Assembly (NCBI GenBank): GCA_019056805.1
Contig: DXJG01000007.1
Coordinates: forward strand, 1,992 to 65,991
From: Candidatus Baldrarchaeota archaeon
Lineage (GTDB): Archaea > Asgardarchaeota > Baldrarchaeia > Baldrarchaeales > DXJG01
DNA: 64,000 nt
Reading direction: 5' to 3'
In this document: positions 1 to 64,000 of the stretch, piece by piece
Position numbering within the stretch: position 1 is the first letter of the stretch
Layout of the letters: the number at the start of each line of letters is the position of its first letter
Translations under genes and position numbers: made by a program
The notes under the pieces: generated by a model
The model's input: the letters and a program-made list of their open reading frames with translations, nothing else
Databases searched by the model: none
What the model was told of the DNA's origin: nothing

Positions 1-246
1 ACTCCTACAATAATTTATGATCATCATTTGTTAAGAGATGCAAAATATCGTGAAAGAGTAAGCAAAGTGTATGATGTAGCAAAAAGAGAAGATAAATATG
101 TTTTAACAGCAGCTGAGTTTTTGGGCGAAGAACCCATGATAATTAAAGCTATTAAATGGAAAGAAAACGAAGAAGAACTCGAAGAATATATAAAAATGGC
201 TCAAAAAGAAATGGAAAGTTTCATACGAAAAACTAAACAAAAATAA
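1..246 (+). CDS. Hypothetical protein, C-terminal fragment (reading frame is open to the window start)
   Basis: ORF track 28..246; the same frame has no stop back to position 1, so the gene probably begins upstream of the window. No recognisable motif. Confidence 0.4.
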   Translation, partial: TPTIIYDHHLLRDAKYRERVSKVYDVAKREDKYVLTAAEFLGEEPMIIKAIKWKENEEELEEYIKMAQKEMESFIRKTKQK

Positions 247-257
247 AAAGGGTTGGG

Positions 258-3200
258 TTATTGTTTTGAGGGTTTAACTAGACTTTTTTCCATTGCTGCT
301 CGCTTTCTTTTGCGCATAATTACTATAGCTACACCGATTATTGCCACAGCAATTATTACGAGGTACATTAATGGTATTTCTCTTGGTGGTGGTGCTTCTT
401 CTCCTGGTTTACCTATTGTTGGTATCCAGCCAGCCAAGAATTCTGCTAATGAGCTTACTATTGTTTTCTTTTGTTTGCCGGAGTATACTACTACTTCAGG
501 GTCTTCGTAGACGAAGTATCCGTCCCATTTCGGAAATCCTACGCTTAGGAAGTACATGGTACTTTGGAATGTCCATCCGCCAACGCTTGTTTCAGATTCG
601 TAGTCTGTGTACGTTGCAACGAAGGTGCTTAGCGGAATTGTGTGAGTTGAAACGTTGCAAACCATGCTTAGGTTTCCGCCCCAGATGTATGTGTCACCCA
701 TGTTTACCTCTGCAAACTTTAATCCACTAGTGTCTAGTGAAATTCTTGATGCTTCTACAATTTCATCTGGGGTTATTGGTGTTCCATCTTCACTTACTAC
801 TTCCCAGCTTCCACTTGTTTCTGCGTAGATGTAATAGTTGAGTGATAAGCTTAGGTTTTCTAAAACGGCTATGCCCGTTGGTAGGTCTAGATCCCAGTTT
901 CCTATATGTTGGTCTATCTTTATGCGAGCCTCTGTACTATTTGTTGCTGTTGAGTTTTCTACGTAGAAGTGTAGTTTGAAGGATAGTTCTTCAAGTGAAG
1001 CGTCTACCGGGCGTTCTTGGAATGTGCGGAGATCTGTGCCATAAATTTCTTCACCATACCATGCGTAGTAGCTTCTTCCAAACGGGAACATTGTACCATT
1101 AATGTCAAGATATGAAACACCGAATTCTACGCTTTCGTTTATTGGAAGTGTTAACATTCCGGTTTCATTGTAGATGCCAAAGGCTTCTCCGGGAGTAACG
1201 AATATTACATTGCCTACAGCTTCAGGTATGAAGTAATGAGTAGCCTCGTCTTCATCCATGATCAGATTGTCATTTGTATCGTTGTAGATAAATATACCTG
1301 CGTATTCGTATCTAAGATCTACATGGTAGGATTGGAAGGTTTCATTTTCTCCTGTTGAAACCCAGTATGATTGTTGGAAGCCGAACCAGAGCCATGTCCA
1401 AGTGACTTCTTCTTTAACCCAGTCCCAACCTTCTTCTTCAGCCTTTTTGAGGTAGTCTTCCCATGTCATGTTTCTTGCCATTCTTGCAATGTCCCAGTAT
1501 CCTGATTTAGGAGCATTTCTCTCGGTGTCCCAGAGAGTTTCATTTATTATGGCCATCGTCTCTGGTGAAACTGGTGTCATGTTTGTGTAGAACCAGTAGT
1601 ATGTTTCATTCCATCTGTTCCAATAGGTATTGGTGGATGTTCCCATCCAAGCATTTACAATTAATTCATCGCCGGGTATTACTGGGTTTGGATCGTACAC
1701 TATATTAACGTCAAGGCCATTTACTGTTTCATTCCAGCCGAATTCTCCAACATATACCCTCTTAACATAGAATTGATCATCTGTTGTACTTAGATCTCCA
1801 TCTAAGTCTAGTGCACCAGTTGTAGGATCTATTGTCCACTTTCTGTAACCCCAAAGACCCCATTCAGGGGATCCAACAATTACATCCCAAACTTCGTACC
1901 TGTAGGAAACATCGCCCCACCGAAGTTCTTCAAGATGCCAAGTCACGGGGTAACCCCAAGAGAGACGAGCTACCTTGATATGCTCAACATATAGATTTGT
2001 TGTGTAATTTACACCATTTACCGTTATATTGTATATTGGGAATTCATATTCGTAAGAGTAGAGGTCATTATAGTATCTTGGCGGTATAGTGTACCACCAT
2101 TCTGGGTGCAGAAGCCAGTTGATCGGTATTAGATCGTACCATGCACCTGACACTGTGTAAATACGGTAGTAGTCATACATTAGATTTATTGATCTATACT
2201 CGTTTATCCATACTGTTGTATTGTAGGTTTCACCGTTCCATGTGAAGGTTTCTGGTCCAGGATATTCATATCCGCCTAGTTCTACGGTCACTATTCCTAT
2301 AAACTCGTAGTCTTCTAAGCTTTCCAGATCTATTCTGGAACCGTTAAGCAGATACAAAACATAAGTATTGTTTTCCCAGTCATATTCTGGTTCAGGGATA
2401 ACTGTGTAATATATGGTACCACTTACGTTTACTTCAAAAAAGACAACCCTTAGATGACGGGATACATCTAGGAGTGTTCCATTAAACAGAGTAACATTAC
2501 CAGATTCAGTGGTGGAATCGTAGGTGAAATAGTCAACATATAATTTTATTAGGCTTTCTCTATCGTATGATCCCTGGTTTGTCAGATTTCCTATGAATAT
2601 TGCAAATCCTATTTCTTCGATATCCCAACAATCTATTCCAGATACCTTCGTGTATAAGCCTTGTCCCTTTGTAATGCTATAGGTCACACCATCTACGATA
2701 ATGTATCCTGTCGTAGCACCCTCATAATCGTAATGAATAAGGTACAAGGAACCATTTACTAAGGCGTAATCGTCTTCAGGAACTGCTCCACCCTCGCTCT
2801 TTGGCTGCTGTAGGCACCACCATGAAAGCCATTCGTACTCGTCACTTACACCTTCATATGGAAGCTCTACTCTTTCTTCTCCCACTAAGGTGTAATACCA
2901 AGATCTTTTGAACCATTCGGGTACAATTATGGACTTTCCATTGTATTCCCCGACATAATATGCTGATGGATATTCGATGTAGTATCTTTTACCATTTCTT
3001 TCAAAGTAATACATGTACATATAGTCGTAGTCATACCTTACGTAAATCTTTGTTCCGTTTTCAAGTAGAATATAGTATTCCTGTGCTATGTAGTCCCAGT
3101 CTATCCACCCCTTTGTAAGGTTAACCCATGTGGTTCCATTGATAACGGTAAAGTAACCACCAAACTCGACTGGTACTCTGCCGATCTTCTCAACGTTTAA

Positions 3201-6200
3201 ACAATAATTGTAGTCTGCTAACCATATAATTTCTCCATCTAGAGTAATTATGAAGTAGGCTTCTTCAAAAATACTCCACCATGGCGAACTCATATACGTT
3301 GTAATGTTGTAAGTCTCGCCAGTAGTTTCGTCGTAGATTGTTGCATTATATATGAATGCATGGTATGCTTCATATACGTAAATCTTTGTTCCGTTTTCTA
3401 ATATGTAGTAGCGTTTGTATTCGTAGGTTGTTGGATCCCATTCTTCACGTAGCAATCTGTATTCGTATTCGTATCCGTTCCAGAACTTTATTTCTTTTAA
3501 CGGTAGTTTTTCGCCGTTTATTAATATGTAGGGCTTACTTAAGATGAGATATTTCTTGCCATTTGATGTTTCTGCATAGTATCTTGTCTCTGGGTTGGGT
3601 ATGTATACTTCAACGCTTCCATTATTAATGGTATAGACTTTGCTGTATGCCCAGTCTTCTAAAATATGTTCTCCCCATGGTTCAGTATAATCTGGACCAT
3701 ATGTCCAGTTAAGCAAGTTAACACTAAAACTGTATCTTTGGTCATTGGCGTATTCGGTGAAACTCATATTCACTTGAATGAGATACTTTCCATCTTCTGT
3801 GGCGAAAGCACTATAATTGTTTACAATAATATAGGTTTCGTTTACGACTGTGTCTTTGTGATGCCAGTCTAGCCACATATTTATCCATTCACCAGAAGTC
3901 TGGTTGAAAGAGTAGTGTTCCCAATGCCATCCTTCAACTTCTTCCATCGTACCTGTGGTCTCATTCCATATTTCGTACGTACCATACTCGTAGACCTCTT
4001 TGTTAGTTTGATTGTAAACTATTATTTCTGTGGTGTTTTCTCTTAGATTTATTGTTGCAATTATTTCCAAGTTGCTCCATATAGTTTCATTTTCGCTCCA
4101 ATAGTAATTCCAACAGTTGAATCTAACTCTTATTCCATCGACATCGGTTACAAGCTGACTGCCACCTTCCATTTCTACTTCAACTATAAACCATTGGCCA
4201 GGATTAGTCGCAAAATACCAAGTTCCAGAAGTTGCTCCTTCTTGATCTCTAATTCTAACATTAATTACTGGTTTCTCTACGGAAAGTTGATGTGCATTTT
4301 CATATATCCACTCCCAGTCTCTTGGCCATATCCTCCACTGACTACTATATACGTAGTAGTCTATCCATAGGTTTGGCCCAGGATTTCCTATGAACTTCCC
4401 TTCAAATTCTAATATGATTTTATTATCTTCAACGGTTTTTGTGCCGCTTATTAGCTCGTAGAGCCGTAATTCAGAGGGTACCTCCTCGATTTTCCAACCT
4501 TCCACATAGTCAATGTATTGTCCCCATTCATCCTCTTTTAGTGTTTCATTCCAGTATTGGTAGAGCAGATAATAGTTAAAAGTACCGTCTGTATTATTGT
4601 AGAAGAGAAGCAAATTGGGTGAAGCCCAGTCTGTTGTTTCTACCTCATAATATTCTCCTGTTGTTTCGTCCCAGTAAACTCTTGTTACATTTATTTCTTT
4701 AGCAATAGTTACCCATTGCTCCATTAGATATGGTCCAAACACCCACTCCCTTGTTATTATTGTGGCATTTGGATCCCAAACATATGTGTCTAGGGTTTCA
4801 TTGTATACCCAGCCTCCATGATATACCCTGTATTCTTCATGCCACCCCGTCACATTAACATAGGTCCTCAAGCTATATGGAAGACGAATTACTATGCTGG
4901 CGTTTCTAAAATCAGCATCAGATATCCCGGTTATGTTTAGTCTTATGATAAATGTTTGGTTGATTCCAACACTACGGATTAATTCATAGTCTGTGTTTAA
5001 TATTTCTGCTAGGTACGTACCACCATACATCATGTCAAAGTATACTGCTACTTCGTCCCATGGACCGCCTATGGCGACCTCTTTGTATAAGCTTAGTTCA
5101 CTGTCCCAATAATAGTACGAGGATGTACTAATGTAATTGCTTTCATTGTCAAAGATGTTTAGATAGACATTGTATATTCCTTTTGGAGTTAGGTCGTTAA
5201 ACTGGCCTGTTATTACGAAGTTATATTGATCTGGGGTTTCAATTAGGGTTGTTTGACTTTGATTCAATGTAAAGAACTCACCCGTAGTACTGCCGTATGG
5301 GTCTGAATAGTTATAAATAGAGGTCCATGTAGACCAATCATTCGATGAGTAATCGTAGTAAATTGATAGATAGGCGGATATATTTACGGCCCACATATTC
5401 CAAGATAGATCTATTGTTCCAAGTTCGGTGCCTTCTTCAAATAGGAGTTTGGGAATTGTTATGTTTATCATTACAGGTGCGTTTAATTCAATCCATGTGT
5501 CTGGTGTAACCAAATACCAGGTTTCGGTTGTTGTGTTGTAGCAGAATATGTCGTAATGTGCTTTGGGGCCAAACTCCCAGCTTATGTCTCGGTATGTCCA
5601 GTTCCATCCCCATGTTTCGTTGTATAGTCTCCACCATACTCTTATCTCGGGTGGTAAATTCATTACTGATGGGTCGACATAAATTGCGTCTTCAGTTTCA
5701 TAGTATAGTAGCTCACTGAAGAACGGTATGATATGCAAGGTATACGTTGTATCAGCTAGCCAATTTCCTATGATTATTTTGAATCCTACAAAGTTTAAGC
5801 TGGCATTTCTTGCTCTTTCTATAGCGTCTCTTGCGTCAAAAGGCACTGAGCATTCTGGGGTCCCAAAGTCATATGACTGATAGGGTTCAACAGGGTTAAG
5901 TTCATCATTATAAAAGTCTATAAGTACTGATTCGATTGTCGCTCCGTTGTCTATGGAGGCATTAAATCCAGTTAAAAATTCAATTGCTCTTAGTTCTGCT
6001 ATTATTAAGATTTCTACAGTACCGCTATCCGCGCTTGTGTTGGAGAATGTTATAAATAGTTCTCCTTCGATGAAAGAAGCATTAAAGAAGGCTAAAACTC
6101 CTAATTCCTCATTGTAGAATATATATACATTTGGCTCTCCTTCTTCTCCTTCTTCTGGTGGTGGATATTCTGCTCCGCCTGCTTCTACTCTAAAGTGGTG

Positions 6201-6710
6201 CTCTGTGTTTTCAGTCCAGTCTCTTATGGTTACCGTAAACTTAACACAAGTTGCTCCAATGTCAGTTGCTCTTACAGCTATTTCTTCACCGTTTATACTT
6301 ATGGTTGTTCGATCTGTGCCTATGTTGGTGACTGCATAAGTATCTAAAACGTTAAATGCATCATCACAAAGATGTATACTTAATGAATCAATTATGGCGC
6401 CGCCGTCGATGCTTAGTGACAGTTCTTGTAGTCCCCTTACACCGTCAAGTGTGACGTAAATTAATAAATCTACAGTTTCACTGTCTTTTGAACTATTTTG
6501 AAAAGTGATTTCAAGCCCGTTTTCAATTAATGTATAATTGAAATAGTCTAGTGGTTTTCCTTCAGCATAATAGTCTACCATTATTACGGGGCTTTCTCCT
6601 TCCTGTTTTGGTATCATTGCCGAACTTAAGTTAATACTCGAAAGAACTATTAGTACACAAAGTATCACTGAAAAAAGAGGCTTAAAACCTATTTTATTTA
6701 CCATTTTCAT
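258..6710 (-). CDS. Giant cell-surface protein (2150 aa), signal peptide plus C-terminal transmembrane anchor, aromatic-rich and probably N-glycosylated
   Basis: Uninterrupted 6.45-kb ORF. N-terminus MKMVNKIGFKPLFSVILCVLIVLSSINLSSA looks like a signal peptide; C-terminus has one hydrophobic helix (LMYLVIIAVAIIGVAIVIM) followed by RKRKR. Very rich in Y/W/T/N/E with many N-x-S/T sequons and internal repeats (e.g. YILENGTKIYV twice). Confidence 0.85.
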   Translation of the reverse strand: MKMVNKIGFKPLFSVILCVLIVLSSINLSSAMIPKQEGESPVIMVDYYAEGKPLDYFNYTLIENGLEITFQNSSKDSETVDLLIYVTLDGVRGLQELSLSIDGGAIIDSLSIHLCDDAFNVLDTYAVTNIGTDRTTISINGEEIAVRATDIGATCVKFTVTIRDWTENTEHHFRVEAGGAEYPPPEEGEEGEPNVYIFYNEELGVLAFFNASFIEGELFITFSNTSADSGTVEILIIAELRAIEFLTGFNASIDNGATIESVLIDFYNDELNPVEPYQSYDFGTPECSVPFDARDAIERARNASLNFVGFKIIIGNWLADTTYTLHIIPFFSELLYYETEDAIYVDPSVMNLPPEIRVWWRLYNETWGWNWTYRDISWEFGPKAHYDIFCYNTTTETWYLVTPDTWIELNAPVMINITIPKLLFEEGTELGTIDLSWNMWAVNISAYLSIYYDYSSNDWSTWTSIYNYSDPYGSTTGEFFTLNQSQTTLIETPDQYNFVITGQFNDLTPKGIYNVYLNIFDNESNYISTSSYYYWDSELSLYKEVAIGGPWDEVAVYFDMMYGGTYLAEILNTDYELIRSVGINQTFIIRLNITGISDADFRNASIVIRLPYSLRTYVNVTGWHEEYRVYHGGWVYNETLDTYVWDPNATIITREWVFGPYLMEQWVTIAKEINVTRVYWDETTGEYYEVETTDWASPNLLLFYNNTDGTFNYYLLYQYWNETLKEDEWGQYIDYVEGWKIEEVPSELRLYELISGTKTVEDNKIILEFEGKFIGNPGPNLWIDYYVYSSQWRIWPRDWEWIYENAHQLSVEKPVINVRIRDQEGATSGTWYFATNPGQWFIVEVEMEGGSQLVTDVDGIRVRFNCWNYYWSENETIWSNLEIIATINLRENTTEIIVYNQTNKEVYEYGTYEIWNETTGTMEEVEGWHWEHYSFNQTSGEWINMWLDWHHKDTVVNETYIIVNNYSAFATEDGKYLIQVNMSFTEYANDQRYSFSVNLLNWTYGPDYTEPWGEHILEDWAYSKVYTINNGSVEVYIPNPETRYYAETSNGKKYLILSKPYILINGEKLPLKEIKFWNGYEYEYRLLREEWDPTTYEYKRYYILENGTKIYVYEAYHAFIYNATIYDETTGETYNITTYMSSPWWSIFEEAYFIITLDGEIIWLADYNYCLNVEKIGRVPVEFGGYFTVINGTTWVNLTKGWIDWDYIAQEYYILLENGTKIYVRYDYDYMYMYYFERNGKRYYIEYPSAYYVGEYNGKSIIVPEWFKRSWYYTLVGEERVELPYEGVSDEYEWLSWWCLQQPKSEGGAVPEDDYALVNGSLYLIHYDYEGATTGYIIVDGVTYSITKGQGLYTKVSGIDCWDIEEIGFAIFIGNLTNQGSYDRESLIKLYVDYFTYDSTTESGNVTLFNGTLLDVSRHLRVVFFEVNVSGTIYYTVIPEPEYDWENNTYVLYLLNGSRIDLESLEDYEFIGIVTVELGGYEYPGPETFTWNGETYNTTVWINEYRSINLMYDYYRIYTVSGAWYDLIPINWLLHPEWWYTIPPRYYNDLYSYEYEFPIYNITVNGVNYTTNLYVEHIKVARLSWGYPVTWHLEELRWGDVSYRYEVWDVIVGSPEWGLWGYRKWTIDPTTGALDLDGDLSTTDDQFYVKRVYVGEFGWNETVNGLDVNIVYDPNPVIPGDELIVNAWMGTSTNTYWNRWNETYYWFYTNMTPVSPETMAIINETLWDTERNAPKSGYWDIARMARNMTWEDYLKKAEEEGWDWVKEEVTWTWLWFGFQQSYWVSTGENETFQSYHVDLRYEYAGIFIYNDTNDNLIMDEDEATHYFIPEAVGNVIFVTPGEAFGIYNETGMLTLPINESVEFGVSYLDINGTMFPFGRSYYAWYGEEIYGTDLRTFQERPVDASLEELSFKLHFYVENSTATNSTEARIKIDQHIGNWDLDLPTGIAVLENLSLSLNYYIYAETSGSWEVVSEDGTPITPDEIVEASRISLDTSGLKFAEVNMGDTYIWGGNLSMVCNVSTHTIPLSTFVATYTDYESETSVGGWTFQSTMYFLSVGFPKWDGYFVYEDPEVVVYSGKQKKTIVSSLAEFLAGWIPTIGKPGEEAPPPREIPLMYLVIIAVAIIGVAIVIMRKRKRAAMEKSLVKPSKQ

Positions 6711-6993
6711 TACTTTTCCTCCAAAGTCATAACATTTATTATTACCTATTGTTGTATTATCTACTACTATAATTTAATTCTGGTAATGAAAATGTACTAG
6801 TTTGTATATATAAAAATTTTTGCAACGCGATGTTTTAGTAACATGTTATAACAAAAAGTTATCCTAGTAGTCAATGTAAGTCCGAAAACCACTCAAGAAA
6901 TTAATAAATAATAATTCACAATTTACTGTTCATAAATCGAAACCTTATTATAATATGTATTACCACAAGTCTATATCTTAGTGAAAAATAAGT

Positions 6994-7021
6994 CAATTCA
7001 CTTGAAATCCCGAGTGAATTG
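6994..7021. promoter_or_regulatory. Inverted repeat (9-bp arms CAATTCACT / AGTGAATTG, 10-nt spacer) ending about 10 nt before the start codon of the 7032 gene
   Basis: Read directly from the sequence; lies in the AT-rich divergent intergenic region between the 258..6710 and 7032..9194 genes. Confidence 0.3.
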
Positions 7022-7031
7022 AGGGATAAAA

Positions 7032-9194
7032 ATGAATGAAATATTAATTTCAGCTGTTTTGATCCTTTTACCTAATATTTTAATAGCTTTGATTGTCCTT
7101 TTGATGAGATATACTCGTTTTAAAGAAATTGCATTGCGTACAGGAATAGCCTTCTCTGCGTTTTGGCTAATATATTGTATTGGCTCAAGTATAGTTTTCA
7201 ATTTGATCGGAGTTGAACCGAACTTAGTTTATTCTTCCCGAGATTTTTCAATATCAAACTTAAAGACTCTTGCAACTTATGTAGTATCTCTAGCAATATA
7301 CTCTCTCACTTTGACAATCACTTACCCGGTTTTCATGTTCCCATTTGTTTTCTTCCTTGCTCCTATAATAGCCGTTTTAATTCTACTTTACGCCGTTAGA
7401 GGAAGAGGAATAAAAGAAATAACTTTTTGGATCGATTTAAAACCCAAAAGATTGATGGGGTGGGATGAAGAAAAAGAGGTTTTGAAACTTTTAATAGCTC
7501 TTCTACCTGTTTCTCTATATTTCTTAACATCATTACTACGAATATTGAAATACGAGGAAGATCCGCTTTCGGTTGGTAGTACCTTGTTGGGCTGGGTACT
7601 TGAAATTTATATGCTTTTTCTTTTATCTTTCATAGTGGCGGTGAATCTTCTTTATACTTCTCGTGTTTATCACGGAAACAGGTTTGTAGGTGAAACTATT
7701 AGAAGAAATACCTTCAATAATCTCTTATCTATAAGTATTGTGCTTTCGTCCGTAAGTCTTATACTTTTTGTACAAATTTTCAAGGGAATCATCTACGTTT
7801 TCATATACTTCTCACTATATTACATTGCGATAACTATTATTTTCCTTTCATTCTTCAAAGTAATGGAACCAACTTCCGTGTATATCTTTGCTAAAATTCT
7901 AACTTTTATGAGAGATGAAAATAAATTCCAAAGAATATTTGAAAAAAGAACGCTTGTACTAGGCATTATAGTTGGTATAGTGGTTACTTTAGCTTCTCTT
8001 TTCTGCACATACGCTTTTATATCGGTTTATTGGAGCTACGTGAATATAGATCTAGATGCCCTTTTAGGTGAATGTTCTTTAGATAGCAGCCCCTCCCTGG
8101 AAATTTTGGAAATTTTAAACATACTTATTTCTTTAGGATCTTTACAAAGATTTTTTGAAATAGCAATTATAATGTTTCTTATCTATGCGCTCAGAAATAT
8201 GGTTAAAATAAAATTTTTCATAGCTGGCATATATGTAGGCATATTTAAGGTATTTGCTGACTATCCCCTTTTACAGCGCGCAACTAAAGCTTGGACTACA
8301 ACTGTATTTTCAAGTGCGAACATTGGTTTCGTCAACATTTTAGTTCCAAGGTTTGCCTATCTAGGATTGACAACTTCTTATCTGGGTTCATCTGTCTATC
8401 AATTTATAGTCATACCTATACTTCTCCTTAAACTTTTAGCAACACTCTTAGTTTTTACTGTTTTAGTTTACTTAAAATTTGGTAAACTTGTTCAGTTTAT
8501 CGATGTTGAAGCTGGACATCAAATAAAATATATATGTGAAGTTGAACCTGACTATATTACTCCTAACTCGTTGATAAAACTGAAAATAGCAAAAATATTT
8601 GAAGAAAAAATTCCAGAAGATCTTTTACAGATCGTAGAATTCTTTAAGACAAAAACATACACTTTTCAAGAATTAAAAGAAAAATTAGGCATGCCTGATG
8701 AAAAATTAAAGAAAATTCTCCGATATCTGCATGAAAATTACATTATTGACATTTACGACTGCGAATTTAAAATAGTTACACCAGCACCAGTGATAGAAGG
8801 AATATATATTGTGAATACAGACGGTATAGCTCTGTACAGTAAGTCATTTGGTGAAGTAAAAGTCGAACCTTTATTGATTTCAGGTATGCTTTCAGCAATA
8901 ACTAGCTTCGTTAAAGAAACAACAAGAAGTCAACAATATTTGCAAGCTATTGATCACGGTGATGTCGTTCTCATGATAGAATATGGAGATGGATTTTTCG
9001 TCACCCTTTTGGCGAACAGAGAAACCCCTGAAATTCGTATGAAATTAAGGGAATTTGTTAGGCGATTCCAAGAAAAATACGGTGAAATTCTCAAACGATG
9101 GAGTGGAGATCCCGGTGAATTTGAAAATGTTGAAAAATTAGTCAATGAAGTTTTTGAAATCACATCTACTAGTGAAGAAATAACCACTACCTAG
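7032..9194 (+). CDS. Polytopic membrane protein with C-terminal cytoplasmic domain (putative roadblock/longin-like alpha/beta domain)
   Basis: First ~500 aa contain many hydrophobic helices; C-terminal ~220 aa are hydrophilic with pattern GIYIVNTDGIALYSKSFG...LISGMLSAITSF...FFVTLLAN...KRWSGDPGEF, homologous to the C-terminus of the 48963..51935 protein. Confidence 0.8.
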   Translation: MNEILISAVLILLPNILIALIVLLMRYTRFKEIALRTGIAFSAFWLIYCIGSSIVFNLIGVEPNLVYSSRDFSISNLKTLATYVVSLAIYSLTLTITYPVFMFPFVFFLAPIIAVLILLYAVRGRGIKEITFWIDLKPKRLMGWDEEKEVLKLLIALLPVSLYFLTSLLRILKYEEDPLSVGSTLLGWVLEIYMLFLLSFIVAVNLLYTSRVYHGNRFVGETIRRNTFNNLLSISIVLSSVSLILFVQIFKGIIYVFIYFSLYYIAITIIFLSFFKVMEPTSVYIFAKILTFMRDENKFQRIFEKRTLVLGIIVGIVVTLASLFCTYAFISVYWSYVNIDLDALLGECSLDSSPSLEILEILNILISLGSLQRFFEIAIIMFLIYALRNMVKIKFFIAGIYVGIFKVFADYPLLQRATKAWTTTVFSSANIGFVNILVPRFAYLGLTTSYLGSSVYQFIVIPILLLKLLATLLVFTVLVYLKFGKLVQFIDVEAGHQIKYICEVEPDYITPNSLIKLKIAKIFEEKIPEDLLQIVEFFKTKTYTFQELKEKLGMPDEKLKKILRYLHENYIIDIYDCEFKIVTPAPVIEGIYIVNTDGIALYSKSFGEVKVEPLLISGMLSAITSFVKETTRSQQYLQAIDHGDVVLMIEYGDGFFVTLLANRETPEIRMKLREFVRRFQEKYGEILKRWSGDPGEFENVEKLVNEVFEITSTSEEITTT

Positions 9195-9333
9195 CTTAAA
9201 TCAACACATATTATTTTGTTAAGTTTTTGTAGAAATTTGGTGTCATCTTATTTCAAAAGATTTATAAGACATTTGAAGGATGTTGATTCCTCTCCTTTTG
9301 TTAAAAGGCGAGAAAATTTGGAGTTGAGGCATT

Positions 9334-10464
9334 TTGGGTTTTAAAGAATTAAATATTGGAGACAATGTTCTATCAGCAATTTACACGATGGGCTATGAAG
9401 AACCATCACCTATACAAAAAGAGACAATACCATTGATTTTATCTGGAAGAGACGTAATAGGACAGGCGAGGAGTGGAAGTGGAAAAACAGCGGCTTTCGG
9501 TATACCTTTAGTAGAAATGACAGACCTAGCGGATCATAATGTTCAAGCTTTAATACTTACACCAACAAGAGAACTGGCAGAGCAAGTATCGAGGGAAATA
9601 GCTAACATCGGAAGAAAAAGAAGAGTAAAAGTATATGCCATTTATGGTGGCGTACCCATTGGACCTCAAATGGAAAAATTACGGAGAGGAATACATATAC
9701 TTGTTGGGACTCCTGGACGTTTACTTGATCATTTACGGAGAAGGACATTAAATCTTCGAAATGTTAGAGTGGTTGTTTTAGATGAGGCTGATAGAATGCT
9801 TGATATGGGCTTTATAGACGATATTTCAACAATTCTTTTCCATGCAAAAAACAGAAAACAAACGTTATTATTTTCTGCGACTATGCCTTACGAGGTAATA
9901 GAATTATCAAGAAAGTATATGAAGAACCCTATAGCTGTAAAAATTTCTCGAGACGAGTTAATTGTTGAACATATAGACCAATATTATGTTGAGACAAGTC
10001 GAAAAAATAAGTTAGAAGTTTTAATGAGAATCTTAGATGAACATCATGGGAAGAAGATCATGGTTTTCTGTGCAACAAAGAGAAAGACAACGCATGTCGC
10101 TTGGAAACTGAGAAAATCAAGATACTCTACACTTTGTTTGAATGGAGATATGACTCAAGGTCAAAGAAACTGGTCAATGGCAGTCTTTAGAGAACCAGGT
10201 AGCAAAATACTTGTAGCGACCGACGTAGCTTCCAGAGGAATAGATGTACCCACGACAGATTTGGTGATAAACTTCGATATTCCAAGGAATTTGAAAGATT
10301 ATGTTCATAGAATAGGTCGAGCAGGAAGATTTGACAGAAGAGGAAAATCTATAACACTAATAACACAAGAAGATCACTCATTCTTAAGAAGAATACTTAG
10401 ATCTAACAAAATGGAAAAATACTATTTCAGCGGTAAACGTAAATTTGATAAACGTAGATTTTAA
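9334..10464 (+). CDS. DEAD-box ATP-dependent RNA helicase
   Basis: Motif I GQARSGSGKT, Ia PTRELA, II VLDEADRMLDMGF (DEAD), III SAT, VI HRIGRAGR. TTG start per ORF track. Confidence 0.93.
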   Translation: MGFKELNIGDNVLSAIYTMGYEEPSPIQKETIPLILSGRDVIGQARSGSGKTAAFGIPLVEMTDLADHNVQALILTPTRELAEQVSREIANIGRKRRVKVYAIYGGVPIGPQMEKLRRGIHILVGTPGRLLDHLRRRTLNLRNVRVVVLDEADRMLDMGFIDDISTILFHAKNRKQTLLFSATMPYEVIELSRKYMKNPIAVKISRDELIVEHIDQYYVETSRKNKLEVLMRILDEHHGKKIMVFCATKRKTTHVAWKLRKSRYSTLCLNGDMTQGQRNWSMAVFREPGSKILVATDVASRGIDVPTTDLVINFDIPRNLKDYVHRIGRAGRFDRRGKSITLITQEDHSFLRRILRSNKMEKYYFSGKRKFDKRRF

Positions 10465-10746
10465 ACACGTATTTTCGCTTAATTTTAGCCATGCGAAGGG
10501 TAGATCGTGAAGAACTATCCTTTGTATTTTAGCTAAACTTTATTTTATAATTTGGTGGAGATGACACATTTTTAATTTAAATGCAACCATATTTTGTCTT
10601 TGTGATTAAAAATGGGTAATTTGGTATTCTTAACATATTTGGTAAGACGAAAGAAATTGAAGATTCTGTAACTTTTACATTGTGATATTTAAGAAAGTCG
10701 CAATTTTATCAAAAAATTTAAGTATTATCGCATTAAAATTTTTATG

Positions 10747-10775
10747 CATCTCCAGATATTTAGTTCTTGGAGATG
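10747..10775. promoter_or_regulatory. Imperfect inverted repeat (CATCTCCA / TGGAGATG, ~13-nt spacer) ending about 6 nt before the GTG start of the 10782 gene
   Basis: Read directly from the sequence; possible operator or translation-modulating hairpin. Confidence 0.25.
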
Positions 10776-10781
10776 TGAGAC

Positions 10782-13700
10782 GTGTTTCACCCTGATTTTA
10801 ACAAGAAGGCTTCTCCAACAACTAAATTAATATCTATGCTTCTGCTTTTAGCTCTTCTCTTAACCTACTGCTACTATCCAGCGACATTGTTTACGAATAC
10901 AAACTATCCGCAAACTACCTCCCTACTAATTTATAGAGACAATGAAACCACTGATAGCTTGACAAAGGTATCTTACGATGACGAAAATTTACAAGAATGG
11001 TTAAGTTCACTTAGAAGCTTAGAGGTTCCAGCAGGATCTCCAATGGATATTTATCCCGTTAGGGAGAGCATAGCTGTTGATTTATGGCCGGGAATCTATT
11101 TTCCGGAGGATGTTGAAATTTATAAGCCTCTTATAGAGGATCTTCATGCTCAAGGAATAAAATATATGATTTATAGGAATTTTTACATGGTTACTGATGT
11201 AAACTACACTTACCTATGTGAGTATTATCCTGGTTTCAATGCATCGAATGCTGGTTTTATAGATTTAGATGGAAACCCGTATATAGTAGATTATGATCCC
11301 TACGGTACACCAATATTTAGAGCTTCAACAAATAGACCTTATTGGCAAAGTTTTCTCATAAATTCAACGAAATTAGCTATCGATGCTGGTGTAGATGCTG
11401 TTGTTTTTGATGTTGGATTTGGACATTATCCTCCAAATGAGTTAAATTTTGATCCAGATAGCATTAAAGATTTTAGAGAATACCTAGCAGAAAAATATAC
11501 TTCAGAAGAATTGGCTTCAAAATTTAATATTTCTGACATTTCTACATTCGATTTTGGGCAGTATCTTAGAGATCTAGGATATAATGCTAGTAGTTTAAGG
11601 GAAGCTTTAACGCAAGGAACATCATTGGGATACTATGCTGATTTGTTATGGTCGGAGTGGTGTGAATTTCATCTTAAAGTTTTGGTGGAGTTTTATAAGA
11701 GACTTTATACCGAGGTAAAAGAATATGCTCAAAGTAAAGGACGAGATTTCTATGTTTTCTCCAATATTTATCATGGTCTTGATCCCCAGTACAATATACT
11801 CTATTTGATTAATTATGTGGATGGTATCTATGCAGAAATTTTCTTTGATGATTTACAGTATCCAAATAGAACTCCAGCAACAGTTTATAAGGTAGCTTAT
11901 AGTTTAGGGAAACATTATATCCCTATGACTTCTCCATCCAACGATTCGGAACTATATCCATTATATATTGCAGAGCTTTTTGCATGTGGCAGCTGGACGG
12001 GTGGAGCAGGAAACTATACTCCATATTTCCTTTTTGTTAACTCGCATCCTGAACTATTCAGTAAGGAACAGGACGGTGAAATAGGACTTGTTTACTCTTT
12101 AGCTTCAAGTGAAAACTATAGTTCATTTGAGGGTGCCTTTTACCTTCTCTCTGATACCCAGCGTAGTTTTGATGTTATTGTTTTTGGAGATAATAAGTGG
12201 TTTAATGAAAGCTTGACATTAAATGACTTGTTAAAGTATAGAGCAATTTTACTACCTAATACTGGTTATCTTACAGATGAACAAGTTGAATTGCTTCTGA
12301 ACTATGCTGAACAAGGTGGTATTCTAATAGGCATTGGAAGTGTTGGAACACGAAATGAAACCGGGGAAATTGTCAACTCAGAGACTCGAACAACGTTTAT
12401 CAGCCTTTTTAATGGTAGCATAGTTTCTTATGGAAGTGGAACAGTTATTTCATGGACCAGTGATATAGCTTTACAGTACTTATTGCAGAGAAATACAACA
12501 CTTTTAGAAGAATTTGAAAATAGATTAAGTGAAGTGTTTTCTCCCGAAATCATAACAAGCTTTACCCACAATACCACTATATTTCAATACTGGGATCCTG
12601 AATCTAATGCTATGATCTTTCATTTCTTAAATCGTGAATATGACTCCAAAAACGATGTAATAACACCTCAACACGATGTGAGCTTTAAGTTTACTTTAAG
12701 ACCTGAATTGGACGGTCTTCCTCTTGAAATAAGATTTTATTCACCGAATGACTATTTCGAAGGAATAGAGTTGACTTACAGCTCAGATCCTAATGGATAT
12801 GTGGAAGTAACAATTCCGAAAGTACATATATGGGGTATTTTGCGTGTGGAAGCTAAGAAAAAAGCAGTACAAGAAGATTTAGTAATTAACAGTCCAACCG
12901 TGCTTAAGGATCAAGTTATAGTTTTGAACGGTAACCTATTAGTTAACTCAAAGTTGACATTGGAGAATGTTATTTTAAAGATGAATAGTTCCCTTGACAG
13001 GGTGTTTCGAATAGAAGTTTATGAAGGAGGAGAACTTGTTATCAAAGACTCTGTCATTACTGCGTATGATCCAAAGTATCACTATTATGTTAAGGTGAAT
13101 AAGGGCAGTCGGTTCTATATGGAGAATAGTGAGTTAAGCCATGCTGGTGTTTGGGGACCTATGTATGCTGGAGGGCTGTGGATAAACACGGATGATGTCA
13201 TAATCTTAAACTGTACAATACATAGTAATTATGACTATGGAATACATGTATATAATGCTTCATACGTCGAGATAATAAACTGTAAAATTTACGGCAACAA
13301 TATAGGAATATACTTGCTCAATTCATCTTTCGTAACCATCTCTAAATGTAACATTTACGATAATTCAATTGGTATCTACGAAAAGGGAAGCTACTATTCT
13401 ACAATCAAACACAGTCATATCTCAAATAATTTATACTGGGGAATAACAATTTGGGACTCTCTATTCCCATTAATATCTGATAGTACCATTCATGATAGTG
13501 TCCATGATGGAATTATCATTTGGTACTCGTTTTTCGCAAAAATTTACAACTGCAAAGCTTACAGTAATGAAAATGGTTTTAACATACGATACACGCCTTT
13601 AGTGACAGTTTCAAGTAGCGAAGTGTATAACAATGAGGAGGCAGGCTTGTTTTTCTTCCATGTTGAGCTTCTGTATGGTCATCCGTTGGCAATTCTTGAT

Positions 13701-15104
13701 TCTCTTGGCACTATAGTTGCTAACAGTTTTTACAATAACACATATGGCATATACATGTTGGAAAGTGAAAAAACTAAGATTGAAGCTTGCAATATACTTG
13801 ATAACACGTGGGGAATATATGTTGAAGGAACTACTCAATGCACTTTCATTTTCCGTTCAAACTTCATTGATAACACCGATCACATTTATGTTGATGAAAA
13901 GGCTCAAGGAAAAATTCAATTTGACAACATAACAATTGGAAACTACTGGGATGACCACAGTGGAGAAGATGCTGATGGTGATGGTATTATTGATACACCT
14001 TATACTATTAACTCGGTAGATAAAGACTATAAGCCGCTAGCTAATCCAGTTACTATCGTAAAAATAGAAGATATATATGGGCCTATGATCACGGACATTC
14101 AAGTCGTGAAAGAAGAGGGAAATGAAAATTACAATTTAACAATATCTGTTAATGTCACTGATGATTCTTGGTTAAGTTGGGTTTTAATGAACGGAACAAT
14201 ACATAATTTGCCGGGTGGAGAAAACTATCCTTTGATGCGTATAATGGTATATTTCTACGATCCCTTTGCTACTATCTTAGGCTATGATAGGTCAAACTTC
14301 AATCTTCTTCCATCAGAAGGATATCCTCTCAAAACATGTACAGCTTCAACTCAGTTCACTTTTCCTCTTAGCTATAAGCCTCATTTCAAGATTTTTGCTG
14401 TGGATACCTATGGGAACTGGGCTGAAAATGACTCTACAACTCCTCATATAACTGGTATATTTTGGGATCCAAGTAGTCCTGAATATGATGAAGAGGTAAC
14501 TGTGTTTGTTCATGTATTTGATCAAAGCAGGATATCTGAATGTTTACTAAGTTACTTTAATGGAACAGAGTGGAATAACGTTTCAATGATATATAATGAG
14601 GAAACAAATGCAATGGTTGGAAGCATTCCAAAACAACCATATGGAGTTACAGTAGAATTCAAGGTAATTGTTAAAGATACTATGAACAATATAGCTGTAA
14701 GTGCAACTTATTCTTACACTGTTAAAGATACTACTCCGCCAATATTGAGAATAATTCAGCCAAGTGGCGGAGAAACAATTTCTAATGATGTTAATGTTAC
14801 TTGGGAGTCCTATGATGAAGGTTCGGGGTTAAAAGAATTCAAAATTTATTTAAATGGAACATTAAAAGCTACTTTGCCCCCTACAACATCCTGTTATCTT
14901 CTATCTAACTTAACACCAGGTTCTTACAATGTTACAGTTGAAGCTGTGGATAATGCTGGCAACCGTGCAACTGCATCAATAGTTTTCAAGTATGTCTCTG
15001 AAGAAGGTGGATTACCTAACTCTCTCATACTCATGGGAGGAACAATAGCCGGTGTTGTAATTATAGTTACAGTGTTTTTAATGAGAAAGAAACTAAAAGA
15101 TTGA
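10782..15104 (+). CDS. Large surface-anchored protein (1440 aa) with parallel beta-helix (PbH1/NosD-like) repeats and Ig-like domains
   Basis: N-terminal hydrophobic segment; central run of repeats of the type IINCKIYGNNIGIYLLNSSFVTISKCNIYDNSIGIY typical of right-handed beta-helix proteins; Ig-like region near the C-terminus; C-terminal TM anchor LILMGGTIAGVVIIVTVFLMRKKLKD. N-terminal ~600 aa may be a glycoside-hydrolase-like domain (weak). Confidence 0.85.
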   Translation: MFHPDFNKKASPTTKLISMLLLLALLLTYCYYPATLFTNTNYPQTTSLLIYRDNETTDSLTKVSYDDENLQEWLSSLRSLEVPAGSPMDIYPVRESIAVDLWPGIYFPEDVEIYKPLIEDLHAQGIKYMIYRNFYMVTDVNYTYLCEYYPGFNASNAGFIDLDGNPYIVDYDPYGTPIFRASTNRPYWQSFLINSTKLAIDAGVDAVVFDVGFGHYPPNELNFDPDSIKDFREYLAEKYTSEELASKFNISDISTFDFGQYLRDLGYNASSLREALTQGTSLGYYADLLWSEWCEFHLKVLVEFYKRLYTEVKEYAQSKGRDFYVFSNIYHGLDPQYNILYLINYVDGIYAEIFFDDLQYPNRTPATVYKVAYSLGKHYIPMTSPSNDSELYPLYIAELFACGSWTGGAGNYTPYFLFVNSHPELFSKEQDGEIGLVYSLASSENYSSFEGAFYLLSDTQRSFDVIVFGDNKWFNESLTLNDLLKYRAILLPNTGYLTDEQVELLLNYAEQGGILIGIGSVGTRNETGEIVNSETRTTFISLFNGSIVSYGSGTVISWTSDIALQYLLQRNTTLLEEFENRLSEVFSPEIITSFTHNTTIFQYWDPESNAMIFHFLNREYDSKNDVITPQHDVSFKFTLRPELDGLPLEIRFYSPNDYFEGIELTYSSDPNGYVEVTIPKVHIWGILRVEAKKKAVQEDLVINSPTVLKDQVIVLNGNLLVNSKLTLENVILKMNSSLDRVFRIEVYEGGELVIKDSVITAYDPKYHYYVKVNKGSRFYMENSELSHAGVWGPMYAGGLWINTDDVIILNCTIHSNYDYGIHVYNASYVEIINCKIYGNNIGIYLLNSSFVTISKCNIYDNSIGIYEKGSYYSTIKHSHISNNLYWGITIWDSLFPLISDSTIHDSVHDGIIIWYSFFAKIYNCKAYSNENGFNIRYTPLVTVSSSEVYNNEEAGLFFFHVELLYGHPLAILDSLGTIVANSFYNNTYGIYMLESEKTKIEACNILDNTWGIYVEGTTQCTFIFRSNFIDNTDHIYVDEKAQGKIQFDNITIGNYWDDHSGEDADGDGIIDTPYTINSVDKDYKPLANPVTIVKIEDIYGPMITDIQVVKEEGNENYNLTISVNVTDDSWLSWVLMNGTIHNLPGGENYPLMRIMVYFYDPFATILGYDRSNFNLLPSEGYPLKTCTASTQFTFPLSYKPHFKIFAVDTYGNWAENDSTTPHITGIFWDPSSPEYDEEVTVFVHVFDQSRISECLLSYFNGTEWNNVSMIYNEETNAMVGSIPKQPYGVTVEFKVIVKDTMNNIAVSATYSYTVKDTTPPILRIIQPSGGETISNDVNVTWESYDEGSGLKEFKIYLNGTLKATLPPTTSCYLLSNLTPGSYNVTVEAVDNAGNRATASIVFKYVSEEGGLPNSLILMGGTIAGVVIIVTVFLMRKKLKD

Positions 15105-15333
15105 TCGTCATGCGAAATAAAAGAAACATTTGTGTGAACTGTGTTAGATGTAAGTATTTAGAATTTGTAACGATTTTAGGTAATGGATTAAACGCCTTTA
15201 TAATCATAAATAAGATAAAACTCAGATGAAGCTACTTATAGGGGACAGGAATTGGAGATGTTTAAATATCGTTGCACTACAGTAAGTATGCTGTCACAGA
15301 GCTTAATTTGAAGAAGTTTATTGGTGGTGTAGA

Positions 15334-16560
15334 TTGCAGTTTGGAGCTTTCTTTGGTATTTGGCTGATTTTCTTAATATTTATATTTATGCTAGCTGCTG
15401 AAGAAAGTCAAAGGAGAAAAGAAACTTTTCAGAAAATATATTCATGGTTAAAACAGAAATCTAAAAAGATATATTATGAAAAAGGCGGCTTTTTGAAAAG
15501 ACCTAGAATTATTGCAGAATTGAAACCAGAAATGGAATTGGAACGAGTTGAAGTTACAACATTTACTGTTCACCACGGGTATTATACAGGTACACATTAC
15601 GCTTCACATGCAAGAACTTATCTTAGAATCTTGGGTACGAGTGAGGAAGGTACTTTTGTAAACATCACTATAAGAGATGAAGGTCTTTTTGATAAACTTG
15701 CTATAGGGCTAGGACTTACAAAAGATATAGATTCAGGAGACCCCATATTTGATCAAACACATAGAATTAAAAGTGGAACACCTGAAATCGCCCTTAAACT
15801 CCTAAAGGATAAACAATTTAGAGATTATGTATCAATGATTCGTGATTTAAGGAAGTTTGAAATTAGAGGAGGAAAACATTTACATTTTATAGTTGAGTGT
15901 AATTATGACGTTTCATCTGCTGTGAATGCTATTTTAGCTATGGAAAGAACTGCAGAAGTTTTAGCGCCAGAGATTGAAAGAAAACCAGTAAAGGTTGAAA
16001 AAGCAAGACCCGTAACCCCGAAAGTAGAGCCTCGCAGAGCCGTAAGTTCCGAGGTAACGTTGAAATTGAAGAAAGAGTTTGAAAAATTGTCAATTTCTGT
16101 TTCTAAATTAGAATTTAAACCTTCAGAAGAAAACTTCACTAGGGTGATCATTACACCTTTACTAGGCGAATTCGATTACGTGCAATATGAAATCACTGAA
16201 AAATTGAAGGTAAGAGCTTTGGATAATCTTGAGAAACCTGCAAGTAAAACAATTACGATTCAGATATACCCCAAAGATATGAAAACAACCTCAACTCAAA
16301 AACCTACCTCTATTGAGGAAATCAAGACATTATTTGATATTAGGTGTGAGGATCAAGAAGTTTTAAGAAGAATTTCCGAAGCATACATACTTTTTGAAGT
16401 ATTAAGCGAGATTAAAGAATTGTCTAACTTCAATGTAAAACTGCAAGGCCAAACAATGGAAATATACTTAGAATGTGGCTTAAATCCAGAGAATATTAGG
16501 AGAGCTTATGAAGTAATCAGAGAAGCTGCATGGTGGACAAAATTCTATATACTAATTTAA
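15334..16560 (+). CDS. Uncharacterised membrane-anchored protein, paralog family member 1
   Basis: N-terminal TM helix; about 50-60 percent identical by eye to the 16723..17955 product, with shared blocks RVIITPLLGEFDYVQYEI and EEIKTLFDIRCEDQEVLRRISEAYILF. Confidence 0.75.
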   Translation: MQFGAFFGIWLIFLIFIFMLAAEESQRRKETFQKIYSWLKQKSKKIYYEKGGFLKRPRIIAELKPEMELERVEVTTFTVHHGYYTGTHYASHARTYLRILGTSEEGTFVNITIRDEGLFDKLAIGLGLTKDIDSGDPIFDQTHRIKSGTPEIALKLLKDKQFRDYVSMIRDLRKFEIRGGKHLHFIVECNYDVSSAVNAILAMERTAEVLAPEIERKPVKVEKARPVTPKVEPRRAVSSEVTLKLKKEFEKLSISVSKLEFKPSEENFTRVIITPLLGEFDYVQYEITEKLKVRALDNLEKPASKTITIQIYPKDMKTTSTQKPTSIEEIKTLFDIRCEDQEVLRRISEAYILFEVLSEIKELSNFNVKLQGQTMEIYLECGLNPENIRRAYEVIREAAWWTKFYILI

Positions 16561-16722
16561 ATCTGAACACTTTGTCTTTATTATTAATCTGTTTTAATTC
16601 TCCGGCTTTAATTTCTTTTTAGAAATACATAGAAGCATGAAAATGAAAATACTTAAATAAATGTACTTGATTTTAACTTATGAGTAATTATAGAAAGCTA
16701 TCTTGAGGGGGAATAATATAGG

Positions 16723-17955
16723 TTGTACTCTTTATGGTTTATATGCTTGTGGTTTGCATGTTCAACGTTGGTAATTATATTAGCTATTTGGTTTGAAAAA
16801 ATAAGAAAAGCAAGAATAACAGAAATCTTTCAGGAAATTTTCTTTTGGTTAAAAGAGAAATCTGAAAGAATACGTTATGAAAATCATAAAAACCCTAGAA
16901 TTACAGCTGAGTTAAAACCAGAATGGCAATTAGATCAGGTTGAAGTTACAACGTTTATTGATAAATATGAACACTATTACGACTACTATATGTTACGTGC
17001 ATCTGAAAGATTTAATCTTAGGATTTTAGGTGTAGGTGAGGGGAAACATTTTGTAAGTCTTGCTATAAAAGATAAAGTCCCTTTTGATAGAAGTGTTTTA
17101 GGATCAGGGTTTGCAGAATATGTAAAATCTGGAGATCCAGTATTTGATCATTGGCATATCATTAGGAGTAAAACACCTCAAGCCGCTCTCAAACTTTTAA
17201 AAGACGATAAATTTAGAAGCTACATCAGTAATATACACAAATTAAGAATTTTCAAAATTGAGGGAGATGGAACTCTAAGTTTTACTGTTGAATGTAACTA
17301 TGATCCAATATCTGCTAAAAATGCCATTTTGGCTATGAAAAGAGTATTAGAAGTTCTATCACCAAAAACTAAGGAAAAAACTGCCGTTAGTGAAAGGGTT
17401 AAACCCGCTGTTTTAAAAGCTGAACCTCAGAAAATTATAGATCCCGAATTACTTTTAAACTTAAGAAAAGAATTTGAAAAATTATCGACCCATGTTTCTA
17501 AGTTAGAGTTTAAACCCTTGGAGGAAAATTTCTCTAGAGTGATCATTACTCCTTTACTAGGCGAATTCGATTACGTGCAATATGAAATTGCTGAAAAATT
17601 GAAAGTAGAAGCAATAGACGACCTTAAGAAAACTGTAGAAAAACCCATTACAATTGAAATACGTCCTAAAGAAGTAACGTTATCATTAGGTCAAAAAATA
17701 GCTTTTATTGAGGAAATCAAGACATTATTTGATATTAGGTGTGAGGATCAAGAAGTTTTAAGAAGAATTTCCGAAGCATACATACTTTTTGATTCTTTGA
17801 GCAAAATCAAAGAATTGTCTATCTTCAGCATAAAGTTGCAAGATTCAACGTTGAAAATATGTTTAGAATGTAGTGTCGATCCTGAAAACATCAGAAAAGC
17901 TTATGAAGCAGTTAAAGAAGCTGTCAATCTGGTTAAATTCCACCTATTAATCTAG
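16723..17955 (+). CDS. Uncharacterised membrane-anchored protein, paralog family member 2
   Basis: Same architecture and conserved blocks as 15334..16560; tandem arrangement. Confidence 0.75.
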   Translation: MYSLWFICLWFACSTLVIILAIWFEKIRKARITEIFQEIFFWLKEKSERIRYENHKNPRITAELKPEWQLDQVEVTTFIDKYEHYYDYYMLRASERFNLRILGVGEGKHFVSLAIKDKVPFDRSVLGSGFAEYVKSGDPVFDHWHIIRSKTPQAALKLLKDDKFRSYISNIHKLRIFKIEGDGTLSFTVECNYDPISAKNAILAMKRVLEVLSPKTKEKTAVSERVKPAVLKAEPQKIIDPELLLNLRKEFEKLSTHVSKLEFKPLEENFSRVIITPLLGEFDYVQYEIAEKLKVEAIDDLKKTVEKPITIEIRPKEVTLSLGQKIAFIEEIKTLFDIRCEDQEVLRRISEAYILFDSLSKIKELSIFSIKLQDSTLKICLECSVDPENIRKAYEAVKEAVNLVKFHLLI

Positions 17956-18214
17956 GACTCGAAATATCTCATAACCATATACATCTAGTTATTTTCCGAC
18001 ATATATTGCGGTTGGAAGAAAAAATTTGCTTAAATGGATATATGTTGCTCTTCGAATTTTAGGTAGATACTGGTTTTGAATTCGTGTATTTTGAGGTTTC
18101 AAATGTGGAAGAAATGATACATCAATCGTCATTATTATCCTTTGTAAAAATAAAAACTACGACAAATATTTAAATAAGGTAAATTGAATAAATAGTTAAG
18201 AAGGTGGGGATTAG

Positions 18215-18875
18215 ATGCAGTTTGGTTCCTATTTTTTGCTTTGGTTAATTGTTATAACTCTACCGATAATTTTGGCACCTATTTTCCTAATATTTCTAGA
18301 GAAAAAGAAGATAAAAGAAACTTTACAGCAAACTTACTCTTGGTTAAAAGAAAAATCTCCAAAAAATATACATTGATAAGGTTCATACAAAGAATCCCAA
18401 GATCATAGCCGAGATAAAACCAGAATGGCAATTAGATCAGGTTGAAGTTACAACGTTTCCTATAGGTGCTTTTACATCTCCCAGGCGCGGTCTGTTTTTC
18501 TTCTTTCCAAGAAACTACTTTAGTATCTCAGGTATAAAGGAAATAGAATCGCCTATAAAATTTGTAGTAACGGGAAGAGATCCTTTGTCTGTAACCATTG
18601 CCAGATCGGAGTTTAAACATGATTTTGAGACAGGAGATCCCGTATTTGACCGAAGATACATGGTTAAGGGTGAAGACTCTGAAGCGATTCCCAAGATTCT
18701 AAGTGATTCTAAGTTTAGAAGCTACATATTGGGAATATACGATCTGATAAAGTTTGAAGTCAGAGGAAATAAACATGTAAGTTTCATAGCTGAGTGCAAC
18801 CCTGATATTAAATCTGTAGAAAACAGCATTTTAGCAATGAAAAGAATAATAGAAATTTTATCAGAAACCATCTAA
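18215..18875 (+). pseudogene. Decayed third copy of the tandem paralog family (frameshifted N-terminus, truncated C-terminus)
   Basis: A short ORF from ~18215 (MQFGSYFLLWLIV...SWLKEKSPKNIH-stop) matches the paralog N-termini, then similarity continues in another frame (KNPKIIAEIKPEWQLDQVEVTTF ... GDPVFD ... FRSYI ... ECN ... ILAMKR) and stops at 18875, lacking the ~230-aa C-terminal half. A 43-bp stretch is identical to copy 2. Confidence 0.6.
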
Positions 18876-19071
18876 ATCTTACGATAATGTATCTACAATA
18901 TCAGAACTTGTGGATATTATTTTCACATTTATTATAATGTTGGATTAGGGTTTAGTAAGGCATATATAGTTAAGTGTTTCATCGTTCTTTTACCATGAAT
19001 TAATTTTGAATTTAAATTATGATTTAGTTTGTAGGGAAGATGATGGGCTACGTTATTAGGAGGAGAAAGTT

Positions 19072-19392
19072 GTGAACAGTACTCAGCATGGAAATAGGCA
19101 GAGCTCTATAAGGATTCAAGTGAAGTTCTTGGCGTCGTTAAAACATATTTTGGGAGTTAAAAATGTTGATTTGGAAATTTCTCAGCCAATGAAGTTGATA
19201 GAAGTTTTAAATTTACTTGTAGAAAAATATGGAGAAAAATTCAGGGAAGCTGTGTTTGATGAAGAAGGAAAAGTTAGAAATGAGCTTCTTATCTTGGTGA
19301 ATGATGCGGAAATCTCTGTGCTTAACGGATTAGATACTAAAATATCTGATGGAGATACAATAACTCTACTACCTACAGTGCATGGAGGATAA
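19072..19392 (+). CDS. MoaD/ThiS-family ubiquitin-like small protein (SAMP-like) with C-terminal Gly-Gly
   Basis: 106 aa ending in ...TITLLPTVHGG; size and diglycine terminus are typical of the beta-grasp sulfur-carrier/modifier family. GTG start preceded by GGAGG. Confidence 0.75.
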   Translation: MNSTQHGNRQSSIRIQVKFLASLKHILGVKNVDLEISQPMKLIEVLNLLVEKYGEKFREAVFDEEGKVRNELLILVNDAEISVLNGLDTKISDGDTITLLPTVHGG

Positions 19393-19456
19393 ACCTAGTT
19401 TCACATCTTCATAGGTCTTTACTTAACATTAACATGATTTTGTGGAGGAATAAATT

Positions 19457-20332
19457 ATGAGATTTTCTGGTATGTTAAGAATAGGGGTTGTGCAATTTGA
19501 GATCAGAGAAATAAATAGTTTTGATGATTTTAAGCAACATGTCACTAAACTTGTTGAATCAGCCGCAGAACAAAAAGTAAATTTACTGGTTTTTCCAGAA
19601 CTTTTTACCCTTGAACTTTTAAGCATAAAAAATATTTTTGAATCAAATGAAGTAGCAAAATCTTTAGCTGAGTATTACGAAGATTATTTTAACCTATTTT
19701 CGGAACTAACTGTAAAATATGGTTTTCTTATACTTGCTGGTTCAACTGCCACGGAAAGAAGTGGAAAATATTTCAACACAGCTCACCTATTTTTACCGAG
19801 TCGAGAAGTGATAAAATATGATAAAATTCATTTACATCATATTGATAAAACTTTAGGGTTTTCACCGGGGTTAAAACCTGTTATAGCAGATGTAATATTT
19901 GGCAAAGTTGGTTTAATGATTTGTTACGATGTTGGTTTCCCAGAACTTGCACGAATACTCGCACTCAAAGGTTCCTATATTCTTTTAGTGCCAAGTGCGG
20001 CACCTGGTAAATCTGCGTGGAACTGGTTAAGGTATTGTTGCCATGCTAGGGCAATAGAAAACCAAGCAATTGTAGTACACTCATGTCTTATAGGTAAATT
20101 TGGGGAATTAATGTTTAAAGGAAAATCTGCAGTAATTTCTTCAACAGACTATGAGAAAAGTGGAATTATAGTTGAAAGCGAGTATGATAAAGAAACTTTA
20201 ACAATTGGAAATATTGATTTAAAGCGGTTTTGGAAAATTAGGGAAAAAACAAGAGCACCTGTACTCAAAGATTTAATACCAAGCATTTACAAACAGTTAT
20301 GTGAAATAAATTGGAAAATGCAAACAGAGTAA
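19457..20332 (+). CDS. Carbon-nitrogen hydrolase (nitrilase superfamily)
   Basis: Catalytic-triad context: LLVFPELF (Glu), a conserved Lys region, and LMICYDVGFPE (Cys). Confidence 0.8.
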   Translation: MRFSGMLRIGVVQFEIREINSFDDFKQHVTKLVESAAEQKVNLLVFPELFTLELLSIKNIFESNEVAKSLAEYYEDYFNLFSELTVKYGFLILAGSTATERSGKYFNTAHLFLPSREVIKYDKIHLHHIDKTLGFSPGLKPVIADVIFGKVGLMICYDVGFPELARILALKGSYILLVPSAAPGKSAWNWLRYCCHARAIENQAIVVHSCLIGKFGELMFKGKSAVISSTDYEKSGIIVESEYDKETLTIGNIDLKRFWKIREKTRAPVLKDLIPSIYKQLCEINWKMQTE

Positions 20333-20369
20333 ATTTCTCAAAAACAATAGTGGATGCATCATTATTGTT

Positions 20370-20981
20370 TTACTCATATTGTAGTTGTTTTAGTCTTTGA
20401 TGAAGTTTCGTGACTAATTTCTCTGCTTCTTCTAAATTGCCTTCTGAAACTTTTGTAAGTGCCTTTTCAATGTCATCGGTATGTTCATCCTGATTATAAC
20501 CTGAAATTTTTAAATGAAGTTGCGCACGTATACCTGATTTTCTGCAGTTTTCATTAATTAACTCAAGTATAGAAAGTTTTGATGATACTTCTCTTGCAAA
20601 CCTTAAGTCTTCAAGTAATAGGTCAAGAATCCTCTTGTATTCTGGAAGAATAAGAGCCTGTACTTGTTCAGAAGTAGCTTTTAAATCATCATTTATCATA
20701 TCAATGGTTTTTAGAATACCCATTATCGTGTTATACAGTTGCATTCGAACTTGAAACCATAGTTTTAACCTTTCTGTTAGATTTAAATACTCTTTAAAAT
20801 AGGTTTCCGCGGATGGAAAATAGGTTTCTAGATGCTTAGACCTCGTAGAGATATTATCCGGATATTCGCTTAAAACTGTTTCAACAATTTTCTTAATTAT
20901 ATCTGAAATATTTTTTAATAATTGACTCGGTGATTTTTTAGCCTGATCCAACGTCTTTCCCTCGCTCAAAACAATAACCAT
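20370..20981 (-). CDS. Hypothetical protein, predicted all-helical
   Basis: 203-aa ORF with ATG start; no recognisable motif. Confidence 0.55.
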   Translation of the reverse strand: MVIVLSEGKTLDQAKKSPSQLLKNISDIIKKIVETVLSEYPDNISTRSKHLETYFPSAETYFKEYLNLTERLKLWFQVRMQLYNTIMGILKTIDMINDDLKATSEQVQALILPEYKRILDLLLEDLRFAREVSSKLSILELINENCRKSGIRAQLHLKISGYNQDEHTDDIEKALTKVSEGNLEEAEKLVTKLHQRLKQLQYE

Positions 20982-21614
20982 GTATCTCTATGATCATATA
21001 TTGTTGTTACAACTACAACTACTAAGTTATGTCAATCTACCATATAAGCTTATTGATCATGAAGATAGGAAGTTCTACTACTAAAACTTCACAATTTTAC
21101 CTATAATACCAGAATTTCATTAAAATTCTTAGATAAAACAATTGACATCCTTAAACTGCCAAGAAAAACATAAAACACAAAAATAAGTGAACAAACTATT
21201 TATTGAAGTTTCGGATTCAAAAGTTGTTCTAAAAGCAATATTTCCAAGAACCAATAACTAGAGTTGTCTGCTTTTCAATCATAATTAAGATGTTTGAAAG
21301 AATTTAGAAAAACAATTTATTTGTTCCTTAATTTTGTTATATCTCGCCACAAAAACTAAATTTCATAATAATATTTGAATAGGGTGTGAATGTTTAATAC
21401 TAAAAGGGTTTTAGTTTCCTTAATATTTGTGATATCATTTATTGCTACCTCATTTCTAAATTTGGCGGTTGCAGCAGAAAATTCTTCTTTTATGGGAATC
21501 GAAGATAAACAAAAATATTTGCCAAAATATACTAGAATTATTCATTTTAGCGAGGTAGAGGTAATAGGTGCTGAGGTTGCTTTTCTTTACGCTGTTTGGA
21601 CAGTTGCAGAAATA

Positions 21615-22781
21615 TTAGATTGTTATAATTTCCTCTATTTTTATATTTCTTTTAGACAGTTCCTCTAAAATCGTTTTGAAAATTCTGTGGTCTGTTCCTA
21701 TTTTCTCTGGAGGAAATATCCCGGTTCCATTGATTTCTTTTTGACCGACTAATTGAGTTACAATAGATGCAATGTAGGATGTAGTACGTGCCATGGAAGT
21801 TATTTTTTCTTTTTCGTCATAGTAATCTATGAGATTATAGATGTATTCTACACTTCTTCCTCTTTCTTCTCCCACAATCTTTATTCTCATTACTGTAAGA
21901 TCCTTTTCTTCTCCTAGTTGAAGTCGAGGTGTTAAAAGTTTTGTTAGAAATTCTCTGGGAGGAATTTTTACGGATTTTATTTCTATCGGTTCTGTATCTA
22001 AGAGTCCACATTCTATTAGGGTTTTTATTTTTTGAACATGCCCGGGGTATCTTATTGTTTTTTCACACATCTCTTCTACATCTCTCAGGGAAGAAAACTC
22101 TCTATATGTAAATAGAAGTGAAGCTAAACCGTCCGTGTAAAAACATTCTAATCCGCCTATTTCTGATACGTACATTTCTTCAAGTCCAGAAAGTGCTTCA
22201 ACCTCTACTATTTTACCGTTTTTTACGATTCTGGCTTTTTCAGTATATTCTTGCCAGACACTTTCAAGGTTAAAAACAATTCTATACTCTAATGGTGGTT
22301 TAGGCTTCTGTGGAAGCCCACCAACCATGATTTTAACCATTTTTGCCTTTTCTAATCTACTAGCAACGTGACCTACTAACATATTGCTAAGTCCAGGAGC
22401 CACGCCACATCCTGGAACAATAATTATACCCTTTTCTTGTGCAATTTTATGTAGGGACATGTATTCGTCTTCAAAAGTTAAATCAACAACGTTAACTCCT
22501 TCATTCACTTCTGTTTTGAGCGCATGAAAACTTATTTCGTGTGGAAGAGCGTTAACGACAACGTCAACATTTTCACGTCTTAATAGATTGCTTAAAGCTG
22601 TTGAATTTGTTACATCAACTACAACGGTTGATAATTTATCGCTTTTAATTTTTTGAAGAACTTTTTCAACTTCTTCTTTAAATTTGCTAGTTAAAATAAC
22701 TTCTGAAACTATGTTACTTTTAACTAGGTCCATGGCCACTACAGATCCCATCATTCCAGCGCCTAATACCATTACTTTCAT
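21615..22781 (-). CDS. Saccharopine dehydrogenase-like NAD(P)-binding oxidoreductase
   Basis: N-terminal Rossmann motif MKVMVLGAGMMGSVVAMDL; overall length and pattern match saccharopine dehydrogenase / homospermidine synthase-like proteins. Start moved to the internal ATG (the track's 22802 start is a TTG). Confidence 0.8.
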   Translation of the reverse strand: MKVMVLGAGMMGSVVAMDLVKSNIVSEVILTSKFKEEVEKVLQKIKSDKLSTVVVDVTNSTALSNLLRRENVDVVVNALPHEISFHALKTEVNEGVNVVDLTFEDEYMSLHKIAQEKGIIIVPGCGVAPGLSNMLVGHVASRLEKAKMVKIMVGGLPQKPKPPLEYRIVFNLESVWQEYTEKARIVKNGKIVEVEALSGLEEMYVSEIGGLECFYTDGLASLLFTYREFSSLRDVEEMCEKTIRYPGHVQKIKTLIECGLLDTEPIEIKSVKIPPREFLTKLLTPRLQLGEEKDLTVMRIKIVGEERGRSVEYIYNLIDYYDEKEKITSMARTTSYIASIVTQLVGQKEINGTGIFPPEKIGTDHRIFKTILEELSKRNIKIEEIITI

Positions 22782-22906
22782 CTTGTTGTCCCCTTCCTCC
22801 AATAAGTAGGGTTTTGAATAATAATGTTAAGTCTCTATCTCGATATAAAAATAAATCACATTATTCTATAACAATATATTGTAACTTGAAGGGGAGAAGA
22901 TGATAA

Positions 22907-23614
22907 GTGAATATTAGTTTTAGGAAGATTGAAGATGTTCTACAGAACTTATCAGAGGTTGAAGAGGTCTTTAAAGAAATTAAAAGCGTAATTAAAGAAC
23001 TGGTCAACGTTAAAACGGAAAATGAACAATTAAAAGGCGAAATAGTCAATTTAAAAGCCGAGTTAAGAATATTGAAAGAGAAATCACATAAACTTGAGAA
23101 AGAAAACACGGAGTTAAAAAACACTTTAGAAACAAGAGAAAATGAAATAAACCAATTAAATGAAGCAATTTCCTCTTTAACAAGTGAAAATAAGAAGCTT
23201 AAAGAGGATTTAGAGATTGCTGAGAAAAAATTCTCAGAATTAGATGAGTATAAAGAAAGAACTGAGGAAGAAAACAAAAAATTGAAAAACGAATTAGATA
23301 AGATTTCTGAACAGTTTGAGAAGATATCTCAAATGTATAGGGAGATTGCTGGTGAAAGAGAAAGAGTTGAAGACATAAAAGAACTTTTAACAATATATGT
23401 AACGTTGCTTGAGACTGTTTTTGCAGGTATGCCTCATGCAAAAGTACTGTGGTTGTTACATGGGGTTCCAAAAATGAAAAGAAGTGAAATAACGAAAACA
23501 GCGGGATTTAAGCCTGCAATCATACTTAAAAGCATACATGACTTGGAAAGAGCAAAACTAGTTGAATATGAGAGAGAAAAAGATGAAGTACGCATACTAA
23601 GAAGACTATACTAA
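22907..23614 (+). CDS. Coiled-coil protein with C-terminal winged-helix-like domain
   Basis: About 150 aa of heptad-rich E/K/L sequence (ENEQLKGEIVNLKAELRILKEKSHKLEKENTELKN...) followed by a ~70-aa globular tail (KVLWLLHGVPKMKRSEITKTAGFKPAIILKSIHDLERAKLVEY). Confidence 0.6.
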   Translation: MNISFRKIEDVLQNLSEVEEVFKEIKSVIKELVNVKTENEQLKGEIVNLKAELRILKEKSHKLEKENTELKNTLETRENEINQLNEAISSLTSENKKLKEDLEIAEKKFSELDEYKERTEEENKKLKNELDKISEQFEKISQMYREIAGERERVEDIKELLTIYVTLLETVFAGMPHAKVLWLLHGVPKMKRSEITKTAGFKPAIILKSIHDLERAKLVEYEREKDEVRILRRLY

Positions 23615-23743
23615 TGTCTCAACTATTAACATTGATCGTATTCTAAATTGGCAGTAAAGAAAACTAAGTAAATGAAGTTCCTAAACAGCCAAGATAATTT
23701 TACGTTTTTATAAGTTGCTTATTCCTGGCGAATCTCGACGATT

Positions 23744-23971
23744 TTAAATTTCAAATGTACCCGGTACATCAGGATGTGGTGGGATTCTAGGTTTTCCCGG
23801 TTTCCCAGGTTTTATCGGTGGTGTTGGTCTCTTAATTCTAGCAAGGTCTAATTCAAACTTTGTTGAACATTGAGCACAGTAGATTTCACCGTTTACTGTA
23901 ACTTTGAAAAGTTCACTTCCACATTTAAAGCATTTAGCCCATTCCAACAAACTCACCAACAAACATAACAT
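23744..23971 (-). CDS. Small zinc-ribbon protein with Pro-rich tail
   Basis: CFKCGS...CAQCS pairs of cysteines; C-terminal PPIKPGKPGKPRIPPHPDVPG. Directly downstream of the ChlI/ChlD-like gene on the same strand. Confidence 0.55.
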   Translation of the reverse strand: MLCLLVSLLEWAKCFKCGSELFKVTVNGEIYCAQCSTKFELDLARIKRPTPPIKPGKPGKPRIPPHPDVPGTFEI

Positions 23972-24058
23972 GCACCGACATAAAAATCTATCTGAAAAAA
24001 CTAAAGTAAAAACAAAGTAATTGTAAAATCAATATGTGAAAACTTGGATTATATGGTT

Positions 24059-26398
24059 TTAGAGGCCTTTATCTAACATATTAAGGATAGAAGTTCTAAC
24101 ATTTACCAGAGTTCTCTCATTTATGTCACATTCAAAATAAGTTCCATTAGCTGCCTGAACAATTTTCCAAGCAAACATAGAAGAAATATTTTTGAATATT
24201 CCCCCACCAGCGACAGGATTAATTAATATGAATGGTATTTGCTCTCTTCTAATAATTTTAGCAACTTCTATAGCGTCTTTAAGAGCTGTCACCGACTTAC
24301 CCCATCTAAGTTTTCTTAAGGGTACATTTGCAGCTGCATCAGAAATAACTATTATAGCTGGTATAACCTCCCTATCTCTAATCTTCTCTTCCTTTGCAAC
24401 TTCTAAAGCTCTAAGCATTCCCAAGGCAAGAGGCGTATACCCACTTGCTTTCAATCTCATAATTAGATCGATAATTTTCCTGAAATTTGACGTTGGACGT
24501 TGAAGAACATAAGCAGAATCTCCTCTAAAGACAATGAGTCCAACTTTATCTCTATGTCTATAAGCTTCCCCGTAAAGAGATATTACAGCATTGCCTACAG
24601 CGTCTTGCCAAGCGGCCATAGACCCGCTCATGTCTAAAACAAGGATAAGGGATAAGGGAGCCTTATATACCCTGACTTTCTCTCTAATATCTCGAGGTAA
24701 AACCTTGATTGCTAATTGTCCATGAGAACTGTTTTTCATAAGTATTCCCTGAGTTACTGCTGCGGATCTAATTGTGGCAGGCCAATGAATATCTACGTGA
24801 TCTAATTGTCGAGGGACTGTGTAACTAATACATTTGCCTTTATGTCTAGTTGTTAATGTTAAAACACGTTTTCCCACAGCTTTTCTAGTAAGTTGGACAT
24901 CTTGCTTACTGGGCTTTATTCTAACAATTTTCCTGAAAAATCCCTTAATTTTTTCAGGTAATGGTAGAGAACCATCAAATAAACTGGAATCCAAATAAGA
25001 TCTGGAATATATAGTTAAAGGAAGTATTTCGATTCCTTTAGTCTTCTTTTTCTTCCCTCTTTTTATTTTAATAAAGTCTACTATTTTTATTAAATGAGAT
25101 TTCACTTTACTAAAAGGTTTTTTCCGATATTTAGAGTAAACAATCTCGTTAATAACATCGTCTTTGATAGGACCCTTTTTACTTTTAAGTGAAAAAGGTT
25201 TTCCTTTCTTTTCAGATTTTCCCTCCATGAGTATAAATCTTTTCTTTTTCTTAGTTTCGTTATTTTTCAATTTTTTTGGATTTACTTTTTTACTTTTGGT
25301 TTTCCCCTTAATTTCTTCAATAGGTTTAATTTCGGTTTTTATTTCTTTTTTAACGGTCTGTAAGGCATTTTTAAAGGCTTCATCTATTTCTCTTGGCGTT
25401 GCAGGTTCTTCTCGACCCTTATTTCGTGTTCTGTGACTTAATGCAAGTCTAGCAGCTATCCTGATATCTTCAGGAATAACTTCAGTTCTTTCATGAAAAG
25501 CTGCAATAGCTTTAGCTGCTTCACAAATTACAATATCTGGTCTATGACCATCAACGTTTAAAGTAAGTGAAATTTTCGCGGCAACATACATTAACCATTC
25601 CGAAATCTTGACTTTTGGAAGAATTTCTCTAGCTCGTATAATTTTTTCTCTAAGTTCTTTTTGAAATGGTTCCCATTTTTTCCTAAATTCTTTAGGATTT
25701 TCTTTAAACTCTAAATTACGCTTGATAATTTCAACTCTTTCATGAATATCCTTAATGCTTTCAATTTTTACATGTAAAGCAAATCTATCGAGGAGTTGTG
25801 GTCTTAATGAACCTTCTTCTGGGTTCATTGTACCAACTAAAATGAATTTTGAGGGATGTGACACTGATATGCCTTCACGTTCAACAATGTTGACTCCCAT
25901 TGCAGCAGCATCAAGCAAATCGTCCACTAAATGATCAGGTAGCAAATTTACTTCATCAACATAAAGAATGTTTTGATTTGCTTCTGCAAGAATACCTGGT
26001 TCTAAAGCTTTAACTCCCTCCTTTATAGCTCTCTCAATGTCCAAGGAACCTACTAGACGATCCTCTGTTGCACCTAAAGGCAATGTCACGACCTTCATCT
26101 TTCTTTTGACGACAGGTAGTTTGTCACCTGATTCGTATCTTTTTCTACATTCTTCACACATAGCAGAGGGATCGTGAGGATTACAGTCAAAGGGACAATC
26201 TGCAACAACCTCAACTTCTGGAAGTAAGTCTGCAAGTGCCCTAACAGCTGTACTTTTTCCAGAACCCTTTTCGCCAGAAATTAGCACACCACCAATGGCT
26301 GGATTAATAGCATTTAGAATCAAAGCTAGTTTAAGTTCCTCTTGACCGACAATAGCTACGAAAGGGAAAACAAAGTCCTCAAACAAGCTACACGTCAC
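24059..26398 (-). CDS. ChlI/ChlD-family AAA+ ATPase fused to a C-terminal von Willebrand factor A domain (Mg-chelatase-like)
   Basis: N-terminus [50 protein letters not shown] matches ChlI/BchI including Walker A; Cys-rich insert CPFDCNPHD...CEEC; Lys-rich linker; C-terminal VWA with MIDAS motif [12 protein letters not shown] start. Confidence 0.9.
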
Positions 26399-26656
26399 CT
26401 GTCATATAGCTCGTTATACTGTTAGCTGATTATGATCATGACAAAACACATTATATTTCTTTCCTAGTATTAGAGTTTCCAATCAAAACCTTGACTACTA
26501 TTTTGTTTTCAGATTTACATATATTTCTAAAATTATTGAAATGTTTACTCTCAAGAAGAAAAACTGTGTTAATGTAAAAGATTAAGGGTGTATAATGGGT
26601 GGATAAGTATTCTCATAATCAGTTTGTTAGTACTAGAATTCGGTGCAGTGTTGTAC

Positions 26657-27439
26657 TTAAAGCAGTTTCAGAATCATTGCTATAATGAATGGAGAATTCG
26701 CACAAAAATGTATGATACACCCTGGCAGTATGGATTTTGTTCTAAATCTTATTTCCCCAAGGAAAATGCCTGTAATAGATGCACCTAAGATAGTTGTCCA
26801 AAGTTTGCTGTAAACCTTGAATATGTTTTCGTTAAAATAGATTAGTATAATTGGAGTTGGGAGATGCCATAAACCGAAAGAAATCCCTGTGAAAATCGAT
26901 GCAACAGATATTTGGAAACCATGTAAATTTAATGTTTCAGAGTGGAAAGTTTCTTGGCTCCTTTTGAATAAATATCCTCTAAAAAGAAGTTCTTCAAACA
27001 CGGGGCCAAATGTAAGAGTGAAAATAGCTGTAATAAGTAGTCTTGTTAAGGTTACTTCTCCCTTTATTTCTGTCGGAAAGAAAAACTCAATAGTTAAAGC
27101 TACAAGGTAAAAGAAAAAGATGAAGATAAAAATCGCTTTCCATTGCTTTGAGGAGACAGTTTTAGTAGTTAGTCCCAAATCCTCTGCATTATAACTAAAG
27201 AAAAATTGGCTGTTTATCCAGATCCAAAATAATAAGAGAATTACTAGAAAAACGCCAACCTTGGCTATTGATTTTGCATATGTAGTTGTAGCGAAGTAAC
27301 TAGAAGCATTAAAGGCTATCAAAATTAGTAGTGTTTCGCAAATTAAAATCAATGTGGCAAAATTTTTCGACGTTGTGTCATGATTCTGACCTTTAGGGCT
27401 GGATGTTACCTTTCCCGCTTTACTGTCTTCGAGAGACAT
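26657..27439 (-). CDS. CPBP-family intramembrane metalloprotease (CAAX protease / Abi-like)
   Basis: Multi-TM protein with the family signatures EELLFRG (motif 1), FGLWH (motif 2) and a C-terminal HFxxN-type motif (IHFCAN). Confidence 0.8.
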   Translation of the reverse strand: MSLEDSKAGKVTSSPKGQNHDTTSKNFATLILICETLLILIAFNASSYFATTTYAKSIAKVGVFLVILLLFWIWINSQFFFSYNAEDLGLTTKTVSSKQWKAIFIFIFFFYLVALTIEFFFPTEIKGEVTLTRLLITAIFTLTFGPVFEELLFRGYLFKRSQETFHSETLNLHGFQISVASIFTGISFGLWHLPTPIILIYFNENIFKVYSKLWTTILGASITGIFLGEIRFRTKSILPGCIIHFCANSPFIIAMILKLL

Positions 27440-27451
27440 TGGAAACCGCTC

Positions 27452-27862
27452 TCATCTACTTTCATCTAAGGCTTCTCTTATTGTTCTCTCTCTTTCAAGG
27501 ATATATTTTCTATATTTTTCATCTTTTTGCAATATTTTTCTAGTCGCCATTTTATCTATAAGATGAATCAGTAGGTCTTGGTAGGTTTTAGTACTAAAGG
27601 TCATTCCCCTCACTCTTTGTTCGATTTTTATTAGTCCCATTTCCTCTAGGTTTTTTATCGCAATATCTATCATTTTGGGGTTTATTATTTCGGGTTCTCC
27701 AAGAGTTTTATAGAACTTAATTAAATCTTGAGAAATTTCTGTTTTCCATAAAACTCCATGAAACACTGACAAAATTCTTAGTATGTCGAGCATTAGGCTT
27801 GAAACATCATCTTCACTAGCTTTAATAAAAAGATTTGAAACTTTTTCTTCTATTTCTGACAA
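27452..27862 (-). CDS. Hypothetical protein, possible winged-helix DNA-binding protein
   Basis: 136-aa ORF immediately upstream of and co-directional with the CPBP protease gene (12-nt gap); start codon uncertain (TTG). Confidence 0.5.
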   Translation of the reverse strand: MSEIEEKVSNLFIKASEDDVSSLMLDILRILSVFHGVLWKTEISQDLIKFYKTLGEPEIINPKMIDIAIKNLEEMGLIKIEQRVRGMTFSTKTYQDLLIHLIDKMATRKILQKDEKYRKYILERERTIREALDESR

Positions 27863-27953
27863 TTTTTCCTCCTCACATTAAACGATTATATAAGTTTATT
27901 TTAACGGTTTAGGTTTTAAATGTTTATAAACAATGTACATGTAAGATTTAGAG

Positions 27954-28496
27954 GTGATAAGCATGCCTATTTATAAACTTGGAAATAAGATTCCGAAAAT
28001 TAGTGAATCTGCCTATGTTCATCCTGATGCCGTAATTATTGGGGATGTAGAAATTGGAGAGAGGGTTTTTATAGCGCCCGGTGCTGTACTGCGTGGAGAT
28101 AATAACAAAATTATAATTGGAGACTACTCAAATGTCCAGGATAATGCTGTGATCCACACTGAGCCAGAATTTGAAACTATAATTGGAAGATATGTGAATA
28201 TTGGACATGGAGCAATGATACATGCTCATATAATCGAGGATTATGCAGCAATAGGAATGAATGCAGTATTAGACTATAGGAGTATAATTAGGAGAGGAGC
28301 AATTGTAGGAAACGGCGCCGTTGTACCGGGATTTAAAGAGGTTCCAGAGAATACCATAGTGGTTGGAATACCAGCAAAGCCGTTGAGAAAAGTAGAGGGA
28401 AAAGATGATCCAGCTAGAAAAAGAATAGACGGTTTTCTAAGTCGATATAGAAAATTTACAACGCTTTATCGTGAAGAACTTCAAAGAATAGAATAG
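27954..28496 (+). CDS. Gamma-class carbonic anhydrase-like hexapeptide-repeat protein
   Basis: Left-handed beta-helix hexapeptide repeats (AYVHPDAVIIGDVEIGERVFIAPGAVLRGD...) and spaced His residues typical of the gamma-CA/YrdA/PaaY family. Confidence 0.88.
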   Translation: MISMPIYKLGNKIPKISESAYVHPDAVIIGDVEIGERVFIAPGAVLRGDNNKIIIGDYSNVQDNAVIHTEPEFETIIGRYVNIGHGAMIHAHIIEDYAAIGMNAVLDYRSIIRRGAIVGNGAVVPGFKEVPENTIVVGIPAKPLRKVEGKDDPARKRIDGFLSRYRKFTTLYREELQRIE

Positions 28497-28581
28497 TCTC
28501 ATGTAAATATCCTTGATTTATCATTCCATTAGTTCTTCAATTTTCATTTATTTGTTAGTTAGGATGTTTTGAGTTATTTGA

Positions 28582-30891
<2,310 letters not shown>

Positions 30892-30954
30892 CAATAATTT
30901 TCTTCACATCATGGATTTTAATGATTAAAATCTTTATGCAAGTAGCAATGAAGT

Positions 30955-31653
30955 TTATTTTGTGGTGTCTAGTTTTTTGGAGAGTTCTTCTATGGTTATT
31001 GGAAGTGCGTATTCAAATGTACATGCTTTTGCTGAATTAATCTGGCATTCCACTTCTTCTGATTTAACTACAGGTACTCCTAGGTATTCGAGTGACCCTA
31101 ATATGAAACCGTTTACAAATTCACATACTTTTTTATTTTCTGGTTTTCCATCGCAAGGACAATTCGCAACTGAAATAGTTATTTTTCGATCTGTTGGTTT
31201 AAATTTTTCCACTCTATAACTTAATCTTGGCAACATAGTGGGAACAAATATACCTAGTACATATTCGAATTCAATAGGTTTACTTTCTCCTTTAAGTTGC
31301 ATATCTTGATATTTAGAGCATAGTTTTCCCAGTTTATATCCGATTTCAAAAGGTGAGGGCAAGTGTTTTTTCTCAAGAAACTCATCTAATACTTTGATGA
31401 GGCTTTGTATAAGGAATCTTGCTATGTCGGTTTTTCTATATTTGAAGGTTGTACGAAGAAGCCAGAAAGTATATTTTCCTATATTTCTACTAACAACAAG
31501 TCCGGCTTTTTCCAGTTCTGGCATATATTTTGCGATCGTATTACGATGTCTCTTTGTAACTTCGGATATTTCCTCGATTGTCATGCCCCACACGGTTCCT
31601 TCTAAGGCATTTAAGATCTCTTCAACTATTTTTTTATTTAGTTTCTTGATCAA
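30955..31653 (-). CDS. HTH-type transcriptional regulator with C-terminal Cys-rich V4R-like ligand-binding domain
   Basis: N-terminal winged-helix pattern (MTIEEISEVTKRHRNTIAKYMPELEKAGLVVS); C-terminal CPCDGKPENKKVCEF...ECQINSAKAC. V4R assignment is tentative. Confidence 0.7.
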   Translation of the reverse strand: MIKKLNKKIVEEILNALEGTVWGMTIEEISEVTKRHRNTIAKYMPELEKAGLVVSRNIGKYTFWLLRTTFKYRKTDIARFLIQSLIKVLDEFLEKKHLPSPFEIGYKLGKLCSKYQDMQLKGESKPIEFEYVLGIFVPTMLPRLSYRVEKFKPTDRKITISVANCPCDGKPENKKVCEFVNGFILGSLEYLGVPVVKSEEVECQINSAKACTFEYALPITIEELSKKLDTTK

Positions 31654-31736
31654 CTCTGGTACTCACCTTTGGCACTGCTTTGACTGATACTCTCCTACTC
31701 TTTCATCTAAGTTAATAATCATTACCATATATAAAA

Positions 31737-31784
31737 ATGTGCATTAATGCACATAAAGTTTATATGTGCATTAATGCACATATA
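31737..31784. promoter_or_regulatory. Two copies of a perfect palindrome ATGTGCATTAATGCACAT (second copy extended to 24 bp TATATGTGCATTAATGCACATATA), centres 27 bp apart
   Basis: Read directly from the sequence; lies between the divergently transcribed regulator gene (start 31653) and the ABC operon (start 31887). Candidate operator pair. Confidence 0.6.
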
Positions 31785-31886
31785 CATGTAGTTACCTATA
31801 CACTAATCAAGATCCTAGTACTACGGGTGGAAACCGTGGGACAAAAGAACCCCTCAGACAGTAATAAGCAAGGAAAACCGGTTCAT

Positions 31887-33008
31887 ATGATCTCCATTGC
31901 TGGCGAAATCTTCGAAACAAAAGTATTAGCAGTAATTCTACCAATGTTTGCAATAATGGAGAGTTTGAGTTTTCTAGGAAACTTTTACACAGTTACATCT
32001 ATCTTTCAGACACCTCTCAACTACGTTACAAGCATTATCGTAATTTTCTTCAGTCTTCTAGGCACATATGGAACAGTCAAGAAAAATAGGTTTTTGCTTC
32101 ATCTATCATTACTAGCACCCATCACGATTATAATTTCTACAATTCAATTTCTAATTATTTCTAAAACTTCCCTGCAAACTATTTACCTGATATCTGGAAT
32201 TTCTGTTTTAGGAATAAGCTTACTTTGCCTTTACACTTCTTATAGAACCTTATCCTATTTACAAACTTTACAATCTTCCATCTCAGAAACACGAGAGAGG
32301 ATAAAAAGTGAGTATACGGTGGAACTTATTGATGTGGTAAAAATATACAAGATAGGGCCAATTGAGGTTCCAGCATTAAACGGTGTGAATCTTAAAATTA
32401 AGAAAAGAGAGTTTGTAGCAATAATGGGTCCTTCAGGTTCGGGTAAATCAACTCTTCTACATATAATTGGTGCATTAGATCGACCTACTTCAGGCAAAGT
32501 TATCATTGATGGAGTAGATATTTCCACCCTCAGCAATGATGAACTTGCAAAACTGCGTAATAAAAAAATTGGCTTTGTTTTTCAAGCATACAACCTAATT
32601 AACAGATCTACAGTGCTTAGAAACGTTGAGTTACCTGCACTTATAGGAGGAACGTCTAAAAAAGAGCGTATAAAGAAGGCTATTAAACTACTTGAGACCT
32701 TAGGGCTGAGTGATACTATTTATAGGAAACCTAAGACATTAAGTGGCGGTCAACAACAGCGTGTGGCTATTGCTAGAGCAGTAATCAATGATCCAGAAAT
32801 CATTTTGGCTGATGAACCTACTGGAAACCTTGACTCTAAATCAGGTAGAGAAGTTATGATGTATTTAAGAAAAATGAATAGAGAATTAGGAACAACCATA
32901 ATTGTTGTTACCCATGATAGAGAAATTGCTGAGATGACTGATAGAATAATTCACATTCGAGATGGAAAAATCATTGGAGAAGAGGTTTTAAGGAGGAAAG
33001 AAACATGA
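31887..33008 (+). CDS. ABC transporter ATP-binding protein (MacB/LolD-like) with an N-terminal four-helix membrane segment
   Basis: Walker A GPSGSGKSTLL, Q-loop, signature LSGGQQQRVAIARA, Walker B ILADEPTGNLD. Start set at the first ATG after the palindrome region; an in-frame GTG further downstream would give a conventional ATPase without the membrane segment. Confidence 0.85.
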   Translation: MISIAGEIFETKVLAVILPMFAIMESLSFLGNFYTVTSIFQTPLNYVTSIIVIFFSLLGTYGTVKKNRFLLHLSLLAPITIIISTIQFLIISKTSLQTIYLISGISVLGISLLCLYTSYRTLSYLQTLQSSISETRERIKSEYTVELIDVVKIYKIGPIEVPALNGVNLKIKKREFVAIMGPSGSGKSTLLHIIGALDRPTSGKVIIDGVDISTLSNDELAKLRNKKIGFVFQAYNLINRSTVLRNVELPALIGGTSKKERIKKAIKLLETLGLSDTIYRKPKTLSGGQQQRVAIARAVINDPEIILADEPTGNLDSKSGREVMMYLRKMNRELGTTIIVVTHDREIAEMTDRIIHIRDGKIIGEEVLRRKET

Positions 33009-34639
33009 AGAAACCATATACATTTTTAATTATTGCGATTTTGATGATATTTATCGTAAACATAAGCTTTATGAATGTAGTCTATGCTCAAACTTCCGTG
33101 GATTTTGAAATACTTAGAGTTGTTTGGGGAACTCCCCAAGATAATCCTATAATTGTTAATCCGGGAGACACAAATGTACCTCTCACAATATATGTGAAAA
33201 ACAATTCTAGTGAAAGCCTTGTAGGTGTTAGAGGAGAATTAAATCTTACAGAACCGTTTAGGCATACTGAAAACAATAATTATTCTGCTATCTCTATCGG
33301 GACACCCATTGAAAGTAGCAATGTTCTTTCGCCAACAGGAGAAGTTTTACCATGGGGCACCTTTACCCTAACATACCATTTAAACATAAATAACACCGCT
33401 AAGAAAGGCACATACACGTGTACATTAACCATATACTACACAGTAAACTCCAGTACCCTCGGTTATGTCCCAGGCGTACCTAGAACCTATTCCGTAACAA
33501 TTATTATATATAATCGAGCACCATCTATTGAATCTTATCGACCAGCCGATCTAAATGTCGCTGTTTATGTAAATGATAGTGTAGAGTTTTTTGTTAAATG
33601 CAGCGATCCAGATAACGATACTTTGAGCTATGAGTGGACTTTTGATGGCGAAGTTGTTGCAACTACAAATAATTATACCTATATAGCTACGGAAGATGAT
33701 ATTGGAACTCATAATTTAGAGTTTGCAGTTGACGATGGCGAACTTAGAACAACTATGACATGGACCATCACTGTTACAAAAACAATCATAACATATGTTA
33801 ATGTAAGTAGTAATTATCTTTTTGGCGGCTTTGAAACAGAAGTAAACATAACAATCAGAAATAATGCATGGGACGGAACTGTCCAGATTTCCTTTGGTAT
33901 TCAATCACCTCTAGTTATTCATGGAAACAGTTCTTGGACATTTAAGTCAGTGTTTCCAAATCAAGAACTTACCGTACCCGTAGTTATTTATGTTCCTAAA
34001 GCTGCTATAGGTAACACGTTCACAGGAACCTTAACAATAAGTTACGACGATGAATATGGAAATAGCTATACAGAAAACCATAACATTGGTTTTGTGGTCA
34101 GAGGCCAGGTGTCTTTGGTTGCTTATGATTATGCAATTATACCCAATCCGGTTTCGCCAGGTGAAAAGGTTTCAATCAGTGCAACTTTATTGAATAAAGG
34201 TACAGTGACGGCAATGTTTGTTAATGTATCGATTCAACCAAATGAGGTTTTACTTTTATCTCAAGAAAGTAGTAGCTATATTGGGGAAGTTGAAGAAAAC
34301 TCTCCAGTTCCCTTTACAGTTTCGGCCTATGTTAAGTCAGATGTCCAAAATGGAACGTACCCAGTAATAATTACTATTACTTATACAGACGATTTATTCG
34401 AAGAACATTTGTTTAACATTACAGTGGAAATAACAGTACAAAAGTCGTCTGGAGACGAAACAGCGTCTGAAGAAAAAGTTGGTTTCCTTGAATTACTTTA
34501 TCGCGGTGGTTTGACCATCTTAATAAGTGTAGTAACGTTAATCGCAATTGTAGTGCTTTACCTTAAAAGATCCGCAAAACCTCTGCCTACTTCTTTCATG
34601 TTTGTAAACTATCCGCTTGGTGGTAACATTGAATATTGA
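33005..34639 (+). CDS. Secreted/surface protein with PKD-like beta-sandwich domains and C-terminal TM anchor, encoded inside the ABC operon
   Basis: Signal peptide MKKPYTFLIIAILMIFIVNISFMNVVYA; PKD-like segment SDPDNDTLSYEWTFDGEVV; C-terminal helix LTILISVVTLIAIVVLYL followed by KRSAK. Start overlaps upstream stop (ATGA). Confidence 0.8.
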   Translation: MKKPYTFLIIAILMIFIVNISFMNVVYAQTSVDFEILRVVWGTPQDNPIIVNPGDTNVPLTIYVKNNSSESLVGVRGELNLTEPFRHTENNNYSAISIGTPIESSNVLSPTGEVLPWGTFTLTYHLNINNTAKKGTYTCTLTIYYTVNSSTLGYVPGVPRTYSVTIIIYNRAPSIESYRPADLNVAVYVNDSVEFFVKCSDPDNDTLSYEWTFDGEVVATTNNYTYIATEDDIGTHNLEFAVDDGELRTTMTWTITVTKTIITYVNVSSNYLFGGFETEVNITIRNNAWDGTVQISFGIQSPLVIHGNSSWTFKSVFPNQELTVPVVIYVPKAAIGNTFTGTLTISYDDEYGNSYTENHNIGFVVRGQVSLVAYDYAIIPNPVSPGEKVSISATLLNKGTVTAMFVNVSIQPNEVLLLSQESSSYIGEVEENSPVPFTVSAYVKSDVQNGTYPVIITITYTDDLFEEHLFNITVEITVQKSSGDETASEEKVGFLELLYRGGLTILISVVTLIAIVVLYLKRSAKPLPTSFMFVNYPLGGNIEY

Positions 34640-35828
34640 AAAGTATCTTTCTCTTCTACCCCTTTCCTTTGAAGCACTAAAGGAACGAAAGTTACGTTCT
34701 ACTTTAACAATTCTCATGGTACTTGTTGGTAGCGGTCTTCTTGTTGCAGTTAATGGGATTAGTACAGGAACTTTAACTTATATTGACCAACAATTTTCGA
34801 ATTTAGGTGCAAACTTGATAATTATGACTCCTAGAGGCACAGATTTTGAAATTGATGATAATATAGTTAAGGAAGTTTCTCGTATTGAAGGTGTAACTGA
34901 GACTATTCCCTTTATACAATCGGTAGTTCGTATAGAGTCTAGGAGAGAAAGCCAATCAGTAGTTGCAGTAGGGGTAGATCACTCTAAGCTCCACTTAATA
35001 TTTCCAACCCTTAAATTAGAAGAAGGAAACCTTGTGTCTTACACAGACAGTGTAGGAATTGTTCTGGGCAATTTGGTTGCTTATGGTTCAGGCGGAGAAC
35101 CTTTCGCAACAGTTGGGCAAACAGTGAAACTAAGGTATAGTACTACGATTGAAGGAGAACAAGTCGTATTTGAGAAAAATTTCATAGTTCGTGGAGTATT
35201 GGAATATATAGGTAGTGGTTTAATACCTGTAGATCAAATGGTTTTCATCTCGCTCCCTGCAGCTAATTCGTTTTTTGAACGACACAACAAATATGATGGA
35301 ATATATATAATAACGGCTGATCCTTCTTTGAACGATGAAATTATGGATCAGCTACAAGATATGTATAATGTAAATGTTCTTTCGCCACAAACTATTATTG
35401 AAGTAATTAATCGAGTTAGTAATGCAATATCATTCTTTGTAGGTAACATAGCTACGGTATCACTTCTTGTAGCTTCTATCGGAATTATTACAACTCTTTG
35501 GACCTCTGTACTCGAGAGAATAAGGGAAATAGGTGTACTAAAATCCATAGGATTTCAAGAAAATGACATACTTGTTCTTTTCTTAAATGAAGCCGCTATT
35601 ATAGGTATGATTGGAGGGACTTTAGGTTTAATTTTTGGAGTTATACTTGCTCGTATTCTCATGATAATCATATCACCAGAATTTGCAACCGTTATACAAC
35701 CTATTTTCACCGTGGAAAGCTTGGTTTCTACATGGCTTCTCAGTTTAGGTTTAAGCATAGTCGCTGGACTTTATCCAGCTTGGAGAGCGTCAAAACTCGA
35801 CCCAGTGGCAGCACTAAGACATGAATAA
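34617..35828 (+). CDS. ABC transporter permease, FtsX/MacB-type
   Basis: N-terminal TM (KLRSTLTILMVLVGSGLLVAV), large extracellular domain, then a C-terminal three-helix FtsX-like bundle; overlaps the preceding gene by 23 nt. Confidence 0.85.
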   Translation: MVVTLNIEKYLSLLPLSFEALKERKLRSTLTILMVLVGSGLLVAVNGISTGTLTYIDQQFSNLGANLIIMTPRGTDFEIDDNIVKEVSRIEGVTETIPFIQSVVRIESRRESQSVVAVGVDHSKLHLIFPTLKLEEGNLVSYTDSVGIVLGNLVAYGSGGEPFATVGQTVKLRYSTTIEGEQVVFEKNFIVRGVLEYIGSGLIPVDQMVFISLPAANSFFERHNKYDGIYIITADPSLNDEIMDQLQDMYNVNVLSPQTIIEVINRVSNAISFFVGNIATVSLLVASIGIITTLWTSVLERIREIGVLKSIGFQENDILVLFLNEAAIIGMIGGTLGLIFGVILARILMIIISPEFATVIQPIFTVESLVSTWLLSLGLSIVAGLYPAWRASKLDPVAALRHE

Positions 35829-35962
35829 ATCGGAATCAAAGAACATGAAGTTACTTACAATCTTTTAGCTGTTTTAAATAAGTTAATACGTTAACCCTTG
35901 AAATAGAAACCTTATATAAGATTTAGCTTTACATATAGTTTAGACTTGATAAGAGATAGGAC

Positions 35963-37405
35963 TTGAGTGAAATGAGAGGGGAAGAGAAAACAAAAAACTT
36001 GGATAAGATATTTAATCCAAAATCCGTCGCTATAATAGGAGTCTCGAATGATCCTAGGAAACTAGGTTATCAATGTCTTAAAGCATTGTTAATGGACGGA
36101 TATCAAGGGAAAATTTATCCTGTACATCCTCAACTAAAAGAATTAATGGGAATAAAAGTGTATAACAGTTTGGATGAGATAGATGACCATATAGATTTAG
36201 CTATTATAGCAATATCTGCCCCAAAGGTTCCAGATGTTTTAAAAGAATGCGCTAAAAAGAATATAAAAGGTGTAATTATTATTTCTTCTGGTTTTAAAGA
36301 ACTTGGTAAGCAAGGGGAAATCCTTGAAGAGCAGTTAAAGAAAATTGCTGAAGAACATAGTATTTGTATAGTGGGGCCAAATTGTCTTGGAGCAACAAAT
36401 ACAAAGATAAATTTGAACGCTACCTTTTTCCCAAGCTTTGTAAAAGTTAAATCAGGAAGCGTTTCTTTGATTAGTCAAAGTGGGGGAATTACTGGAAATC
36501 TTCTTTATCATGCAGTTGACATAGGAACCGGGATTGCAAAATTTGTAAGTGTAGGAAACAGATGTAACTTGGATTTTGCGGATTATATTGAATATTTTTA
36601 CAGAGATCCTGAAACGAAGGTAATTGGAATATTTTTAGAAGGTACAGAAGATGCGAGGAGAATGTATGAGGTCGCGAAACAAGTCACCAAAATGAAACCT
36701 ATACTTGTGTATAAGGCTGGTAAAACGAAAACGGGAAGGAAAGGTGTTAAAAGTCATACGGGGTCTCTAGCTGGAAGATCTGAATTGTATAGTGCAGTTT
36801 TTAGACAAGCAGGTATCATAGAAGTTCAAAGTATAAAGGAACTGGTAGAGGCTGCAAAAGCATTGTCTGTGGTAAAATATCCACCGAAGGGAAATCGTGT
36901 AGCAATAATAACTCATACAGCTGGACCTAGTATAGTTGCAACTGATATACTGGAGGCAAGAGGCTGCAAACTAGCGGAATTATCAAAAGAAACTATAAAA
37001 AATATACAAGGTCTTTTACCGTTTTCGATACCGATAACAAACCCTTTGGATATGCTTGGATTTGGATACGCAATACCTGAACTGTATGGTGAAACTGTAA
37101 AGAGGATATTGGCGGATAATAATGTTGATTTTCTCTTAGCAATATACTCACCTTCTTTTCAATCTGAAATAAGAGTACCTGCGAAAGAATTGATTGAAGC
37201 AGTTGAAGAGTACAGAAAGCCGGTAGTGGCGGTTTTAAATGCACCAATATCCAAAAAACCTAAGGAAGCAGAGAACTTGGAAAAAGCAGGGATACCGGTG
37301 TTTTTTGATCCTGAAAGTGGTGCAAAAGCTTCGGCAATCCTCATATACTATTACACAAAAATAAAACCTAAAATTTTAGATTCAGACATATTAAATTCTG
37401 AATAA
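35963..37405 (+). CDS. Acyl-CoA synthetase (NDP-forming), alpha-subunit-like CoA-binding protein
   Basis: N-terminal CoA-binding Rossmann region (PKSVAIIGVSNDPRKLGYQ), succinyl-CoA-synthetase-like region with candidate phospho-His context SHTGSLAG. Confidence 0.85.
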   Translation: MSEMRGEEKTKNLDKIFNPKSVAIIGVSNDPRKLGYQCLKALLMDGYQGKIYPVHPQLKELMGIKVYNSLDEIDDHIDLAIIAISAPKVPDVLKECAKKNIKGVIIISSGFKELGKQGEILEEQLKKIAEEHSICIVGPNCLGATNTKINLNATFFPSFVKVKSGSVSLISQSGGITGNLLYHAVDIGTGIAKFVSVGNRCNLDFADYIEYFYRDPETKVIGIFLEGTEDARRMYEVAKQVTKMKPILVYKAGKTKTGRKGVKSHTGSLAGRSELYSAVFRQAGIIEVQSIKELVEAAKALSVVKYPPKGNRVAIITHTAGPSIVATDILEARGCKLAELSKETIKNIQGLLPFSIPITNPLDMLGFGYAIPELYGETVKRILADNNVDFLLAIYSPSFQSEIRVPAKELIEAVEEYRKPVVAVLNAPISKKPKEAENLEKAGIPVFFDPESGAKASAILIYYYTKIKPKILDSDILNSE

Positions 37406-37525
37406 TCTAACAAAAATGTCATAAAGTATCATATAATCTTTATTTTTCATTAAATGGTTTTAAGGTCTTCAAATGATGCTGGTAAACGCTAATTGTTCTA
37501 TTTTTGTTTAACGTAAAATATTATA

Positions 37526-40500
37526 ATGGTAAACTGCAAATTTGAACTTATAATATATATTACAACATTGTATGCGGGTGTTCTGATGAAAAGGACCATC
37601 TGCATATTAATAATTTTAGTGATGACATTAGCAGCCATTATGGATATAGTTGCCATGCCAGAGATAGATAGCGGGTCCCAGATTATAACTGCAGATAGGA
37701 AAGTATCATCTAACCTTGAAGATGACGTTATAATGTTAAGTAAGAACCAACCGCTTGAAAACCTCACAGCAGAACGTTTTTCAATTATCAGTTCGTTTCA
37801 TCGTGCACTTGGTAACTTTACTGGAGATGATATGCCAGAAGTTGCCTCAATAGCATATATAGACGGTAGAATACATTTCTATGATCTAGTTAATCGACAA
37901 ACGTATGCAATTAACAATGACACAGCTGGACCACAAGCTTGGAATGGTCTAATAATTGCTCGAGGAAATTTTGACCCAGACCCATGGGACGAGGTCATTA
38001 CTATTAACAAGACTGGTATCATAACAATTATAGATGGCAATGCTACAACTATCAAACGCATCGATCTGAACATTACAGAAGATATTAGTAATGTCATGTT
38101 TTTCGAAGTAGTTGATTTAGATCTTAATGGATACTCTGATACAGTAATGCTACTTAGAACAAACACATCGAAGGAAATTTTTACTATAGTAAATGGGACT
38201 CCTAGCGCTACCGAGGTGGTTCCTACAAATTTAACCTTGTCTCTTGCATTGGATGTAACTATAGGCAACTTTGCAGCCAATGATGGATTAGAACTTGCAA
38301 TTGTATATTCTGACTATACAGTAACCGTATATAATTATACATTTCAGCGTCTTGTGAATAGTACTATTCCTAATGTTTGTAGGATAGCAACTATAAGCAA
38401 CGCATCTTGGCACTATGATGCCCTTATTGCACTACTTTTAACCACACCAAAAAATGTAACTATTTACAATGCAACCACGCTAACGCCGCTTGGCTACTCG
38501 ACGTTAGTCGACTTTTATTTGAATGTAAAACCAAAGGCAGCTGACCTTGATGACGACAAAACAAATGAAGTTATAATTCCTACAGCAGATGGATTTGCAA
38601 TTTTTGACCTAAACACAAATAATATTACAAAAACAGCTATTCTATTTACAAATAGCCCAACATATCTTATTACATCGAAAATCACTAGAGACCAGACCTA
38701 TGACTTTGTAATTGGCAACAATGAAGTTCTATTCATGTTTAAGGGTGTCAAGGGTAGTGTTGCAAAGCCGAGAATTCTGCGAAAAATTTCTGAGCCTTCC
38801 TATATTCAGACATGTGAAGTATGGCAATACGACACTGGCTTACCGGATCTTTTCGTTCTAACCGATCTAACTGATTTTTCTCTTTATGTTTATAGGTCAG
38901 ATTCTAGTGCGCCACGTCTTAGTGATTTGAAAGTCTATCCTACTAGACCAACAGTTGATGATAGCTATGTTTCTATTTCAGCAAAAATCATCGACGAAGG
39001 TGTTTTTGATAATCCTGTTTTAGTCTATAACATTACTACGGTCAGTGGTACACTTTTAGAGCAAGGAGAAGTTTTAATGGTATCAGAATCATATATGAGT
39101 GATACCTATCTTGTTTATCTTTCGGATTTAAAAGCTGGGACATATACTTTCAAAATTATTGTAACTGACAGCTACGATAATAGAGCGATTTACGATAACA
39201 ACGGTTCCCTATATACATTCAATGTTTACAGTAAACTTCTGTTTCGAACAACGCTTCAAACGGTTACCTTGACCGCCCCTACTATAACTAGTGATCATCC
39301 AATGGATTTAGGTAAGCTGGATGGAGATCAATATGATGATGTAGTAATTGGAGTTTCAGATCATGCAGAGATCATATGGGGTAACCATAGCGTTACAATA
39401 CTTGATACATGGGCTGATGTAGACAATGTGGAAGTATATGTTGCGAATCTGCTAGCTGGTTCAAACGACGATATATTAGTTTACTATTATAATGTTACAA
39501 GCTCTCAGTATCAAATTAATATTTATGACGGTTTTTCACTAGAGGTATCAAAAAGATATACGTTCACCTCGGAAGTTCAGAATTTTGCATTTGGCGATGT
39601 TGACGGTGATGGATATGAGGATTTAGTGTTTAGTTTAGATGTAAATACTACACACGACAAACTCATCGTAATGAATACGGTAACCAGTGTAACTTTGCTA
39701 GAAAAAGAAATTATAAACACCCTTTACGTTGGAGTGTTCAATCTTACAGAAGACCAATACATGGATGTTATTGCGGTATCATTTGACTCCTCAACTAAGA
39801 TACTTAATTTAACTGCTTATGCTGGTGAACAAAATTTAAACATGATATACTTTTTCAACCAGTCTTTCCCAAGCGACGAAGATGTATATGAAGTGGTGGT
39901 TTTTGTCGATAACTTCATAACAACTGAATATTTGCAGGTTGCACTTGCCACAGGTTTATCGGGACATGACAAAATATTTTTATTGAACGCTAGTAACGGC
40001 TACTATTTAAAAGAGCGCGAAATACCATATATAACAGGACTGACTCCTGTTGATTACGGATTCGATGGGATCAAAGAGATATCCCTTATTTTATACGATA
40101 ATTCACTGATTATAGTTAGTTTGGCTAACGAATCCTTCAGTTTTAAGAAAGATTCGTTACTCCCAGAAACGCCTATTTCAACATTTTGGGATCATTTCGA
40201 TGAGGATAATTATAAGGACTTGATATATGTTCTATCTGATGAGATCGCTGTATATTCAATTGCTGAGGATCGTTTCGAAGTTGTACAGTATCCGTTCAGA
40301 ATGATACATTCGGCGAGTATTGGTAAATTCTTTGAACTTCCAAGCAAAGACATCTGTTTCCTTACGTATGACTTGATTTTTGAAAAATACATAAACATAA
40401 ATATGTTCTATAGACCAAACATTACTTTGTCCCTTAGCAACAATATTGTAGCTCAAGGCGAATCCACCGAGGTAATCGTAGAGATTAGAAACGTGTTTGG

Positions 40501-42442
40501 AGATCCTGTCACTGAAAGCGATATACTGGGAATTCTTGAGTTGGATGGAAGTGTTTTGCAAACAAGTAGCTTTACTTCACATGGAAATGGTATATACAGC
40601 CTTACTGTTAGTGCAACGAACATGCCTTTAGGATACTACAATCTCTCTGTGATTATAGATGATCCCTATTATGGTACTTTCACGTTCAGTGAAAATCTTA
40701 CGGTTACGGGTCAAATAGATGGCGTACTTATAAGCCCAGATAAAGTTCCACAAGGCGGATTTGCACTACTAAATGTAACTCTATCAGATCAATATGGGTA
40801 TCCTGTAACAAACGCGATCGTCAACATTACTTTCAATGGGCAGGTTTACACACCCGATAAAATCATTAGAAACATGTATCTCTTCAAGATATCAACAGAG
40901 AATTTGTCTGTTGGACTATATACCATTATGGTTACGGCGGATCATGAATTAACGCCGCCGATACAAATAAATTCTACTATTAGTTTAACGGGGATTCCCC
41001 ATGTTTCAGTTAGGGGAAACGGAATTACAGAGCCTCCTGTAATTCAAGGGACAGCATTCGATGTAGCTTTGGATTTGTATGATGAATACAATTATACAAT
41101 TGATGGTGCAACTATAATTGCATATTTCTTTGGAAAGCCGTACACATTTACGGACTTAGGAAATGGAACTTATATTGCTAATGTACCCACGGAAAATGTA
41201 CCAGGAGGTATACACTCTCTCTTAATAGAAGTGAATCATGATTACCTTGAAAGACAAGTGTTTAGGGTAAATGTAACTGTTATAGGTAACATAAACCTAG
41301 AGGTGACTATTTCCCCGGATTACATTGAACAAGAGTCTACGATGGAAGTTAGAATAGTGGCTGTTGATGACTTTGGGTATCCGATAATAGGTGCAAATGT
41401 TAGAATTCTATTTGCAAATGAAACTTACACTGCTGAGAACATAAGGGACAATATATATGTCGCAACAATAAATGTAGGAAAAATATACCATGGTGAATAC
41501 CCACTTACAATAGAGGTTAACGGACAATTCTACACGACAAAGATTGCAGTGGAGACAGTATATGTTTATCCGAAGATACCAAAACTTGATTTATCACCAC
41601 AAACATTAATGACATTACTGGGAATTTCAATGGGTGTTTCGTTCGTAGGTTTATCATTATACTATGGCATTTCATCAAAATTGACTAGGAGTCTTTCAGT
41701 AGATGAAAGACAAAGACTACTTATGAGTTTCAAACCCTTAGACCTTACCTACTTTGCACTTGCCCTACTTCTGTTCGGTACGCTTGGAACTGCAGGCTAT
41801 CTTTACATAAAAGAATTCTACGAGTTAGCTGTGGCAGTTCTAGGGCTGGCATTAATGGAATTGTTATTAGTATATGGTATATGGCTTTACAGAGACGCTG
41901 CATATACACTAGTTACTGAGAAAATGTCTATTAAACGGGCTGTTGCAAGTTTATGGCACATAGTTTTAGCACCAATGATAGTACTAGGGATATTTGAATG
42001 GGGAGCGAACATCGAATGGTTTGCATACTATCTTCTTGGAGAAACAATAAACCTTGGTGTAATAGAGTTACCGTCACTGTACGTCAGTCTATTAGGTACT
42101 TACATTACTTCAATAATAGTTTTAGTTGCAAACATTTACCTTAATTCGAGAAGACTGAAGAACAGATTCCGTGAAATGAGAGTGGGTGGAACACCGGAAA
42201 AGGTAATAAACGAAGAGAAGATTATACAGCTTGGTAAAATGTCTAGTTCGATTAGAATTAAGTTCTTCGGTTTCCTTGTAATTCTCGGTGCAAGCTTAGT
42301 TTCAACGACACCGCTGCTACAGTACTATCAGTTAGGCGTTGTTGTAGTTCTTCCACTGATTTTCATAGTAGTAATTCCATATATAGTTTCTAAGATTCTA
42401 GGTGCACTAGGATTTACAAAGAGAACTATAGAAAGAGGATAG
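37526..42442 (+). CDS. Giant surface protein (1638 aa) with FG-GAP-like and Ig-like repeats and a polytopic C-terminal membrane domain
   Basis: Signal peptide (MKRTICILIILVMTLAAIMDIVA); D-x-D/N-G-D-G-Y-x-D motifs (DLNGYSDTV, GDVDGDGYEDLVF, LDGDQYDDVVIG); Ig-like repeats; last ~270 aa contain about 6-7 hydrophobic helices. Likely true start is the ATG encoding MKRT (about 60 nt inside the ORF). Confidence 0.85.
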   Translation: MVNCKFELIIYITTLYAGVLMKRTICILIILVMTLAAIMDIVAMPEIDSGSQIITADRKVSSNLEDDVIMLSKNQPLENLTAERFSIISSFHRALGNFTGDDMPEVASIAYIDGRIHFYDLVNRQTYAINNDTAGPQAWNGLIIARGNFDPDPWDEVITINKTGIITIIDGNATTIKRIDLNITEDISNVMFFEVVDLDLNGYSDTVMLLRTNTSKEIFTIVNGTPSATEVVPTNLTLSLALDVTIGNFAANDGLELAIVYSDYTVTVYNYTFQRLVNSTIPNVCRIATISNASWHYDALIALLLTTPKNVTIYNATTLTPLGYSTLVDFYLNVKPKAADLDDDKTNEVIIPTADGFAIFDLNTNNITKTAILFTNSPTYLITSKITRDQTYDFVIGNNEVLFMFKGVKGSVAKPRILRKISEPSYIQTCEVWQYDTGLPDLFVLTDLTDFSLYVYRSDSSAPRLSDLKVYPTRPTVDDSYVSISAKIIDEGVFDNPVLVYNITTVSGTLLEQGEVLMVSESYMSDTYLVYLSDLKAGTYTFKIIVTDSYDNRAIYDNNGSLYTFNVYSKLLFRTTLQTVTLTAPTITSDHPMDLGKLDGDQYDDVVIGVSDHAEIIWGNHSVTILDTWADVDNVEVYVANLLAGSNDDILVYYYNVTSSQYQINIYDGFSLEVSKRYTFTSEVQNFAFGDVDGDGYEDLVFSLDVNTTHDKLIVMNTVTSVTLLEKEIINTLYVGVFNLTEDQYMDVIAVSFDSSTKILNLTAYAGEQNLNMIYFFNQSFPSDEDVYEVVVFVDNFITTEYLQVALATGLSGHDKIFLLNASNGYYLKEREIPYITGLTPVDYGFDGIKEISLILYDNSLIIVSLANESFSFKKDSLLPETPISTFWDHFDEDNYKDLIYVLSDEIAVYSIAEDRFEVVQYPFRMIHSASIGKFFELPSKDICFLTYDLIFEKYININMFYRPNITLSLSNNIVAQGESTEVIVEIRNVFGDPVTESDILGILELDGSVLQTSSFTSHGNGIYSLTVSATNMPLGYYNLSVIIDDPYYGTFTFSENLTVTGQIDGVLISPDKVPQGGFALLNVTLSDQYGYPVTNAIVNITFNGQVYTPDKIIRNMYLFKISTENLSVGLYTIMVTADHELTPPIQINSTISLTGIPHVSVRGNGITEPPVIQGTAFDVALDLYDEYNYTIDGATIIAYFFGKPYTFTDLGNGTYIANVPTENVPGGIHSLLIEVNHDYLERQVFRVNVTVIGNINLEVTISPDYIEQESTMEVRIVAVDDFGYPIIGANVRILFANETYTAENIRDNIYVATINVGKIYHGEYPLTIEVNGQFYTTKIAVETVYVYPKIPKLDLSPQTLMTLLGISMGVSFVGLSLYYGISSKLTRSLSVDERQRLLMSFKPLDLTYFALALLLFGTLGTAGYLYIKEFYELAVAVLGLALMELLLVYGIWLYRDAAYTLVTEKMSIKRAVASLWHIVLAPMIVLGIFEWGANIEWFAYYLLGETINLGVIELPSLYVSLLGTYITSIIVLVANIYLNSRRLKNRFREMRVGGTPEKVINEEKIIQLGKMSSSIRIKFFGFLVILGASLVSTTPLLQYYQLGVVVVLPLIFIVVIPYIVSKILGALGFTKRTIERG

Positions 42443-42463
42443 AGACTCCTCAAACCTAACTTT

Positions 42464-43156
42464 TTATTTTTGTTTTAGTGTTTTTACTGCTAGTTCTGGG
42501 TTGTTTGTTACAATACAATCGACTTTCATATTTGCAAATTTAATCATATCACTTGGATTATCGACCGTCCAAACTGCGATTTTTAAACCATTTTCATGCA
42601 CTTTATCTACAATTTCAGGTGTTACAAGGGTATATTTTGGAACCACAAAATCTATTCTTAAAGTAGTCGCTATCTTCAGCATATTTCCTCTAAATTTTCC
42701 ACCAAAAATTGCTCCTACCAAAATTCTTGAATTTAACTTCTTAACTTTCTTTACAATTTCAAAGTTAAAGGATGTTATAATTGAATCATTAATTATTTTC
42801 TTTTCCTCTAGCGCTTCAATCACTTTATTTTCAAAACCTTCTTCTTTAATTTCAACTATAATTTTCCCTTTCATTTCTTTAACTACTTCCAAGGCTTCTT
42901 CTAGAGTAGATATTCTTTCCCCCTTCCCAAAATCCAGTTTCTTAAGTTGATTAAGTGTCATTTCACGTACATACCCGTGACCATTAGAAGTTCTGTCAAC
43001 AGTTTCATCGTGAATGACCACTGGCACGTTGTCTTCTGTTAATCTTACATCTATCTCTACAGCGTCTGCTCCAACCTTGAAAGCTCTAATAATGCCTCTA
43101 AGCGTATTTTCAGGTTCATGTACAGGATCACCTCTATGACCCACAATAAAAACCAT
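42464..43156 (-). CDS. Glycerophosphodiester phosphodiesterase
   Basis: Family N-terminal signature IVGHRGDPVHEPENTLRGIIRAFKVGADAVEIDVRLTEDNVPVVIHDETVDRTSNG. Start set at the internal ATG (MVFIVGHRG). Confidence 0.9.
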   Translation of the reverse strand: MVFIVGHRGDPVHEPENTLRGIIRAFKVGADAVEIDVRLTEDNVPVVIHDETVDRTSNGHGYVREMTLNQLKKLDFGKGERISTLEEALEVVKEMKGKIIVEIKEEGFENKVIEALEEKKIINDSIITSFNFEIVKKVKKLNSRILVGAIFGGKFRGNMLKIATTLRIDFVVPKYTLVTPEIVDKVHENGLKIAVWTVDNPSDMIKFANMKVDCIVTNNPELAVKTLKQK

Positions 43157-43200
43157 TGTGAAAACCTCAGTTTTATTATATTTCAACGAGAAATATTAAA

Positions 43201-43659
43201 CTATTCTAGTAGTTTTCTGATAGGGTCTTTTGGATCGAATTTTGTGGTTTCGTAGACCATTAGGGTTTCTGTTTTCTTAACTGCAGGTAAGCTTTGAATT
43301 CTTCTTAATACGCCTCTTAGCTCATCTATGTTTCTTACTACAACTTCCACTATTATATCAAATCTCCCTAAAAGATAGTGAATTTGAGATATTTCTTTGA
43401 AAGTTTTAATTATTTTATCGGTTTCCTTTCTAAACTCTGTTTGCGGCTCTGCAATGATAAGAATGTATGCCTTTATCTTAAGACCTATAACGTTAGGATC
43501 TATGTCAATTGTGAATTTAATACCCTTTTTTCTTAACTCTTTAATCCTAGCATAGATACTTTGCCTTGTCATTCCACATTTCTTAGCTAATTCGGTGATT
43601 GGTTGTCTGCCATCTTTTAACAATTCCCTTAGTAGCAATTTATCTTTCTCATCAAACAT
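43201..43659 (-). CDS. Lrp/AsnC-family transcriptional regulator
   Basis: N-terminal HTH (LLKDGRQPITELAKKCGMTRQSIYARIKEL) plus C-terminal RAM domain pattern. Start set at internal ATG. Confidence 0.9.
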   Translation of the reverse strand: MFDEKDKLLLRELLKDGRQPITELAKKCGMTRQSIYARIKELRKKGIKFTIDIDPNVIGLKIKAYILIIAEPQTEFRKETDKIIKTFKEISQIHYLLGRFDIIVEVVVRNIDELRGVLRRIQSLPAVKKTETLMVYETTKFDPKDPIRKLLE

Positions 43660-43769
43660 GTTAAAACATTGACACACAACTTATATTTTAAGTTTACCAT
43701 ATTGCAATATAGAACGTATTTTTTTGGACAAAATGTCTAATTTTTGGGGACAATTCTTTTATTATTGTT

Positions 43770-44030
43770 TTGCCAAGAATAAGAGGGTTTTCCATGATGG
43801 GAGATGGATTGGGCACCTATATTACAAAACAAAAATCAGAAATAAAGAATAATTCATTTAAAATTGGGAAAACCAAGATCACTTCAGACCCTTTCTTTTT
43901 AAAGAATAAAGGCGGGGAAAAAACGAAAGGAGATAGAGTATCTATAATTGCTGAAATAAGCTGGGTAAAACAGGAAAGCAAAGTTCTCATTTGGAGATTT
44001 CACAAAGAGAATTCTAATTTTGTAGTTTAA
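43770..44030 (+). CDS. Small hypothetical protein (86 aa)
   Basis: ORF only; no motif. May be non-coding. Confidence 0.25.
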   Translation: MPRIRGFSMMGDGLGTYITKQKSEIKNNSFKIGKTKITSDPFFLKNKGGEKTKGDRVSIIAEISWVKQESKVLIWRFHKENSNFVV

Positions 44031-44063
44031 AAATTTTAAAGAAATTTTAACTGGGTGCTTCAG

Positions 44064-45953
44064 ATGATAGATTTAAAAGAGAGATTTGTGAGAAATAGTT
44101 TCAAAAAACTCATGAAAATAAACAATCCATATCTTCATTCCTTTGTAGAAAAATATGTAAGACTTTGTAACCCTGATAGAATCTTTGTAAATTCAGGTAC
44201 TTCCGAAGATTTGAAATACATCAGAGAGGCAGCGATTAAATATGGAGAGGAAATAAAACTCAAGGTAGAAGGACATACAGTTCATTTTGATGGTTATTAC
44301 GACCAAGCAAGAGATAGAGAAAATACCAAAATTCTTCTACAAAAAGGGGCTAATTATGGTAAACATATCAACTGGATAGATAAGGAAAAAGGACTTAAAG
44401 AGATTCATGAAATTTTAAAAGATATTATGAAGGGAAAAGAACTTTTTATATGTTTTTACACTTTAGGTCCTGTAAATTCAGAATTTACAATTCCATGCGT
44501 GCAGTTAACTGATTCAGCTTATGTTGCTCATTCAGAAAACATTCTTTTTAGGCAAGGCTACGAAGAATTTTTAAGAAGAGGCCCTGATCCTTCCTTTTTC
44601 AAGTTTGTTCATAGCGCTGGAAAACTTGACGAAAGGAAAAACTCTAAAAACATAGATAAAAGAAGAATTTACATTGATCTTGAAAATGAAGTGGTTTACA
44701 GTGTAAATACCCAGTATGGAGGAAACACTATAGGTCCGAAGAAGCTTGCACTTAGACTTGCAATAAATAGGGCTTCAAAAGAAGGTTGGCTTGCAGAACA
44801 TATGTTTATAGTTGGAATAAGTGGTCCTGGTGGAAGAGTCACCTACTTTGCTGGTGCTTTTCCATCTCTCTGCGGGAAAACGTCCACAGTTATGATTCCT
44901 GGTGAGAAATTGATAGGTGATGATATAGCATTTTTGAGAAAAAGAAATGGGAAAGTTTATGCTGTAAACGCTGAAAAAGGTATTTTCGGAATCATATCGG
45001 GCATAAATTCCAAGGATGATCCCGTAATTTTCAAGGCACTTCATTCTCCTGGGGAAATTATATTTTCCAATGTTCTTGTAACTGAAAATGGAGAGGTTTA
45101 CTGGGATGGTAAAGACGCTCCAATGCCAGAAAGAGGGATAAACCATTCAGGAGAATGGTACAAGGGCAAAAAAGACGCTGAAGGAAAAATAATTCCTCCC
45201 GCCCATCCTAATGCAAGGTTTACATTGAGCCTTGATCTGCTTGAGAATTTCGATCCTAGGTTAAATGATCCTATAGGAGTTGAAATACGGGGAATTATCT
45301 ATGGAGGAAGAGATTCGGACACTTGTGTTCCCGTAGAACAGTCTTTTAACTGGGTTCATGGAGTAATTACAAAAGGTGCTTCTCTTGAATCAGAGACAAC
45401 CGCCGCAACCCTTGGAAAAGTGGGAGAAAGAAAACTTAATCCGATGGCAAACCTTGATTTTCTTCCCATAAGTATAGGTAGATATGTGGAGATGTACTTA
45501 GAATTTGGTAAAGATCTTGAAAATCTGCCTCTAATTTTTTCAGTAAATTACTTTCTCAAAGACAAAGATGGCAAGTTTCTTACTGAGAAAACTGATAAGA
45601 GAGTTTGGCTTAAGTGGATGGAATTGAGAGTCCATAATGAAGTAGATGCAATAAAAACCCCCACTGGATATATTCCCACATACGAAGATTTAAAAAGACT
45701 TTTTAAAGAAGTTTTAAACAAGGATTATAGGGAAGAAGATTATATAAAACAATTCACATTAAGGATTCCTGAAAATCTTGCAAAAATAGATAGAATACTT
45801 AAGATATATGGAAATATACCTGGGACTCCTGATATAATCTTTCATGTTCTTGAAAAGCAGAAAGAAAGACTTTTAAAGACAAAAGAGAGATTAGGAGAAT
45901 ATGTCTCACCTTTCGACTTTCCTCTAACTACAAGATGTCATGTATCTTGTTAA
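44064..45953 (+). CDS. pck: Phosphoenolpyruvate carboxykinase (GTP)
   Basis: GTP-PEPCK kinase-1a P-loop FPSLCGKTS, YGGNTIGPKK region, overall length ~630 aa. Confidence 0.93.
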   Translation: MIDLKERFVRNSFKKLMKINNPYLHSFVEKYVRLCNPDRIFVNSGTSEDLKYIREAAIKYGEEIKLKVEGHTVHFDGYYDQARDRENTKILLQKGANYGKHINWIDKEKGLKEIHEILKDIMKGKELFICFYTLGPVNSEFTIPCVQLTDSAYVAHSENILFRQGYEEFLRRGPDPSFFKFVHSAGKLDERKNSKNIDKRRIYIDLENEVVYSVNTQYGGNTIGPKKLALRLAINRASKEGWLAEHMFIVGISGPGGRVTYFAGAFPSLCGKTSTVMIPGEKLIGDDIAFLRKRNGKVYAVNAEKGIFGIISGINSKDDPVIFKALHSPGEIIFSNVLVTENGEVYWDGKDAPMPERGINHSGEWYKGKKDAEGKIIPPAHPNARFTLSLDLLENFDPRLNDPIGVEIRGIIYGGRDSDTCVPVEQSFNWVHGVITKGASLESETTAATLGKVGERKLNPMANLDFLPISIGRYVEMYLEFGKDLENLPLIFSVNYFLKDKDGKFLTEKTDKRVWLKWMELRVHNEVDAIKTPTGYIPTYEDLKRLFKEVLNKDYREEDYIKQFTLRIPENLAKIDRILKIYGNIPGTPDIIFHVLEKQKERLLKTKERLGEYVSPFDFPLTTRCHVSC

Positions 45954-46110
45954 ATACGGTGTTAAAACAACAGGGCAAATTCGTAGAATAGTATTAATAG
46001 CACTTAAACAAGTTTAATAACCCGCTTTTTGAGACGTTTCAAAATATGATATGAAAACTAAAAAACCACAACTTTAAGTAAAATTAAAGCTAAATTCAAG
46101 GGGAACAATT

Positions 46111-46422
46111 TTGAAAAGACAAAAAAGTTCTAAGGAACTTTATAAGCTTGCTATACGGCTTAGAATTCCCAGAGATATCCTTTACAAGGAGACTAAAAGT
46201 TTTTTTAAAGAAAAGGAATATCATTTGGAAAGAGAAAGGTTTCCTACATTTATGCTTTTTAAGGGGGAAGAAGGTATTTGGCAAGTGCGGTTCAGAAAGG
46301 AAAGAGAGGAAACACGAGTGGAGCTTTCGTTTATACCTCAAGTTCCTCGATTAAGAAAGAAGCAACAAGAAAAAATACGTGGGGAACTCGCAGAATATAT
46401 TACACATATCGAAAGTTTATGA
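46111..46422 (+). CDS. Small basic hypothetical protein (103 aa)
   Basis: ORF with TTG start; overlaps alternative-frame ORFs; coding status uncertain. Confidence 0.35.
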   Translation: MKRQKSSKELYKLAIRLRIPRDILYKETKSFFKEKEYHLERERFPTFMLFKGEEGIWQVRFRKEREETRVELSFIPQVPRLRKKQQEKIRGELAEYITHIESL

Positions 46423-46554
46423 TACCAAATCTATAAACATTTACAATCATTACCAAGATGAGCCTAGATTAGCTGCTCAAATTTTATCGTGTTGACGGAA
46501 AAATAAAAAAATATATGTCCATAAATTGTTTTATCATCATCGGGAGGATCTCAT

Positions 46555-47337
46555 TTGACCGATATCGCAATTTTGACAAAAGATCTAACGAAAATTTTTG
46601 GCCATATAACTGCCGTGAAAAATTTGAATCTAGAAGTTAAAAAGGGAGAAACTTTTGGTCTTTTAGGTCCTAATGGAGCTGGAAAAACCACAACTGTTAG
46701 AATGCTTAATGCAATAATAAAACCTACTTCTGGAACAGCCATTGTTGCTGGTTACGATATTCTTAAGCAACCAGATATGGTAAAAAGGAATACAGGGCTT
46801 TTACCTGAGACTCCTGGTATATATGAGAAGCTTACGGCTAGAGAATTTTTAATTTTTATTGGAAAACTTTATGATGTAGAAAGAGATATTTTGGAGGATC
46901 GTGTTGGTGATCTACTTAAAATATTTGAATTAGAGAATAGAGCTGACGATTTATTGGAAAGTTATAGTCGTGGTATGAAACAAAAGGTTTTAATTGCAGC
47001 TGCGCTTGTGCATGATCCTTCTATAATATTTTTAGATGAACCGACTGCAACTTTAGATCCCGCTAGTGCTAGAATGGTTAAAGATATGATTAAATTGCTT
47101 TCTGAAAAGGCTGATAAAACGATTTTTCTCTGTACACATATTTTGCCCGTTGCCACAGAGCTTTGTGACAGGGTTGGCATAATTGATAGAGGAGTTTTGC
47201 TAGATGTTGGTACACCCAAGGAGTTAATGGATAAAACAGGTACTGAAAGCTTGGAAGACGCTTTTATAAAACTAACTGGGCGTGAAAGGAAAGAAGCTGC
47301 AGAACTTTTAGAGTGGAGAGAACCATTACATCAGTGA
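46555..47337 (+). CDS. ABC transporter ATP-binding protein (ABC-2 type)
   Basis: Walker A GLLGPNGAGKTT, signature-like YSRGMKQKVLIAAAL, Walker B IIFLDEPTATLD. Confidence 0.93.
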   Translation: MTDIAILTKDLTKIFGHITAVKNLNLEVKKGETFGLLGPNGAGKTTTVRMLNAIIKPTSGTAIVAGYDILKQPDMVKRNTGLLPETPGIYEKLTAREFLIFIGKLYDVERDILEDRVGDLLKIFELENRADDLLESYSRGMKQKVLIAAALVHDPSIIFLDEPTATLDPASARMVKDMIKLLSEKADKTIFLCTHILPVATELCDRVGIIDRGVLLDVGTPKELMDKTGTESLEDAFIKLTGRERKEAAELLEWREPLHQ

Positions 47338-47346
47338 GGGATTTTT

Positions 47347-48948
47347 ATGGCTGATTGGAGAGTAATTGCTGAAAATGAGTTAAGATTAATGACGAGTCGT
47401 TTTCATAATAAAAGAAAACTTCTGATTGCTGTAGTACTTGTACCTACTGCAATATACTTTTACATTATTAATCATTTCCTAGCTCCCTTCTTTTCTTCTC
47501 CAGAAGTAAAAACAATGCTTGAAACATTTCCATCGATACTAGTATGGGTTCTTCATTTTTTATTGTTTTATGCTTTTGTTATGGCGGCTTTTACGCCTCT
47601 CTCCGGCACTTTACGTGAAGCTACAGCTGAACCTATCGAAGTACTTTTATCAACACCAATAAAGCCTCAACATGTCTTAGTAGGGAGATTTATTGCTAGA
47701 TCACTTATTTACATCATGGGAGCAATAATTTTGTTTGCGCCTCTAGATGTTCTGTTTTACATTGTTTATGAGTCTTCTATTTTAGCTCTTATAGTTGTAA
47801 ATTGTCTTATTGCTGTTATGGTAGCTGTTGCTGTATGGATTAGCATATTATCAATTTCAATTATTATGTCTAAATTTGGAAAAACTGAAAGAGGTCGAGA
47901 TATAGCGAAAGCTCTTAATTTAATTCTTGCTTTGTTACTCTTCATTTTTCTCTACGGAAGTGGATGGTTTAGTGGCTCTATTTCCCCGGAACAAGCTTCA
48001 AGACTCACCAGAGTTTTGGAATATTTGCCTAGTGGATGGGTTGCAAACATAATATCTGAAATAGTTATAGGAGTTTCGCCAGAGATACCACTATATGTAA
48101 ATATTGGGGCATTATCGATCTTTTGTGCCAGTGTATTTTTTATTGGTTACCATGCTGCTGGTCGTTTCTATAGCTTAGAGCCTGTTGAAACTGTAAAAGT
48201 CACTGTTATAAAGGAAAACTTTGGATATTCTTTTATTAGAAAAATTATTCCTGGTAAACTTGGTGAGTTGACAGTTCTTCACTTTAAGGAATTTGCAAGA
48301 TATATGGAGTCTTTGTCAAGGTTTGTTTATGGTTTAGCTATTTCGGTTTTTATACTTTATATGATGGCGATTTCTATGTCAAAAACTTCCCAGGGAATGG
48401 ATATACTTGTCTATTCTTTTGTGACCGTTTACTGTGTTCCGTTTATAACCTTGCTTGTGGCAGGAGATATCACTATTAGAGGTAAAGAGAAGCTTTGGAT
48501 TTTCCGTCACGCACCGAGAGGAATATTACTTTTCGTATTAGGAAAGTATATTCAATCGATAATTGTGCAACTTCCAATTGTTATCGCTGTGCCATTAACA
48601 TTTCATTTTCTTAATCCTAATCTTCCTATGAAATCTTTGATTGAATTAGCATTAATAGCTTTTACTTTGCTTTTTGGCTGTACAGCGGAGATTATTGGGA
48701 TTTTCTGTTTAAATCCTGCCTTTAAAGAAAAGAGTGCAAAATATACAATAAATACGCTGATTTATGTGGCTTTAACCATGTTTGTACCCATGTTCATATT
48801 TTTCGGAATTGTTGCATCTGGGTCGCCACCGGAACAAGGCTTAGAAAATCTATTAACAATTATTAGATGGGCGCCAGTCGGATTATCGCTACTCTTAGGG
48901 TTTACTTTAATGTTTCTGGGCATCAAAAATCTCTCACGAATGGAATAG
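47347..48948 (+). CDS. ABC-2-type transporter permease (multi-pass membrane protein)
   Basis: 533-aa highly hydrophobic protein immediately downstream of the ATPase gene (9-nt gap). Confidence 0.8.
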   Translation: MADWRVIAENELRLMTSRFHNKRKLLIAVVLVPTAIYFYIINHFLAPFFSSPEVKTMLETFPSILVWVLHFLLFYAFVMAAFTPLSGTLREATAEPIEVLLSTPIKPQHVLVGRFIARSLIYIMGAIILFAPLDVLFYIVYESSILALIVVNCLIAVMVAVAVWISILSISIIMSKFGKTERGRDIAKALNLILALLLFIFLYGSGWFSGSISPEQASRLTRVLEYLPSGWVANIISEIVIGVSPEIPLYVNIGALSIFCASVFFIGYHAAGRFYSLEPVETVKVTVIKENFGYSFIRKIIPGKLGELTVLHFKEFARYMESLSRFVYGLAISVFILYMMAISMSKTSQGMDILVYSFVTVYCVPFITLLVAGDITIRGKEKLWIFRHAPRGILLFVLGKYIQSIIVQLPIVIAVPLTFHFLNPNLPMKSLIELALIAFTLLFGCTAEIIGIFCLNPAFKEKSAKYTINTLIYVALTMFVPMFIFFGIVASGSPPEQGLENLLTIIRWAPVGLSLLLGFTLMFLGIKNLSRME

Positions 48949-48962
48949 TAAAATTTTATGTT

Positions 48963-51935
48963 CTAGGCTTCCGAGGTATTTTCTGAAATTTTTGATACTT
49001 CAGTTTCATGTTTGGAATGTTGCGGGTATATTATGAGTAGTTCTTTATTTTCCTTTAACTTTAGCACCGTTTTGTATAATTTTATTCTCTCTGATTTTGG
49101 TAATTTTTCAAGTTCTTTTGCTAATTTTGGCATGTAAAAGAATTGGTCTTGATTTGAAATTTTTTGAATGATTTCCTTTAAGGAGCTAGGTATTTTTCTA
49201 CTGTCTTCTATCTTGTACATTGCCAAATTTTCTTTTCCAAAGATCTCATATATGATCTCCTCTGTGCCATTAAAAACTCCTAAGTCTCCTCTCCAATTAT
49301 TAAAAACATCTTTGAATTTTTCTTCGAATTTTTGTGTAATTTCTCTAATTATTTCTTTATTTTTAAGTTTCTCAGTTGAAATAGCAATTGTATATGTGTG
49401 CTCTCCAGAGGAACATGTTAAAAATCTTGGCTCTGGATCTCCATATGATATCTCATCAAGATATCCTACTTTACCGTTACTAAGTTCTGTGTAAAATGTT
49501 TGAACAGCTTGTATGAACCCAGCTATTAATTCAGGACTTCTTTCCTCGCCACCAAAAATTTTAACGTCTCTTACTGGAAGCCCGCTCCTTTTCTCAACTA
49601 ATAATATCTCTTCTATCGATGAAATGGAAGATAAGTGTTCTATTTCATTAATCAATTTTGCGATTGATTTTTTTCTGTGCACAAAGTAGACAGATGAAGA
49701 AAAGAAGAAAAGAAATAAGAAAATAAGTTCTTTGAAATATTGTTTAACATTTTCTTTCACTTTTTCCAGTATAGGAGCTAAGGATAAGTATGGTGTTATT
49801 TCTATGGTTTTTTCCTCCGATTGTGAAGGTAAATATTCTCTACTTCCATTAAAGTACACTATTATTGTTAGGTTTCCAGCTGTTTGCATTTTAAAATTGT
49901 AAAAAGCTTTGCCCTCGTTATTAGTTACAAGCGTTTCATTCCACTCTCTAGTTGTACCGTTTAAGGAAGTGAATTTTAACATTAAAATTAATTCTTTACC
50001 TGGGACCCCTGTTCCGTTAATATCTGTTAGTGTTATTTCAATTCCTATGTTCTTCCCGACAGAGGCTTTTGAAGGAGCTTCAAGAATTATCCTTGTTGGA
50101 ATAGGATAAATAAGATTTAGGGTTATATTTACATGAGTTTCTTCATAATATTCTTTTATTACGTATATTGAAACGTTATACATTCCTTCTGTTAATCCAT
50201 TTGTACCAACTATGCCCTCGTAACAGTTTGTTATGTTATTATAAGTGAATTGAATTGTTCCTTTTATCCATTTTCCGTAAATATTTGCATCTGTTATATT
50301 CTCTCCGGTTATGCCATCGACACATCTAACTTTAATGGTTATATTTTCTCCTAAAAGATAATATTCGCTTAGATTTTCAACTATAATCTTTATGGTGTAG
50401 AAAACGGAAAATGTACTTATTCTATACCCTATTTCCGTTCCATTGTAGAATAGTATTGCTACTTTGTATTCTCCTTTTTCCACGTTTTGAGGTATCCATG
50501 TGAAATTACTGCCTTCACTTATGTTCTTCGTTTCTTCATGAATTTTCACGTCAGTTACGTTGTATATTGCCATGGTTAAGTTTCCATTTGAAACTGTTAC
50601 TGTTGATTTCCACTGTACAGAAAATTCTATTTTGTGGTTTATCGTAACATTTGCTGGGTGGTCTAAACTTTTTATATAGTTTATTCCTTGAAAAATTAGA
50701 AACCATGGATCACTCATATTTACTGTTATTAAGTTTTCCTGTCTATCTATTACGTTATTTGTATTGTTTTGCAATGTCCAGTCTGATGGAACATGGAATT
50801 TCGTGCTACAATTCAAATAGCCGCTGGGAAAAGTGTAAGTTGAGTTAACATACCATGTAACATTATCATAGTTTGTGTTAATGAAACAAGATGTGTGTAA
50901 CAATTCTTCTTTTAAATGAGTAGTTTCACATGTGATATTAAATTTAAGTAACCAACTTGCCGTAACATTTAAAATTACGGGATCTTCAGTGATAAGATTC
51001 GTAAAAGTCCATGTTCCATTTTCATTAACTGATATATTATTTACTTTTAATTCATAGTCTTGAAAACTAGTTAATAACGGGGAAAGATGGACATATTGCA
51101 AAAAATAGTCTACATCTTCAGGTATGAAACTATTAGAATCAGAGTCGTAGTAGTATGCATATCCTTCATCAACTCCGTCGGTTGAAGCTGCTGGTGTAGA
51201 ATCATTATATGCCAGCCAACATACGTCTTCACTTGCCGTTAAGGCTCGAGCATATAGGTGCAAGAAGAACGTGTTATCGTAGGTTTTTGATGTGTCAAGT
51301 AAAAGGGGTGGATCGATTGTTATGTTTAATTGTAAGTATTGTGTTCCACTAATACTCATAATTGTGGTGTTGCTGATGAGCGTGGTATCTGGGTACGGTA
51401 GAATCTGCTCTTGAATTATTGTTCCTGTCGCATTCATTATAGCCCAGTCAATTGTTATTCCAGATATCACAGAGATGTTTAACTTTACTTCTAAACTCGT
51501 AAGATAACATATGCGAGGAACTCGAAAAGACATTACTCTTGGATAATCTCCAATAGAAATATTTCCCAAGGGAAGAGGGTCTTCAGGGTGTTGCATTTCT
51601 ATTTCTTTTGTTAGATTTTGCGGCTCTATATTTGTGAAGTTTAAAGCTATCTTTTCTGTGTTAAACCCGTGGGTTACAATATTTAGCGGGCTATAAAATG
51701 CGTCATTTTTTGCATCGAGAGACCTAACATGTGTTGTTTCATTATTTATCCAGTTTTTGATTTGTATTGCTGTTAGGTTTGAATGAATAATTCTATCACT
51801 AGACAAGGTAAAATTTGAAGTACATTGGGAAGGAAATGTTGAATTGGCTAAAACCTGTGGAGGGCTCATTATTGCGAAAAATATTAAAATTACTACAAGA
51901 AGTGTTAAAGTCTTCAGTTTTTCCACCAGAGTCAC
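48963..51935 (-). CDS. Large surface protein (990 aa): signal peptide, ~700-aa extracellular region, single TM, ~240-aa cytoplasmic tail with roadblock/longin-like domain
   Basis: N-terminal MTLVEKLKTLTLLVVILIFFAIMSPPQVLA; hydrophobic helix IFLFLFFFSSSVYFV followed by HRKK at ~aa 725-745; tail IEEILLVEKRSGLPVRDVKIFGG...LIAGFIQAVQTF...NNWRGDLGVF is homologous to the C-terminus of the 7032..9194 protein. Confidence 0.85.
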   Translation of the reverse strand: MTLVEKLKTLTLLVVILIFFAIMSPPQVLANSTFPSQCTSNFTLSSDRIIHSNLTAIQIKNWINNETTHVRSLDAKNDAFYSPLNIVTHGFNTEKIALNFTNIEPQNLTKEIEMQHPEDPLPLGNISIGDYPRVMSFRVPRICYLTSLEVKLNISVISGITIDWAIMNATGTIIQEQILPYPDTTLISNTTIMSISGTQYLQLNITIDPPLLLDTSKTYDNTFFLHLYARALTASEDVCWLAYNDSTPAASTDGVDEGYAYYYDSDSNSFIPEDVDYFLQYVHLSPLLTSFQDYELKVNNISVNENGTWTFTNLITEDPVILNVTASWLLKFNITCETTHLKEELLHTSCFINTNYDNVTWYVNSTYTFPSGYLNCSTKFHVPSDWTLQNNTNNVIDRQENLITVNMSDPWFLIFQGINYIKSLDHPANVTINHKIEFSVQWKSTVTVSNGNLTMAIYNVTDVKIHEETKNISEGSNFTWIPQNVEKGEYKVAILFYNGTEIGYRISTFSVFYTIKIIVENLSEYYLLGENITIKVRCVDGITGENITDANIYGKWIKGTIQFTYNNITNCYEGIVGTNGLTEGMYNVSIYVIKEYYEETHVNITLNLIYPIPTRIILEAPSKASVGKNIGIEITLTDINGTGVPGKELILMLKFTSLNGTTREWNETLVTNNEGKAFYNFKMQTAGNLTIIVYFNGSREYLPSQSEEKTIEITPYLSLAPILEKVKENVKQYFKELIFLFLFFFSSSVYFVHRKKSIAKLINEIEHLSSISSIEEILLVEKRSGLPVRDVKIFGGEERSPELIAGFIQAVQTFYTELSNGKVGYLDEISYGDPEPRFLTCSSGEHTYTIAISTEKLKNKEIIREITQKFEEKFKDVFNNWRGDLGVFNGTEEIIYEIFGKENLAMYKIEDSRKIPSSLKEIIQKISNQDQFFYMPKLAKELEKLPKSERIKLYKTVLKLKENKELLIIYPQHSKHETEVSKISENTSEA

Positions 51936-52087
51936 CGTAAGATATACTACTTTTCACTTTCATCAATTACTACTATTATTATAACAATATTATATAAAAT
52001 CATTTTAGCCATTGTTGTAAAGTTAAAATTGATATAGAAAACCAGATTCAAATATTAGTGAATTCTTGAAAAGCGGGATGAACCCTG

Positions 52088-52624
52088 ATGAAGAAGGAAA
52101 ATTTCACAAGTGTTGTTAAGAAAGTTCTTGAAAAGGAAGGAAAGTATATTAGTGGTAAAAGGAATGCAGCGGTTTTGGTCCCTTTAAGTATAGATAAGGC
52201 GCTTTATATTACATTTATAAAAAGGTCTAAAAATCTACAATTTCACAGAGGGGAAGTAGCGTTTCCTGGTGGTCTAAGAAAAAATAATGAAAGTCCTTTG
52301 GAGACAGCTTTTAGAGAAGCATGGGAAGAATTGAGAATACGGAAAGAAAATGTAGAAGTTCTTGGTTTTCTTCCTCCAACAGAAACTAGAACAACTAATA
52401 TTTACATTGTACCTGTTGTTGGATTAATACCGTTAAACTATCCATTCAAACTAAATAAAAAAGAAATAGAAAAAGTAATGCAAATTCCTATCAAAGAACT
52501 ATATAAAAACGTGTACGAAGATTTTTATGGAAAATATTATTTACATGATGGCTATAAAATCTGGGGAGCAACTGCAAGAATCTTGACAACCCTCTTAAAC
52601 AAGCTAAAAACAATAATCAAATGA
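52088..52624 (+). CDS. NUDIX hydrolase (CoA pyrophosphatase-like)
   Basis: Nudix box GGLRKNNESPLETAFREAWEELRI. Confidence 0.88.
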   Translation: MKKENFTSVVKKVLEKEGKYISGKRNAAVLVPLSIDKALYITFIKRSKNLQFHRGEVAFPGGLRKNNESPLETAFREAWEELRIRKENVEVLGFLPPTETRTTNIYIVPVVGLIPLNYPFKLNKKEIEKVMQIPIKELYKNVYEDFYGKYYLHDGYKIWGATARILTTLLNKLKTIIK

Positions 52625-52801
52625 TATCCCTATTTTCCATCAAAATATACTGAATTTAGTTTTTCCTTAAAAATTGTGATCCGTTTATTGGACAATTTCG
52701 ATTAATACAAACATAGTTACCTCAATTATTAAGTTTTAATTTCGAAGTTATTGATTAATCTTAATAAGGTTACAGTGTGTTATTATTTCTTGGTGTTTTT
52801 G

Positions 52802-53323
52802 ATGGAGATCAAAATTGGTGAATTGTTTAAGGAAGCTATGGAACACCCTTCGAAAGAATCCATTATTATGATGTCTGAAGGACTTGAAAAATTTGTTTTA
52901 ATGGTTATTAACGCTCTTGGAATTTTAGAAGAAAGAATTATCAACTTAGAAAATGAACTAAAATCTCTAAAGGAGACCATAGAATCAAAATTAAAGATAG
53001 AAAAAATGGAAATCCCACCAGCAAAACCTGTTCAAATTCCTGAATCAAAACTTCCTCCCTCACTTCCACCAGTTCCCTCCAAACCTACAGAAGAAATAGT
53101 TAAACCACCTACAAAGCCTCCTAAGGAGATAAGTGCTCCTAAGACTGTCGGGCCTGAAGAAAAAGATATTGAAGCCTTTAGAAAAGGATTGTTAAAACCT
53201 ACACCGAAAATTGAGGAAAAGGAGAAAAAACCTGTCTCTCTCAGAGATGCTCTTATGCAAGAATTAAAAAACTATTTTAATACTGCTATGAAAAAGGTTC
53301 GTAAAGAGGAAGTAGAGGAATGA
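52802..53323 (+). CDS. Hypothetical protein with coiled-coil and Pro-rich linker
   Basis: Start set at the internal ATG (MEIKIGELF); central PPAKPVQIPESKLPPSLPPVPSKPTEEIVKPPTKPPKE. Confidence 0.5.
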   Translation: MEIKIGELFKEAMEHPSKESIIMMSEGLEKFVLMVINALGILEERIINLENELKSLKETIESKLKIEKMEIPPAKPVQIPESKLPPSLPPVPSKPTEEIVKPPTKPPKEISAPKTVGPEEKDIEAFRKGLLKPTPKIEEKEKKPVSLRDALMQELKNYFNTAMKKVRKEEVEE

Positions 53324-53328
53324 AAATT

Positions 53329-54246
53329 CTAGGATAATATTTTTAGTACTTTTTCTTTTATTTCTTGAAGTGATGATAGAAGTTTTCCTAGTTTAAAGTC
53401 TCTTTCTTTTAGTATTGAAAACATAGCTATTTCATCGCTTATGTTGTAAACTGCGATGTATTCTCTTTTTATATGCCACAGTGCTAAGTCTGCTGTATCA
53501 AAGGTTATGTATCCGCTTTTACGTAGTTGCGAGAACATTGTTCTCACCGTCTCGATAGGTTTTATTAGAGATTTTGCAGATACATATTTTAGTTTCTTCG
53601 GGTTAATGAGTTCTTTGCTTATTGCTGAAGCTATTTCTAAACCGTCTCCCTTGTTTAGAATGAAAGATGCTAAGGCTTTTTGTTTTTTATTGAATTTTGC
53701 TAAGATTTTATGGATTTTCTCAGCCACTTCTTTTGCTTCTTTGGAAAGAACGCTATCTAAGAGTTTACAAACAACCGTTCTAGCTGTTCCCTCTGGTATA
53801 GATGTGGCCTCAACAACCACATTATGATTTCCAAATATTTTTCGTATTTCCTTTATGGAAATCTTTTTTATATCATATTTGCTGGCTAAAACGAATATTC
53901 TTGCATTCGGAGAATATTTTTTAAGATATTCTAGGGCTTTAAGATATTCTTGTTTTGCTTCATCGATTGTTTCTTTGTTAGAGGAGTCTACTACGAAGAA
54001 GAATGCACCTACGTTTGAAAATATTTTTCCTGACCATTGATCTGTGAAATATTTGTATATGAATTGTTTTTGTCCTCCTACATCAAAAGTTGTAACTTCT
54101 AATAAGCCTCTATACTTGTATGTTTTTGTACTTACAAATTCTGTTGGTTCTAAGTTCTTTACATCGTCCCAGTCTTTCCCTTCAAAAACATGTTTAACCA
54201 AAGATGTTTTTCCAGCTGCTCTTAACCCCATTATTAAAACTTTCAT
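53329..54246 (-). CDS. Small GTPase of the Arf/Sar/Rag-like type with a ~140-aa C-terminal extension
   Basis: G1 GLRAAGKTS, G3 DVGGQ (the form seen in Arf/Sar and Rag families), G4-like ASKYD; start set at the internal ATG (MKVLIMG). Confidence 0.85.
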   Translation of the reverse strand: MKVLIMGLRAAGKTSLVKHVFEGKDWDDVKNLEPTEFVSTKTYKYRGLLEVTTFDVGGQKQFIYKYFTDQWSGKIFSNVGAFFFVVDSSNKETIDEAKQEYLKALEYLKKYSPNARIFVLASKYDIKKISIKEIRKIFGNHNVVVEATSIPEGTARTVVCKLLDSVLSKEAKEVAEKIHKILAKFNKKQKALASFILNKGDGLEIASAISKELINPKKLKYVSAKSLIKPIETVRTMFSQLRKSGYITFDTADLALWHIKREYIAVYNISDEIAMFSILKERDFKLGKLLSSLQEIKEKVLKILS

Positions 54247-54376
54247 TTTAAACAACCTTTAATGCTATTTCAAAACTTGAATTTAATTTATTTACTTCTA
54301 AATAGAGTATATACTTTTCTATTAGAAACATATTATTACAATTAAAAATGTAGACTTCATTTGCAGAATTTCAACT

Positions 54377-55741
54377 TTAAGACGCAATAACGTAGGTAAT
54401 TGAGATTAAACAAAAGTTGATTAAAATATATAGAAGCAAGATTATTATTCCTCGTTTATTCACTAATTTTCCTTTAGAAGACCCTAAATATATTAGGATT
54501 CCAGAAATAAAGCTTAGAGTTGCATAGTGAATTTCTGAGGGATCAGGAAATTTTGGATAGAAAAGTTCTGGAATAAGTAGGGTTGGTAAATTCACTACTT
54601 TAAGCAATAGAAGTAGAAGTTCGATGAAAATCAAGATGAGACATGTTTTTGACAATTTTTCTCTAACCGTTATTAGCGAACATATGAGAAGTGAAGAAAT
54701 TAGCATTAATGTTAATGTGAAGAGATTATAGCCTACATAAATTAGATAGGTGATTATACAGAGAGATATTATAATTATGAGGTCTCTATATGGAAAACTT
54801 ATTCTTTGAGTGATTCTTTTGGCTTTTCTACTGCCTAAAGTTCCCATGGAAATAAGAAATCCGGATAGTAAGGCTAAAAATATGTATATATAGAAACTTG
54901 AGGTTATAGTCGCAGGAAAAGGCTGCAGACCTTTAATGACTGTTAAATTAAATAATTTTGTAGCTATTGCTTGAGAAGAGGTTAAAGCAAGTTCAACTAT
55001 AACTAATACATATACTAAATATAGTGGCCAGTCTTTTCTAGCGTATAAGTTGAAAAGAAGTGCTCCCCAAGTTGCATAAAATATTATGGTTGTAATTTCA
55101 TACATAGCAAATGAAAATGTAAGTAACACCATACCTAGGATGAATATAAGTCCCCTTATTGGTAAAGGTGACTCAGAGATCTCTGAAATTTTCCTATCTA
55201 CCTTTTCGACTAAGGCTGGCCTTTTTAATGGTTGAAATAATTTAACGTGTTTCTTATCTTCTACTTTTGGGGACAATGGTTTTTTGAGAGATTTCAATTG
55301 TTTATAGAAGGATTTTAATATTTTTTGATAATTGCTCCAGTTTTCTTGCATTTTTGATATAACATTTGATAACTTTTCTTTTACATCCTCTGAATCTTCA
55401 ATTTCATCTGCAATTATGGCCAAAGCGTATATTTCCTTACCTCCTCTAGCTTCTTCAGACTCTATATAAAATCTTTTAGCTAAACATTTGGTACCTGAAA
55501 TCGAGAACAAAGTGTATTCTAGTTCCTCCCCCATTCCAATCGCGTTTTTTGCTATTTTCTCTAAAATTTCGGGTTTTCGTGCAAAAAGTCTACCAGGATA
55601 TTTATTTACTGGTATGAAACCTTTAACTTCATCAAACTTACATAGAACTAAACCCTTTAGGTTAACTTTTCTATCTTTTACAGATTCTTCCACCTTAAAA
55701 TTACTTTCACTGGACTTTTGATTCTCTTTATTATTTGTCAA
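54377..55741 (-). CDS. Membrane protein with N-terminal cytoplasmic alpha/beta domain (possible roadblock/longin-like) and C-terminal polytopic region
   Basis: N-terminal ~150 aa hydrophilic (GLVLCKFDEVKGFIPV...EIYALAIIADEIEDSEDVKEKLSNVISKMQENW), then about 8 hydrophobic helices. Lies immediately upstream of, and on the same strand as, the GTPase gene. Confidence 0.75.
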   Translation of the reverse strand: MTNNKENQKSSESNFKVEESVKDRKVNLKGLVLCKFDEVKGFIPVNKYPGRLFARKPEILEKIAKNAIGMGEELEYTLFSISGTKCLAKRFYIESEEARGGKEIYALAIIADEIEDSEDVKEKLSNVISKMQENWSNYQKILKSFYKQLKSLKKPLSPKVEDKKHVKLFQPLKRPALVEKVDRKISEISESPLPIRGLIFILGMVLLTFSFAMYEITTIIFYATWGALLFNLYARKDWPLYLVYVLVIVELALTSSQAIATKLFNLTVIKGLQPFPATITSSFYIYIFLALLSGFLISMGTLGSRKAKRITQRISFPYRDLIIIISLCIITYLIYVGYNLFTLTLMLISSLLICSLITVREKLSKTCLILIFIELLLLLLKVVNLPTLLIPELFYPKFPDPSEIHYATLSFISGILIYLGSSKGKLVNKRGIIILLLYILINFCLISITYVIAS

Positions 55742-55940
55742 CTTACATAATTACCTCCAACAAACGTTCAAAGCCTAAAATAGTGAAGCGGTATTTAACA
55801 GCCCTTAATTTAGTTAATTAAAACTTATCTATTATGAAACTTAAAAACGCTTCTAAGAATTTCTGTGTGCGTATATCTAAAATTAAAGGTAAAATGGTTT
55901 CAACAGAGGAAAACGAACTAAAAGTTCAAAATAACACTTG

Positions 55941-56831
55941 TCATGCTATTGTAAGTGTATAAATTCCAAGAATAATAACTGCAATGCCTAGTAAACGTAA
56001 CTTATCAAGTTTTTCTTTAAGAACTGTAGTTCCAAGAATTGTTGAGAATAGCGGGGAACTAGAGGCTATTATAGTAGTTTTAGCCACACCTATCAGATTT
56101 ATTGCAAAAAGGAAGAGTAGTGATCCAAGTCCTATCGCAAAAATACCCCCGATCGAGAGAACGAGTAGGGTCTTTTTATCCATGCTTTTGAGCTCCTTTT
56201 TCCGTCTCTCTTTAGATAATATTAGTAGCCATACGATTATGTTAAGAATTAATAGCCTTACAAGATTTAAGAAGACGGGAGATACACTTAGGAGAACAAT
56301 TTTAAGAATTGTCATACTTATACCCCAAGAAAGGGAAGCCATTATTGCAGCAATTAAACCTCTAACCATGTGTTTACTCTGACTGTTTTCAGCTTTGAGA
56401 AACAATAAAAATACCCCTAGTACAACAAGTATAGCGCTTATGAAGGTCCATATGTTGATAGTTTCTTGTAAGAAGAAGTATGCGAAAATTGCGACAAAAA
56501 GGGAATATGTATAAGAAACTGGATGTCCTATTGCTACACCAGCATCTCTAATAGCCACAAGAAATAAGGAATCGCCAAGAAGAATGCCGAAAGAAACATC
56601 TACTACTATAAGTAAGAAAAGCCATACGGATAAATTATGAATTTGATATATTTCGCCCATAATTGCTACTGCGGCAAGCATAAAAATTAGGCTTGGAATT
56701 GTTCTAATGCCATTTGCAACTATTACATCTGAGTTTTCTGTTTTTAACCCAACTTTATAAAGTACTGTTGCTAAAGACCACGAGATCGCTGTTAATAAAC
56801 TTAACACAATCCCAACTTCTACTGTATGCAA
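55941..56831 (-). CDS. EamA/DMT-family transporter (copy 1)
   Basis: 296 aa, about 10 TM helices in two homologous halves; paralog of 59877..60767. Confidence 0.85.
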   Translation of the reverse strand: MHTVEVGIVLSLLTAISWSLATVLYKVGLKTENSDVIVANGIRTIPSLIFMLAAVAIMGEIYQIHNLSVWLFLLIVVDVSFGILLGDSLFLVAIRDAGVAIGHPVSYTYSLFVAIFAYFFLQETINIWTFISAILVVLGVFLLFLKAENSQSKHMVRGLIAAIMASLSWGISMTILKIVLLSVSPVFLNLVRLLILNIIVWLLILSKERRKKELKSMDKKTLLVLSIGGIFAIGLGSLLFLFAINLIGVAKTTIIASSSPLFSTILGTTVLKEKLDKLRLLGIAVIILGIYTLTIA

Positions 56832-57329
56832 AATTGTGTCCCCATCACTGTTTTTACTGGTTAAACATTTTAGTGATAAAATAGTAGTTTGATATAAATT
56901 TTCGCATCGAAAAATGACGTAAATGGAACAAATTTTAATCGGATTTTCCCGTTGACCTGTTCAGACCTGTTATTTGTCGATAGTTTTATGTTTACATTTA
57001 AAGCCACCTTTGACTGTTAGACCACACTATTCACTCTAATTACATGCTTTGATTTTTGTAAATAAAGGATTTTTACAAGCAATAACATGAAAATACAGCA
57101 TTCAAAATATTATTGGATGAAATTATAGGAAAACATTTTGAAAAAGGATACATAATCTTTTCATTTGTTAAAGAATTAAAAGGAAAAAACGAGTTATTAA
57201 AATAAAATATTTTTAATTCGGTTTTAGTTTCTTAGCCAAAAATTGTTGACCAGAAAAACCATTAATTGAGTAAAATTAATTAAATATGGTTACACTAAAG
57301 TTAAATTACAAATTGTATCGGGGATAGTT

Positions 57330-57974
57330 GTGCTACCATTAGAATACATTGTTAAGGTTGTAATTATTACCTCCTCTGGTGCTTTATCTCCTGGTCCCCT
57401 TACAGCTTCAACCATCGCTGCTGGATCTAGTGAAGGTTGGAAAAATGGATTTAAAATTAGTGTGGGACATATGATCGTAGAAATGCCTCTAGTGTTTTTA
57501 ATAGCTTTTGGCATCGCAACCCTGCTTGCAACACCTGTTATTGAAAGAGTGATAAGTTTTGCCGGGGGCAGTCTTCTAATATTACTAGGTGCTTTTATGC
57601 TGAAAGACGTATTTAAAAAAGATTTTGGCGACGAAAATGTTTCTAGTAATGCTGTGCGTTCTCCCCTTATGATTGGAATTTTACTTTCTCTTTTTAATCC
57701 ATATTTTTTAGTTTGGTGGATACTTGTAGGTGGAGCTCTCGTCATTGAAGCTATACTTCTTGCAGGTCTTATAGGTGTTGGTTTAATGTTTATTGCGCAT
57801 ATTTGGATGGACTATGCTTGGTTAATGCTATTATCTGAACTTTCTAAGAAGGGAAAACAGATTCTTAAAACAAAGGGATATAAGATATTATTAGCTGGTA
57901 TTTCGCTTGCTTTGATATTTTTTGGAATAGATTTTATCTCTTTATCAATATTTGGTTCAGGCATCCTTCTATAG
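57330..57974 (+). CDS. LysE/RhtB-type small exporter-like membrane protein
   Basis: About 6 TM helices and N-terminal SPGP motif characteristic of the LysE translocator family; GTG start. Confidence 0.7.
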   Translation: MLPLEYIVKVVIITSSGALSPGPLTASTIAAGSSEGWKNGFKISVGHMIVEMPLVFLIAFGIATLLATPVIERVISFAGGSLLILLGAFMLKDVFKKDFGDENVSSNAVRSPLMIGILLSLFNPYFLVWWILVGGALVIEAILLAGLIGVGLMFIAHIWMDYAWLMLLSELSKKGKQILKTKGYKILLAGISLALIFFGIDFISLSIFGSGILL

Positions 57975-58060
57975 AAACTTTTACAACTCATTAAATTAGT
58001 AAAATACATATGAGAACTAAATTCTCTCCACTTATAGAATAGAGAGGATGTTGAAGTGCA

Positions 58061-58981
58061 ATGTCCAAAATTGAATTTGATCCTCGTTTTTGGCATAATA
58101 TTCAAGGTCCCTTCGAAATGGATGTTTCAAGAAGATTTGAATACGATGAGGATTCTTTAGAATTGATTAGACGATGGTTGAGACTTCATGATTCCCAAGT
58201 TGAGGTAATAGTGGAAGTTGGTTCTGGAAGTGGATATTTTACCGAGAAACTTGTTGAAATGACTCATGGACAAGCAAAAATAGTTTGTGTTGAGCCAGAT
58301 GATGTACTAAGACGATATGCTGAAACTAAACTAGCTGGAAAAGCTGAATTTTTAAGTGGTTATGTTGAAGATCTTCCTTTGCCAAGTGATTACGCTGATT
58401 TAACAGTTTGCCACATCCTTCTACATAACCTTCCTGATATTTACAAAGCAGTAAGAGAAATGGTACGCGTAACGAGAAAAGGTGGCATAGTTGCAGCAAT
58501 AGAACCTGCTATAGGAAGTTTCCATTATTATCCTGACGAAACGCTTAACAAACTTATTGAAAAAGTTCAAAAAGCTTTTGGCAAGAGTGTTTGGGAATTA
58601 AGAACTAAATTAATGAAATATCCAAGGGAGAAGCCTTGGATATACAAACCAGCTTATTATGTCAAGGTTTTTCACGAATGCGGGCTTACGGAGATAGAAA
58701 TTCATGGAATCTTGTCTGTGTTCCTTTTAAGCGATCCACGTAGGTCTAGAAATCAGATAATAGAATGGCTCAAAGATAGATTAAAAGTATTAAAGGAAAC
58801 CGAAAAACAGGATTATGTTATTTTAAAGCGTGGTGGATTGAGTAAACAAGAGATAACCAGGTATCGTCAAAAATATAGACAGTACTTAGAAAAATTGATA
58901 AAGAAACCTGAACTCATCTCTGAAACTCATGAAATGGAAATAACTTCGAGAATATTAATTTTAGGCCTAAAAAGAGAGTGA
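58061..58981 (+). CDS. Class I SAM-dependent methyltransferase
   Basis: Motif I VVEVGSGSGYFTEKL, acidic motif II region, motif-post-I pattern. Confidence 0.8.
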   Translation: MSKIEFDPRFWHNIQGPFEMDVSRRFEYDEDSLELIRRWLRLHDSQVEVIVEVGSGSGYFTEKLVEMTHGQAKIVCVEPDDVLRRYAETKLAGKAEFLSGYVEDLPLPSDYADLTVCHILLHNLPDIYKAVREMVRVTRKGGIVAAIEPAIGSFHYYPDETLNKLIEKVQKAFGKSVWELRTKLMKYPREKPWIYKPAYYVKVFHECGLTEIEIHGILSVFLLSDPRRSRNQIIEWLKDRLKVLKETEKQDYVILKRGGLSKQEITRYRQKYRQYLEKLIKKPELISETHEMEITSRILILGLKRE

Positions 58982-59166
58982 AATCTGTTATTTAAGATGA
59001 ATAATGTTATGTCATTTATGATGTATATTGTAGTAGTATTTGTAGCAACATTTATATTGTAATGATATTATAATATGTTTGTAAAAAGCTTTTTTATAGA
59101 TTCGGCAAAACAACTGGGGTTCTTGGATTGGGTAGGAAAGCTCTCGCAGTATACATTGGAGCATGT

Positions 59167-59844
59167 ATGTCTCGTAACTCTATGCCTAGAATGCGGGGAT
59201 ATATTTTCCCTGATGGAAAATATGTATTTATACCTCAGGTAAGTAGTAATCAACATGCTCCAGGTCCAACCTATAGAGATCTAGGCCTTGACGAGTATGT
59301 ACACCCCAGTTATTATGGATTAAAGGTACATTACGACCCTGAATTTGAAACTTTCACATATGGTGAATACGTAGGGAAAGCAGATCCATGTACTAAGAAT
59401 TTGTTGCAGTTAAAACCTGGCGATTATTTGTTTTTTGTTACGTCTCTCCAGTTTAGCCCTGGTTCCTATAGACGCGAGTGGTGGGTTAAGCTAGAATGGG
59501 CTTATTACATCATTGGTTATTTTGAAATAGAAGAGATATTTAATCACAAGGACCTTAACGTGGCTGCTGTTCAACATAAGTTGCGTAATAATGCTCATAT
59601 TATTGCAGGAGACACAAGGCCTGACCTTGTAATATGGAAAGGTAGTGAACGCTCCGCAAAATTAGAATACGCTGTTCCAATAAGTGATAAAAATATTCCA
59701 ACCTCTCTAGCTTGTGAAATTTTCAAAGTAGATTTAAGGAAGAGAATAAGGCCTAGATGGTGGCAAACCTATTTAATAAATGAAAATAGACTTGAGAAAC
59801 TATGGAGACTCATTAAATCAATCAATATTATTCACATTTTCTGA
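59167..59844 (+). CDS. Hypothetical protein
   Basis: ORF 59128..59844; start tentatively placed at the first ATG. No recognisable motif. Confidence 0.5.
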   Translation: MSRNSMPRMRGYIFPDGKYVFIPQVSSNQHAPGPTYRDLGLDEYVHPSYYGLKVHYDPEFETFTYGEYVGKADPCTKNLLQLKPGDYLFFVTSLQFSPGSYRREWWVKLEWAYYIIGYFEIEEIFNHKDLNVAAVQHKLRNNAHIIAGDTRPDLVIWKGSERSAKLEYAVPISDKNIPTSLACEIFKVDLRKRIRPRWWQTYLINENRLEKLWRLIKSINIIHIF

Positions 59845-59876
59845 TTTTACTATTTTTGTTGTAAAATGTTAATTTA

Positions 59877-60767
59877 TCATGTTATTGCGAGTATATAGAT
59901 TCCAAGGATAATAGTTGCTATACCTATTGTACGTGGTTTATCGAGTTTTTCTTTAAGTATTGCAACTCCGAAAATTGTTGAAAAGAGTGGAGAACTTGAG
60001 GTTATTATTGTAGATTTCGCTGCACCTATCAAATTTATTGAGAAAAGAAATAATAGTGCTCCGAGACCTATTCCAAGAATACCACCAGCTAACAGAACAG
60101 TTAAACTTAATCTCCTCAAATTCTTAATTTCTTTCCTCTTACTTCTTTTGGGTAGTATTAGTAGCCATACAATTATATTAAGAACAATTAACCTTACAAA
60201 GTTAAGGAAGAGAGGCTCTATGTTTAGAAGAAGAACTTTGAGAATGGGTATGCTTGTACCCCAGCAAAAAGCAGCTAACAATGCTGCAATTAATCCTTTA
60301 ACCATATGATTATTTTGATTTCTCTCCGCTTTGAAAAATAATAGAAATATTCCTGAAACGACGAGTATAGCGCTTATGAAGGTCCATATGTTGACGGTTT
60401 CTTGTAGGAGGAAGTATGCAAAGATTGTGACAAAAAGAGAGTACGTATATGATACTGGGTATCCTATTGCTACACCAGCATCTCTTAAAGCTATGAAAAA
60501 CAAGCAATCACCAAGTAAAATACCTAGGGAAACATTTACTACTATAAGGAAGAGAAGCCATGAGGTTAGTTTGTTAACTTCGCTTAATTTTCCCATGATT
60601 ATTGTTACGAGAAATATAAAGATTAAAGCTGAAACGGCTCTAACACCATTTGCAACTATTACATCTGAATGTTCTTCTTTCAACCCAACCTTGTAGAGCA
60701 CCGCTGCCAGTGACCATGAAATCGCTGTTAATATGCTTAACAGTATTCCAATTTCTTCTGCAAGCAA
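59877..60767 (-). CDS. EamA/DMT-family transporter (copy 2)
   Basis: Roughly 65 percent identical by eye to 55941..56831 (ILTAISWSLA.VLYKVGLK...HSDVIVANG.R, GDSLF/GDCLF, RDAGVAIG.PVSYTYSLF). Confidence 0.85.
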   Translation of the reverse strand: MLAEEIGILLSILTAISWSLAAVLYKVGLKEEHSDVIVANGVRAVSALIFIFLVTIIMGKLSEVNKLTSWLLFLIVVNVSLGILLGDCLFFIALRDAGVAIGYPVSYTYSLFVTIFAYFLLQETVNIWTFISAILVVSGIFLLFFKAERNQNNHMVKGLIAALLAAFCWGTSIPILKVLLLNIEPLFLNFVRLIVLNIIVWLLILPKRSKRKEIKNLRRLSLTVLLAGGILGIGLGALLFLFSINLIGAAKSTIITSSSPLFSTIFGVAILKEKLDKPRTIGIATIILGIYILAIT

Positions 60768-60940
60768 GACTTACACCTGATAATTTTAGTTGATATTTGG
60801 AATTTGAAACAGCAGAATACAATATCAACTTAACATAAAATTTTCTCTCTTAATTACTGGTACAGTTTTAATATCTTATGTAATCGTTGGGAACATGTTT
60901 CACATTGTTATAAATTACTGTTATAAGATATAATGGGTTG

Positions 60941-61774
60941 TCAACGTTTTAGTATACCTATTGCCATTATTATGAGAGCTTCCATCAGTTTATACGCTTC
61001 TACGATATCTTGAGCTGTGTAGCCTACGATGTTTCCTTGTATTCTTTTAACATTGGGAATAAGTTCAGCTACATCTGCCATTGTTGAATCTGTAAACTCT
61101 AACTCAACGTTAAAGGGTGGTTGAGGCTTAAATGAAGCAACTTGTTTCTTCTTTACTTTTTCAATCGCCTTGGGAACAGCTTTTCTTATTTCTTTTTCTA
61201 TGGTTTTTGGATGTTTTGTTAATGCTGCTCTACGTCCCAAAGCATACTTAGTAACTATTGTCTCGATATTTGGTACGGTGTTTTTAGCATGTTCAATAAG
61301 TTTATCATCTCCAGTAACAAGTGATATTGGCACATTGTAGTATCCTGCTACTGCAGCATTTAGCCAAAATTCGCTTACTTCAAATCCATTGATTTTGATT
61401 CTTTGTATTGTTGACCCGCTTATTGTATGATCTAAGATAGAGTGAATGGTCCCCTTCTTTGAATGATAACCTAGAAATAGAGCTGTATCAAATCCTTTGT
61501 CTATGTAAGCAACCATGCATGTGGCTCTTGGAAACCCTGTTACTACGTCAACATATTCTGGTAATTCTTCTATTAGAAGATTTATCATACTGCCATGGGA
61601 ATCTGCGACAACAATCTTCTCTGCACCAGTTTCTTGTAGCGCTTCAACTGCTGCTTTAACTTCTAGTGTCATCCATTTTCTAGCCCTTTCATACTCTTTT
61701 GAGTCAGATATGACATGTTTTAAAGAAACAACACCAACAATACCCTCCATATCGACTGAAATAAAAACTCTCAA
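60941..61774 (-). CDS. M55-family D-aminopeptidase (DppA-like)
   Basis: N-terminus MRVFISVDMEGIVGV, characteristic of DppA/M55 peptidases; length 277 aa. Confidence 0.85.
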   Translation of the reverse strand: MRVFISVDMEGIVGVVSLKHVISDSKEYERARKWMTLEVKAAVEALQETGAEKIVVADSHGSMINLLIEELPEYVDVVTGFPRATCMVAYIDKGFDTALFLGYHSKKGTIHSILDHTISGSTIQRIKINGFEVSEFWLNAAVAGYYNVPISLVTGDDKLIEHAKNTVPNIETIVTKYALGRRAALTKHPKTIEKEIRKAVPKAIEKVKKKQVASFKPQPPFNVELEFTDSTMADVAELIPNVKRIQGNIVGYTAQDIVEAYKLMEALIIMAIGILKR

Positions 61775-62230
61775 ACATTACACCTCCACTGGTAACATAA
61801 ATCATCTTCTATTTGTTAATTCGTTTTAGTAAACTTTCTTCACTACTGATTTCTCTCTAATTTAATTAATCTTATTTTAACAAGATAGCGGAAGATACGA
61901 TTTTATCACATAAGTTTAATAATTTAAAGGATAGCTTGATTTGATAGAATTAAAGGTTATCATTATTGAATTATTTAATAATATAATGAAGGTTACTAAG
62001 TTTATTTTTGAAAGACTATTAATTATATGATACTATTAGAAAATTAAATAGTTTAGAATATAGATTAAATAAAATTTTATGTTAAACTGTCAAATTGTTT
62101 TAAAGTTCTTGAGATAAATTTTTAAATATTCAAATTCTCTTATTTTAGCAAAAAATTACCTTCTAGCTTACTTTCTCGATCAAAGCAAAAAGCAAGATGC
62201 TCTTAAAAATGGGATAAGAGGTGTATAAAA

Positions 62231-64000
62231 GTGGATATCGCAGTTGAGCCAGAATGGTGGTACCTATGGATTCCTTTGCTAGCTAGCCTCATAGCTATTG
62301 GTGTGATTGCATATCTTATATCATACATTAAAAAGAAACCCGTTGGAACAGAGAAAATGAAAGAAATCGCCGAGGCTATCAGAATAGGCGCTAAGGCCTA
62401 TCTAAAACGTCAAAACACCACGATCGCCATGGTCGCCCTGATTATAGCTGTCGGTCTATACATATATGACTTTGTCAGTCACGGTGGAATCCCATTCTAT
62501 TCCCTTGCATTCGTTCTAGGAGCAGCAGCATCTACCTTAGCCGGGTACATAGGTATGAACATCTCCACAATTGCTCATGTAAGAACCACCGAAGCCGCTA
62601 GGAACCATAATCTTCCCGAAGCAACAAAAATCGCATTTCGTGGCGGTGCAGTCACAGGTTTAGGTATTACAAGTATAAGTATTCTCAGCCTCACCATCTT
62701 ATACTATGTTTATTCAATGATTGCCGGTGTTCCAAACCCAGAACTAGTAGTTAGCTTCGGTTTCGGTGCCAGCTTAGTAGGTCTTTTTGCCCAGCTTGGA
62801 GGCGGCATCTACACTAAGGGTGCAGATGTTGGTGCAGATATAAGTGGAAAGGTTGAAGAAGGAATTCCTGAAGATGATCCAAGAAACCCAGCAGTAATAG
62901 CTGACCTAGTTGGAGACAACGTAGGCGACTGCGCTGGCAGAGGAGCTGACCTATTTGAATCTTTCACCGATAACAATATTGGTGCTATGATTCTTGGAAT
63001 AGCACTCGTAGCATACTTTGGCTTCGCTGGCGTAGTATTTCCATTAATTGCAGGTGCCATCGGCATCGTAGCCTCAATTATCGGTATCTTAACCGTAGGT
63101 AAAATTAAGAAAGATGACCCAATGATGTCAATAAATGCAGGATACATTCTAATGGGTATCACGGCAGCGATTTTGTTCTATATCTCCATAGTATTAATGT
63201 TAGGAGGAAAAATTGTCTTTTTCATCGATATTGTTATTGGCATAATCACCGCTGTTTTAGTTGGCCTCTTAATACAATATTACACCAGCTATCAATACAA
63301 GCCAGTTAAGACCATAGCTGAGGCAGCAAAAACAGGGCCTGCAACAAACGTTATCACAGGACTAGCAGTCGGAATGAAGAGCACTGGAATACCACTCATC
63401 GTATTATCTGCTGCGATAATTATCTCGTACATAATCTCTGGCGGATTAGTCGACCATAAGATGGGCTTTTACGGAATCGCCATGGCTACACTGGGCATGT
63501 TATCTATGACCAGTATAATCATGTCCTCTGACACATTTGGCCCAATAACCGATAATGCCGGTGGAATTGCAGAAATGTCTGGCCTTGGCGAAGACGTTAG
63601 AAAAATCACTGACATGCTAGACTCTATTGGTAACACTACAAAAGCTATAACTAAAGGATATGCCATGGGCTGTGCAACACTTTCAGCATTCGTCCTCTTT
63701 GCATCATACCTTGAAATAGTATCCGCAAGGATCCCAGATTTCACCATTAGCCTAACATCGCCTGTAACGATTCTAGGACTGTTTCTTGGAGGAATTGTTC
63801 CATTCCTATTCTCAGCATACGCAATAGAGGCTGTTGGAAAAGCAGCATTCAAGATTGTAGAGGAAGTAAGAAGACAATTCAGAGAAATACCTGGATTAAG
63901 AGAAGGAAAAGCAAAGCCGAGATACGATGTGGCTGTTGACATTGCGACAAAGGCAGGTATAAAGGGTATGCTTATCCCTGGTGCCATAGGTATTATAAGT
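62231..64000 (+). CDS. hppA: Membrane-bound H+-translocating (V-type) inorganic pyrophosphatase, 5' portion; runs off the window end
   Basis: My own translation from the GTG at ~62231 gives [55 protein letters not shown], the canonical PPase motifs. Not in the ORF track because the frame has no stop before the window end. Confidence 0.93.

Follow-up and report, generated by a model that had tools for sequence, protein, structure and literature searches.

A 64,000-nt stretch of a Candidatus Baldrarchaeota archaeon genome (the window, analysed at its full length) carries five genes for giant surface proteins, raising the question of whether they form a region specialised for adhesion, as a preliminary description proposed, or belong to the ordinary genome of this lineage. 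We consider it likely that this stretch is a normal part of the chromosome of a Baldrarchaeia-class Asgard archaeon, conserved for the most part, in which five unrelated genes for large, predicted N-glycosylated envelope proteins are scattered among housekeeping genes and constitute neither a functional nor a mobile unit. The features discussed are collected in Table 1; the functional roles of A–E and of H, the neighbor of A, are all inferred from sequence.

Table 1 Features of the window, with the evidence on which each assignment is based.
Feature	Position	Strand	Evidence
A, 2150-aa predicted type-I membrane glycoprotein	258..6710	-	ORF, hydropathy, sequons
Conserved C-terminal module of A (about residues 1555-2080)	471..2048	-	phmmer, alignments
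N-terminal tandem duplication of A (residues 36-195 and 196-350)	5661..6605	-	local alignment
H, 720-aa polytopic membrane protein with C-terminal soluble domain	7032..9194	+	ORF, hydropathy
Longin-like domain of H (residues 585-708)	8784..9155	+	BLASTP to E tail
B, 1440-aa predicted surface-anchored protein	10782..15104	+	ORF, Pfam, hydropathy
ABC operon (ATPase + C + MacB_PCD/FtsX permease)	31737..35828	+	Pfam, overlapping coding regions
ABC ATPase with N-terminal 4-TM region	31737-33008	+	ABC_tran 5.2e-37
C, 544-aa protein	33005..34639	+	ORF, hydropathy
MacB_PCD/FtsX permease	34617-35828	+	FtsX 6.2e-20, MacB_PCD 5.2e-18
D, 1638-aa protein	37526..42442	+	ORF, Pfam, hydropathy
7-TM domain of D (residues 1360-1621)	41603..42388	+	hydropathy, loop charges
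ABC ATPase + 12-TM permease	46555..48948	+	Pfam ABC_tran 4.8e-28, hydropathy
E, 990-aa predicted type-I membrane glycoprotein	48963..51935	-	ORF, hydropathy, sequons
Predicted longin-fold core of E tail (about residues 774-879)	49299..49616	-	structure model
Gtr1/RagA-Arf-type small GTPase	53329-54255	-	Pfam Gtr1_RagA 3.7e-27
454-aa protein, N-terminal soluble domain + 7 TM	54377-55741	-	hydropathy, weak Pfam

All five large ORFs (A–E, 544-2150 aa) are present with exactly the boundaries first described, and their combined length of 20.3 kb out of 64 kb agrees with the earlier figure of about 20 kb. They are 5 of about 36 large ORFs and hold 36% of the residues that those ORFs encode. Independent contigs (JGI, Logan and NCBI) encode identical proteins, so the ORFs are real and not assembly artefacts. 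A hydrophobic, signal-like segment is found at the N-terminus of A, B, C, D and E; signal peptides and TM segments were assigned here by hydropathy and inspection by eye, not by dedicated predictors. The C-terminal TM anchor ascribed to all five proteins was recovered in A, B and C, whereas D ends in a 7-TM domain and the TM segment of E (residues 734-752) is followed by a 238-aa cytoplasmic domain.

The NxS/T sequons provide further evidence on location. A to E contain 65, 31, 16, 36 and 40 sequons (2.15-4.04 per 100 aa), with z scores against shuffled sequences of 11.9, 4.8, 3.5, 5.8 and 8.9, respectively, and they are the only sequon-rich proteins within the window, the remaining 31 ORFs having 31 sequons in total in 11,117 aa (0.28 per 100 aa). 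No sequon of D lies beyond residue 1298, and 38 of the 40 in E are N-terminal to the TM segment, both consistent with the predicted topologies. Signal-like N-termini, TM segments and a sequon enrichment restricted to predicted ectodomains form the basis for the surface location, by which A–E are predicted to be exported, N-glycosylated envelope proteins; as the sole sequon-rich proteins of the window, they would be genuine glycoproteins of the cell surface in this Baldrarchaeia (Asgard) archaeon.

As previously described, the five are not a duplicated family, since BLASTP detects no similarity among them, and the domain types of these surface-exposed proteins do differ, with no common family. 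The particular domain calls held up in part. Firm Pfam support was obtained only for the beta-helix of B (Beta_helix, E = 5.6e-33) and for Invasin_D3 in D (37.6 bits against a cut-off of 33), and the other Ig, PKD and FG-GAP matches in A–E fall under the curated cut-offs.

Protein A consists of a signal peptide, an all-beta, W/Y-rich ectodomain of ~2,080 aa, one TM segment (residues 2114-2132) and a basic tail starting MRKRKRAAMEK. The 'aromatic-rich repeats' attributed to it are confirmed in composition (W 4.4%, Y 9.0%) and not in repetition, the protein being barely repetitive besides one N-terminal tandem duplication (its local alignment scores 173, shuffled sequences 31.7 on average; z = 23.6), which is missing from distant family members (the alignment of P0010 starts at A residue 369). 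Searches of Pfam, NCBIfam and PDB sequences gave no match and no known domain, and no PGF-CTERM motif is visible. The structure model has a mean pLDDT of 45 with no resolved fold, and Foldseek returned no match, a structural search that is uninformative because the model is poor. Full-length orthologs share 52-76% identity, and all have a signal peptide, one TM segment and 63-79 sequons. The best phmmer stretches cover about residues 80-605 of a 675-aa A query, and the ortholog alignment places the invariant motif DLDGDLxTTxDQ (A residues 1635-1646) inside the conserved C-terminal module. With 118 representatives among 1.84 billion proteins, mostly of 1,850-2,500 aa and with source names in Baldr-, Odin-, Thor- and 'Asgardarchaeia', the family is small and confined to Asgard archaea, its W/Y-rich proteins being ~2,000 aa long.

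Judged by architecture, A is the strongest candidate among the five for a main component of the surface coat (S-layer-like), and its gene is paired with that of the membrane protein H. As a proxy for high abundance, the codon bias of A is ambiguous. It has the signal, the TM segment with basic tail and the dense sequons of S-layer glycoproteins, with one sequon per 33 aa against about one per 30-40 residues in S-layer proteins of thermophiles (PMC11284389). The nearest system is PySLP, a membrane-anchored, 292-kDa giant S-layer glycoprotein of Pyrobaculum arsenaticum (bioRxiv 10.64898/2026.08.21.746120), with which A shares a signal peptide, a mainly beta ectodomain of >2,000 aa, many NxS/T sequons, a single C-terminal TM helix, a short and highly basic cytoplasmic tail, and lineage-wide conservation. 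Unlike PySLP-type proteins, A has no recognisable Ig-domain array and is unusually W/Y-rich; its sequence resembles none of the S-layer families in Pfam, NCBIfam or PDB. Cultured Asgard archaea (Lokiarchaeia) apparently have no ordered S-layer (PMC9834061, PMC11284389).

The genes for A and H are divergently transcribed across a spacer of 321 bp, and A adjoins H in 8/8 H-type loci having enough upstream DNA, and likewise in L008 and L009. H has about 11 TM segments (10-13, the topology being ambiguous by crude hydropathy), no Pfam match and no sequons. Its longin-like domain matches the cytoplasmic tail of E (29% identity over 111 aa, E = 4e-11, BLASTP) and the tail of P0013 (32% identity, E = 4e-12).

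In protein B, the N-terminal part of about 650 aa may resemble a glycoside hydrolase (the Glyco_hydro_42M match is weak, 0.0024-0.0058), and the protein further contains a parallel beta-helix (residues 744-1061), domains of the Ig/fn3 type and a TM segment (residues 1415-1433). The beta-helix exceeds its model cut-offs clearly (PF13229, 114.2 bits against 25.9; TIGR03804, 60.5 bits against 19.45), with additional Pfam matches to NosD (7.8e-24) and Big_7 (1.1e-5). B thus resembles parallel beta-helix and NosD-like surface proteins in its Beta_helix and NosD matches and para_beta_helix repeat, and goes beyond them in its extra N-terminal and Ig-like domains and TM anchor. As a NosD copper-maturation protein, B was rejected (TIGR04247, 78 bits against an equivalog cut-off of 300). 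The protein looks like a surface-anchored beta-helix enzyme, and could act on extracellular polymers as a membrane-tethered enzyme or binder.

The coding region of C overlaps those of both neighbors, an ABC ATPase and an FtsX permease, and all of ABC_tran, FtsX and MacB_PCD score above their cut-offs. The same gene order is found in L014-L017, and C is conserved to a similar degree as the neighboring FtsX (84% and 86% identity, respectively). The protein has a signal peptide, weakly matched Ig/PKD-like beta-sandwich repeats, a TM segment (residues 492-510) and a 34-aa tail, and probably acts as the extracytoplasmic partner of a MacB/FtsX-type mechanotransmission ABC transporter. The operon is like those of MacB/FtsX (type VII) transporters in that the ATPase and the MacB_PCD+FtsX permease flank C in overlapping frames. 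C is unlike the usual partners in being a 544-aa, TM-anchored, predicted glycosylated beta-sandwich protein, and the ATPase differs from type VII in its extra N-terminal 4-TM region. An adhesin role is thus unlikely for two or more of the five, given the place of C inside an ABC/FtsX operon and the enzyme-like, anchored appearance of B.

In D, a signal peptide and an ectodomain of ~1,300 aa with Invasin_D3/Big_1 Ig-like domains and weak FG-GAP matches (FG-GAP E = 0.015 and FG-GAP_3 E = 0.027, both under cut-off; PF13517 is precomputed for four D homologs) precede the 7-TM domain. Weak X25/CBM60-type matches were also found. The 7-TM domain is predicted to have its N-terminus outside and its C-terminus inside, obeying the positive-inside rule with 3 K+R in the outside loops against 22 inside. 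Seven full-length homologs (43-75% identity) all keep the 7 TM segments, and the C-terminal 299 aa are the most conserved part (61-92% identity); D is syntenic in L005 and L014. The 7-TM region has no Pfam match and no PDB profile match. D would couple its putative FG-GAP/Ig ectodomain to this conserved module, an arrangement like that of adhesion GPCRs and bacterial 7TMR-DISM proteins, in which a large adhesion-type ectodomain is followed by 7 TM segments (N-out, C-in). However, D has no sequence match to 7-TM families, GAIN or 7TMR-DISMED, and no cytoplasmic output domain besides a conserved 40-aa loop, so the resemblance to 7-TM receptors is an architectural analogy only.

Protein E has a signal peptide and a ~700-aa ectodomain, and homologs of 894-1467 aa keep the same architecture. 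The structure model of its tail is confident, with longin and roadblock proteins as top structural matches. The E tail and the H C-terminus have the longin/roadblock core (beta-beta-alpha-beta-beta-beta-alpha, a five-stranded antiparallel sheet sandwiched by helices), followed in E by a small helical, winged-helix-like domain. By this model, the E tail is a longin fold shared by the homologous H C-terminus. Known longin and roadblock proteins include Sec22b and VAMP7, TRAPP Bet5/Trs23, MglB and Asgard roadblock/longin proteins (PMC10933270). Unlike these, E and H match no Pfam longin or roadblock model (Longin, Robl_LC7 and relatives, even at E <= 5; likewise at E <= 0.1 for the H tail). The domain lies C-terminal to a TM helix and glycosylated ectodomain in E, and C-terminal to a 10-13-TM domain in H, the reverse of longin SNAREs with their N-terminal longin domain and C-terminal tail anchor. 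Of all the leads, the pairing of A with H and the ectodomain-TM-longin architecture hold the most promise.

In eukaryotes and bacteria, the longin fold serves small GTPases as a platform for docking and regulation. E may therefore be receptor-like, with one TM helix connecting its glycosylated ectodomain to the longin domain in the cytoplasm, and E, as well as H with the same domain, could couple the cell surface to GTPase signalling. This putative link draws on three contexts. The gene of one E homolog is clustered, on the same strand, with those of Robl_LC7, a Ras-family GTPase and two V4R/TRAPP-like proteins. A Ras GTPase directly follows distant 435-aa relatives, the distant E-related family (L054-L057) being among the few contexts tying E to GTPases. 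Within the window, the small GTPase and the 454-aa protein, which has weak folliculin/DENN-type matches (Folliculin 0.048, DENND11 0.071), form a pair (53329..55741) 1.4 kb from E, not in the same operon and absent from the relative with conserved synteny. Most E-type and H-type loci, including the commonest E-type context (UbiA + 1484-aa protein), gave no GTPase match with two GTPase queries. On the other side of E, the convergent ABC ATPase and 12-TM permease are missing jointly with it from the relative; all three are absent between PEPCK and NUDIX in L014.

The proposed accessory island does not survive comparison with relatives. A–E are interspersed with housekeeping genes (Cdc48, PEPCK, DEAD helicase, ADP-forming CoA ligase, saccharopine dehydrogenase and others), and the orthologs of A, C and D keep the same order among the same genes on the 87-kb scaffold of a relative (DOMB18-1 scaffold_145; identities: A 75%, H 77%, Cdc48 93%, C 84%, FtsX 86%, D 55%, PEPCK 86%). 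This scaffold is without B and, at a separate site, without the ABC ATPase, the 12-TM permease and E, an absence that is not block-wise; B is present in L035 and L047 and absent in L008, L038, L041 and L043. A, C and D belong to the core, their synteny being conserved, and B and E are independent presence/absence polymorphisms. The GC content of the window is 0.30-0.40 throughout, with no block-wise anomaly, and the window has no tRNA or tmRNA genes and no Rfam matches. A horizontally acquired or strain-variable attachment block would fit the 32% of the window that codes for large surface proteins, the absence of B and E from a relative, and the deviant GC3 of A (0.36 against 0.21-0.31), the sole codon-usage outlier. 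It is nevertheless extremely improbable, being largely refuted by the synteny of A, C and D; B and E represent two distinct indels with about 34 kb between them, C is part of a transporter operon, the bias of A is partly a strand effect common to its orthologs in two other genomes, and the ORFs scanned against Pfam gave no integrase or transposase.

Selection might also keep A-H, B, C with its ABC genes, D, and E with the second ABC pair loosely co-located without mobility, so that they are co-regulated or inserted co-translationally at a single site of the membrane. The large share of encoded residues in surface glycoproteins, several more membrane proteins and transporters in the window, and the order A...C...D, kept over about 40 kb in the relative, speak for such an arrangement, which is still rather unlikely: cytoplasmic housekeeping genes intervene on both strands, A lies between S6e/eIF2-gamma and Rpb7/Spt4 in the more distant L007, Ca. 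B. yapensis has no D beside the CoA ligase, and extra giant sequon-rich ORFs at other loci of these lineages suggest a high background. It is quite improbable that the giant proteins serve chiefly as extracellular enzymes or as devices to capture nutrients in a polymer-degrading lifestyle, and not as coat or receptors. No catalytic family was detected in A, C, D or E, and the cytoplasmic longin domain of E and the conserved 7-TM module of D point to coupling across the membrane and not to a simple tether, against which stand the beta-helix of B, a fold typical of polysaccharide-active enzymes, its weak GH42M-like match, the weak X25/CBM60-type matches of D and a 1728-aa S8 peptidase at a locus of a relative.

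For an ordinary, conserved segment, the preferred reading, the local coding share of 32% is high mostly because the genes are long. It fits the published picture of Asgard envelopes with many surface proteins and no ordered S-layer, as in L. ossiferum (PMC9834061), and the finding as first described is fairly commonplace among Asgard archaea. The CoA ligase shares 73% identity with that of Ca. Baldrarchaeum yapensis, and the 90% cluster of Cdc48 includes proteins named Baldrarchaeota or Baldrarchaeia; the RagA/Arf GTPase of the window likewise fits the Asgard affiliation. In L007, the S6e and eIF2-gamma genes beside A are free of its codon bias.

The ORF call confirmed the five large genes proposed to encode surface proteins, here A to E, with a total length of 20.3 kb. 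The same five proteins occur, identical, in the NCBI contig (108,296 nt) and in independent JGI and Logan assemblies, so the ORFs are real and not assembly artefacts. As the preliminary description had claimed, they do not form a duplicated family, since BLASTP among A-E shows no mutual similarity. Transmembrane (TM) and signal-peptide assignments were made by hydropathy and inspection, and a signal-like hydrophobic segment was found at every start, in agreement with the claimed N-terminal signals. The C-terminal TM anchor ascribed to all five proteins was found in A, B, and C, each with a single TM helix and a short basic tail, and not in D, which has seven TM segments, or in E, whose TM helix is internal. 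The original observation is therefore real, with the topology misdescribed in two of the five proteins.

Coordinates of the features discussed, in the window unless a separate locus (L-number) is named
Feature	Position	Strand	Size
A, surface protein	258..6710	-	2150 aa
Motif in A, residues 1635-1646	1773-1808	-	
H, polytopic membrane protein, divergent neighbour of A	7032..9194	+	720 aa
B, surface protein	10782..15104	+	1440 aa
F and G, tandem paralogs	15334-18875		408 and 410 aa
Degraded third F/G copy, fragments	18215-18376 and 18585-18875		
Urm1/ThiS-type ubiquitin-like protein	19072-19392	+	106 aa
Coiled-coil/winged-helix gene and MoxR-VWA/CAAX group	22907-23614 and 24059-27439	+ and -	
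ABC ATPase of the C operon	31737-33008	+	
C, surface protein	33005..34639	+	544 aa
D, surface protein	37526..42442	+	1638 aa
E, surface protein	48963..51935	-	990 aa
7-TM protein and Gtr1/RagA-Arf-type GTPase	53329-55741	-	454 aa (7-TM protein)
Tandem H+-translocating pyrophosphatases	62231-64000, continued in L011 14171-18695	+	697 and 727 aa
Same-strand cluster around an E homolog	L019 6283-14493		
Single-TM longin protein and Ras-family GTPase	L054 7581-9398		435 and 167 aa
Large multi-TM protein upstream of UbiA and E-type genes	L021 2140-6594		1484 aa

The count of N-glycosylation sequons is the strongest independent support for A-E being surface proteins. A total of 65, 31, 16, 36, and 40 NxS/T sites was identified in A, B, C, D, and E (2.15-4.04 per 100 aa), or 2-3.5 times as many as shuffled sequences would give (z = 11.9, 4.8, 3.5, 5.8, and 8.9, respectively). 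The remaining 31 ORFs of the window together contain 31 sequons in 11,117 aa, below their own shuffled expectation of 42.5, and the measure singles out exactly A-E and no other window ORF. Furthermore, the sequons follow the predicted topology. D has none past residue 1298, ahead of its seven TM segments (residues 1360-1621), whose loops carry 3 K+R outside versus 22 inside and thereby indicate an N-out, C-in orientation. In E, 38 of 40 sequons precede the TM helix (734-752), which is followed by a cytoplasmic domain of 238 residues. F and G were rejected as additional secreted proteins, because each has only 1-2 sequons and a single TM at the N-terminus, after which comes an R/K-rich stretch; most of each protein is probably cytoplasmic. 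They share 55% identity and have no Pfam match, the lenient scan included.

The genes had also been taken to mark an adhesion-specialised region or accessory island, and comparison with a relative does not support this. The 87-kb DOMB18-1 scaffold_145 (loci L008 and L014) keeps the gene order, with orthologs of A (75% identity to the window protein), H (77%), the DEAD helicase (77%), F/G (one copy), Cdc48 (93%), the ABC ATPase (66%), C (84%), FtsX (86%), the CoA ligase (79%), D (55%), GDPD (73%), AsnC (81%), PEPCK (86%), and NUDIX (74%). Three blocks are missing from this scaffold, scattered over three different places: B; an ABC2 ATPase, a 12-TM permease, and E; and a 190-aa ORF, the RagA-like GTPase, and the 454-aa 7-TM protein. 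D is likewise syntenic in a second relative (L005), and B varies across related populations, being present in L035 and L047 and absent from L038, L041, L043, and L008. A more distant genome has its A ortholog (54% identity) between S6e/eIF2-gamma and Rpb7/Spt4. Composition offered one point in favor of foreign origin, as A is the sole compositional outlier of the window (GC3 0.36 versus 0.21-0.31). The third positions of all minus-strand window genes are enriched in C and A, and orthologs of A in two other genomes carry the same gene-specific codon bias, so the bias of A is no sign of recent transfer. This strand asymmetry is consistent with a replication-strand skew, which can mimic gene-specific codon bias, and with minus-strand genes generally rich in C and A, codon usage is not decisive as proof of either transfer or high expression of A. 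An A-like codon pattern is present in RuBisCO of L008 and absent from S6e and eIF2-gamma of L007. At the codon level, minus-strand genes favor NNC in two-fold and NNA in four-fold codons, and plus-strand genes favor NNT.

Other loci of these lineages hold further giant sequon-rich ORFs, namely an S8 peptidase of 1728 aa and E-like paralogs in tandem, which hints at a high background, in a set of loci biased by having been picked via surface genes; a neighbouring 1484-aa protein is large, yet has only 10 sequons. The best reading is a conserved Asgard chromosomal stretch in which genes for five unrelated envelope glycoproteins happen to lie, two of which are variable. Such a stretch fits the protein-rich, S-layer-less envelope reported for Asgard archaea. 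Stated simply as many big surface proteins in one region, the observation is to be expected, since reports on Asgard envelopes describe numerous surface proteins and no ordered S-layer. The main leads are instead A, the Asgard-restricted giant, together with its partner H, and the longin domains tethered to the membrane in E and H.

No match to the sequence of A was found in Pfam, NCBIfam, or PDB, and a lenient Pfam scan of its sub-regions was also blank. W (4.4%) and Y (9.0%) are abundant in A, which shows little repetition besides one tandem duplication at the N-terminus (residues 36-195 and 196-350, z = 23.6). Full-length orthologs share 52-76% identity; in other relatives, 34-39% identity extends through between one-quarter and one-third of A, and one of them can be aligned for most of its length at 27-34%. 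An exhaustive search of 1.84 billion proteins with the C-terminal 675 residues retrieved 118 representatives, 74 of them at E < 1e-30, mostly of 1,850-2,500 aa and with the conserved module located towards the C-terminal end. Those with a named source come from Baldr-, Odin-, Thor-, and 'Asgardarchaeia' archaea and are all annotated as hypothetical; a few have Bathy- or Micrarchaeota labels. The orthologs checked with complete termini retain the signal peptide and single TM, and those checked for sequons have 63-79 (48 in the truncated P0007). The motif DLDGDLSTTDDQ (DLDGDLxTTxDQ) is invariant among 11 aligned family members, down to 34% identity, and may form a Ca-binding loop, judging from its likeness to acidic Ca-binding loops. 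An AF2 model of residues 1001-2150 (11 sequences) was of low confidence (mean pLDDT 45; confident only at ~1310-1570) and predominantly beta, and with this poor query Foldseek returned nothing from the PDB at E <= 0.001.

H, with ~11 TM and no sequon, gave a blank lenient Pfam scan as well. A and H are adjacent at all eight H-type loci with enough upstream DNA, and the pairing is not seen at more distant A homologs. A is like PySLP of Pyrobaculum (bioRxiv 10.64898/2026.08.21.746120) in its size, its anchoring, its basic tail, and the density of its sequons, and its sequon frequency, one in 33 residues, agrees with that given for S-layer proteins of thermophiles (PMC11284389). By this analogy A resembles giant membrane-anchored S-layer proteins; cultured Lokiarchaeia have no ordered S-layer (PMC9834061, PMC11284389). 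As a giant conserved glycoprotein with no recognisable domain and with taxon-named members mostly from Asgard archaea, A is a concrete candidate for the principal component of the envelope in thermophilic Asgard lineages.

The other surface genes point to diverse functions. B contains a firm parallel beta-helix (Beta_helix 5.6e-33; NosD Pfam 7.8e-24, far under the NosD equivalog cut-off) and Ig/fn3-like domains. The N-terminal region (650 aa) matches only weakly, to a GH42M-like domain; from these domains, B may be a membrane-tethered enzyme or binder acting on polymers. C is flanked by the genes of an ABC ATPase and a MacB_PCD/FtsX permease, whose reading frames overlap with its own, and is conserved to the same level as its neighbours (84% versus 86%), from which we infer an extracytoplasmic partner of a MacB/FtsX-type transporter and no free adhesin. 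The ABC ATPase has an unusual N-terminal region with four predicted TM (residues 63-166) before the ABC domain. D carries Invasin_D3/Big_1-type Ig domains, its FG-GAP matches being sub-threshold. All seven D homologs found (43-75% identity) keep the 7-TM module, the best-conserved part of the protein, for which a lenient Pfam scan and a search of the PDB with a profile of the homologs were blank. Searches of the PDB with the sequences of A, B, D, and E gave no match or trivial ones.

The cytoplasmic tail of E is similar to the C-terminus of H (29% identity, E = 4e-11, BLASTP). Its AF2 model is confident (pLDDT 78.7, pTM 0.75) and comprises a helix, two strands, a helix, three strands, a helix, and then a small helical domain. 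Top matches of the model are the Sec22b longin (11.8), VAMP7 longin (11.1), TRAPP Trs23 (11.0), AP sigma subunits (10.8-11.0), Sedlin (10.7), a Lokiarchaeota longin domain (8yqg; 10.6), MglB (10.4), and SRX (10.3). No Pfam model detects the E/H longin domain. A metagenome scan with an alignment of the E/H longin tails revealed two recurrent architectures. E-type proteins have a signal peptide, a ~1,000-aa ectodomain with 45-67 sequons, one TM, and the longin tail; H-type proteins (714-733 aa) have 10-13 TM, a C-terminal longin domain, and 0-1 sequons. Asgard roadblock and longin architectures are hugely diverse (bioRxiv 10.1101/2020.10.19.343400), and a limited literature search found no description of an ectodomain-TM-longin protein.

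Several loci place these longin proteins next to small GTPases. At L019, an E homolog (62% identity) is embedded in a cluster of genes on one strand, arranged identically in L020, with the order wHTH protein (188 aa), V4R/TRAPP-like protein (156 aa), 175-aa ORF, E-like receptor (1364 aa), V4R/TRAPP-like protein (192 aa), Robl_LC7 (153 aa), 194-aa ORF, and Ras-family GTPase (196 aa, 2e-27), the two V4R/TRAPP-like matches lying under the curated cut-offs. With its longin, Bet3-like, and Rab-like parts, the cluster resembles a membrane-tethered TRAPP-core-like set. In L054, as in L055-L057, a single-TM protein with a distant E/H longin match at residues 141-257 is followed after 7 bp by the gene of a Ras-family GTPase (Pfam 1e-28). 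In the window, 1.4 kb from E, a Gtr1/RagA-Arf-type GTPase gene (Pfam 3.7e-27) lies directly downstream of that of the 454-aa protein, whose ~190-aa N-terminal soluble domain, with weak Folliculin (E = 0.048) and DENND11 (E = 0.071) matches, precedes seven TM. These weak matches suggest that it may be a membrane-bound longin/DENN-like regulator paired with the Rag-like GTPase; BLASTP found no similarity of its N-terminus to the E and H tails. A general E-GTPase operon link was not upheld, as P0014, P0015, P0018, and most scan loci have UbiA and the 1484-aa protein instead. This is the commonest E-type context, and two GTPase queries found no match there. The longin-GTPase link is thus suggestive, not general; operon links are rare in MK-D1 (PMC10933270). 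The 1484-aa protein, which has several TM and no Pfam match, forms with UbiA and the E-type gene a conserved three-gene arrangement (also in L022, L033, and L048).

We propose, as an unlikely reading, that E and H tether a longin domain to the Asgard membrane and link surface glycoproteins to GTPase/roadblock/V4R modules, with A as the giant coat counterpart. E would be a single-pass receptor with the longin domain placed after a giant glycosylated ectodomain; in H, the longin domain would follow a polytopic part, and H would be an obligate partner of the Asgard-wide A, itself the counterpart of a giant S-layer or coat protein. Together E and H would form an outside-in link from surface glycoproteins to Rag/Rab-like GTPase, roadblock, and TRAPP-like (V4R) modules, a tethering mode that would be undescribed so far. 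If true, the numerous small GTPases of Asgard archaea would gain a membrane address and extracellular input. The roles and membrane targeting of these GTPases and their longin/roadblock partners are stated to be unknown (PMC10933270), and a receptor-like protein with a cytoplasmic longin domain would offer a direct, testable handle on this targeting.

The larger window ORFs represent a housekeeping mix in Pfam scans, including a DEAD-box helicase, Cdc48, GTP-dependent PEPCK, ADP-forming CoA ligase, saccharopine dehydrogenase, a MoxR-VWA ATPase, a CAAX protease, EamA transporters, an M55 peptidase, and the Gtr1/RagA-Arf-type small GTPase. The window has a GC content of ~34% and no tRNA genes or Rfam matches. 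Its CoA ligase is 73% identical to that of Ca. Baldrarchaeum yapensis, and the 90%-identity cluster of Cdc48 includes proteins named Baldrarchaeota or Baldrarchaeia. Beyond F and G, a degraded third copy is present as two fragments, against the one copy of the relative. The Urm1/ThiS-type protein (Pfam Urm1 2.3e-13) ends in GG, and a carbon-nitrogen hydrolase gene lies just downstream. A coiled-coil protein of 235 aa carries a TFIIE-alpha-like winged helix at its C-terminus (E = 7.5e-4), and beside its gene are those of a fused MoxR-type AAA+/VWA protein (779 aa) and then a CAAX (Rce1-like) protease. At the right end, the first of two tandem H+-translocating pyrophosphatase genes extends past the window.

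Follow-up and report, generated by a model that had tools for sequence, protein, structure and literature searches.

The gene at positions 258..6710 (minus strand) of the window, the 64,000-nucleotide stretch of Candidatus Baldrarchaeota DNA analysed here, belongs to a small, previously undescribed protein family that is common to Asgard archaea and Bathyarchaeia and is defined by a head and a C-terminal domain of ~500 aa. With about as much doubt as confidence, we favour the reading that its product is a type-I-anchored, N-glycosylated and probably abundant surface protein making up most of the cell's outer protein and glycan coat, whether this is an S-layer-like canopy or a dense layer without order.

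Gene structure and domain organization

The ORF starts with ATG, has no internal stop and encodes 2150 aa. Nine full-length homologues (2140–2228 aa, 52–76% identity) come from independent metagenomes, and a tenth, P0012, has 2268 aa and 51% identity. The long gene of the original prediction is therefore intact and not an assembly artefact. Its features, all on the minus strand, are as follows.

6804..6815, minus: TATA-box-like, A/T-rich element TTTTTATATATA (TTTATATA-like), ~95 nt 5′ of the ATG, read directly; candidate archaeal promoter
6718..6722, minus: Shine-Dalgarno-like GGAGG, 7 nt 5′ of the ATG, read directly
258..6710, minus: complete CDS, 2150 codons plus TAA stop, with full-length homologues
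6618..6710, minus: signal peptide, residues 1–31, with K-rich n-region, hydrophobic core and S-S-A cleavage motif
6186..6584, minus: N-terminal repeat 1, residues 43–175, β-sandwich with one short helix
5730..6128, minus: N-terminal repeat 2, residues 195–327, 32–40% identical to repeat 1
5115..5651, minus: conserved head, residues 354–532, Trp-rich segment (358–380) followed by a β-sandwich
3591..5114, minus: middle region 1, residues 533–1040, β-sandwich domains and very long β-hairpins, pLDDT mostly 70–90
1995..3590, minus: middle region 2, residues 1041–1572, aromatic-rich antiparallel β-hairpin modules with N-G-[ST] turns, pLDDT ~80
3132..3443, minus: duplicated module, copy 1, residues 1090–1193, containing YILENGTKIYV (1101–1111)
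2247..2531, minus: duplicated module, copy 2, residues 1394–1488, found with hhalign
471..1988, minus: family-defining C-terminal domain, residues 1575–2080, no Pfam or PDB relative
1776..1820, minus: largely invariant motif G-A-L-D-L-D-G-D-L-S-T-T-D-D-Q, residues 1631–1645; possible Ca2+-binding loop, judging from its sequence
378..470, minus: short Pro/Glu-rich linker, residues 2081–2111, joining the C-terminal domain to the membrane
315..377, minus: single transmembrane helix I2112–M2132, from hydropathy
261..314, minus: basic cytoplasmic tail RKRKRAAMEKSLVKPSKQ, residues 2133–2150, from the translation
226..250, minus: oligo-T tract directly 3′ of the stop codon, read directly; candidate archaeal terminator

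Since the candidate terminator directly follows the stop codon, the gene is probably monocistronic.

Hydropathy over the 2150 aa gave exactly two hydrophobic segments, N-terminal residues 3–35 and the C-terminal helix. The former has the n-, h- and c-regions of a Sec-type signal with the SSA motif at residues 29–31; the latter is followed by RKRKR and then 13 further residues, in agreement with the signal peptide, membrane anchor and basic tail originally proposed. The tail thus extends 18 residues beyond the helix, whereas archaeosortase-type signals have their basic cluster at the extreme C-terminus. Among the NCBIfam sorting-signal models, the protein scored 13.0 bits with Loki-CTERM, under the 19.9 cutoff, and 10.8 bits with Heimdall-CTERM against a cutoff of 24, and it had no match to PGF-CTERM.

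The N-terminal duplication that had been predicted is real (residues 43–175 versus 195–327, E 1e-13 to 1e-16), but each repeat is ~133 aa long and not ~100. A PPPEEGEEGEP linker separates the two, and repeat 1 is a lineage-specific addition. In most family members the head directly follows the signal peptide; its invariant residues include W359, W370 and W377-E-F-G-P381, and the aromatic stretch WWRLYNETWGWNWTYRDISWEFG quoted in the original prediction is located at residues 358–380. Middle region 2, which is missing from short (~1200 aa) family members, consists of repeated φ-x-φ-x-N-G-[ST]-x-φ-x-φ hairpins. The YILENGTKIYV motif does occur twice, the second time as YILLENGTKIYV at residues 1212–1223, and a larger duplication in the same region was recovered by hhalign (1100–1168 versus 1404–1466, probability 92.5%).

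The C-terminal domain is the most conserved part of the protein, with a column identity of 70–80% as compared with 45–77% elsewhere (alignment A2). Its invariant positions are mostly G, P, W, Y or D, and the invariant or nearly invariant polar residues are D1634, D1636, D1644, D1810, E1821, H1824, K1930 and D1932. No residue type is better conserved than tryptophan (39% invariant), as would suit structural cores and binding sites alike.

Composition, sequons and codon usage

The very high Tyr/Trp content noted originally was confirmed: the protein contains 9.0% Y and 4.4% W (C 0.5%), as against 0–1.6% W in the remaining ORFs of the window. The ectodomain, ~243 kDa before glycans, is very acidic (pI ~4.2). 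Acidity combined with low Cys, Met and His is a composition like that of classic S-layer proteins.

N-x-S/T sequons, said to be numerous, number 65, as compared with 18.6±3.8 expected (maximum 34) from 2000 composition-preserving shuffles, an excess of ~12 SD; the reversed motif occurs 24 times in the same protein. Their density is 3.0 per 100 aa versus 0–0.5 in the probable cytoplasmic ORFs of the window, or one per 33 residues, where Sulfolobales S-layer proteins have one per 30–40 (PMC11284389). Nineteen sequons are present in all 11 aligned homologues, 32 are also kept in paralogues that are only 27–39% identical, and N1746, a glycosite in the C-terminal domain, is invariant among 45 sequences. 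The prediction of a glycosylated exported envelope protein is thus upheld by signal and anchor on the one hand and by sequon excess and conservation on the other: the protein is very probably heavily N-glycosylated, occupancy of the individual sites being extrapolated from the sequence.

Codon bias, a proxy for expression that is partly confounded by strand skew, points in a compatible direction. GC3 (0.36) and NNC preference (0.51) are the highest among the window's ORFs (others 0.21–0.31 and 0.09–0.47). The orthologues in two other genomes reach 0.66 and 0.56, which puts them near the top of their neighbourhoods whichever strand is considered, one tRNA synthetase at locus L001 being higher than the orthologue (0.74). 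The highest or nearly highest bias in three genomes suggests high expression. Together with sequon density, it lends indirect support to the S-layer idea.

Structure prediction and searches against known families

AlphaFold modelled residues 32–1060 as an all-β chain of sandwich domains (pLDDT 72); over residues 32–1572 it placed Ig-like β-sandwiches together with modules of long β-hairpins, and the modelled part contains no predicted coiled coil. The ectodomain is an acidic, Cys-poor array of β-sandwich/Ig-like domains. Structural matches were generic Ig-like β-sandwiches only, with TM-scores ≤0.3 on the target. The C-terminal domain had a pLDDT below 50, so that a role in self-association and a Ca2+ site within it are guesses.

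At E≤1, the protein matched no Pfam or NCBIfam family, including the S-layer models (among them the haloarchaeal S-layer glycoprotein TIGR04216) and, for the C-terminal domain as well, the CBM, CW_binding and adhesin models of Pfam. Big_1-13, PKD and invasin models were not found in it either, and PHROG and PDB sequence searches gave no match. A 45-sequence profile of the C-terminal domain likewise had no match in Pfam, NCBIfam or PDB. These searches agree with the original prediction that the protein carries no recognizable catalytic motif.

Family distribution and gene neighbourhood

An exhaustive profile search over 1.84 billion proteins, clustered at 50% identity, yielded only 128 clusters, all with the ~500-aa C-terminal domain. 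Among representatives of ≥1000 aa, this domain was found in 53/53, a C-terminal TM helix in 49/53 and a detectable head in 32/53; sequons range from 1.6 to 3.9 per 100 aa and W from 2.4 to 6.0%. The window protein shares the head, C-terminal domain, linker, TM helix, basic tail and high sequon and Trp content that characterize the family. The head and the C-terminal domain are conserved together, with a variable middle between them: a Hermodarchaeota member of 1218 aa has only residues 354–532 and 1624–2147 in common with the window protein, and in some members the C-terminal domain is followed by CBM_56 or DUF7743 and Big domains. Labelled members belong to Bathyarchaeia and to Asgard archaea (Baldr-, Hermod-, Thor-, Ran- and Promethearchaeota).

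A pattern-based scan of 185,579 species-representative genomes confirmed the family in 14 loci from 13 genomes, including two paralogues (L011 and L012) inside one MAG, UBA233. With so few clusters and genomes, and with paralogues in a single MAG, the family does not provide an envelope protein common to all members of these clades.

In the window and at loci L001, L002, L009 and L014 the gene is flanked by housekeeping or metabolic genes, and the chromosomal neighbours of P0008 are S6e, eIF2γ, Rpb7 and Spt4. In the loci examined, the gene neighbourhood is not conserved past close relatives. At L010, which encodes a distant homologue, an archaeal integrase-like gene lies ~5 kb downstream. The window itself holds four other large sequon-rich surface proteins; its ORFs 10782..15104, 37526..42442 and 48963..51935 do match Big/PKD/invasin-type models, the first, a neighbour of the gene, being a surface-anchored multidomain protein of the β-helix/NosD type.

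Possible roles at the cell surface

If the protein is a bulk coat component, the Sec signal peptide would send it across the membrane, in which the C-terminal helix and the basic tail would keep it anchored. Oligosaccharyltransferase would then glycosylate ~60 conserved N-x-S/T sites. The ~500-aa C-terminal domain, with its D-x-D-G-D...D loop and possible Ca2+ site, would lie within ~30 residues of the membrane, and this domain and the Trp-rich head, as the constant core of the family, would most likely mediate lateral or self association. The variable middle and the two lineage-specific distal repeats may determine how far the protein rises from the cell and make up its exposed, glycan-covered face. 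Against a bulk-coat role, the family is small and confirmed in few genomes, Asgard archaea in culture have been reported to bear an amorphous coat, and the four other large sequon-rich proteins of the window could equally be coat components.

An appreciably less probable alternative is that the protein is a specialized adhesin or glycan-binding protein of modest copy number, whose β-hairpins and Ig-/CBM-like sandwiches attach to polysaccharide, to polymers from plants or detritus, or to the surface of a syntrophic partner cell. The very high Trp and Tyr content would be consistent with such a function, as would the repeated aromatic N-G-[ST] hairpins of residues 1041–1572, which are reminiscent of the hairpins repeated in choline- and glucan-binding proteins. 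The CBM_56 or DUF7743 and Big domains of some relatives point the same way, as does the proposal that Lokiarchaeal surface proteins mediate cell–cell contact (PMC9834061). However, even at E≤1 the window protein has no CBM, CW_binding or adhesin match, its structural matches are generic, its conserved tryptophans are what would be expected of buried cores, and ~60 N-glycans would hide much of the surface. Codon bias, moreover, suggests high rather than modest expression.

It is improbable that the C-terminal domain belongs to an undescribed family of surface enzymes (glycoside hydrolases, lyases or peptidases, say) with the rest of the protein serving as spacer or substrate-binding scaffold. 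The conservation of this domain and its invariant or nearly invariant D, E, H and K residues could be so explained, and archaea have surface-anchored multidomain enzymes of this size, as the adjoining ORF 10782..15104 illustrates. Yet the domain profile finds no known relative, no catalytic motif is recognizable, and the invariant positions are mostly of the types typical of structural or metal-binding roles; furthermore, the domain always sits beside the membrane anchor, not distally as access to polymers would favour. Least probable by far is an assembly artefact, a pseudogene or a receptor-binding or fusion protein borne by a virus or mobile element. The integrase-like gene near the L010 homologue could be read in its favour, but the intact ORF, ten full-length homologues from independent assemblies, the lack of any PHROG match, the housekeeping or metabolic flanking genes of the loci examined and a codon usage leaning toward host highly expressed genes effectively refute it.

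Returning to the coat component that we favour, a bolder and rather unlikely extension would give the membrane-proximal domain a new fold and make the new family both the proteinaceous coat of Asgard archaea (the ‘complex surface densities’) and, in some Bathyarchaeia, the S-layer or sheath, with the variable, glycan-covered aromatic β-hairpins mediating syntrophic cell–cell contacts. Few sediment archaea are as abundant as Bathyarchaeia, Asgard archaea are the closest relatives of eukaryotes, and the envelopes of both are molecularly almost undescribed. Being conserved, probably highly expressed, sequon-dense, membrane-anchored and common to both groups, the family offers a concrete candidate for the Asgard coat and adds a large conserved domain without known relative. 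Should the protein turn out to be just an adhesin among many others, the family definition would still be useful, while the finding would be ordinary.

Comparison with known surface proteins

In structure, the N-terminal half came closest to Bacteroides SGBP-B (PDB 7kwb/7kwc) and the bacterial adhesins PrgB and RbmA, which likewise carry tandem β-sandwich domains on a cell-surface tether. The likeness is one of generic fold only (7–12% identity, low TM-scores, no binding site conserved) and, unlike the window protein, these are lipoproteins or wall-anchored proteins that are not N-glycosylated. The tetrabrachion of Staphylothermus marinus is a giant (~1500 aa) glycosylated envelope protein that is tethered by a C-terminal TM segment and builds a canopy high over the membrane; it is dominated by a long coiled-coil stalk, whereas the window protein is all-β where modelled.

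Closer in overall design are the archaeal S-layer glycoproteins (Haloferax volcanii csg, PDB 7ptp; Sulfolobales SlaA; Nitrosopumilus SLP), with which the window protein shares Ig-like β-sandwich domains, a Sec signal peptide, acidity and low Cys. Very dense sequons are shared with SlaA-type proteins and C-terminal membrane anchoring with csg and tetrabrachion-type proteins. In contrast, it has no sequence relationship to csg, SlaA or SLP, is larger and unusually rich in Trp, and neither its membrane-proximal domain of ~500 aa nor its Trp-rich head has a known relative. Its anchor is a plain TM helix with a short tail, not PGF-CTERM lipid anchoring or a separate SlaB stalk.

Related or cultured Asgard archaea have been reported to possess an amorphous coat without an ordered S-layer. 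No S-layer protein turned up in proteomics of P. syntrophicum, the first glycoproteome contained none of those predicted, and lattice modelling of predicted Asgard S-layer proteins was unsuccessful. Cryo-ET of Ca. Lokiarchaeum ossiferum, P. syntrophicum and Ca. Y. umbracryptum revealed ‘complex surface proteins’ or an amorphous coat. The family is a candidate rather than a match for these tomographic densities. As the tomograms suggest for the coat, the window protein combines a large ectodomain with a single membrane anchor. It falls under the Loki-CTERM cutoff that defines one class of Asgard surface proteins (Loki-CTERM/Heimdall-CTERM; NCBIfam NF033507, NF045529); the family does have Asgard-labelled members, and one family member, P0064, ends in a Loki-CTERM sorting signal (22.8 bits, above the curated cutoff) instead of a TM anchor.

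The giant gene and its codon usage

The giant gene (258..6710, minus strand) runs from an ATG start through 2150 uninterrupted codons to a TAA stop. Reading of the sequence reveals GGAGG 7 nt 5′ of the ATG, a TATA-like A/T-rich box about 95 nt 5′ of it, and an oligo-T tract immediately 3′ of the TAA, because of which the gene looks monocistronic. The original prediction had allowed for frameshifts, stops or a faulty assembly; the frame is intact, and ten full-length homologues (2140–2268 aa, 51–76% identical) are found in independent assemblies, which excludes an assembly artefact. An artefactual or viral origin of the gene can be regarded as effectively excluded.

Both GC3 (0.36) and the preference for C-ending NNY codons (0.51) are the highest among the 32 ORFs of the window, the others spanning 0.21–0.31 and 0.09–0.47, respectively. 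Since minus-strand genes of the window are somewhat C-richer, two orthologues encoded on the plus strand of their own loci were tested. Orthologue P0008 has an NNC preference of 0.66 (locus range 0.23–0.74; ribosomal protein S6e, 0.58) and orthologue P0002 one of 0.56 (locus range 0.10–0.52; RuBisCO, 0.52). Such a bias, a proxy and no proof, is consistent with translational selection and thus with high expression. The gene is also a local GC maximum (0.38–0.40 over positions 1..6000 versus about 0.33 in the rest of the window), owing to GC3 and NNC codon preference and not to amino-acid composition alone.

Surface-protein features

Features of the giant protein, by residue (hydrophobic segments from a Kyte-Doolittle scan and the sequence; motifs from the family alignment)
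N-terminus: signal-peptide core, with S-S-A at 29–31
43–175 and 195–327: two β-sandwich repeats
354–532: Trp-rich head
533–1040: middle region 1
1041–1572: middle region 2
1575–2080: C-terminal domain
1631–1645: conserved motif G-A-x-D-x-D-G-D-x-x-T-T-x-D-Q
1821–1824: conserved motif E-x-T-H
1930–1938: conserved motif K-I-D-Q-x-x-G-x-W
After the C-terminal domain: Pro/Glu linker
I2112–M2132: single C-terminal TM helix
After the helix: basic tail, RKRKR and 13 more residues

Only two hydrophobic segments were detected, one at each end, as expected from the predicted signal peptide and C-terminal TM anchor with basic tail; the protein thus carries the sequence signatures of export and of anchoring by a C-terminal TM helix. 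The very high Tyr and Trp content that had been noted amounts to 9.0% and 4.4% (Cys, 0.5%), as compared with 0–1.6% Trp in the other large ORFs of the window. In the ectodomain, acidic residues outnumber basic ones by 315 to 114, and the pI is 4.19.

The abundance of sequons withstood comparison with expectation: there are 65 (44 N-x-T and 21 N-x-S), against 18.6±3.8 (34 at most) in 2000 shuffles of the same composition, and against 24 occurrences of the reversed motif. Their density is 3.0 per 100 aa, versus 0–0.5 in probable cytoplasmic ORFs of the window. At one sequon per 33 residues, the protein falls in the range of S-layer proteins of thermoacidophilic Thermoproteota, which have one per 30–40 residues (PMC11284389). 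Nineteen of the 65 are kept in every one of the 11 aligned homologues, 32 recur in paralogues of just 27–39% identity, and the sequon at N1746 is invariant in 45 diverged family members. These comparisons indicate that the sequons are under selection, and the conserved load suggests heavy N-glycosylation.

Internal repeats and predicted structure

Whole-protein self-BLAST returned the identity match alone, and fragment-versus-whole BLAST and segment-wise hhalign were used instead. In the former, the N-terminal repeats were 32–40% identical (E 1e-13 to 1e-16); the predicted duplication is therefore real, but its unit is about 133 aa long and not about 100. The motif YILENGTKIYV, said to occur twice, was found at residues 1101–1111 and again, as YILLENGTKIYV, at 1212–1223. 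The motif is one instance of a recurrent φ-x-φ-x-N-G-[ST]-x-φ-x-φ hairpin (eight N-G-[ST] sites); these hairpins are part of a longer duplicated unit of about 100 aa (1090–1193 versus 1394–1488), whose core aligns at an hhalign probability of 92.5%.

Two AlphaFold models, both built on 13-sequence alignments, cover the protein. That of residues 32–1060 (mean pLDDT 72) is all-β: a pair of similar sandwiches, each with a single short helix, comes first, then a stretch of low confidence over the Trp-rich motif, and then more sandwich domains, whose hairpins are very long. The second, of residues 1040–2149, is confident (about 80) only over 1040–1572, a meander of long antiparallel hairpins. A Foldseek search of the latter model against the PDB gave no match at E≤1e-3; weaker matches to β-barrels (LptD, TonB receptors, ushers) were discarded because they merely reflect long antiparallel sheets. 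Over the C-terminal domain (modelled residues 1573–2127) pLDDT is below 50 and the model is unusable for fold.

An archaeal protein family

The protein has no match in Pfam, NCBIfam or PHROGs, even at E≤1. Searching PDB sequences with the protein alone or with profiles of 10 and 45 sequences yielded chance matches only, and those to polybromo and CD46 (TM/basic tail) were discarded as such. Two word-index profile searches with the full-length alignment were swamped by spurious candidates, their sole additions being homologues P0012 and P0013; the alignment of the C-terminal domain worked better as a query. An exhaustive HMM search of 1.84 billion representatives with this domain yielded 128 clusters, of which 91 reached E≤1e-30; the domain invariably lies near the C-terminus. 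Among the representatives of at least 1000 aa, the domain is present in 53/53, a C-terminal TM helix in 49/53 and a detectable head, directly after the signal peptide, in 32/53, while the two N-terminal repeats occur in only two clusters besides that of the giant protein and are a lineage-specific addition. All these representatives are rich in sequons (1.6–3.9 per 100 aa) and in Trp (2.4–6.0%).

Members fall into a long class of about 1800–2500 aa with a full middle region and a short one of about 1100–1250 aa that includes Hermodarchaeota proteins; one of these, of 1218 aa, shares with the giant protein only residues 354–532 and 1624–2147, plus signal peptide and anchor. In some members, the C-terminal domain is separated from the TM helix by inserted Ig-like, DUF7743 or CBM_56 domains. 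Spacer and anchor modules are swapped within the family, homologues P0073, P0148 and P0020 having DUF7743, CBM_56 or Big domains after the C-terminal domain. The C-terminus of homologue P0064 is a Loki-CTERM sorting signal (22.8 bits versus a curated cutoff of 19.9); the giant protein scores below that cutoff.

Distant members are labelled Bathyarchaeia (e.g. UBA233), Hermodarchaeota, Thorarchaeota, Ranarchaeia and Promethearchaeota. Judged from sequence, the giant protein is the first characterized representative of a small, previously undescribed family common to Asgard archaea and Bathyarchaeia, and its C-terminal domain is apparently novel. A close homologue from a 2018 Guaymas MAG is labelled Bathyarchaeota, and a fragment 80% identical to the giant protein Baldrarchaeia; the 90% cluster of the window's CDC48 (28663..30891, plus strand) likewise mixes Baldrarchaeota (three), Bathyarchaeota (one) and Odinarchaeota (one), all about 93% identical. 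Together with the Rag/Arf-type GTPase described below, these labels, though in conflict, make Baldrarchaeia, an Asgard class, the probable source of the window. 'Bathyarchaeota' labels given to close homologues in MAGs of 2018 may be out of date. Close homologues also lie on short contigs that were binned, probably wrongly, as 'Aenigmatarchaeota' (locus L004) and 'Micrarchaeota' (L006). A Bathyarchaeota UBA233 MAG carries two paralogues (loci L011 and L012).

Possible role of the giant protein

The original description is correct at the level of sequence features, and the protein is best classed as an archaeal anchored surface glycoprotein. It is probably highly abundant and may contribute substantially to the cell's coat or to an S-layer-like structure, as one of its major components. 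A constant core capable of self-association, perhaps Ca2+-dependent, would be formed by the head and the C-terminal domain, which are conserved together, while the variable middle would set the height of the protein and form its exposed face. The D-x-D-G-D loop in the 1631–1645 motif of the C-terminal domain resembles Ca2+-binding loops; DLDGD is reminiscent of EF-hand, dockerin or FG-GAP motifs, but no such model matches, and the loop is hypothesized to be a Ca2+ site.

The main rival to a coat component is a role as an adhesin or glycan-binding protein, for which the aromatic hairpins and the SGBP-like folds of the models would speak. However, no CBM model matches the giant protein, and no other residue type is as conserved as Trp. 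The remaining rival reading, a less likely one, makes the C-terminal domain an enzyme; no known family model matches it, and its conserved positions are mostly G, P, W and D.

Asgard cells display an amorphous coat made of complex surface proteins (PMC9834061; bioRxiv 10.1101/2025.11.06.686947), and predicted Asgard S-layer proteins failed lattice modelling and also proteomic detection. Bathyarchaeum tardum has an S-layer together with an outer sheath, the composition of which is not known (PMC10477458).

Genomic context

The neighbourhood of the gene is not conserved beyond close relatives. Its only syntenic neighbour, a divergent gene (7032..9194, plus strand) for a 720-aa polytopic membrane protein, accompanies it in the close relatives' loci L002 and L017–L019, and not in L001; an operon or system reading was rejected, the sole syntenic gene being limited to close relatives. 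The 720-aa protein has about 11 TM helices (residues 1–490), zero sequons and no Pfam or NCBIfam match; the roughly 200 soluble residues at its C-terminal end resemble a winged helix plus a roadblock/longin-like domain.

Four further large exported proteins of the window are sequon-rich (2.2–4.0 per 100 aa):
10782..15104, plus strand: β-helix/NosD protein with Big domains, C-terminal TM helix and basic tail
33005..34639, plus strand: Ig-like protein within an ABC/FtsX-MacB operon
37526..42442, plus strand: Ig-like/invasin-type protein, 1638 aa
48963..51935, minus strand: Big_3 protein, 990 aa

Going by these predicted products, the organism carries a rich set of glycosylated proteins at its surface. 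Tandem paralogues of 408 aa (15334..16560, plus strand) and 410 aa (16723..17955, plus strand), which have a TM segment at the N-terminus and are nearly identical at the C-terminus, gave no family match except a chance-level pilin-like one. A 308-aa protein (53329..54255, minus strand) has an N-terminal GTPase domain (Pfam Gtr1_RagA, E 3.7e-27; Arf, E 1e-18) and continues C-terminally for about 130 aa beyond it; its domain matches identify it as a predicted eukaryote-like small GTPase of the Rag/Arf family, typical of Asgard archaea.

Follow-up and report, generated by a model that had tools for sequence, protein, structure and literature searches.

Two membrane proteins encoded in the window, the 64,000-nucleotide stretch of Candidatus Baldrarchaeota DNA analysed here, carry similar segments in their tails, raising the question of what these segments are and what they may do at the membrane. 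The first protein, p1 (7032–9194, plus strand; 720 aa), is a polytopic membrane protein of about 12 TM segments (12 in the hydropathy model) with a cytoplasmic C-terminal tail. The second, p2 (48963–51935, minus strand; 990 aa), is a type-I surface protein with a signal/anchor, a sequon-rich ectodomain, one TM helix and a cytoplasmic tail. The preliminary description had called the two proteins otherwise unrelated, and their bodies are indeed unrelated. p1 had no Pfam or NCBIfam match, and its 12-TM body could be assigned to no known family by a profile search of PDB sequences or by Pfam scans of its orthologues, which are 700–760 aa long and identical to p1 in architecture; its nearest genome is a Baldrarchaeota MAG (78% identity, in a genome scan that returned one locus). 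In p2, TM segments were found at aa 1–32 and aa 734–752 (49680–49736, minus strand), and the ectodomain of ~700 aa shows Ig-like (Big) similarity, to Big_3_5, Big_1 and Filamin, at aa 620–714.

Both C-terminal peptides quoted in the preliminary description were found in the window exactly as written, and the homology proposed for them was confirmed by BLASTP, phmmer and Smith–Waterman shuffles. BLASTP aligned the two regions over 109 aa with 29% identity and 52% positives (E=5e-13), and the same segment was the sole match when full-length p1 and p2 were compared (E=4e-11). When all six-frame ORFs of the window were searched with phmmer, each copy matched only its counterpart, at 1e-11. The Smith–Waterman score was 134, compared with 30.1 ± 4.9 and a maximum of 57 for shuffled sequences (n=2000; z=21). 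The tail motif noted earlier is present in both copies, as WSGDPGEF in p1 (9099–9122, plus strand; aa 690–697) and as WRGDLGVF in p2 (49272–49295, minus strand; aa 881–888). A search for further copies returned thousands of homologues, and in an alignment of 30 diverse ones the W, G and F of the family hallmark W-x-G-x4-F were each kept in at least 90%; this conservation may be purely structural. The conserved columns comprise G17, L34, G71, E99, L106, W109, G111 and F116. With the shuffle score and the motif conservation at hand, neither of the two outcomes named beforehand as counting against the relationship (a score no better than shuffles, or a tail motif missing from homologous contexts) was therefore seen. 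The genome is AT-rich (34.7% G+C) and K, E and I are abundant in both tails, so that two helical Lys/Glu-rich tails might resemble each other by composition alone. This explanation, whose probability we consider negligible, is refuted by the shuffle control, and it also conflicts with the reciprocal and unique phmmer matches, the same conserved columns in thousands of homologues and the concordant predicted folds of the two copies. The two segments are thus copies of one protein domain of ~125 residues. Another segment of the window, 19060–19392, gave a weak phmmer match (E about 0.5) and was rejected as a third copy, being a MoaD/ThiS-like ubiquitin-fold ORF.

The extents first given for the two copies needed revision. 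Copy 1, supported by the pairwise and shuffle statistics, AF2 and Foldseek, occupies 8793–9161 (plus strand; p1 aa 588–710) and not 8799–9194. Copy 2 occupies 49224–49619 (minus strand; p2 aa 773–904), the earlier range of ~48966–49613 having included a tail of ~85 aa that copy 1 lacks. Because of this unshared tail, copy 2 is juxtamembrane and does not form the extreme C-terminus; the C-terminal placement originally assigned to both copies holds for p1 only, since in p2 a winged-helix-like module (49029–49220, minus strand; aa 906–969) follows the domain, and p1 has no such module at this position.

The distribution of sequons and charges supported the intracellular placement put forward earlier. 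Of the N-x-S/T sequons of p2, 37 precede the TM helix and 2 follow it, and HRKK comes directly after the helix; p1 has no N-glycosylation sequon (0), and in the crude 12-TM model its C-terminus lies on the K/R-rich side (21 versus 10). Since, in addition, the longin/roadblock fold predicted for the domain is known only from cytoplasmic proteins, we place the domain on the cytoplasmic side of the membrane.

Structure prediction was another of the checks that had been proposed, and two independent AF2 models agreed on a longin/roadblock fold. The domain is predicted to form an antiparallel sheet of five strands, flanked on one face by a central helix and on the opposite face by two C-terminal helices. 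The model of p2 aa 753–990 (pLDDT 84.6) follows the longin order beta-beta-alpha-beta-beta-beta-alpha-alpha (strands at model residues 22–29 and 35–40, helix at 49–66, strands at 76–79, 85–91 and 95–101, helices at 109–126 and 133–147), and the lower-confidence model of the p1 copy (pLDDT 70, order b-b-a-b-b-a-a) is concordant. Foldseek matched the p1 model to Roadblock, longin, LAMTOR and MglB structures with probability 1.0. The similarity to solved longin domains was significant, and more residues were aligned with longins (117–123) than with roadblock proteins (90–106). The p2 model has an additional helix before beta1 (residues 6–18; aa 758–770, 49626–49664, minus strand), which lies directly after the TM helix, is possibly a linker and is absent from the p1 model. 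By homology with the p2 model, W-x-G-x4-F of copy 1 would lie in the alpha2–alpha3 connection. The best-conserved element is the central helix, which is rich in small residues (D-P-x-L-I-S-G-F-L-S-A-I-x-S-F), a pattern that is no more than suggestive of a dimer interface.

The family to which the two copies belong is large and essentially Asgard-archaeal, and an exhaustive profile search was needed to find it. A word-indexed homologue search gave 4 matches for copy 1, 0 for copy 2 and 10 with a profile; the profile search gave 3,879 representatives (E≤1e-3; 594 of them at E≤1e-10), with named members from Hodarchaeales, Lokiarchaeum ossiferum, Harpocratesius and Thor-, Hel- and Atabeyarchaeia. 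Among the best 149 homologues, 56 have an ectodomain, a TM helix and the domain, 46 have a polytopic body and the domain, and 11 have a short N-terminus, a TM helix and the domain. In most homologues a TM segment precedes the domain by a few dozen residues (median gap 45 aa). Some members are fused to MFS transporters; in some a KaiC-like ATPase immediately follows the domain, and in others a conserved helical tail of ~271 aa does so. The occurrence of one domain behind many unrelated ectodomains, on MFS proteins and beside KaiC-like ATPases strengthens the idea of a portable intracellular module. The "output or regulatory" role given to the module in the preliminary description is putative.

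These architectures raise the possibility, which we regard as unlikely, that the domain serves for dimerisation or clustering independently of any GTPase: it would only join two receptor or transporter chains and relay this event to fused downstream modules, in a manner comparable to the juxtamembrane dimeriser of a prokaryotic signalling protein. Consistent with this, nearly all known examples of the fold form dimers (PMC10933270), the small-residue-rich central helix is what the family conserves best, and the recurrent fusions among the top 150 homologues involve KaiC-like ATPase, winged-helix and helical-repeat modules and never GTPases: no small GTPase fusion was found among these 150, where a P-loop motif scan detected only KaiC-like Walker A sites. 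However, the domain forms the extreme C-terminus in 45 of the 46 polytopic members (the p1 family and MFS fusions). Nothing lies beyond it in these proteins to which a signal could be relayed, so the domain must act either on a different molecule or on the transporter that carries it. The closest relatives of the domain in sequence and fold, moreover, are longins that contact GTPases, which also argues against a purely dimerising function.

These relatives were reached by sequence bridges that all lie below family thresholds. No Pfam or NCBIfam model matched the domain at threshold in either protein, in the isolated domains or in some 40 homologues; no longin model of Pfam matched the two window domains, and no curated longin profile reached its gathering score among the window domains and 30 members. 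The most recurrent sub-threshold Pfam match among these 30 was Fuz_longin_1 (PF19036; 3/30, best E 0.0022), followed by Sybindin (2/30, best E 0.018). Fuz_longin_1 is the first longin of Fuzzy, Mon1 and HPS1 and contacts Rab in the tri-longin Rab GEFs (Mon1–Ccz1, CPLANE and BLOC-3). A soluble Helarchaeota relative that matches the family (hhalign probability 96.6%, E 7e-10) scored 23.9 bits on this model, for which the cut-off is 26.1, and its gene starts 10 bp after a Ras/Rab-like GTPase gene in an apparent operon. Compared with the Fuzzy/Mon1/HPS1 longin, however, the Asgard domain is sub-threshold, single rather than part of a tri-longin array and covalently tethered to the membrane, and it has its own W-x-G-x4-F tail motif; we know of no GEF activity or Rab partner for it. 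The Sybindin longins TRAPPC1/Bet5 and TRAPPC4/Trs23 (PF04099) form the Rab1/Ypt1-binding core of TRAPP. When the family was compared with a TRAPPC1/Bet5/TRAPPC4 alignment by hhalign, 87 columns were aligned in register from beta1 to alpha2 (P=3e-4), with a probability of only 40%, and the Sybindin helix signature (L)xYG-MLFS-I-SF resembles LISG-FLSA-I-SF of the Asgard domain. In TRAPP the subunits are soluble proteins that join Bet3-type ones, whereas the Asgard domain is built into integral membrane proteins.

The Roadblock/LC7 set (PF03259) comprises MglB, LAMTOR2/3, Rag C-terminal domains and Asgard Roadblock proteins (PDB 7yh1, 9jq8, 9jue, 7f8m). The hhalign comparison with DYNLRB1 was weaker than that with TRAPP (P=0.009), and one homologue (P0063) scored 19.6 bits on Robl_LC7, where the gathering score is 23 bits; the model did not recur among the 30 members and did not match the window proteins. 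The helix before beta1 in p2 may correspond to the N-terminal helix that packs on the sheet in the roadblock order alpha-beta-beta-alpha-beta-beta-beta(-alpha), or may simply be a linker; the two C-terminal helices follow the longin arrangement. Searching PDB sequences with the profile brought no significant match: Trs23 had E 0.67, and SBDS (E 0.08) was set aside as spurious.

In TRAPP, Mon1–Ccz1, Ragulator and MglB, the platforms to which GTPases bind are dimers of longin or roadblock domains (PMC10933270). On these grounds we tentatively favour, with confidence a little short of even, a reading in which the domain is the membrane-tethered docking or regulatory end of receptor-like and transporter-like proteins, forming a dimeric platform likely for a small GTPase. 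By analogy with other longin/roadblock domains, two copies would pair through the conserved central helix and the sheet edge, giving a dimeric platform at the inner membrane face that would bind a cytoplasmic partner, most likely a Rab-, Rag- or Arf-like small GTPase. The state of the attached membrane protein, which might be ligand or contact sensing by the large glycosylated ectodomain in p2 or substrate flux through a transporter-like body, as in p1 and the fusions to MFS proteins, would then be coupled to the GTPase switch or to fused downstream modules such as the winged helix, the TPR-like helical region or the KaiC-like ATPase. Against a GTPase platform, fusions to these same three kinds of module fit GTPase-independent signalling equally well, and other Asgard longin/roadblock families do occur fused to GTPases (PMC10933270, 10.1101/2020.10.19.343400).

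Gene neighbourhoods did not decide between the two. Of 10 loci, 4 had a small GTPase gene no more than about 7 kb away, the p1 locus being among those without; p2 has a RagA-like GTPase gene (53329–54255) at a distance of 1.4 kb, and GTPase genes lie at 7 kb or less in loci L008, L011 and L013. As a background of ~1 GTPase gene per 50 kb (a rough estimate) predicts about 3 of 10 loci, there is no real GTPase enrichment, and neighbourhoods without clear enrichment are also what a GTPase-independent dimeriser would lead one to expect. The ten loci shared no conserved partner gene, except for a second KaiC-like ATPase beside the KaiC-fusion type.

Besides GTPase binding, the longin/roadblock fold serves SNARE regulation, coat subunits, profilin–actin binding and dynein light chains. 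By analogy with the longins of AP sigma/mu, COPI zeta/delta and SNAREs and with profilin, the domain might instead be a sorting or anchoring adaptor through which surface glycoproteins and transporters are attached to the cytoskeleton, to ESCRT or to coat-like machinery, so that their placement on protrusions or vesicles is controlled; this seems improbable to us. A Vps4-like AAA ATPase gene adjoins a Helarchaeota cluster of family members, and the helical tail of the receptor type is TPR/MIT-like by eye and according to a source annotation. However, this Vps4-like gene is an isolated instance, the fold matches in favour of an adaptor score no better than those to GTPase platforms, and no SNARE, coat or actin-binding signature was found. 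The domain also departs from the arrangement of the longin SNAREs Sec22, Ykt6 and VAMP7, in which a SNARE coiled coil and then a C-terminal membrane anchor come after the longin: here it follows the TM helix or is C-terminal, what comes after it is a winged-helix-like module or nothing, and no SNARE family appeared in the Pfam scans.

Longins have also been placed in a PAS/GAF-like superfold (PMC4917890), and Asgard NPRL2-like longins have been linked to nutrient sensing (10.1101/2020.10.19.343400). A cytoplasmic small-molecule sensor, in which metabolite binding to the domain gates the transporter or receptor, would suit the C-terminal position on MFS and 12-TM proteins, a typical location of regulatory ligand-binding domains. 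We consider such GAF/PAS-like use very improbable, because no ligand-binding longin or roadblock domain was present among the structural neighbours and because the secondary-structure maps place the conserved residues in the central helix and the helix–helix connection, suggesting no pocket.

The GTPase platform that we favour would have known counterparts in membrane-coupled form, namely lysosomal SLC38A9–Ragulator–Rag and the SRX domain of SR-alpha with the membrane-anchored GTPase SR-beta. These eukaryotic platforms are subunits of their own, recruited through lipid anchors or a partner protein, whereas the Asgard domain shares one polypeptide with the receptor or transporter; its GTPase link is putative. 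Asgard genomes carry dozens of small GTPases, and dozens of longin or roadblock proteins too; where they act, and on which targets, matters for models of eukaryote origin. Commentaries describe the known Asgard longins as having no membrane link (PMC4917890), and tested Asgard proteins showed no membrane localisation when expressed in human cells (PMC10933270). Catalogued expansions include 41 longin-like domains in Lokiarchaeum, 130 Roadblock/LC7-superfamily asCOGs and NPRL2-like longins fused to two-component domains (PMC10933270, 10.1101/2020.10.19.343400, PMC4917890). The present family resembles them in host organisms, superfold and shuffling into lineage-specific architectures, but the fusions mentioned in that literature are to GTPases, TRAPPC3 and two-component domains and not to transmembrane receptors or transporters. 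We found no published description of membrane-tethered Asgard longin domains; the asCOG tables and Klinger et al. 2016 may list the family without comment.

The ~3,900 clusters of the family present a longin-like domain hard-wired to the inner membrane face, where it is attached to transporters or follows giant glycosylated surface proteins. They offer concrete and plentiful candidates for the link that is missing between cell surface and GTPase or signalling machinery. That Asgard receptors and transceptors with a longin end act at the plasma membrane by directly recruiting or switching GTPases of the Rab-, Rag- or Arf-like kinds is a rather doubtful proposition; if true, it would provide a single-polypeptide forerunner of eukaryotic transporter–Ragulator–Rag or receptor–GEF coupling, and the large Asgard GTPase repertoire would be connected to the cell surface and not to organelles inside the cell. 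Because members occur in the cultured Lokiarchaeum ossiferum, the idea is testable, and the family merits its own profile model, as Pfam and NCBIfam models leave its proteins "hypothetical".

Further modules flank the domain. Between the last TM segment and the domain of p1 lies a putative winged-helix-like linker (8604–8774, plus strand; aa 525–581) with the sequence pattern TYTFQELKEKLGMPDEKLKKILRYLHENYIIDIYD. The equivalent region of orthologues gave weak, non-significant winged-helix matches (HTH_45, E 0.014, in P0014; DprA_WH in P0012), and the only match of the p1-family profile to PDB sequences was the winged-helix protein eS25, which was not significant either (E 0.5). The winged-helix-like module after copy 2 had no Pfam match; it was modelled by AF2 as b-a-b-a-a-b with a block pLDDT of 84–96, and a corresponding sequence stands at the start of the conserved ~271-aa tail in receptor-type homologues.

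The window, whose G+C content is 34.7%, encodes the 12-TM protein (p1) in an ORF of 720 aa at 7032..9194 (+) and the surface protein (p2) in an ORF of 990 aa at 48963..51935 (−), and the peptides quoted from them in the preliminary description were both found in the window ORFs. Pairwise alignment of the two segments bore out the homology claimed there, with a BLASTP E-value of 5e-13 over 109 residues (29% identity, 52% positives), and the Smith–Waterman score was 134 against 30.1 ± 4.9 for 2000 shuffles (z = 21); chance similarity of the segments is excluded. Comparison of the full-length proteins revealed a single matching segment (E = 4e-11) and no other similarity, this segment being the longin-like domain at residues 588–710 of p1 (nt 8793–9161, +) and 773–904 of p2 (nt 49224–49619, −). 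A phmmer search for more copies with either segment in all six-frame window ORFs returned the reciprocal copy alone (E ~1e-11), and the next match (E ~0.5), a small MoaD/ThiS-like ubiquitin-fold ORF (19072–19392, +), is not a further copy. The shared segment is confirmed as first described; its C-terminal placement holds for p1 but not for p2, where ~85 more residues come after the domain, making that copy juxtamembrane rather than C-terminal.

The two host proteins differ outside this domain. p1 has ~12 hydrophobic spans and no N-x-S/T sequons, and searches of Pfam, NCBIfam and PDB sequences yielded neither a match for p1 nor a relative for its 12-TM family. The 12-TM body (7032–8600, +) and its orthologues (alignment A6) form a conserved Asgard membrane-protein family, in which W144, E147, K152, P159, S161-L162-Y163, G187-W188 and E191 are invariant or nearly so. 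p2 starts with a signal/anchor and continues with a 700-residue region with Ig-like similarity (Big_3_5, Big_1), a single TM helix (residues 734–752) directly followed by HRKK, and the tail; judged from sequence, this layout matches a type-I surface protein that is glycosylated and whose tail lies in the cytoplasm. The assignment of the domain to the cytoplasm is supported in both hosts, as the 700-residue region of p2 carries 37 sequons and the tail past the TM helix only two, and a crude 12-TM model puts the C-terminus of p1 on the K/R-rich side (21 versus 10).

AlphaFold modelled copy 1 (5 sequences, pLDDT 70) as β-β-α-β-β-α-α, and the whole cytoplasmic tail of p2 (11 sequences, pLDDT 84.6, pTM 0.79) as a juxtamembrane helix, β-β-α-β-β-β-α-α and a compact winged-helix-like module. 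Foldseek results for both models concurred on the longin/roadblock fold, with longins aligned over 117–123 residues and roadblocks over 90–106, and the two C-terminal helices of the domain match the longin arrangement. In hhalign comparisons with the family, i.e. the ~125-residue domain of p1, p2 and their homologues, the PDB sequence alignment of TRAPPC1, Bet5 and TRAPPC4 scored P = 3e-4 with 87 columns in register, and DYNLRB1 scored P = 0.009. When 30 members were scanned singly, the only recurrent Pfam matches were Fuz_longin_1 (three members, best E 0.0022) and Sybindin (two members), while Robl_LC7 matched one homologue below threshold. These sequence links, though weak, are consistent. 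The domain therefore represents a divergent family of its own within the longin/roadblock superfold, with the longin branch as the closest; it passed the threshold of none of the curated families tested.

Word-indexed searches were nearly blind to the family. When 1.84 billion cluster representatives were searched exhaustively with the profile, 3,879 members had E ≤ 1e-3, among them 594 with E ≤ 1e-10 and 34 with E ≤ 1e-30. The domain family is real and abundant, with no Pfam or NCBIfam model at threshold, and its members are mostly named 'hypothetical protein' in their sources or else after another domain (MFS transporter, KaiC-like ATPase, TPR). The sole relative of p1 in the genome collection is encoded by a Candidatus Baldrarchaeota MAG (78% identity), and the window contig is also present in JGI and Logan metagenomes. 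Named hosts of the family are Hodarchaeales/Hodarchaeota, Lokiarchaeum ossiferum, Harpocratesius repetitus, Lokiarchaeia, Thor-, Hel- and Atabeyarchaeia and 'Promethearchaeota'; one MAG labelled Thermofilum and one labelled Methanomassiliicoccales are the only hints of it outside Asgards. An alignment of 30 members with mutual identity below 45% has nearly invariant columns at G17, L34, G71, E99, L106, W109, G111 and F116 and a strongly conserved helix, D-P-x-L-I-S-G-F-L-S-A-I-x-S-F. Since W109, G111 and F116 are among these columns, the W-[RS]-G-D-x-G-x-F tail noticed initially proved, as W-x-G-x4-F, to be a genuine family hallmark.

The analysis established the homology, the size of the family and its spread among Asgards, the predicted fold and a position on the cytoplasmic side close to the membrane; we propose that the domain would dimerise like its structural relatives. 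In roadblock and longin platforms, dimerisation and partner binding go through the central helix, which is also the best-conserved element of the family domain. At the membrane, such a dimer would expose a surface for docking, and a small GTPase would be the likeliest client: Mon1/Fuzzy LD1, Bet5/Trs23, MglB, LAMTOR and SRX, which come closest to the domain in fold and in weak sequence signal, all contact GTPases (PMC10933270). We hold this proposal with slightly less than even confidence.

The 149 best homologues fall into several architectures. A large N-terminal region, one TM helix and the domain make up 56 of them; 46 have at least four TM helices before it, 11 a short N-terminus and a TM helix, and 23, some of them fragments, lack an upstream TM helix, with nine containing two or three copies and four arranged otherwise. 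The last TM helix and the domain are a median of 45 residues apart. The domain forms the extreme C-terminus of 45 of the 46 polytopic homologues, some of which are MFS transporters and others members of the unannotated 12-TM family of p1. Three kinds of tail follow it in receptor-type proteins: a short winged-helix-like one, as in p2; a conserved one of ~271 residues, which starts with a similar winged-helix-like part and continues with helical repeats; and a KaiC/RecA-like ATPase ~23 residues beyond the domain. Fusion to a small GTPase was absent from all top 150 homologues. These fusions are well explained by the main rival, a GTPase-independent dimeriser relaying to whichever module is fused to it (winged-helix, TPR-like or KaiC-like), but it leaves the many proteins with the domain as last element unexplained, and we regard it as rather unlikely. 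An adaptor to the cytoskeleton, ESCRT or a coat, or a small-molecule sensor, is possible at lower probability.

The ~271-residue tail is common to ~27 top homologues (including P0053, P0055, P0056, P0059 and P0081); its repeats are Lys/Glu-rich helices, TPR- or MIT-like by eye, JGI calls one of these homologues a TPR protein, and no Pfam model reaches threshold on the tail. P0068, P0071, P0080 and P0093 belong to the KaiC/RecA-like fusion subfamily, and at two such loci (L010 and L012) a second, stand-alone KaiC-like ATPase gene abuts the 3′ end of the fusion gene on the opposite strand, with an aldehyde:ferredoxin oxidoreductase gene upstream. In Atabeyarchaeia a 1468-aa gene, matching the receptor-type P0059 by length alone, lies just before the aldehyde:ferredoxin oxidoreductase gene. 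Giant multi-copy proteins with two or three domains (P0042, P0063, P0069, P0101, P0121, P0128 and P0153) have at most one detected TM segment; P0042 and P0063 also have CARDB-like Ig domains and a C-terminal DUF5915, and one cluster among the giants includes the Methanomassiliicoccales-labelled MAG.

We further inspected the neighbourhoods of ten loci of family members. Small GTPase genes were located within ~7 kb at four loci and at none of the other six: at the p2 locus (a RagA-like gene 1.4 kb off on the same strand, with two opposite-strand genes between), at the Harpocratesius locus (an Arf/Ras/Roc-type gene 0.9 kb upstream, same strand), at a Helarchaeota locus and on a soil-metagenome contig. 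This count is not evidence alone, because our own background estimate of ~1 small GTPase gene per 50 kb predicts ~3 of ten loci. More telling is the Helarchaeota contig Ga0366833_1021125 (L008, 1–9548), which carries the receptor-type member P0051 (3362–5635), a second family copy (3–1040) and a 254-residue soluble protein (8784–9548), whose N-terminal domain matched the family profile in hhalign (probability 96.6%, E 7e-10) and which scored 23.9 bits for Fuz_longin_1 against a cut-off of 26.1. The gene for this protein starts 10 bp past a Ras/Rab-like GTPase gene (8226–8774, +), adjoined by a second one (7404–7937, −) and a Vps4-like AAA ATPase gene (6197–7354). Although a single case, this links the family through homology to a longin that very probably partners a GTPase.

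It is well known that longin and roadblock domains have expanded greatly in Asgards: Lokiarchaeum has 41 longin-like domains and 38 roadblock domains (PMC4917890, PMC10933270), and in Asgards the superfamily comprises 130 asCOGs and NPRL2-like longins occur fused to two-component domains (10.1101/2020.10.19.343400). Fusion partners described in the literature covered are GTPases, TRAPPC3 and two-component modules. We found no description of longin-like domains within transmembrane receptors or transporters in the literature searched; the family may already stand uncommented in the asCOG tables or in Klinger et al. 2016. The family is not categorically new but a variant within the longin/roadblock kind, and through it the GTPases and longins of Asgards gain a direct tie to the cell surface that can be tested.

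The window also encodes a Gtr1/RagA-type GTPase (53329–54255, −; 308 aa), CDC48, a V4R protein and several giant surface proteins rich in sequons; this gene content and the Baldrarchaeota relative of p1 place its origin in an Asgard archaeon. On the same strand, 121 bp upstream of the GTPase gene, lies the gene for a 454-aa protein (54377–55741, −) with a polytopic C-terminal half and a soluble N-terminal region of ~190 aa that has a folliculin/DENN-type longin look (Folliculin E 0.048, DENND11 E 0.071, both sub-threshold). The two genes, 1.4–3.8 kb from that of p2, are possibly co-transcribed, and the 454-aa protein would represent another kind of membrane-anchored longin-like protein, unrelated to the family. 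phmmer on the window ORFs found the longin-like domain absent from three large proteins: one of 2150 aa (258–6710, −), visibly rich in N-x-S/T sequons, with zero Pfam matches and a TM helix and short basic tail at its end; one of 1440 aa (10782–15104, +) with NosD/beta-helix and Big_7 domains; and one of 1638 aa (37526–42442, +) with invasin/Big_1 domains. Besides the MoaD/ThiS-like ORF, the window has two more genes of signature type: one for the V4R-domain protein (30955–31653, −), which belongs to the superfamily of TRAPPC3/Bet3 and scored 30.0 bits where the cut-off is 31, and one at 24059–26398 (−) for a MoxR-type AAA+ protein with a fused VWA domain.

Follow-up and report, generated by a model that had tools for sequence, protein, structure and literature searches.

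We propose that the archaeal surface protein described here is probably a glycosidase displayed on a stalk, in which a GH96-like head is carried by a noncatalytic stalk of beta-helix and Ig-like domains and held by a transmembrane (TM) anchor; this reading draws on sequence comparison and structure models. As judged by sequence, the head, which earlier annotation had missed, is distantly related to the GH96 alpha-agarases.

Gene and domain layout

The proposed gene coincided exactly with one ORF of the window, i.e., the whole 64,000-nucleotide stretch of DNA that was analyzed, and both peptides quoted in the sequence-only reading were present in its translation. The ORF is preceded by an AT-rich intergenic region of 317 nt, and a GGAG motif lies 9 nt before its start codon (Table 1). 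Its product comprises, in order, a hydrophobic leader, an N-terminal module of ~600 aa, a parallel beta-helix, three Ig-like domains, and a C-terminal TM helix. Only two hydrophobic segments were detected in the protein by hydropathy scan, at aa 10-38 and aa 1410-1436. The first would be a Sec signal peptide or a signal anchor, and homologues carry a leader of the same kind at their N-terminus. The second corresponds to the TM anchor that had been claimed, with a modelled helix at aa 1416-1439 and then the RKKLKD tail. The leader and the C-terminal helix together agree with the membrane-tethered, extracellular layout proposed earlier, a topology predicted from these sequence features. The Ig-like domains of that proposal were recovered as three beta-sandwich domains in the model, the last of which matched Pfam Big_7 above threshold (aa 1320-1386). 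The structure model covers two halves of the protein, each built separately.

Table 1. Positions in the window of the ORF, its predicted domains, and the candidate catalytic codons
Feature	Position	Strand	Basis
Complete ORF, 1440 aa, GTG start	10782..15104	+	Single ORF
N-terminal hydrophobic segment, aa ~16-36, after basic n-region KKASPTTK	10827..10889	+	Hydropathy scan
Predicted GH96-like (beta/alpha)-barrel catalytic domain, aa ~96-430	11067..12071	+	
D210 codon; residue closes barrel strand 4 and corresponds to Cm-AGA D994 / AgaB D333	11409..11411	+	
E352 codon; residue closes barrel strand 6 and corresponds to Cm-AGA E1129 / AgaB E468	11835..11837	+	
Middle domain, Rossmann-like and similar to the GH42 "trimerisation" domain, aa ~434-585	12081..12536	+	Subthreshold Pfam, model, fold matches
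Beta-sandwich domain closing the glycosidase module, aa ~590-696	12549..12869	+	Model; second matched stretch to 9m0b C-terminal domain
Right-handed parallel beta-helix with GNYWDD...DGDGIIDTPY motif at its end, aa ~697-1090	12870..14051	+	Pfam, TIGR, model, homologues
Three Ig-like beta-sandwich domains, aa ~1102-1215, 1222-1306, 1310-1404	14085..14993	+	Pfam, model, fold search
C-terminal TM helix, aa ~1412-1434, short basic tail RKKLKD	15015..15101	+	Model, hydropathy

The N-terminal module has a glycosidase-like fold

Structure prediction gave a distinct folded module for the N-terminal ~600 aa (pLDDT 83.8, pTM 0.82). A single TIM barrel had been suggested for this region; a barrel-type carbohydrate-active module was indeed recovered, but it consists of three domains in the model, namely, a barrel, a GH42M-like domain, and a beta-sandwich. 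This arrangement of barrel, Rossmann-like domain, and beta-sandwich is shared with the solved GH96 structure, and the whole module also gave fold matches to GH42, GH151, and GH164 in structure comparison. Seven clear strands, not eight, were seen in the modelled barrel, and the loops just after D210 and E352 were modelled with a pLDDT of only ~60. A helical insertion after barrel strand 4 carries the FDFGQYLRDLGY motif, which is common to alpha-agarase. The middle domain scored below threshold against Pfam Glyco_hydro_42M (16.6 bits versus 25.8); its counterparts serve in trimerisation in GH42 and in complementing the active site in GH151. Membership of GH42 itself was considered and rejected, the barrel model PF02449 giving no match and GH42M remaining below threshold.

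The module is related to GH96 and keeps its catalytic pair

By sequence comparison, the N-terminal module is a remote homologue of GH96 alpha-agarase in which both predicted catalytic residues are kept. An hmmsearch with a nine-sequence profile returned 9m0b as the sole significant PDB match (E 2.6e-19), and hhalign matched the module to Cm-AGA-like sequences at 98.8% (E 7.2e-17, 20% identity). The reciprocal GH96 comparison is a shallow alignment, because the Cm-AGA catalytic fragment, used as a protein-database query, yielded only four relatives, all fragmentary.

D210 was aligned with the GH96 catalytic Asp by HMMER, MAFFT, and hhalign alike, and 135 of the 138 family members in the alignment share this residue. 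E352, conserved in 129 of 146 aligned sequences, was aligned to the catalytic Glu by MAFFT L-INS-i and hhalign, which resolved a HMMER alignment that had placed the GH96 Glu three residues away. The two residues are separated by 142 positions, compared to 135 in the GH96 enzyme. D347, five residues upstream of E352, is near-invariant. Across 15 fused homologues (31-87% identity), eleven charged barrel residues are conserved: D210, E352, D347, and eight more, down to 31% identity. Mutagenesis has shown the corresponding Asp and Glu positions to be essential in GH96 enzymes (PMC11311870, PMC10740060), and many proteins from bacteria, along with some from euryarchaea, are reported to match the dbCAN GH96 model already (PMC10740060). 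Identity to any characterized enzyme is only ~16-20%, and specificity is therefore not transferable; alpha-agarase activity (EC 3.2.1.158) cannot be assumed from a sequence identity of ~18%.

The beta-helix is probably not catalytic

The PbH1-type repeats noticed from the sequence were confirmed by matches to Pfam Beta_helix PF13229 (E 5.6e-33, aa 744-893, 114.2 bits versus a gathering score of 25.9), to NosD PF05048 (E 7.8e-24, aa 887-1061, above threshold), and to the TIGR03804 parallel-beta-helix repeat (60.5 bits versus 19.45, six stretches). The AF2 model likewise showed a regular beta-helix at aa ~700-1040, with pLDDT mostly >90. However, the idea that this helix is a functional unit of the lyase/hydrolase or NosD type did not hold. 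No D, E, K, R, or H reached at least 90% conservation within aa 697-1060 in the same 15 homologues, and the conserved positions were G, N, Y, I, S, L, and P, as is typical of the fold. Because the helix keeps no conserved charged residue in these homologues while the barrel keeps eleven, it is probably noncatalytic. We infer it to be a scaffold or a glycan-binding stalk, the likely enzyme being the head.

A NosD function was rejected on the TIGR04247 equivalog score (78.1 bits versus a cutoff of 300), and no nos genes were found near the ORF among the window ORFs scanned. In a fold search of the C-terminal half, tandem Ig/FN3 arrays dominated; the helix matches to AlgG and phage tailspikes were weak and nonspecific and therefore indicate no function for the beta-helix.

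Family, distribution, and gene neighborhood

The barrel family comprises 2127 cluster representatives at 50% identity, and the catalytic pair is kept across it. Fusion of the barrel to a beta-helix is limited to a small group, whose named members are Asgard and TACK archaea. The only names given in public records to the protein and to its relatives are "right-handed parallel beta-helix repeat-containing protein" and "hypothetical protein." Since no Pfam or NCBIfam model covers the barrel, the likely catalytic part is invisible to standard annotation.

A syntenic locus, 85% identical, is present in a "Ca. Baldrarchaeota" MAG, and the window contains Asgard-type genes as well as genes for several more giant surface proteins, which are rich in sequons. 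Neither in the window nor in loci L001, L002, L004, and L005 did the gene have a sugar transporter, a gene of sugar catabolism, or a further glycosidase nearby, and no neighbor genes were conserved across lineages between the window and these loci. A lambda-carrageenase-propeller-like neighbor was seen in L005 only. Within the window, neither a second GH96-like nor a second beta-helix copy was found, and an Rfam scan gave zero matches.

Proposed function and alternative readings

In the favored reading, the protein would be a type-I-like surface protein of an Asgard archaeon. Its N-terminal leader would direct export, and the single C-terminal TM helix with its basic tail would keep it in the membrane. 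The membrane-proximal stalk would consist of the three Ig-like domains and a parallel beta-helix of ~14 turns, with an estimated length of roughly 15-20 nm from typical domain sizes, and would carry at its distal end the glycosidase module, with its three domains and its homology to GH96 alpha-agarase. D210 and E352 would be the catalytic residues. The enzyme would act extracellularly, cutting or remodelling a glycan with alpha linkages and thereby yielding its products at the cell surface. The beta-helix would act as a spacer, possibly as a glycan-binding surface, and not as a second active site. GH96 and GH151 substrates are both alpha-L-galacto-configured (3,6-anhydro-L-galactose in agarose and L-fucose, respectively). 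Because these two closest characterized relatives act on such sugars, an algal-type galactan or fucan may be the substrate, a low-confidence guess by analogy.

An active enzyme might instead serve the cell's own envelope glycans or exopolysaccharide, in remodelling, release, or turnover, and not food polysaccharides; this differs from the favored reading in substrate only. We consider it rather unlikely, since the closest relatives (GH96, GH151, GH42, and GH164) are catabolic, a head carried so far out on its stalk is well placed for outward reach, and no glycosyltransferase or export genes adjoin the gene in the window. The protein could also be a nonenzymatic adhesin or envelope structural protein whose GH96-like head is only a lectin. 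Its beta-helix, Ig repeats, and TM anchor are adhesin-like, SiiE and FN3 arrays topped the fold search, carbohydrate-utilization gene context is lacking, and the window encodes the other giant surface proteins mentioned above. Pseudo-enzymes, however, usually lose their catalytic positions. Here the GH96 pair, D347, and the eight further charged barrel residues are conserved to 31% identity, and the pair is kept in a family of >2000 representatives, which makes this reading decidedly unlikely.

The least probable reading, which we regard as very improbable, makes the beta-helix the catalytic unit (a polysaccharide lyase, a GH28-like hydrolase, or an AlgG-like epimerase) and the N-terminal module an accessory. 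Many lyases, hydrolases, and epimerases do adopt the parallel beta-helix fold; the Foldseek matches included AlgG (4nk6) and enzymatically active phage tailspikes, and phmmer gave a weak match to the mannuronan C5-epimerase AlgE4 (2pyg, E 0.014). But these structural matches were all low and nonspecific, and the helix has neither, across the 15 homologues, the conserved charged or His residues expected of such an enzyme nor a DPHD-type motif.

Beyond the favored stalk-displayed glycosidase, a bolder proposal is possible, if tentatively and with the balance still against it: that the archaeal fusion clade and the larger family form a new GH family-level group, sister to GH96 and of nonagarase specificity, which Asgard and TACK archaea display on stalks against marine or sediment polysaccharide at the cell surface. 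If true, it would provide a concrete, testable enzyme for Asgard polysaccharide degradation. What Asgard and TACK archaea contribute to carbon turnover in sediments has mostly been deduced from their genomes, and a GH96-like head whose catalytic pair is intact offers a specific candidate, amenable to cloning, for the processing of glycans outside the cells of these archaea. Alpha-agarases are a small family used biotechnologically, and a large family related to them could hold new specificities.

Comparison with known systems

The head is ~16-20% identical to the alpha-agarases Cm-AGA (Catenovulum maritimum, PDB 9m0b) and AgaB. The equivalent of D347 is Thr in Cm-AGA (MAFFT), whereas the head's own family has a near-invariant D-x4-E. 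Unlike these alpha-agarases, whose host is a marine proteobacterium, the archaeal protein has none of the CBM6, CBM2, or thrombospondin-type Ca-binding modules in Pfam searches, and its GH96-like module continues into a beta-helix, Ig domains, and a TM anchor. In clan GH-A, the catalytic residues are two Glu, one on strand 4 and one on strand 7. This holds for GH42 beta-galactosidases, GH164 beta-mannosidase, and archaeal GH35 glucosaminidases, in contrast to the archaeal head, in which strand 4 carries an Asp and strand 6 a Glu. Compared to PbH1/NosD/AlgG-like helices, the protein matches Pfam Beta_helix and NosD yet lacks conserved catalytic helix residues; the archaeal NMR structure 2kzw likewise has the PbH1 repeat pattern and the terminal GNYW...DGDG motif. 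The GH151 alpha-L-fucosidase ALfuk2 (PDB 6tvk) had no detectable sequence similarity to the protein in PDB sequence searches; it is an oligomeric exo-enzyme of the cytoplasmic type and has neither a stalk nor an anchor. Nevertheless, the strand positions of D210 and E352 (4 and 6) are those of the GH151 alpha-L-fucosidase nucleophile and acid/base.

Architecture of the protein

The sequence-only reading had proposed a membrane-tethered beta-helix protein with Ig-like domains and a possible glycoside-hydrolase-like N-terminus, and its coordinates exactly matched one single ORF, which contained both peptides that it quoted. An AT-rich spacer of 317 nt and a GGAG motif 9 nt ahead of the start precede this ORF, which thus probably has a promoter of its own. 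The PbH1-type repeats were recognized by the Pfam Beta_helix and NosD models and by NCBIfam, and the Ig-like region was matched by Pfam Big_7. A hydropathy scan revealed two hydrophobic segments only (aa 10-38 and 1410-1436), the second of which, followed by RKKLKD, corresponds to the TM anchor that had been listed. Every sequence feature on the earlier list was therefore real.

Features of the protein, its genomic surroundings and the loci of its homologues (L002, L004 and L005 are loci of other archaea; all other nucleotide positions are those of the window)
Feature	Position	Strand	Details
ORF of the protein under study	10782..15104	+	1440 aa, GTG start; one single ORF
Beta_helix (Pfam)	aa 744-893		E 5.6e-33
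NosD (Pfam)	aa 887-1061		E 7.8e-24
Parallel-beta-helix repeat (NCBIfam)			six stretches in the 1440-aa protein
Big_7, Ig-like (Pfam)	aa 1320-1386		
Sequon-rich ORF	258..6710	-	2150 aa
Largely hydrophobic ORF	7032..9194	+	720 aa
First tandem paralogue	15334..16560	+	408 aa
Second tandem paralogue	16723..17955	+	410 aa
ABC ATPase	31737..33008		
MacB/FtsX-type permease	34617..35828		
Sequon-rich ORF	37526..42442	+	1638 aa
ABC ATPase	46555..47337		
Sequon-rich ORF	48963..51935	-	990 aa
Gtr1/RagA-family small GTPase	53329..54255	-	Pfam E 3.7e-27
L002 orthologue, first ORF	4473..5585		370 aa
L002 orthologue, second ORF	5524..8802		1092 aa
L004 paralogue	913..5085		1390 aa
L004, following protein	5177..6313		378 aa
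L005 homologue	4108..8406		

The head is homologous to GH96

A profile of the head (aa 80-705, nine full-length homologues) was compared with every sequence in the PDB. The sole significant match was 9m0b, the alpha-agarase Cm-AGA of Catenovulum maritimum (CAZy GH96; E 2.6e-19, ~330 residues), in which a second matched stretch covered the C-terminal domain. AlphaFold gave a confident model of the head (pLDDT 83.8, pTM 0.82), consisting of a (beta/alpha) barrel that is interrupted after strand 4 by a helical insertion, followed by a Rossmann-like domain and a beta-sandwich. In a Foldseek comparison with solved structures, 9m0b was the best match to this predicted fold (E 4.6e-28), and the GH151 alpha-L-fucosidase 6tvk, GH42, GH164 and archaeal GH35 were the runners-up. 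Homology to GH96 makes the earlier assignment of the N-terminus more specific. The three-domain layout is common to the head and all five of these families, which accounts for a sub-threshold Pfam GH42M signal in the head. In the ten members of the wider family that were scanned, no Pfam model exceeded its curated cutoff on the barrel or middle domain, and only sub-threshold GH42M, GLMA_2nd or GH42 signals were observed.

Two mutagenesis studies of GH96 enzymes identified an essential Asp-Glu pair with a spacing of 135 residues, which is D994/E1129 in Cm-AGA (PMC11311870) and D333/E468 in AgaB (PMC10740060). By the chain numbering of 9m0b, the Cm-AGA pair is D323 and E458, likewise 135 apart as counted on the profile alignment. 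D210 was the counterpart of the catalytic Asp by all methods used (HMMER, MAFFT L-INS-i and hhalign). The HMMER alignment placed the Glu three residues off E352; it fell on E352 both by hhalign and by MAFFT L-INS-i with intermediate family members (TFLSGE / DYLSPE / VDGIYAE). In the AlphaFold model, D210 and E352 are the final residues of strands 4 and 6, the same strand positions as those of the GH151 nucleophile and acid/base (PMC10154630). In an alignment of ~140 sequences from the wider family, this putative catalytic pair was conserved (D210 in 135/138, E352 in 129/146), as was D347 (125/143). We infer that the head would cleave or transfer an alpha-linked glycan via D210 and E352.

The beta-helix is a probable scaffold

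In the model of aa 690-1440 (pLDDT 79.9), a regular beta-helix spans aa ~700-1040, for the most part at a pLDDT above 90. It is followed by a linker of poor model quality, three beta-sandwich domains and a terminal helix. The repeats had been read as a fold typical of polysaccharide lyases and hydrolases, a reading that would allow the beta-helix itself to be the enzyme. Across 15 fused homologues (31-87% identity), 11 charged residues were conserved in the barrel (D100, K127, R185, D201, D205, D210, D224, K238, D347, E352 and K377) and none in the beta-helix (aa 697 to 1060), where the conserved positions were G, N, Y, I, S, L and P. Moreover, NosD identity was rejected, the equivalog model scoring 78 bits, below its cutoff of 300, and structural matches to the beta-helix were generic. 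We therefore concluded that the beta-helix serves as a scaffold and could at most provide a surface for binding, so that the initial interpretation, largely right otherwise, does not hold for this part. Together with the Ig-like domains, it may serve as a stalk that keeps the head off the membrane.

Sequence features of surface anchoring

The 1440-aa protein contains 31 N-x-S/T sequons, compared to 15.0 +/- 3.3 in shuffled sequences. Their density (2.15 per 100 aa) was 4 to 16 times higher than that of five non-surface controls from the same window (0.13-0.51; a DEAD-box helicase, CDC48, PEPCK, a CoA-ligase-family protein and a MoxR-VWA protein). Together, leader, C-terminal anchor and sequon density fit an exported, N-glycosylated, membrane-tethered protein; with this predicted topology, the products would be formed at the cell surface. 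Three other giant ORFs of 2150, 1638 and 990 aa also show strong sequon enrichment (65, 36 and 40, compared to ~13-19 expected); the first is devoid of any Pfam match and the others match Ig-like domains only. An ABC ATPase and a MacB/FtsX-type permease are encoded ahead of the 1638-aa ORF, and another ABC ATPase adjoins the 990-aa ORF.

Gene neighbourhood and homologues

The window (G+C ~34%) encodes an archaeal CDC48 and a small GTPase of the Gtr1/RagA family. This GTPase is a eukaryote-like trait characteristic of Asgard archaea and lends support to the window's taxonomic assignment. The neighbourhood offered no clue to the proposed mechanism, and the scanned window yielded no sugar-utilisation genes. 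Upstream of the surface-protein gene lie a DEAD-box helicase and the 720-aa ORF, which is less hydrophobic in its C-terminal part and has no Pfam match. Directly downstream are tandem paralogues, each with an N-terminal hydrophobic segment, with near-identical C-terminal halves and without Pfam matches.

Only nine full-length homologues, all of the same architecture, were found in an index of 5.8 billion proteins. Among related genome loci and named proteins, the taxonomic labels are Ca. Baldrarchaeota, Ca. Odinarchaeota, Ca. Bathyarchaeota, Thermoproteales and Nitrososphaerota; record names, where given, are "right-handed parallel beta-helix repeat-containing protein", "parallel beta-helix repeat protein" or "hypothetical protein". 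In L002, a locus of a MAG with the label "Candidatus Baldrarchaeota", the homologue is 85% identical and the gene order matches that of the window, including the position of the 720-aa ORF upstream of the helicase and surface protein; the window is therefore from an Asgard archaeon. An ORF similar in size to the two tandem paralogues again follows the orthologue. This orthologue is split into overlapping ORFs by a frameshift, pseudogenization or an assembly error. A second paralogue (34% identity) is encoded by L004 of the same MAG and is followed by a protein in which the Pfam NosD model gave a weak signal below its cutoff (20.2 bits; cutoff, 23.6). No conserved gene context was found for homologues in other lineages. 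On the Nitrososphaerota contig L005, a 1432-aa protein with FG-GAP/lambda-carrageenase-like beta-propeller, Big_7 and glucodextranase-B-like domains is encoded one gene upstream of the homologue, and an ABC-2 transporter is also nearby; L005, the only locus in which this arrangement was observed, could be a surface glycan-processing cluster.

Relation to characterised GH96 enzymes

An exhaustive search of 1.84 billion cluster representatives with the head profile retrieved 2127 proteins at E <= 0.001, including 204 at E <= 1e-30. None of the best 150 of these 2127 was close to Cm-AGA (top phmmer score, 72 bits); the characterised alpha-agarases thus branch off distantly within a large uncharacterised group. 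Fusion to a beta-helix was rare, being observed in 15 of the 156 sequences that were examined. Many other architectures carry the three-domain module among the 2127 representatives, such as a 3719-aa protein (module at aa 2879-3493) and another with a copper-amine-oxidase N-terminal domain. GH96-like proteins outside Proteobacteria are not new, since the dbCAN GH96 model was already reported to recover numerous proteins of bacteria and a few of euryarchaea (PMC10740060). In the literature searched, we found no description of the combined head and beta-helix architecture or of its occurrence in Asgard/TACK lineages. The main value of the protein is that of a testable candidate, so far without annotation, for extracellular glycan processing in archaea, and it also points to a large uncharacterised GH96-related family. 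Compared to known systems, it would represent a variant of the surface-anchored multidomain glycosidase that is new in both architecture and phylogeny.
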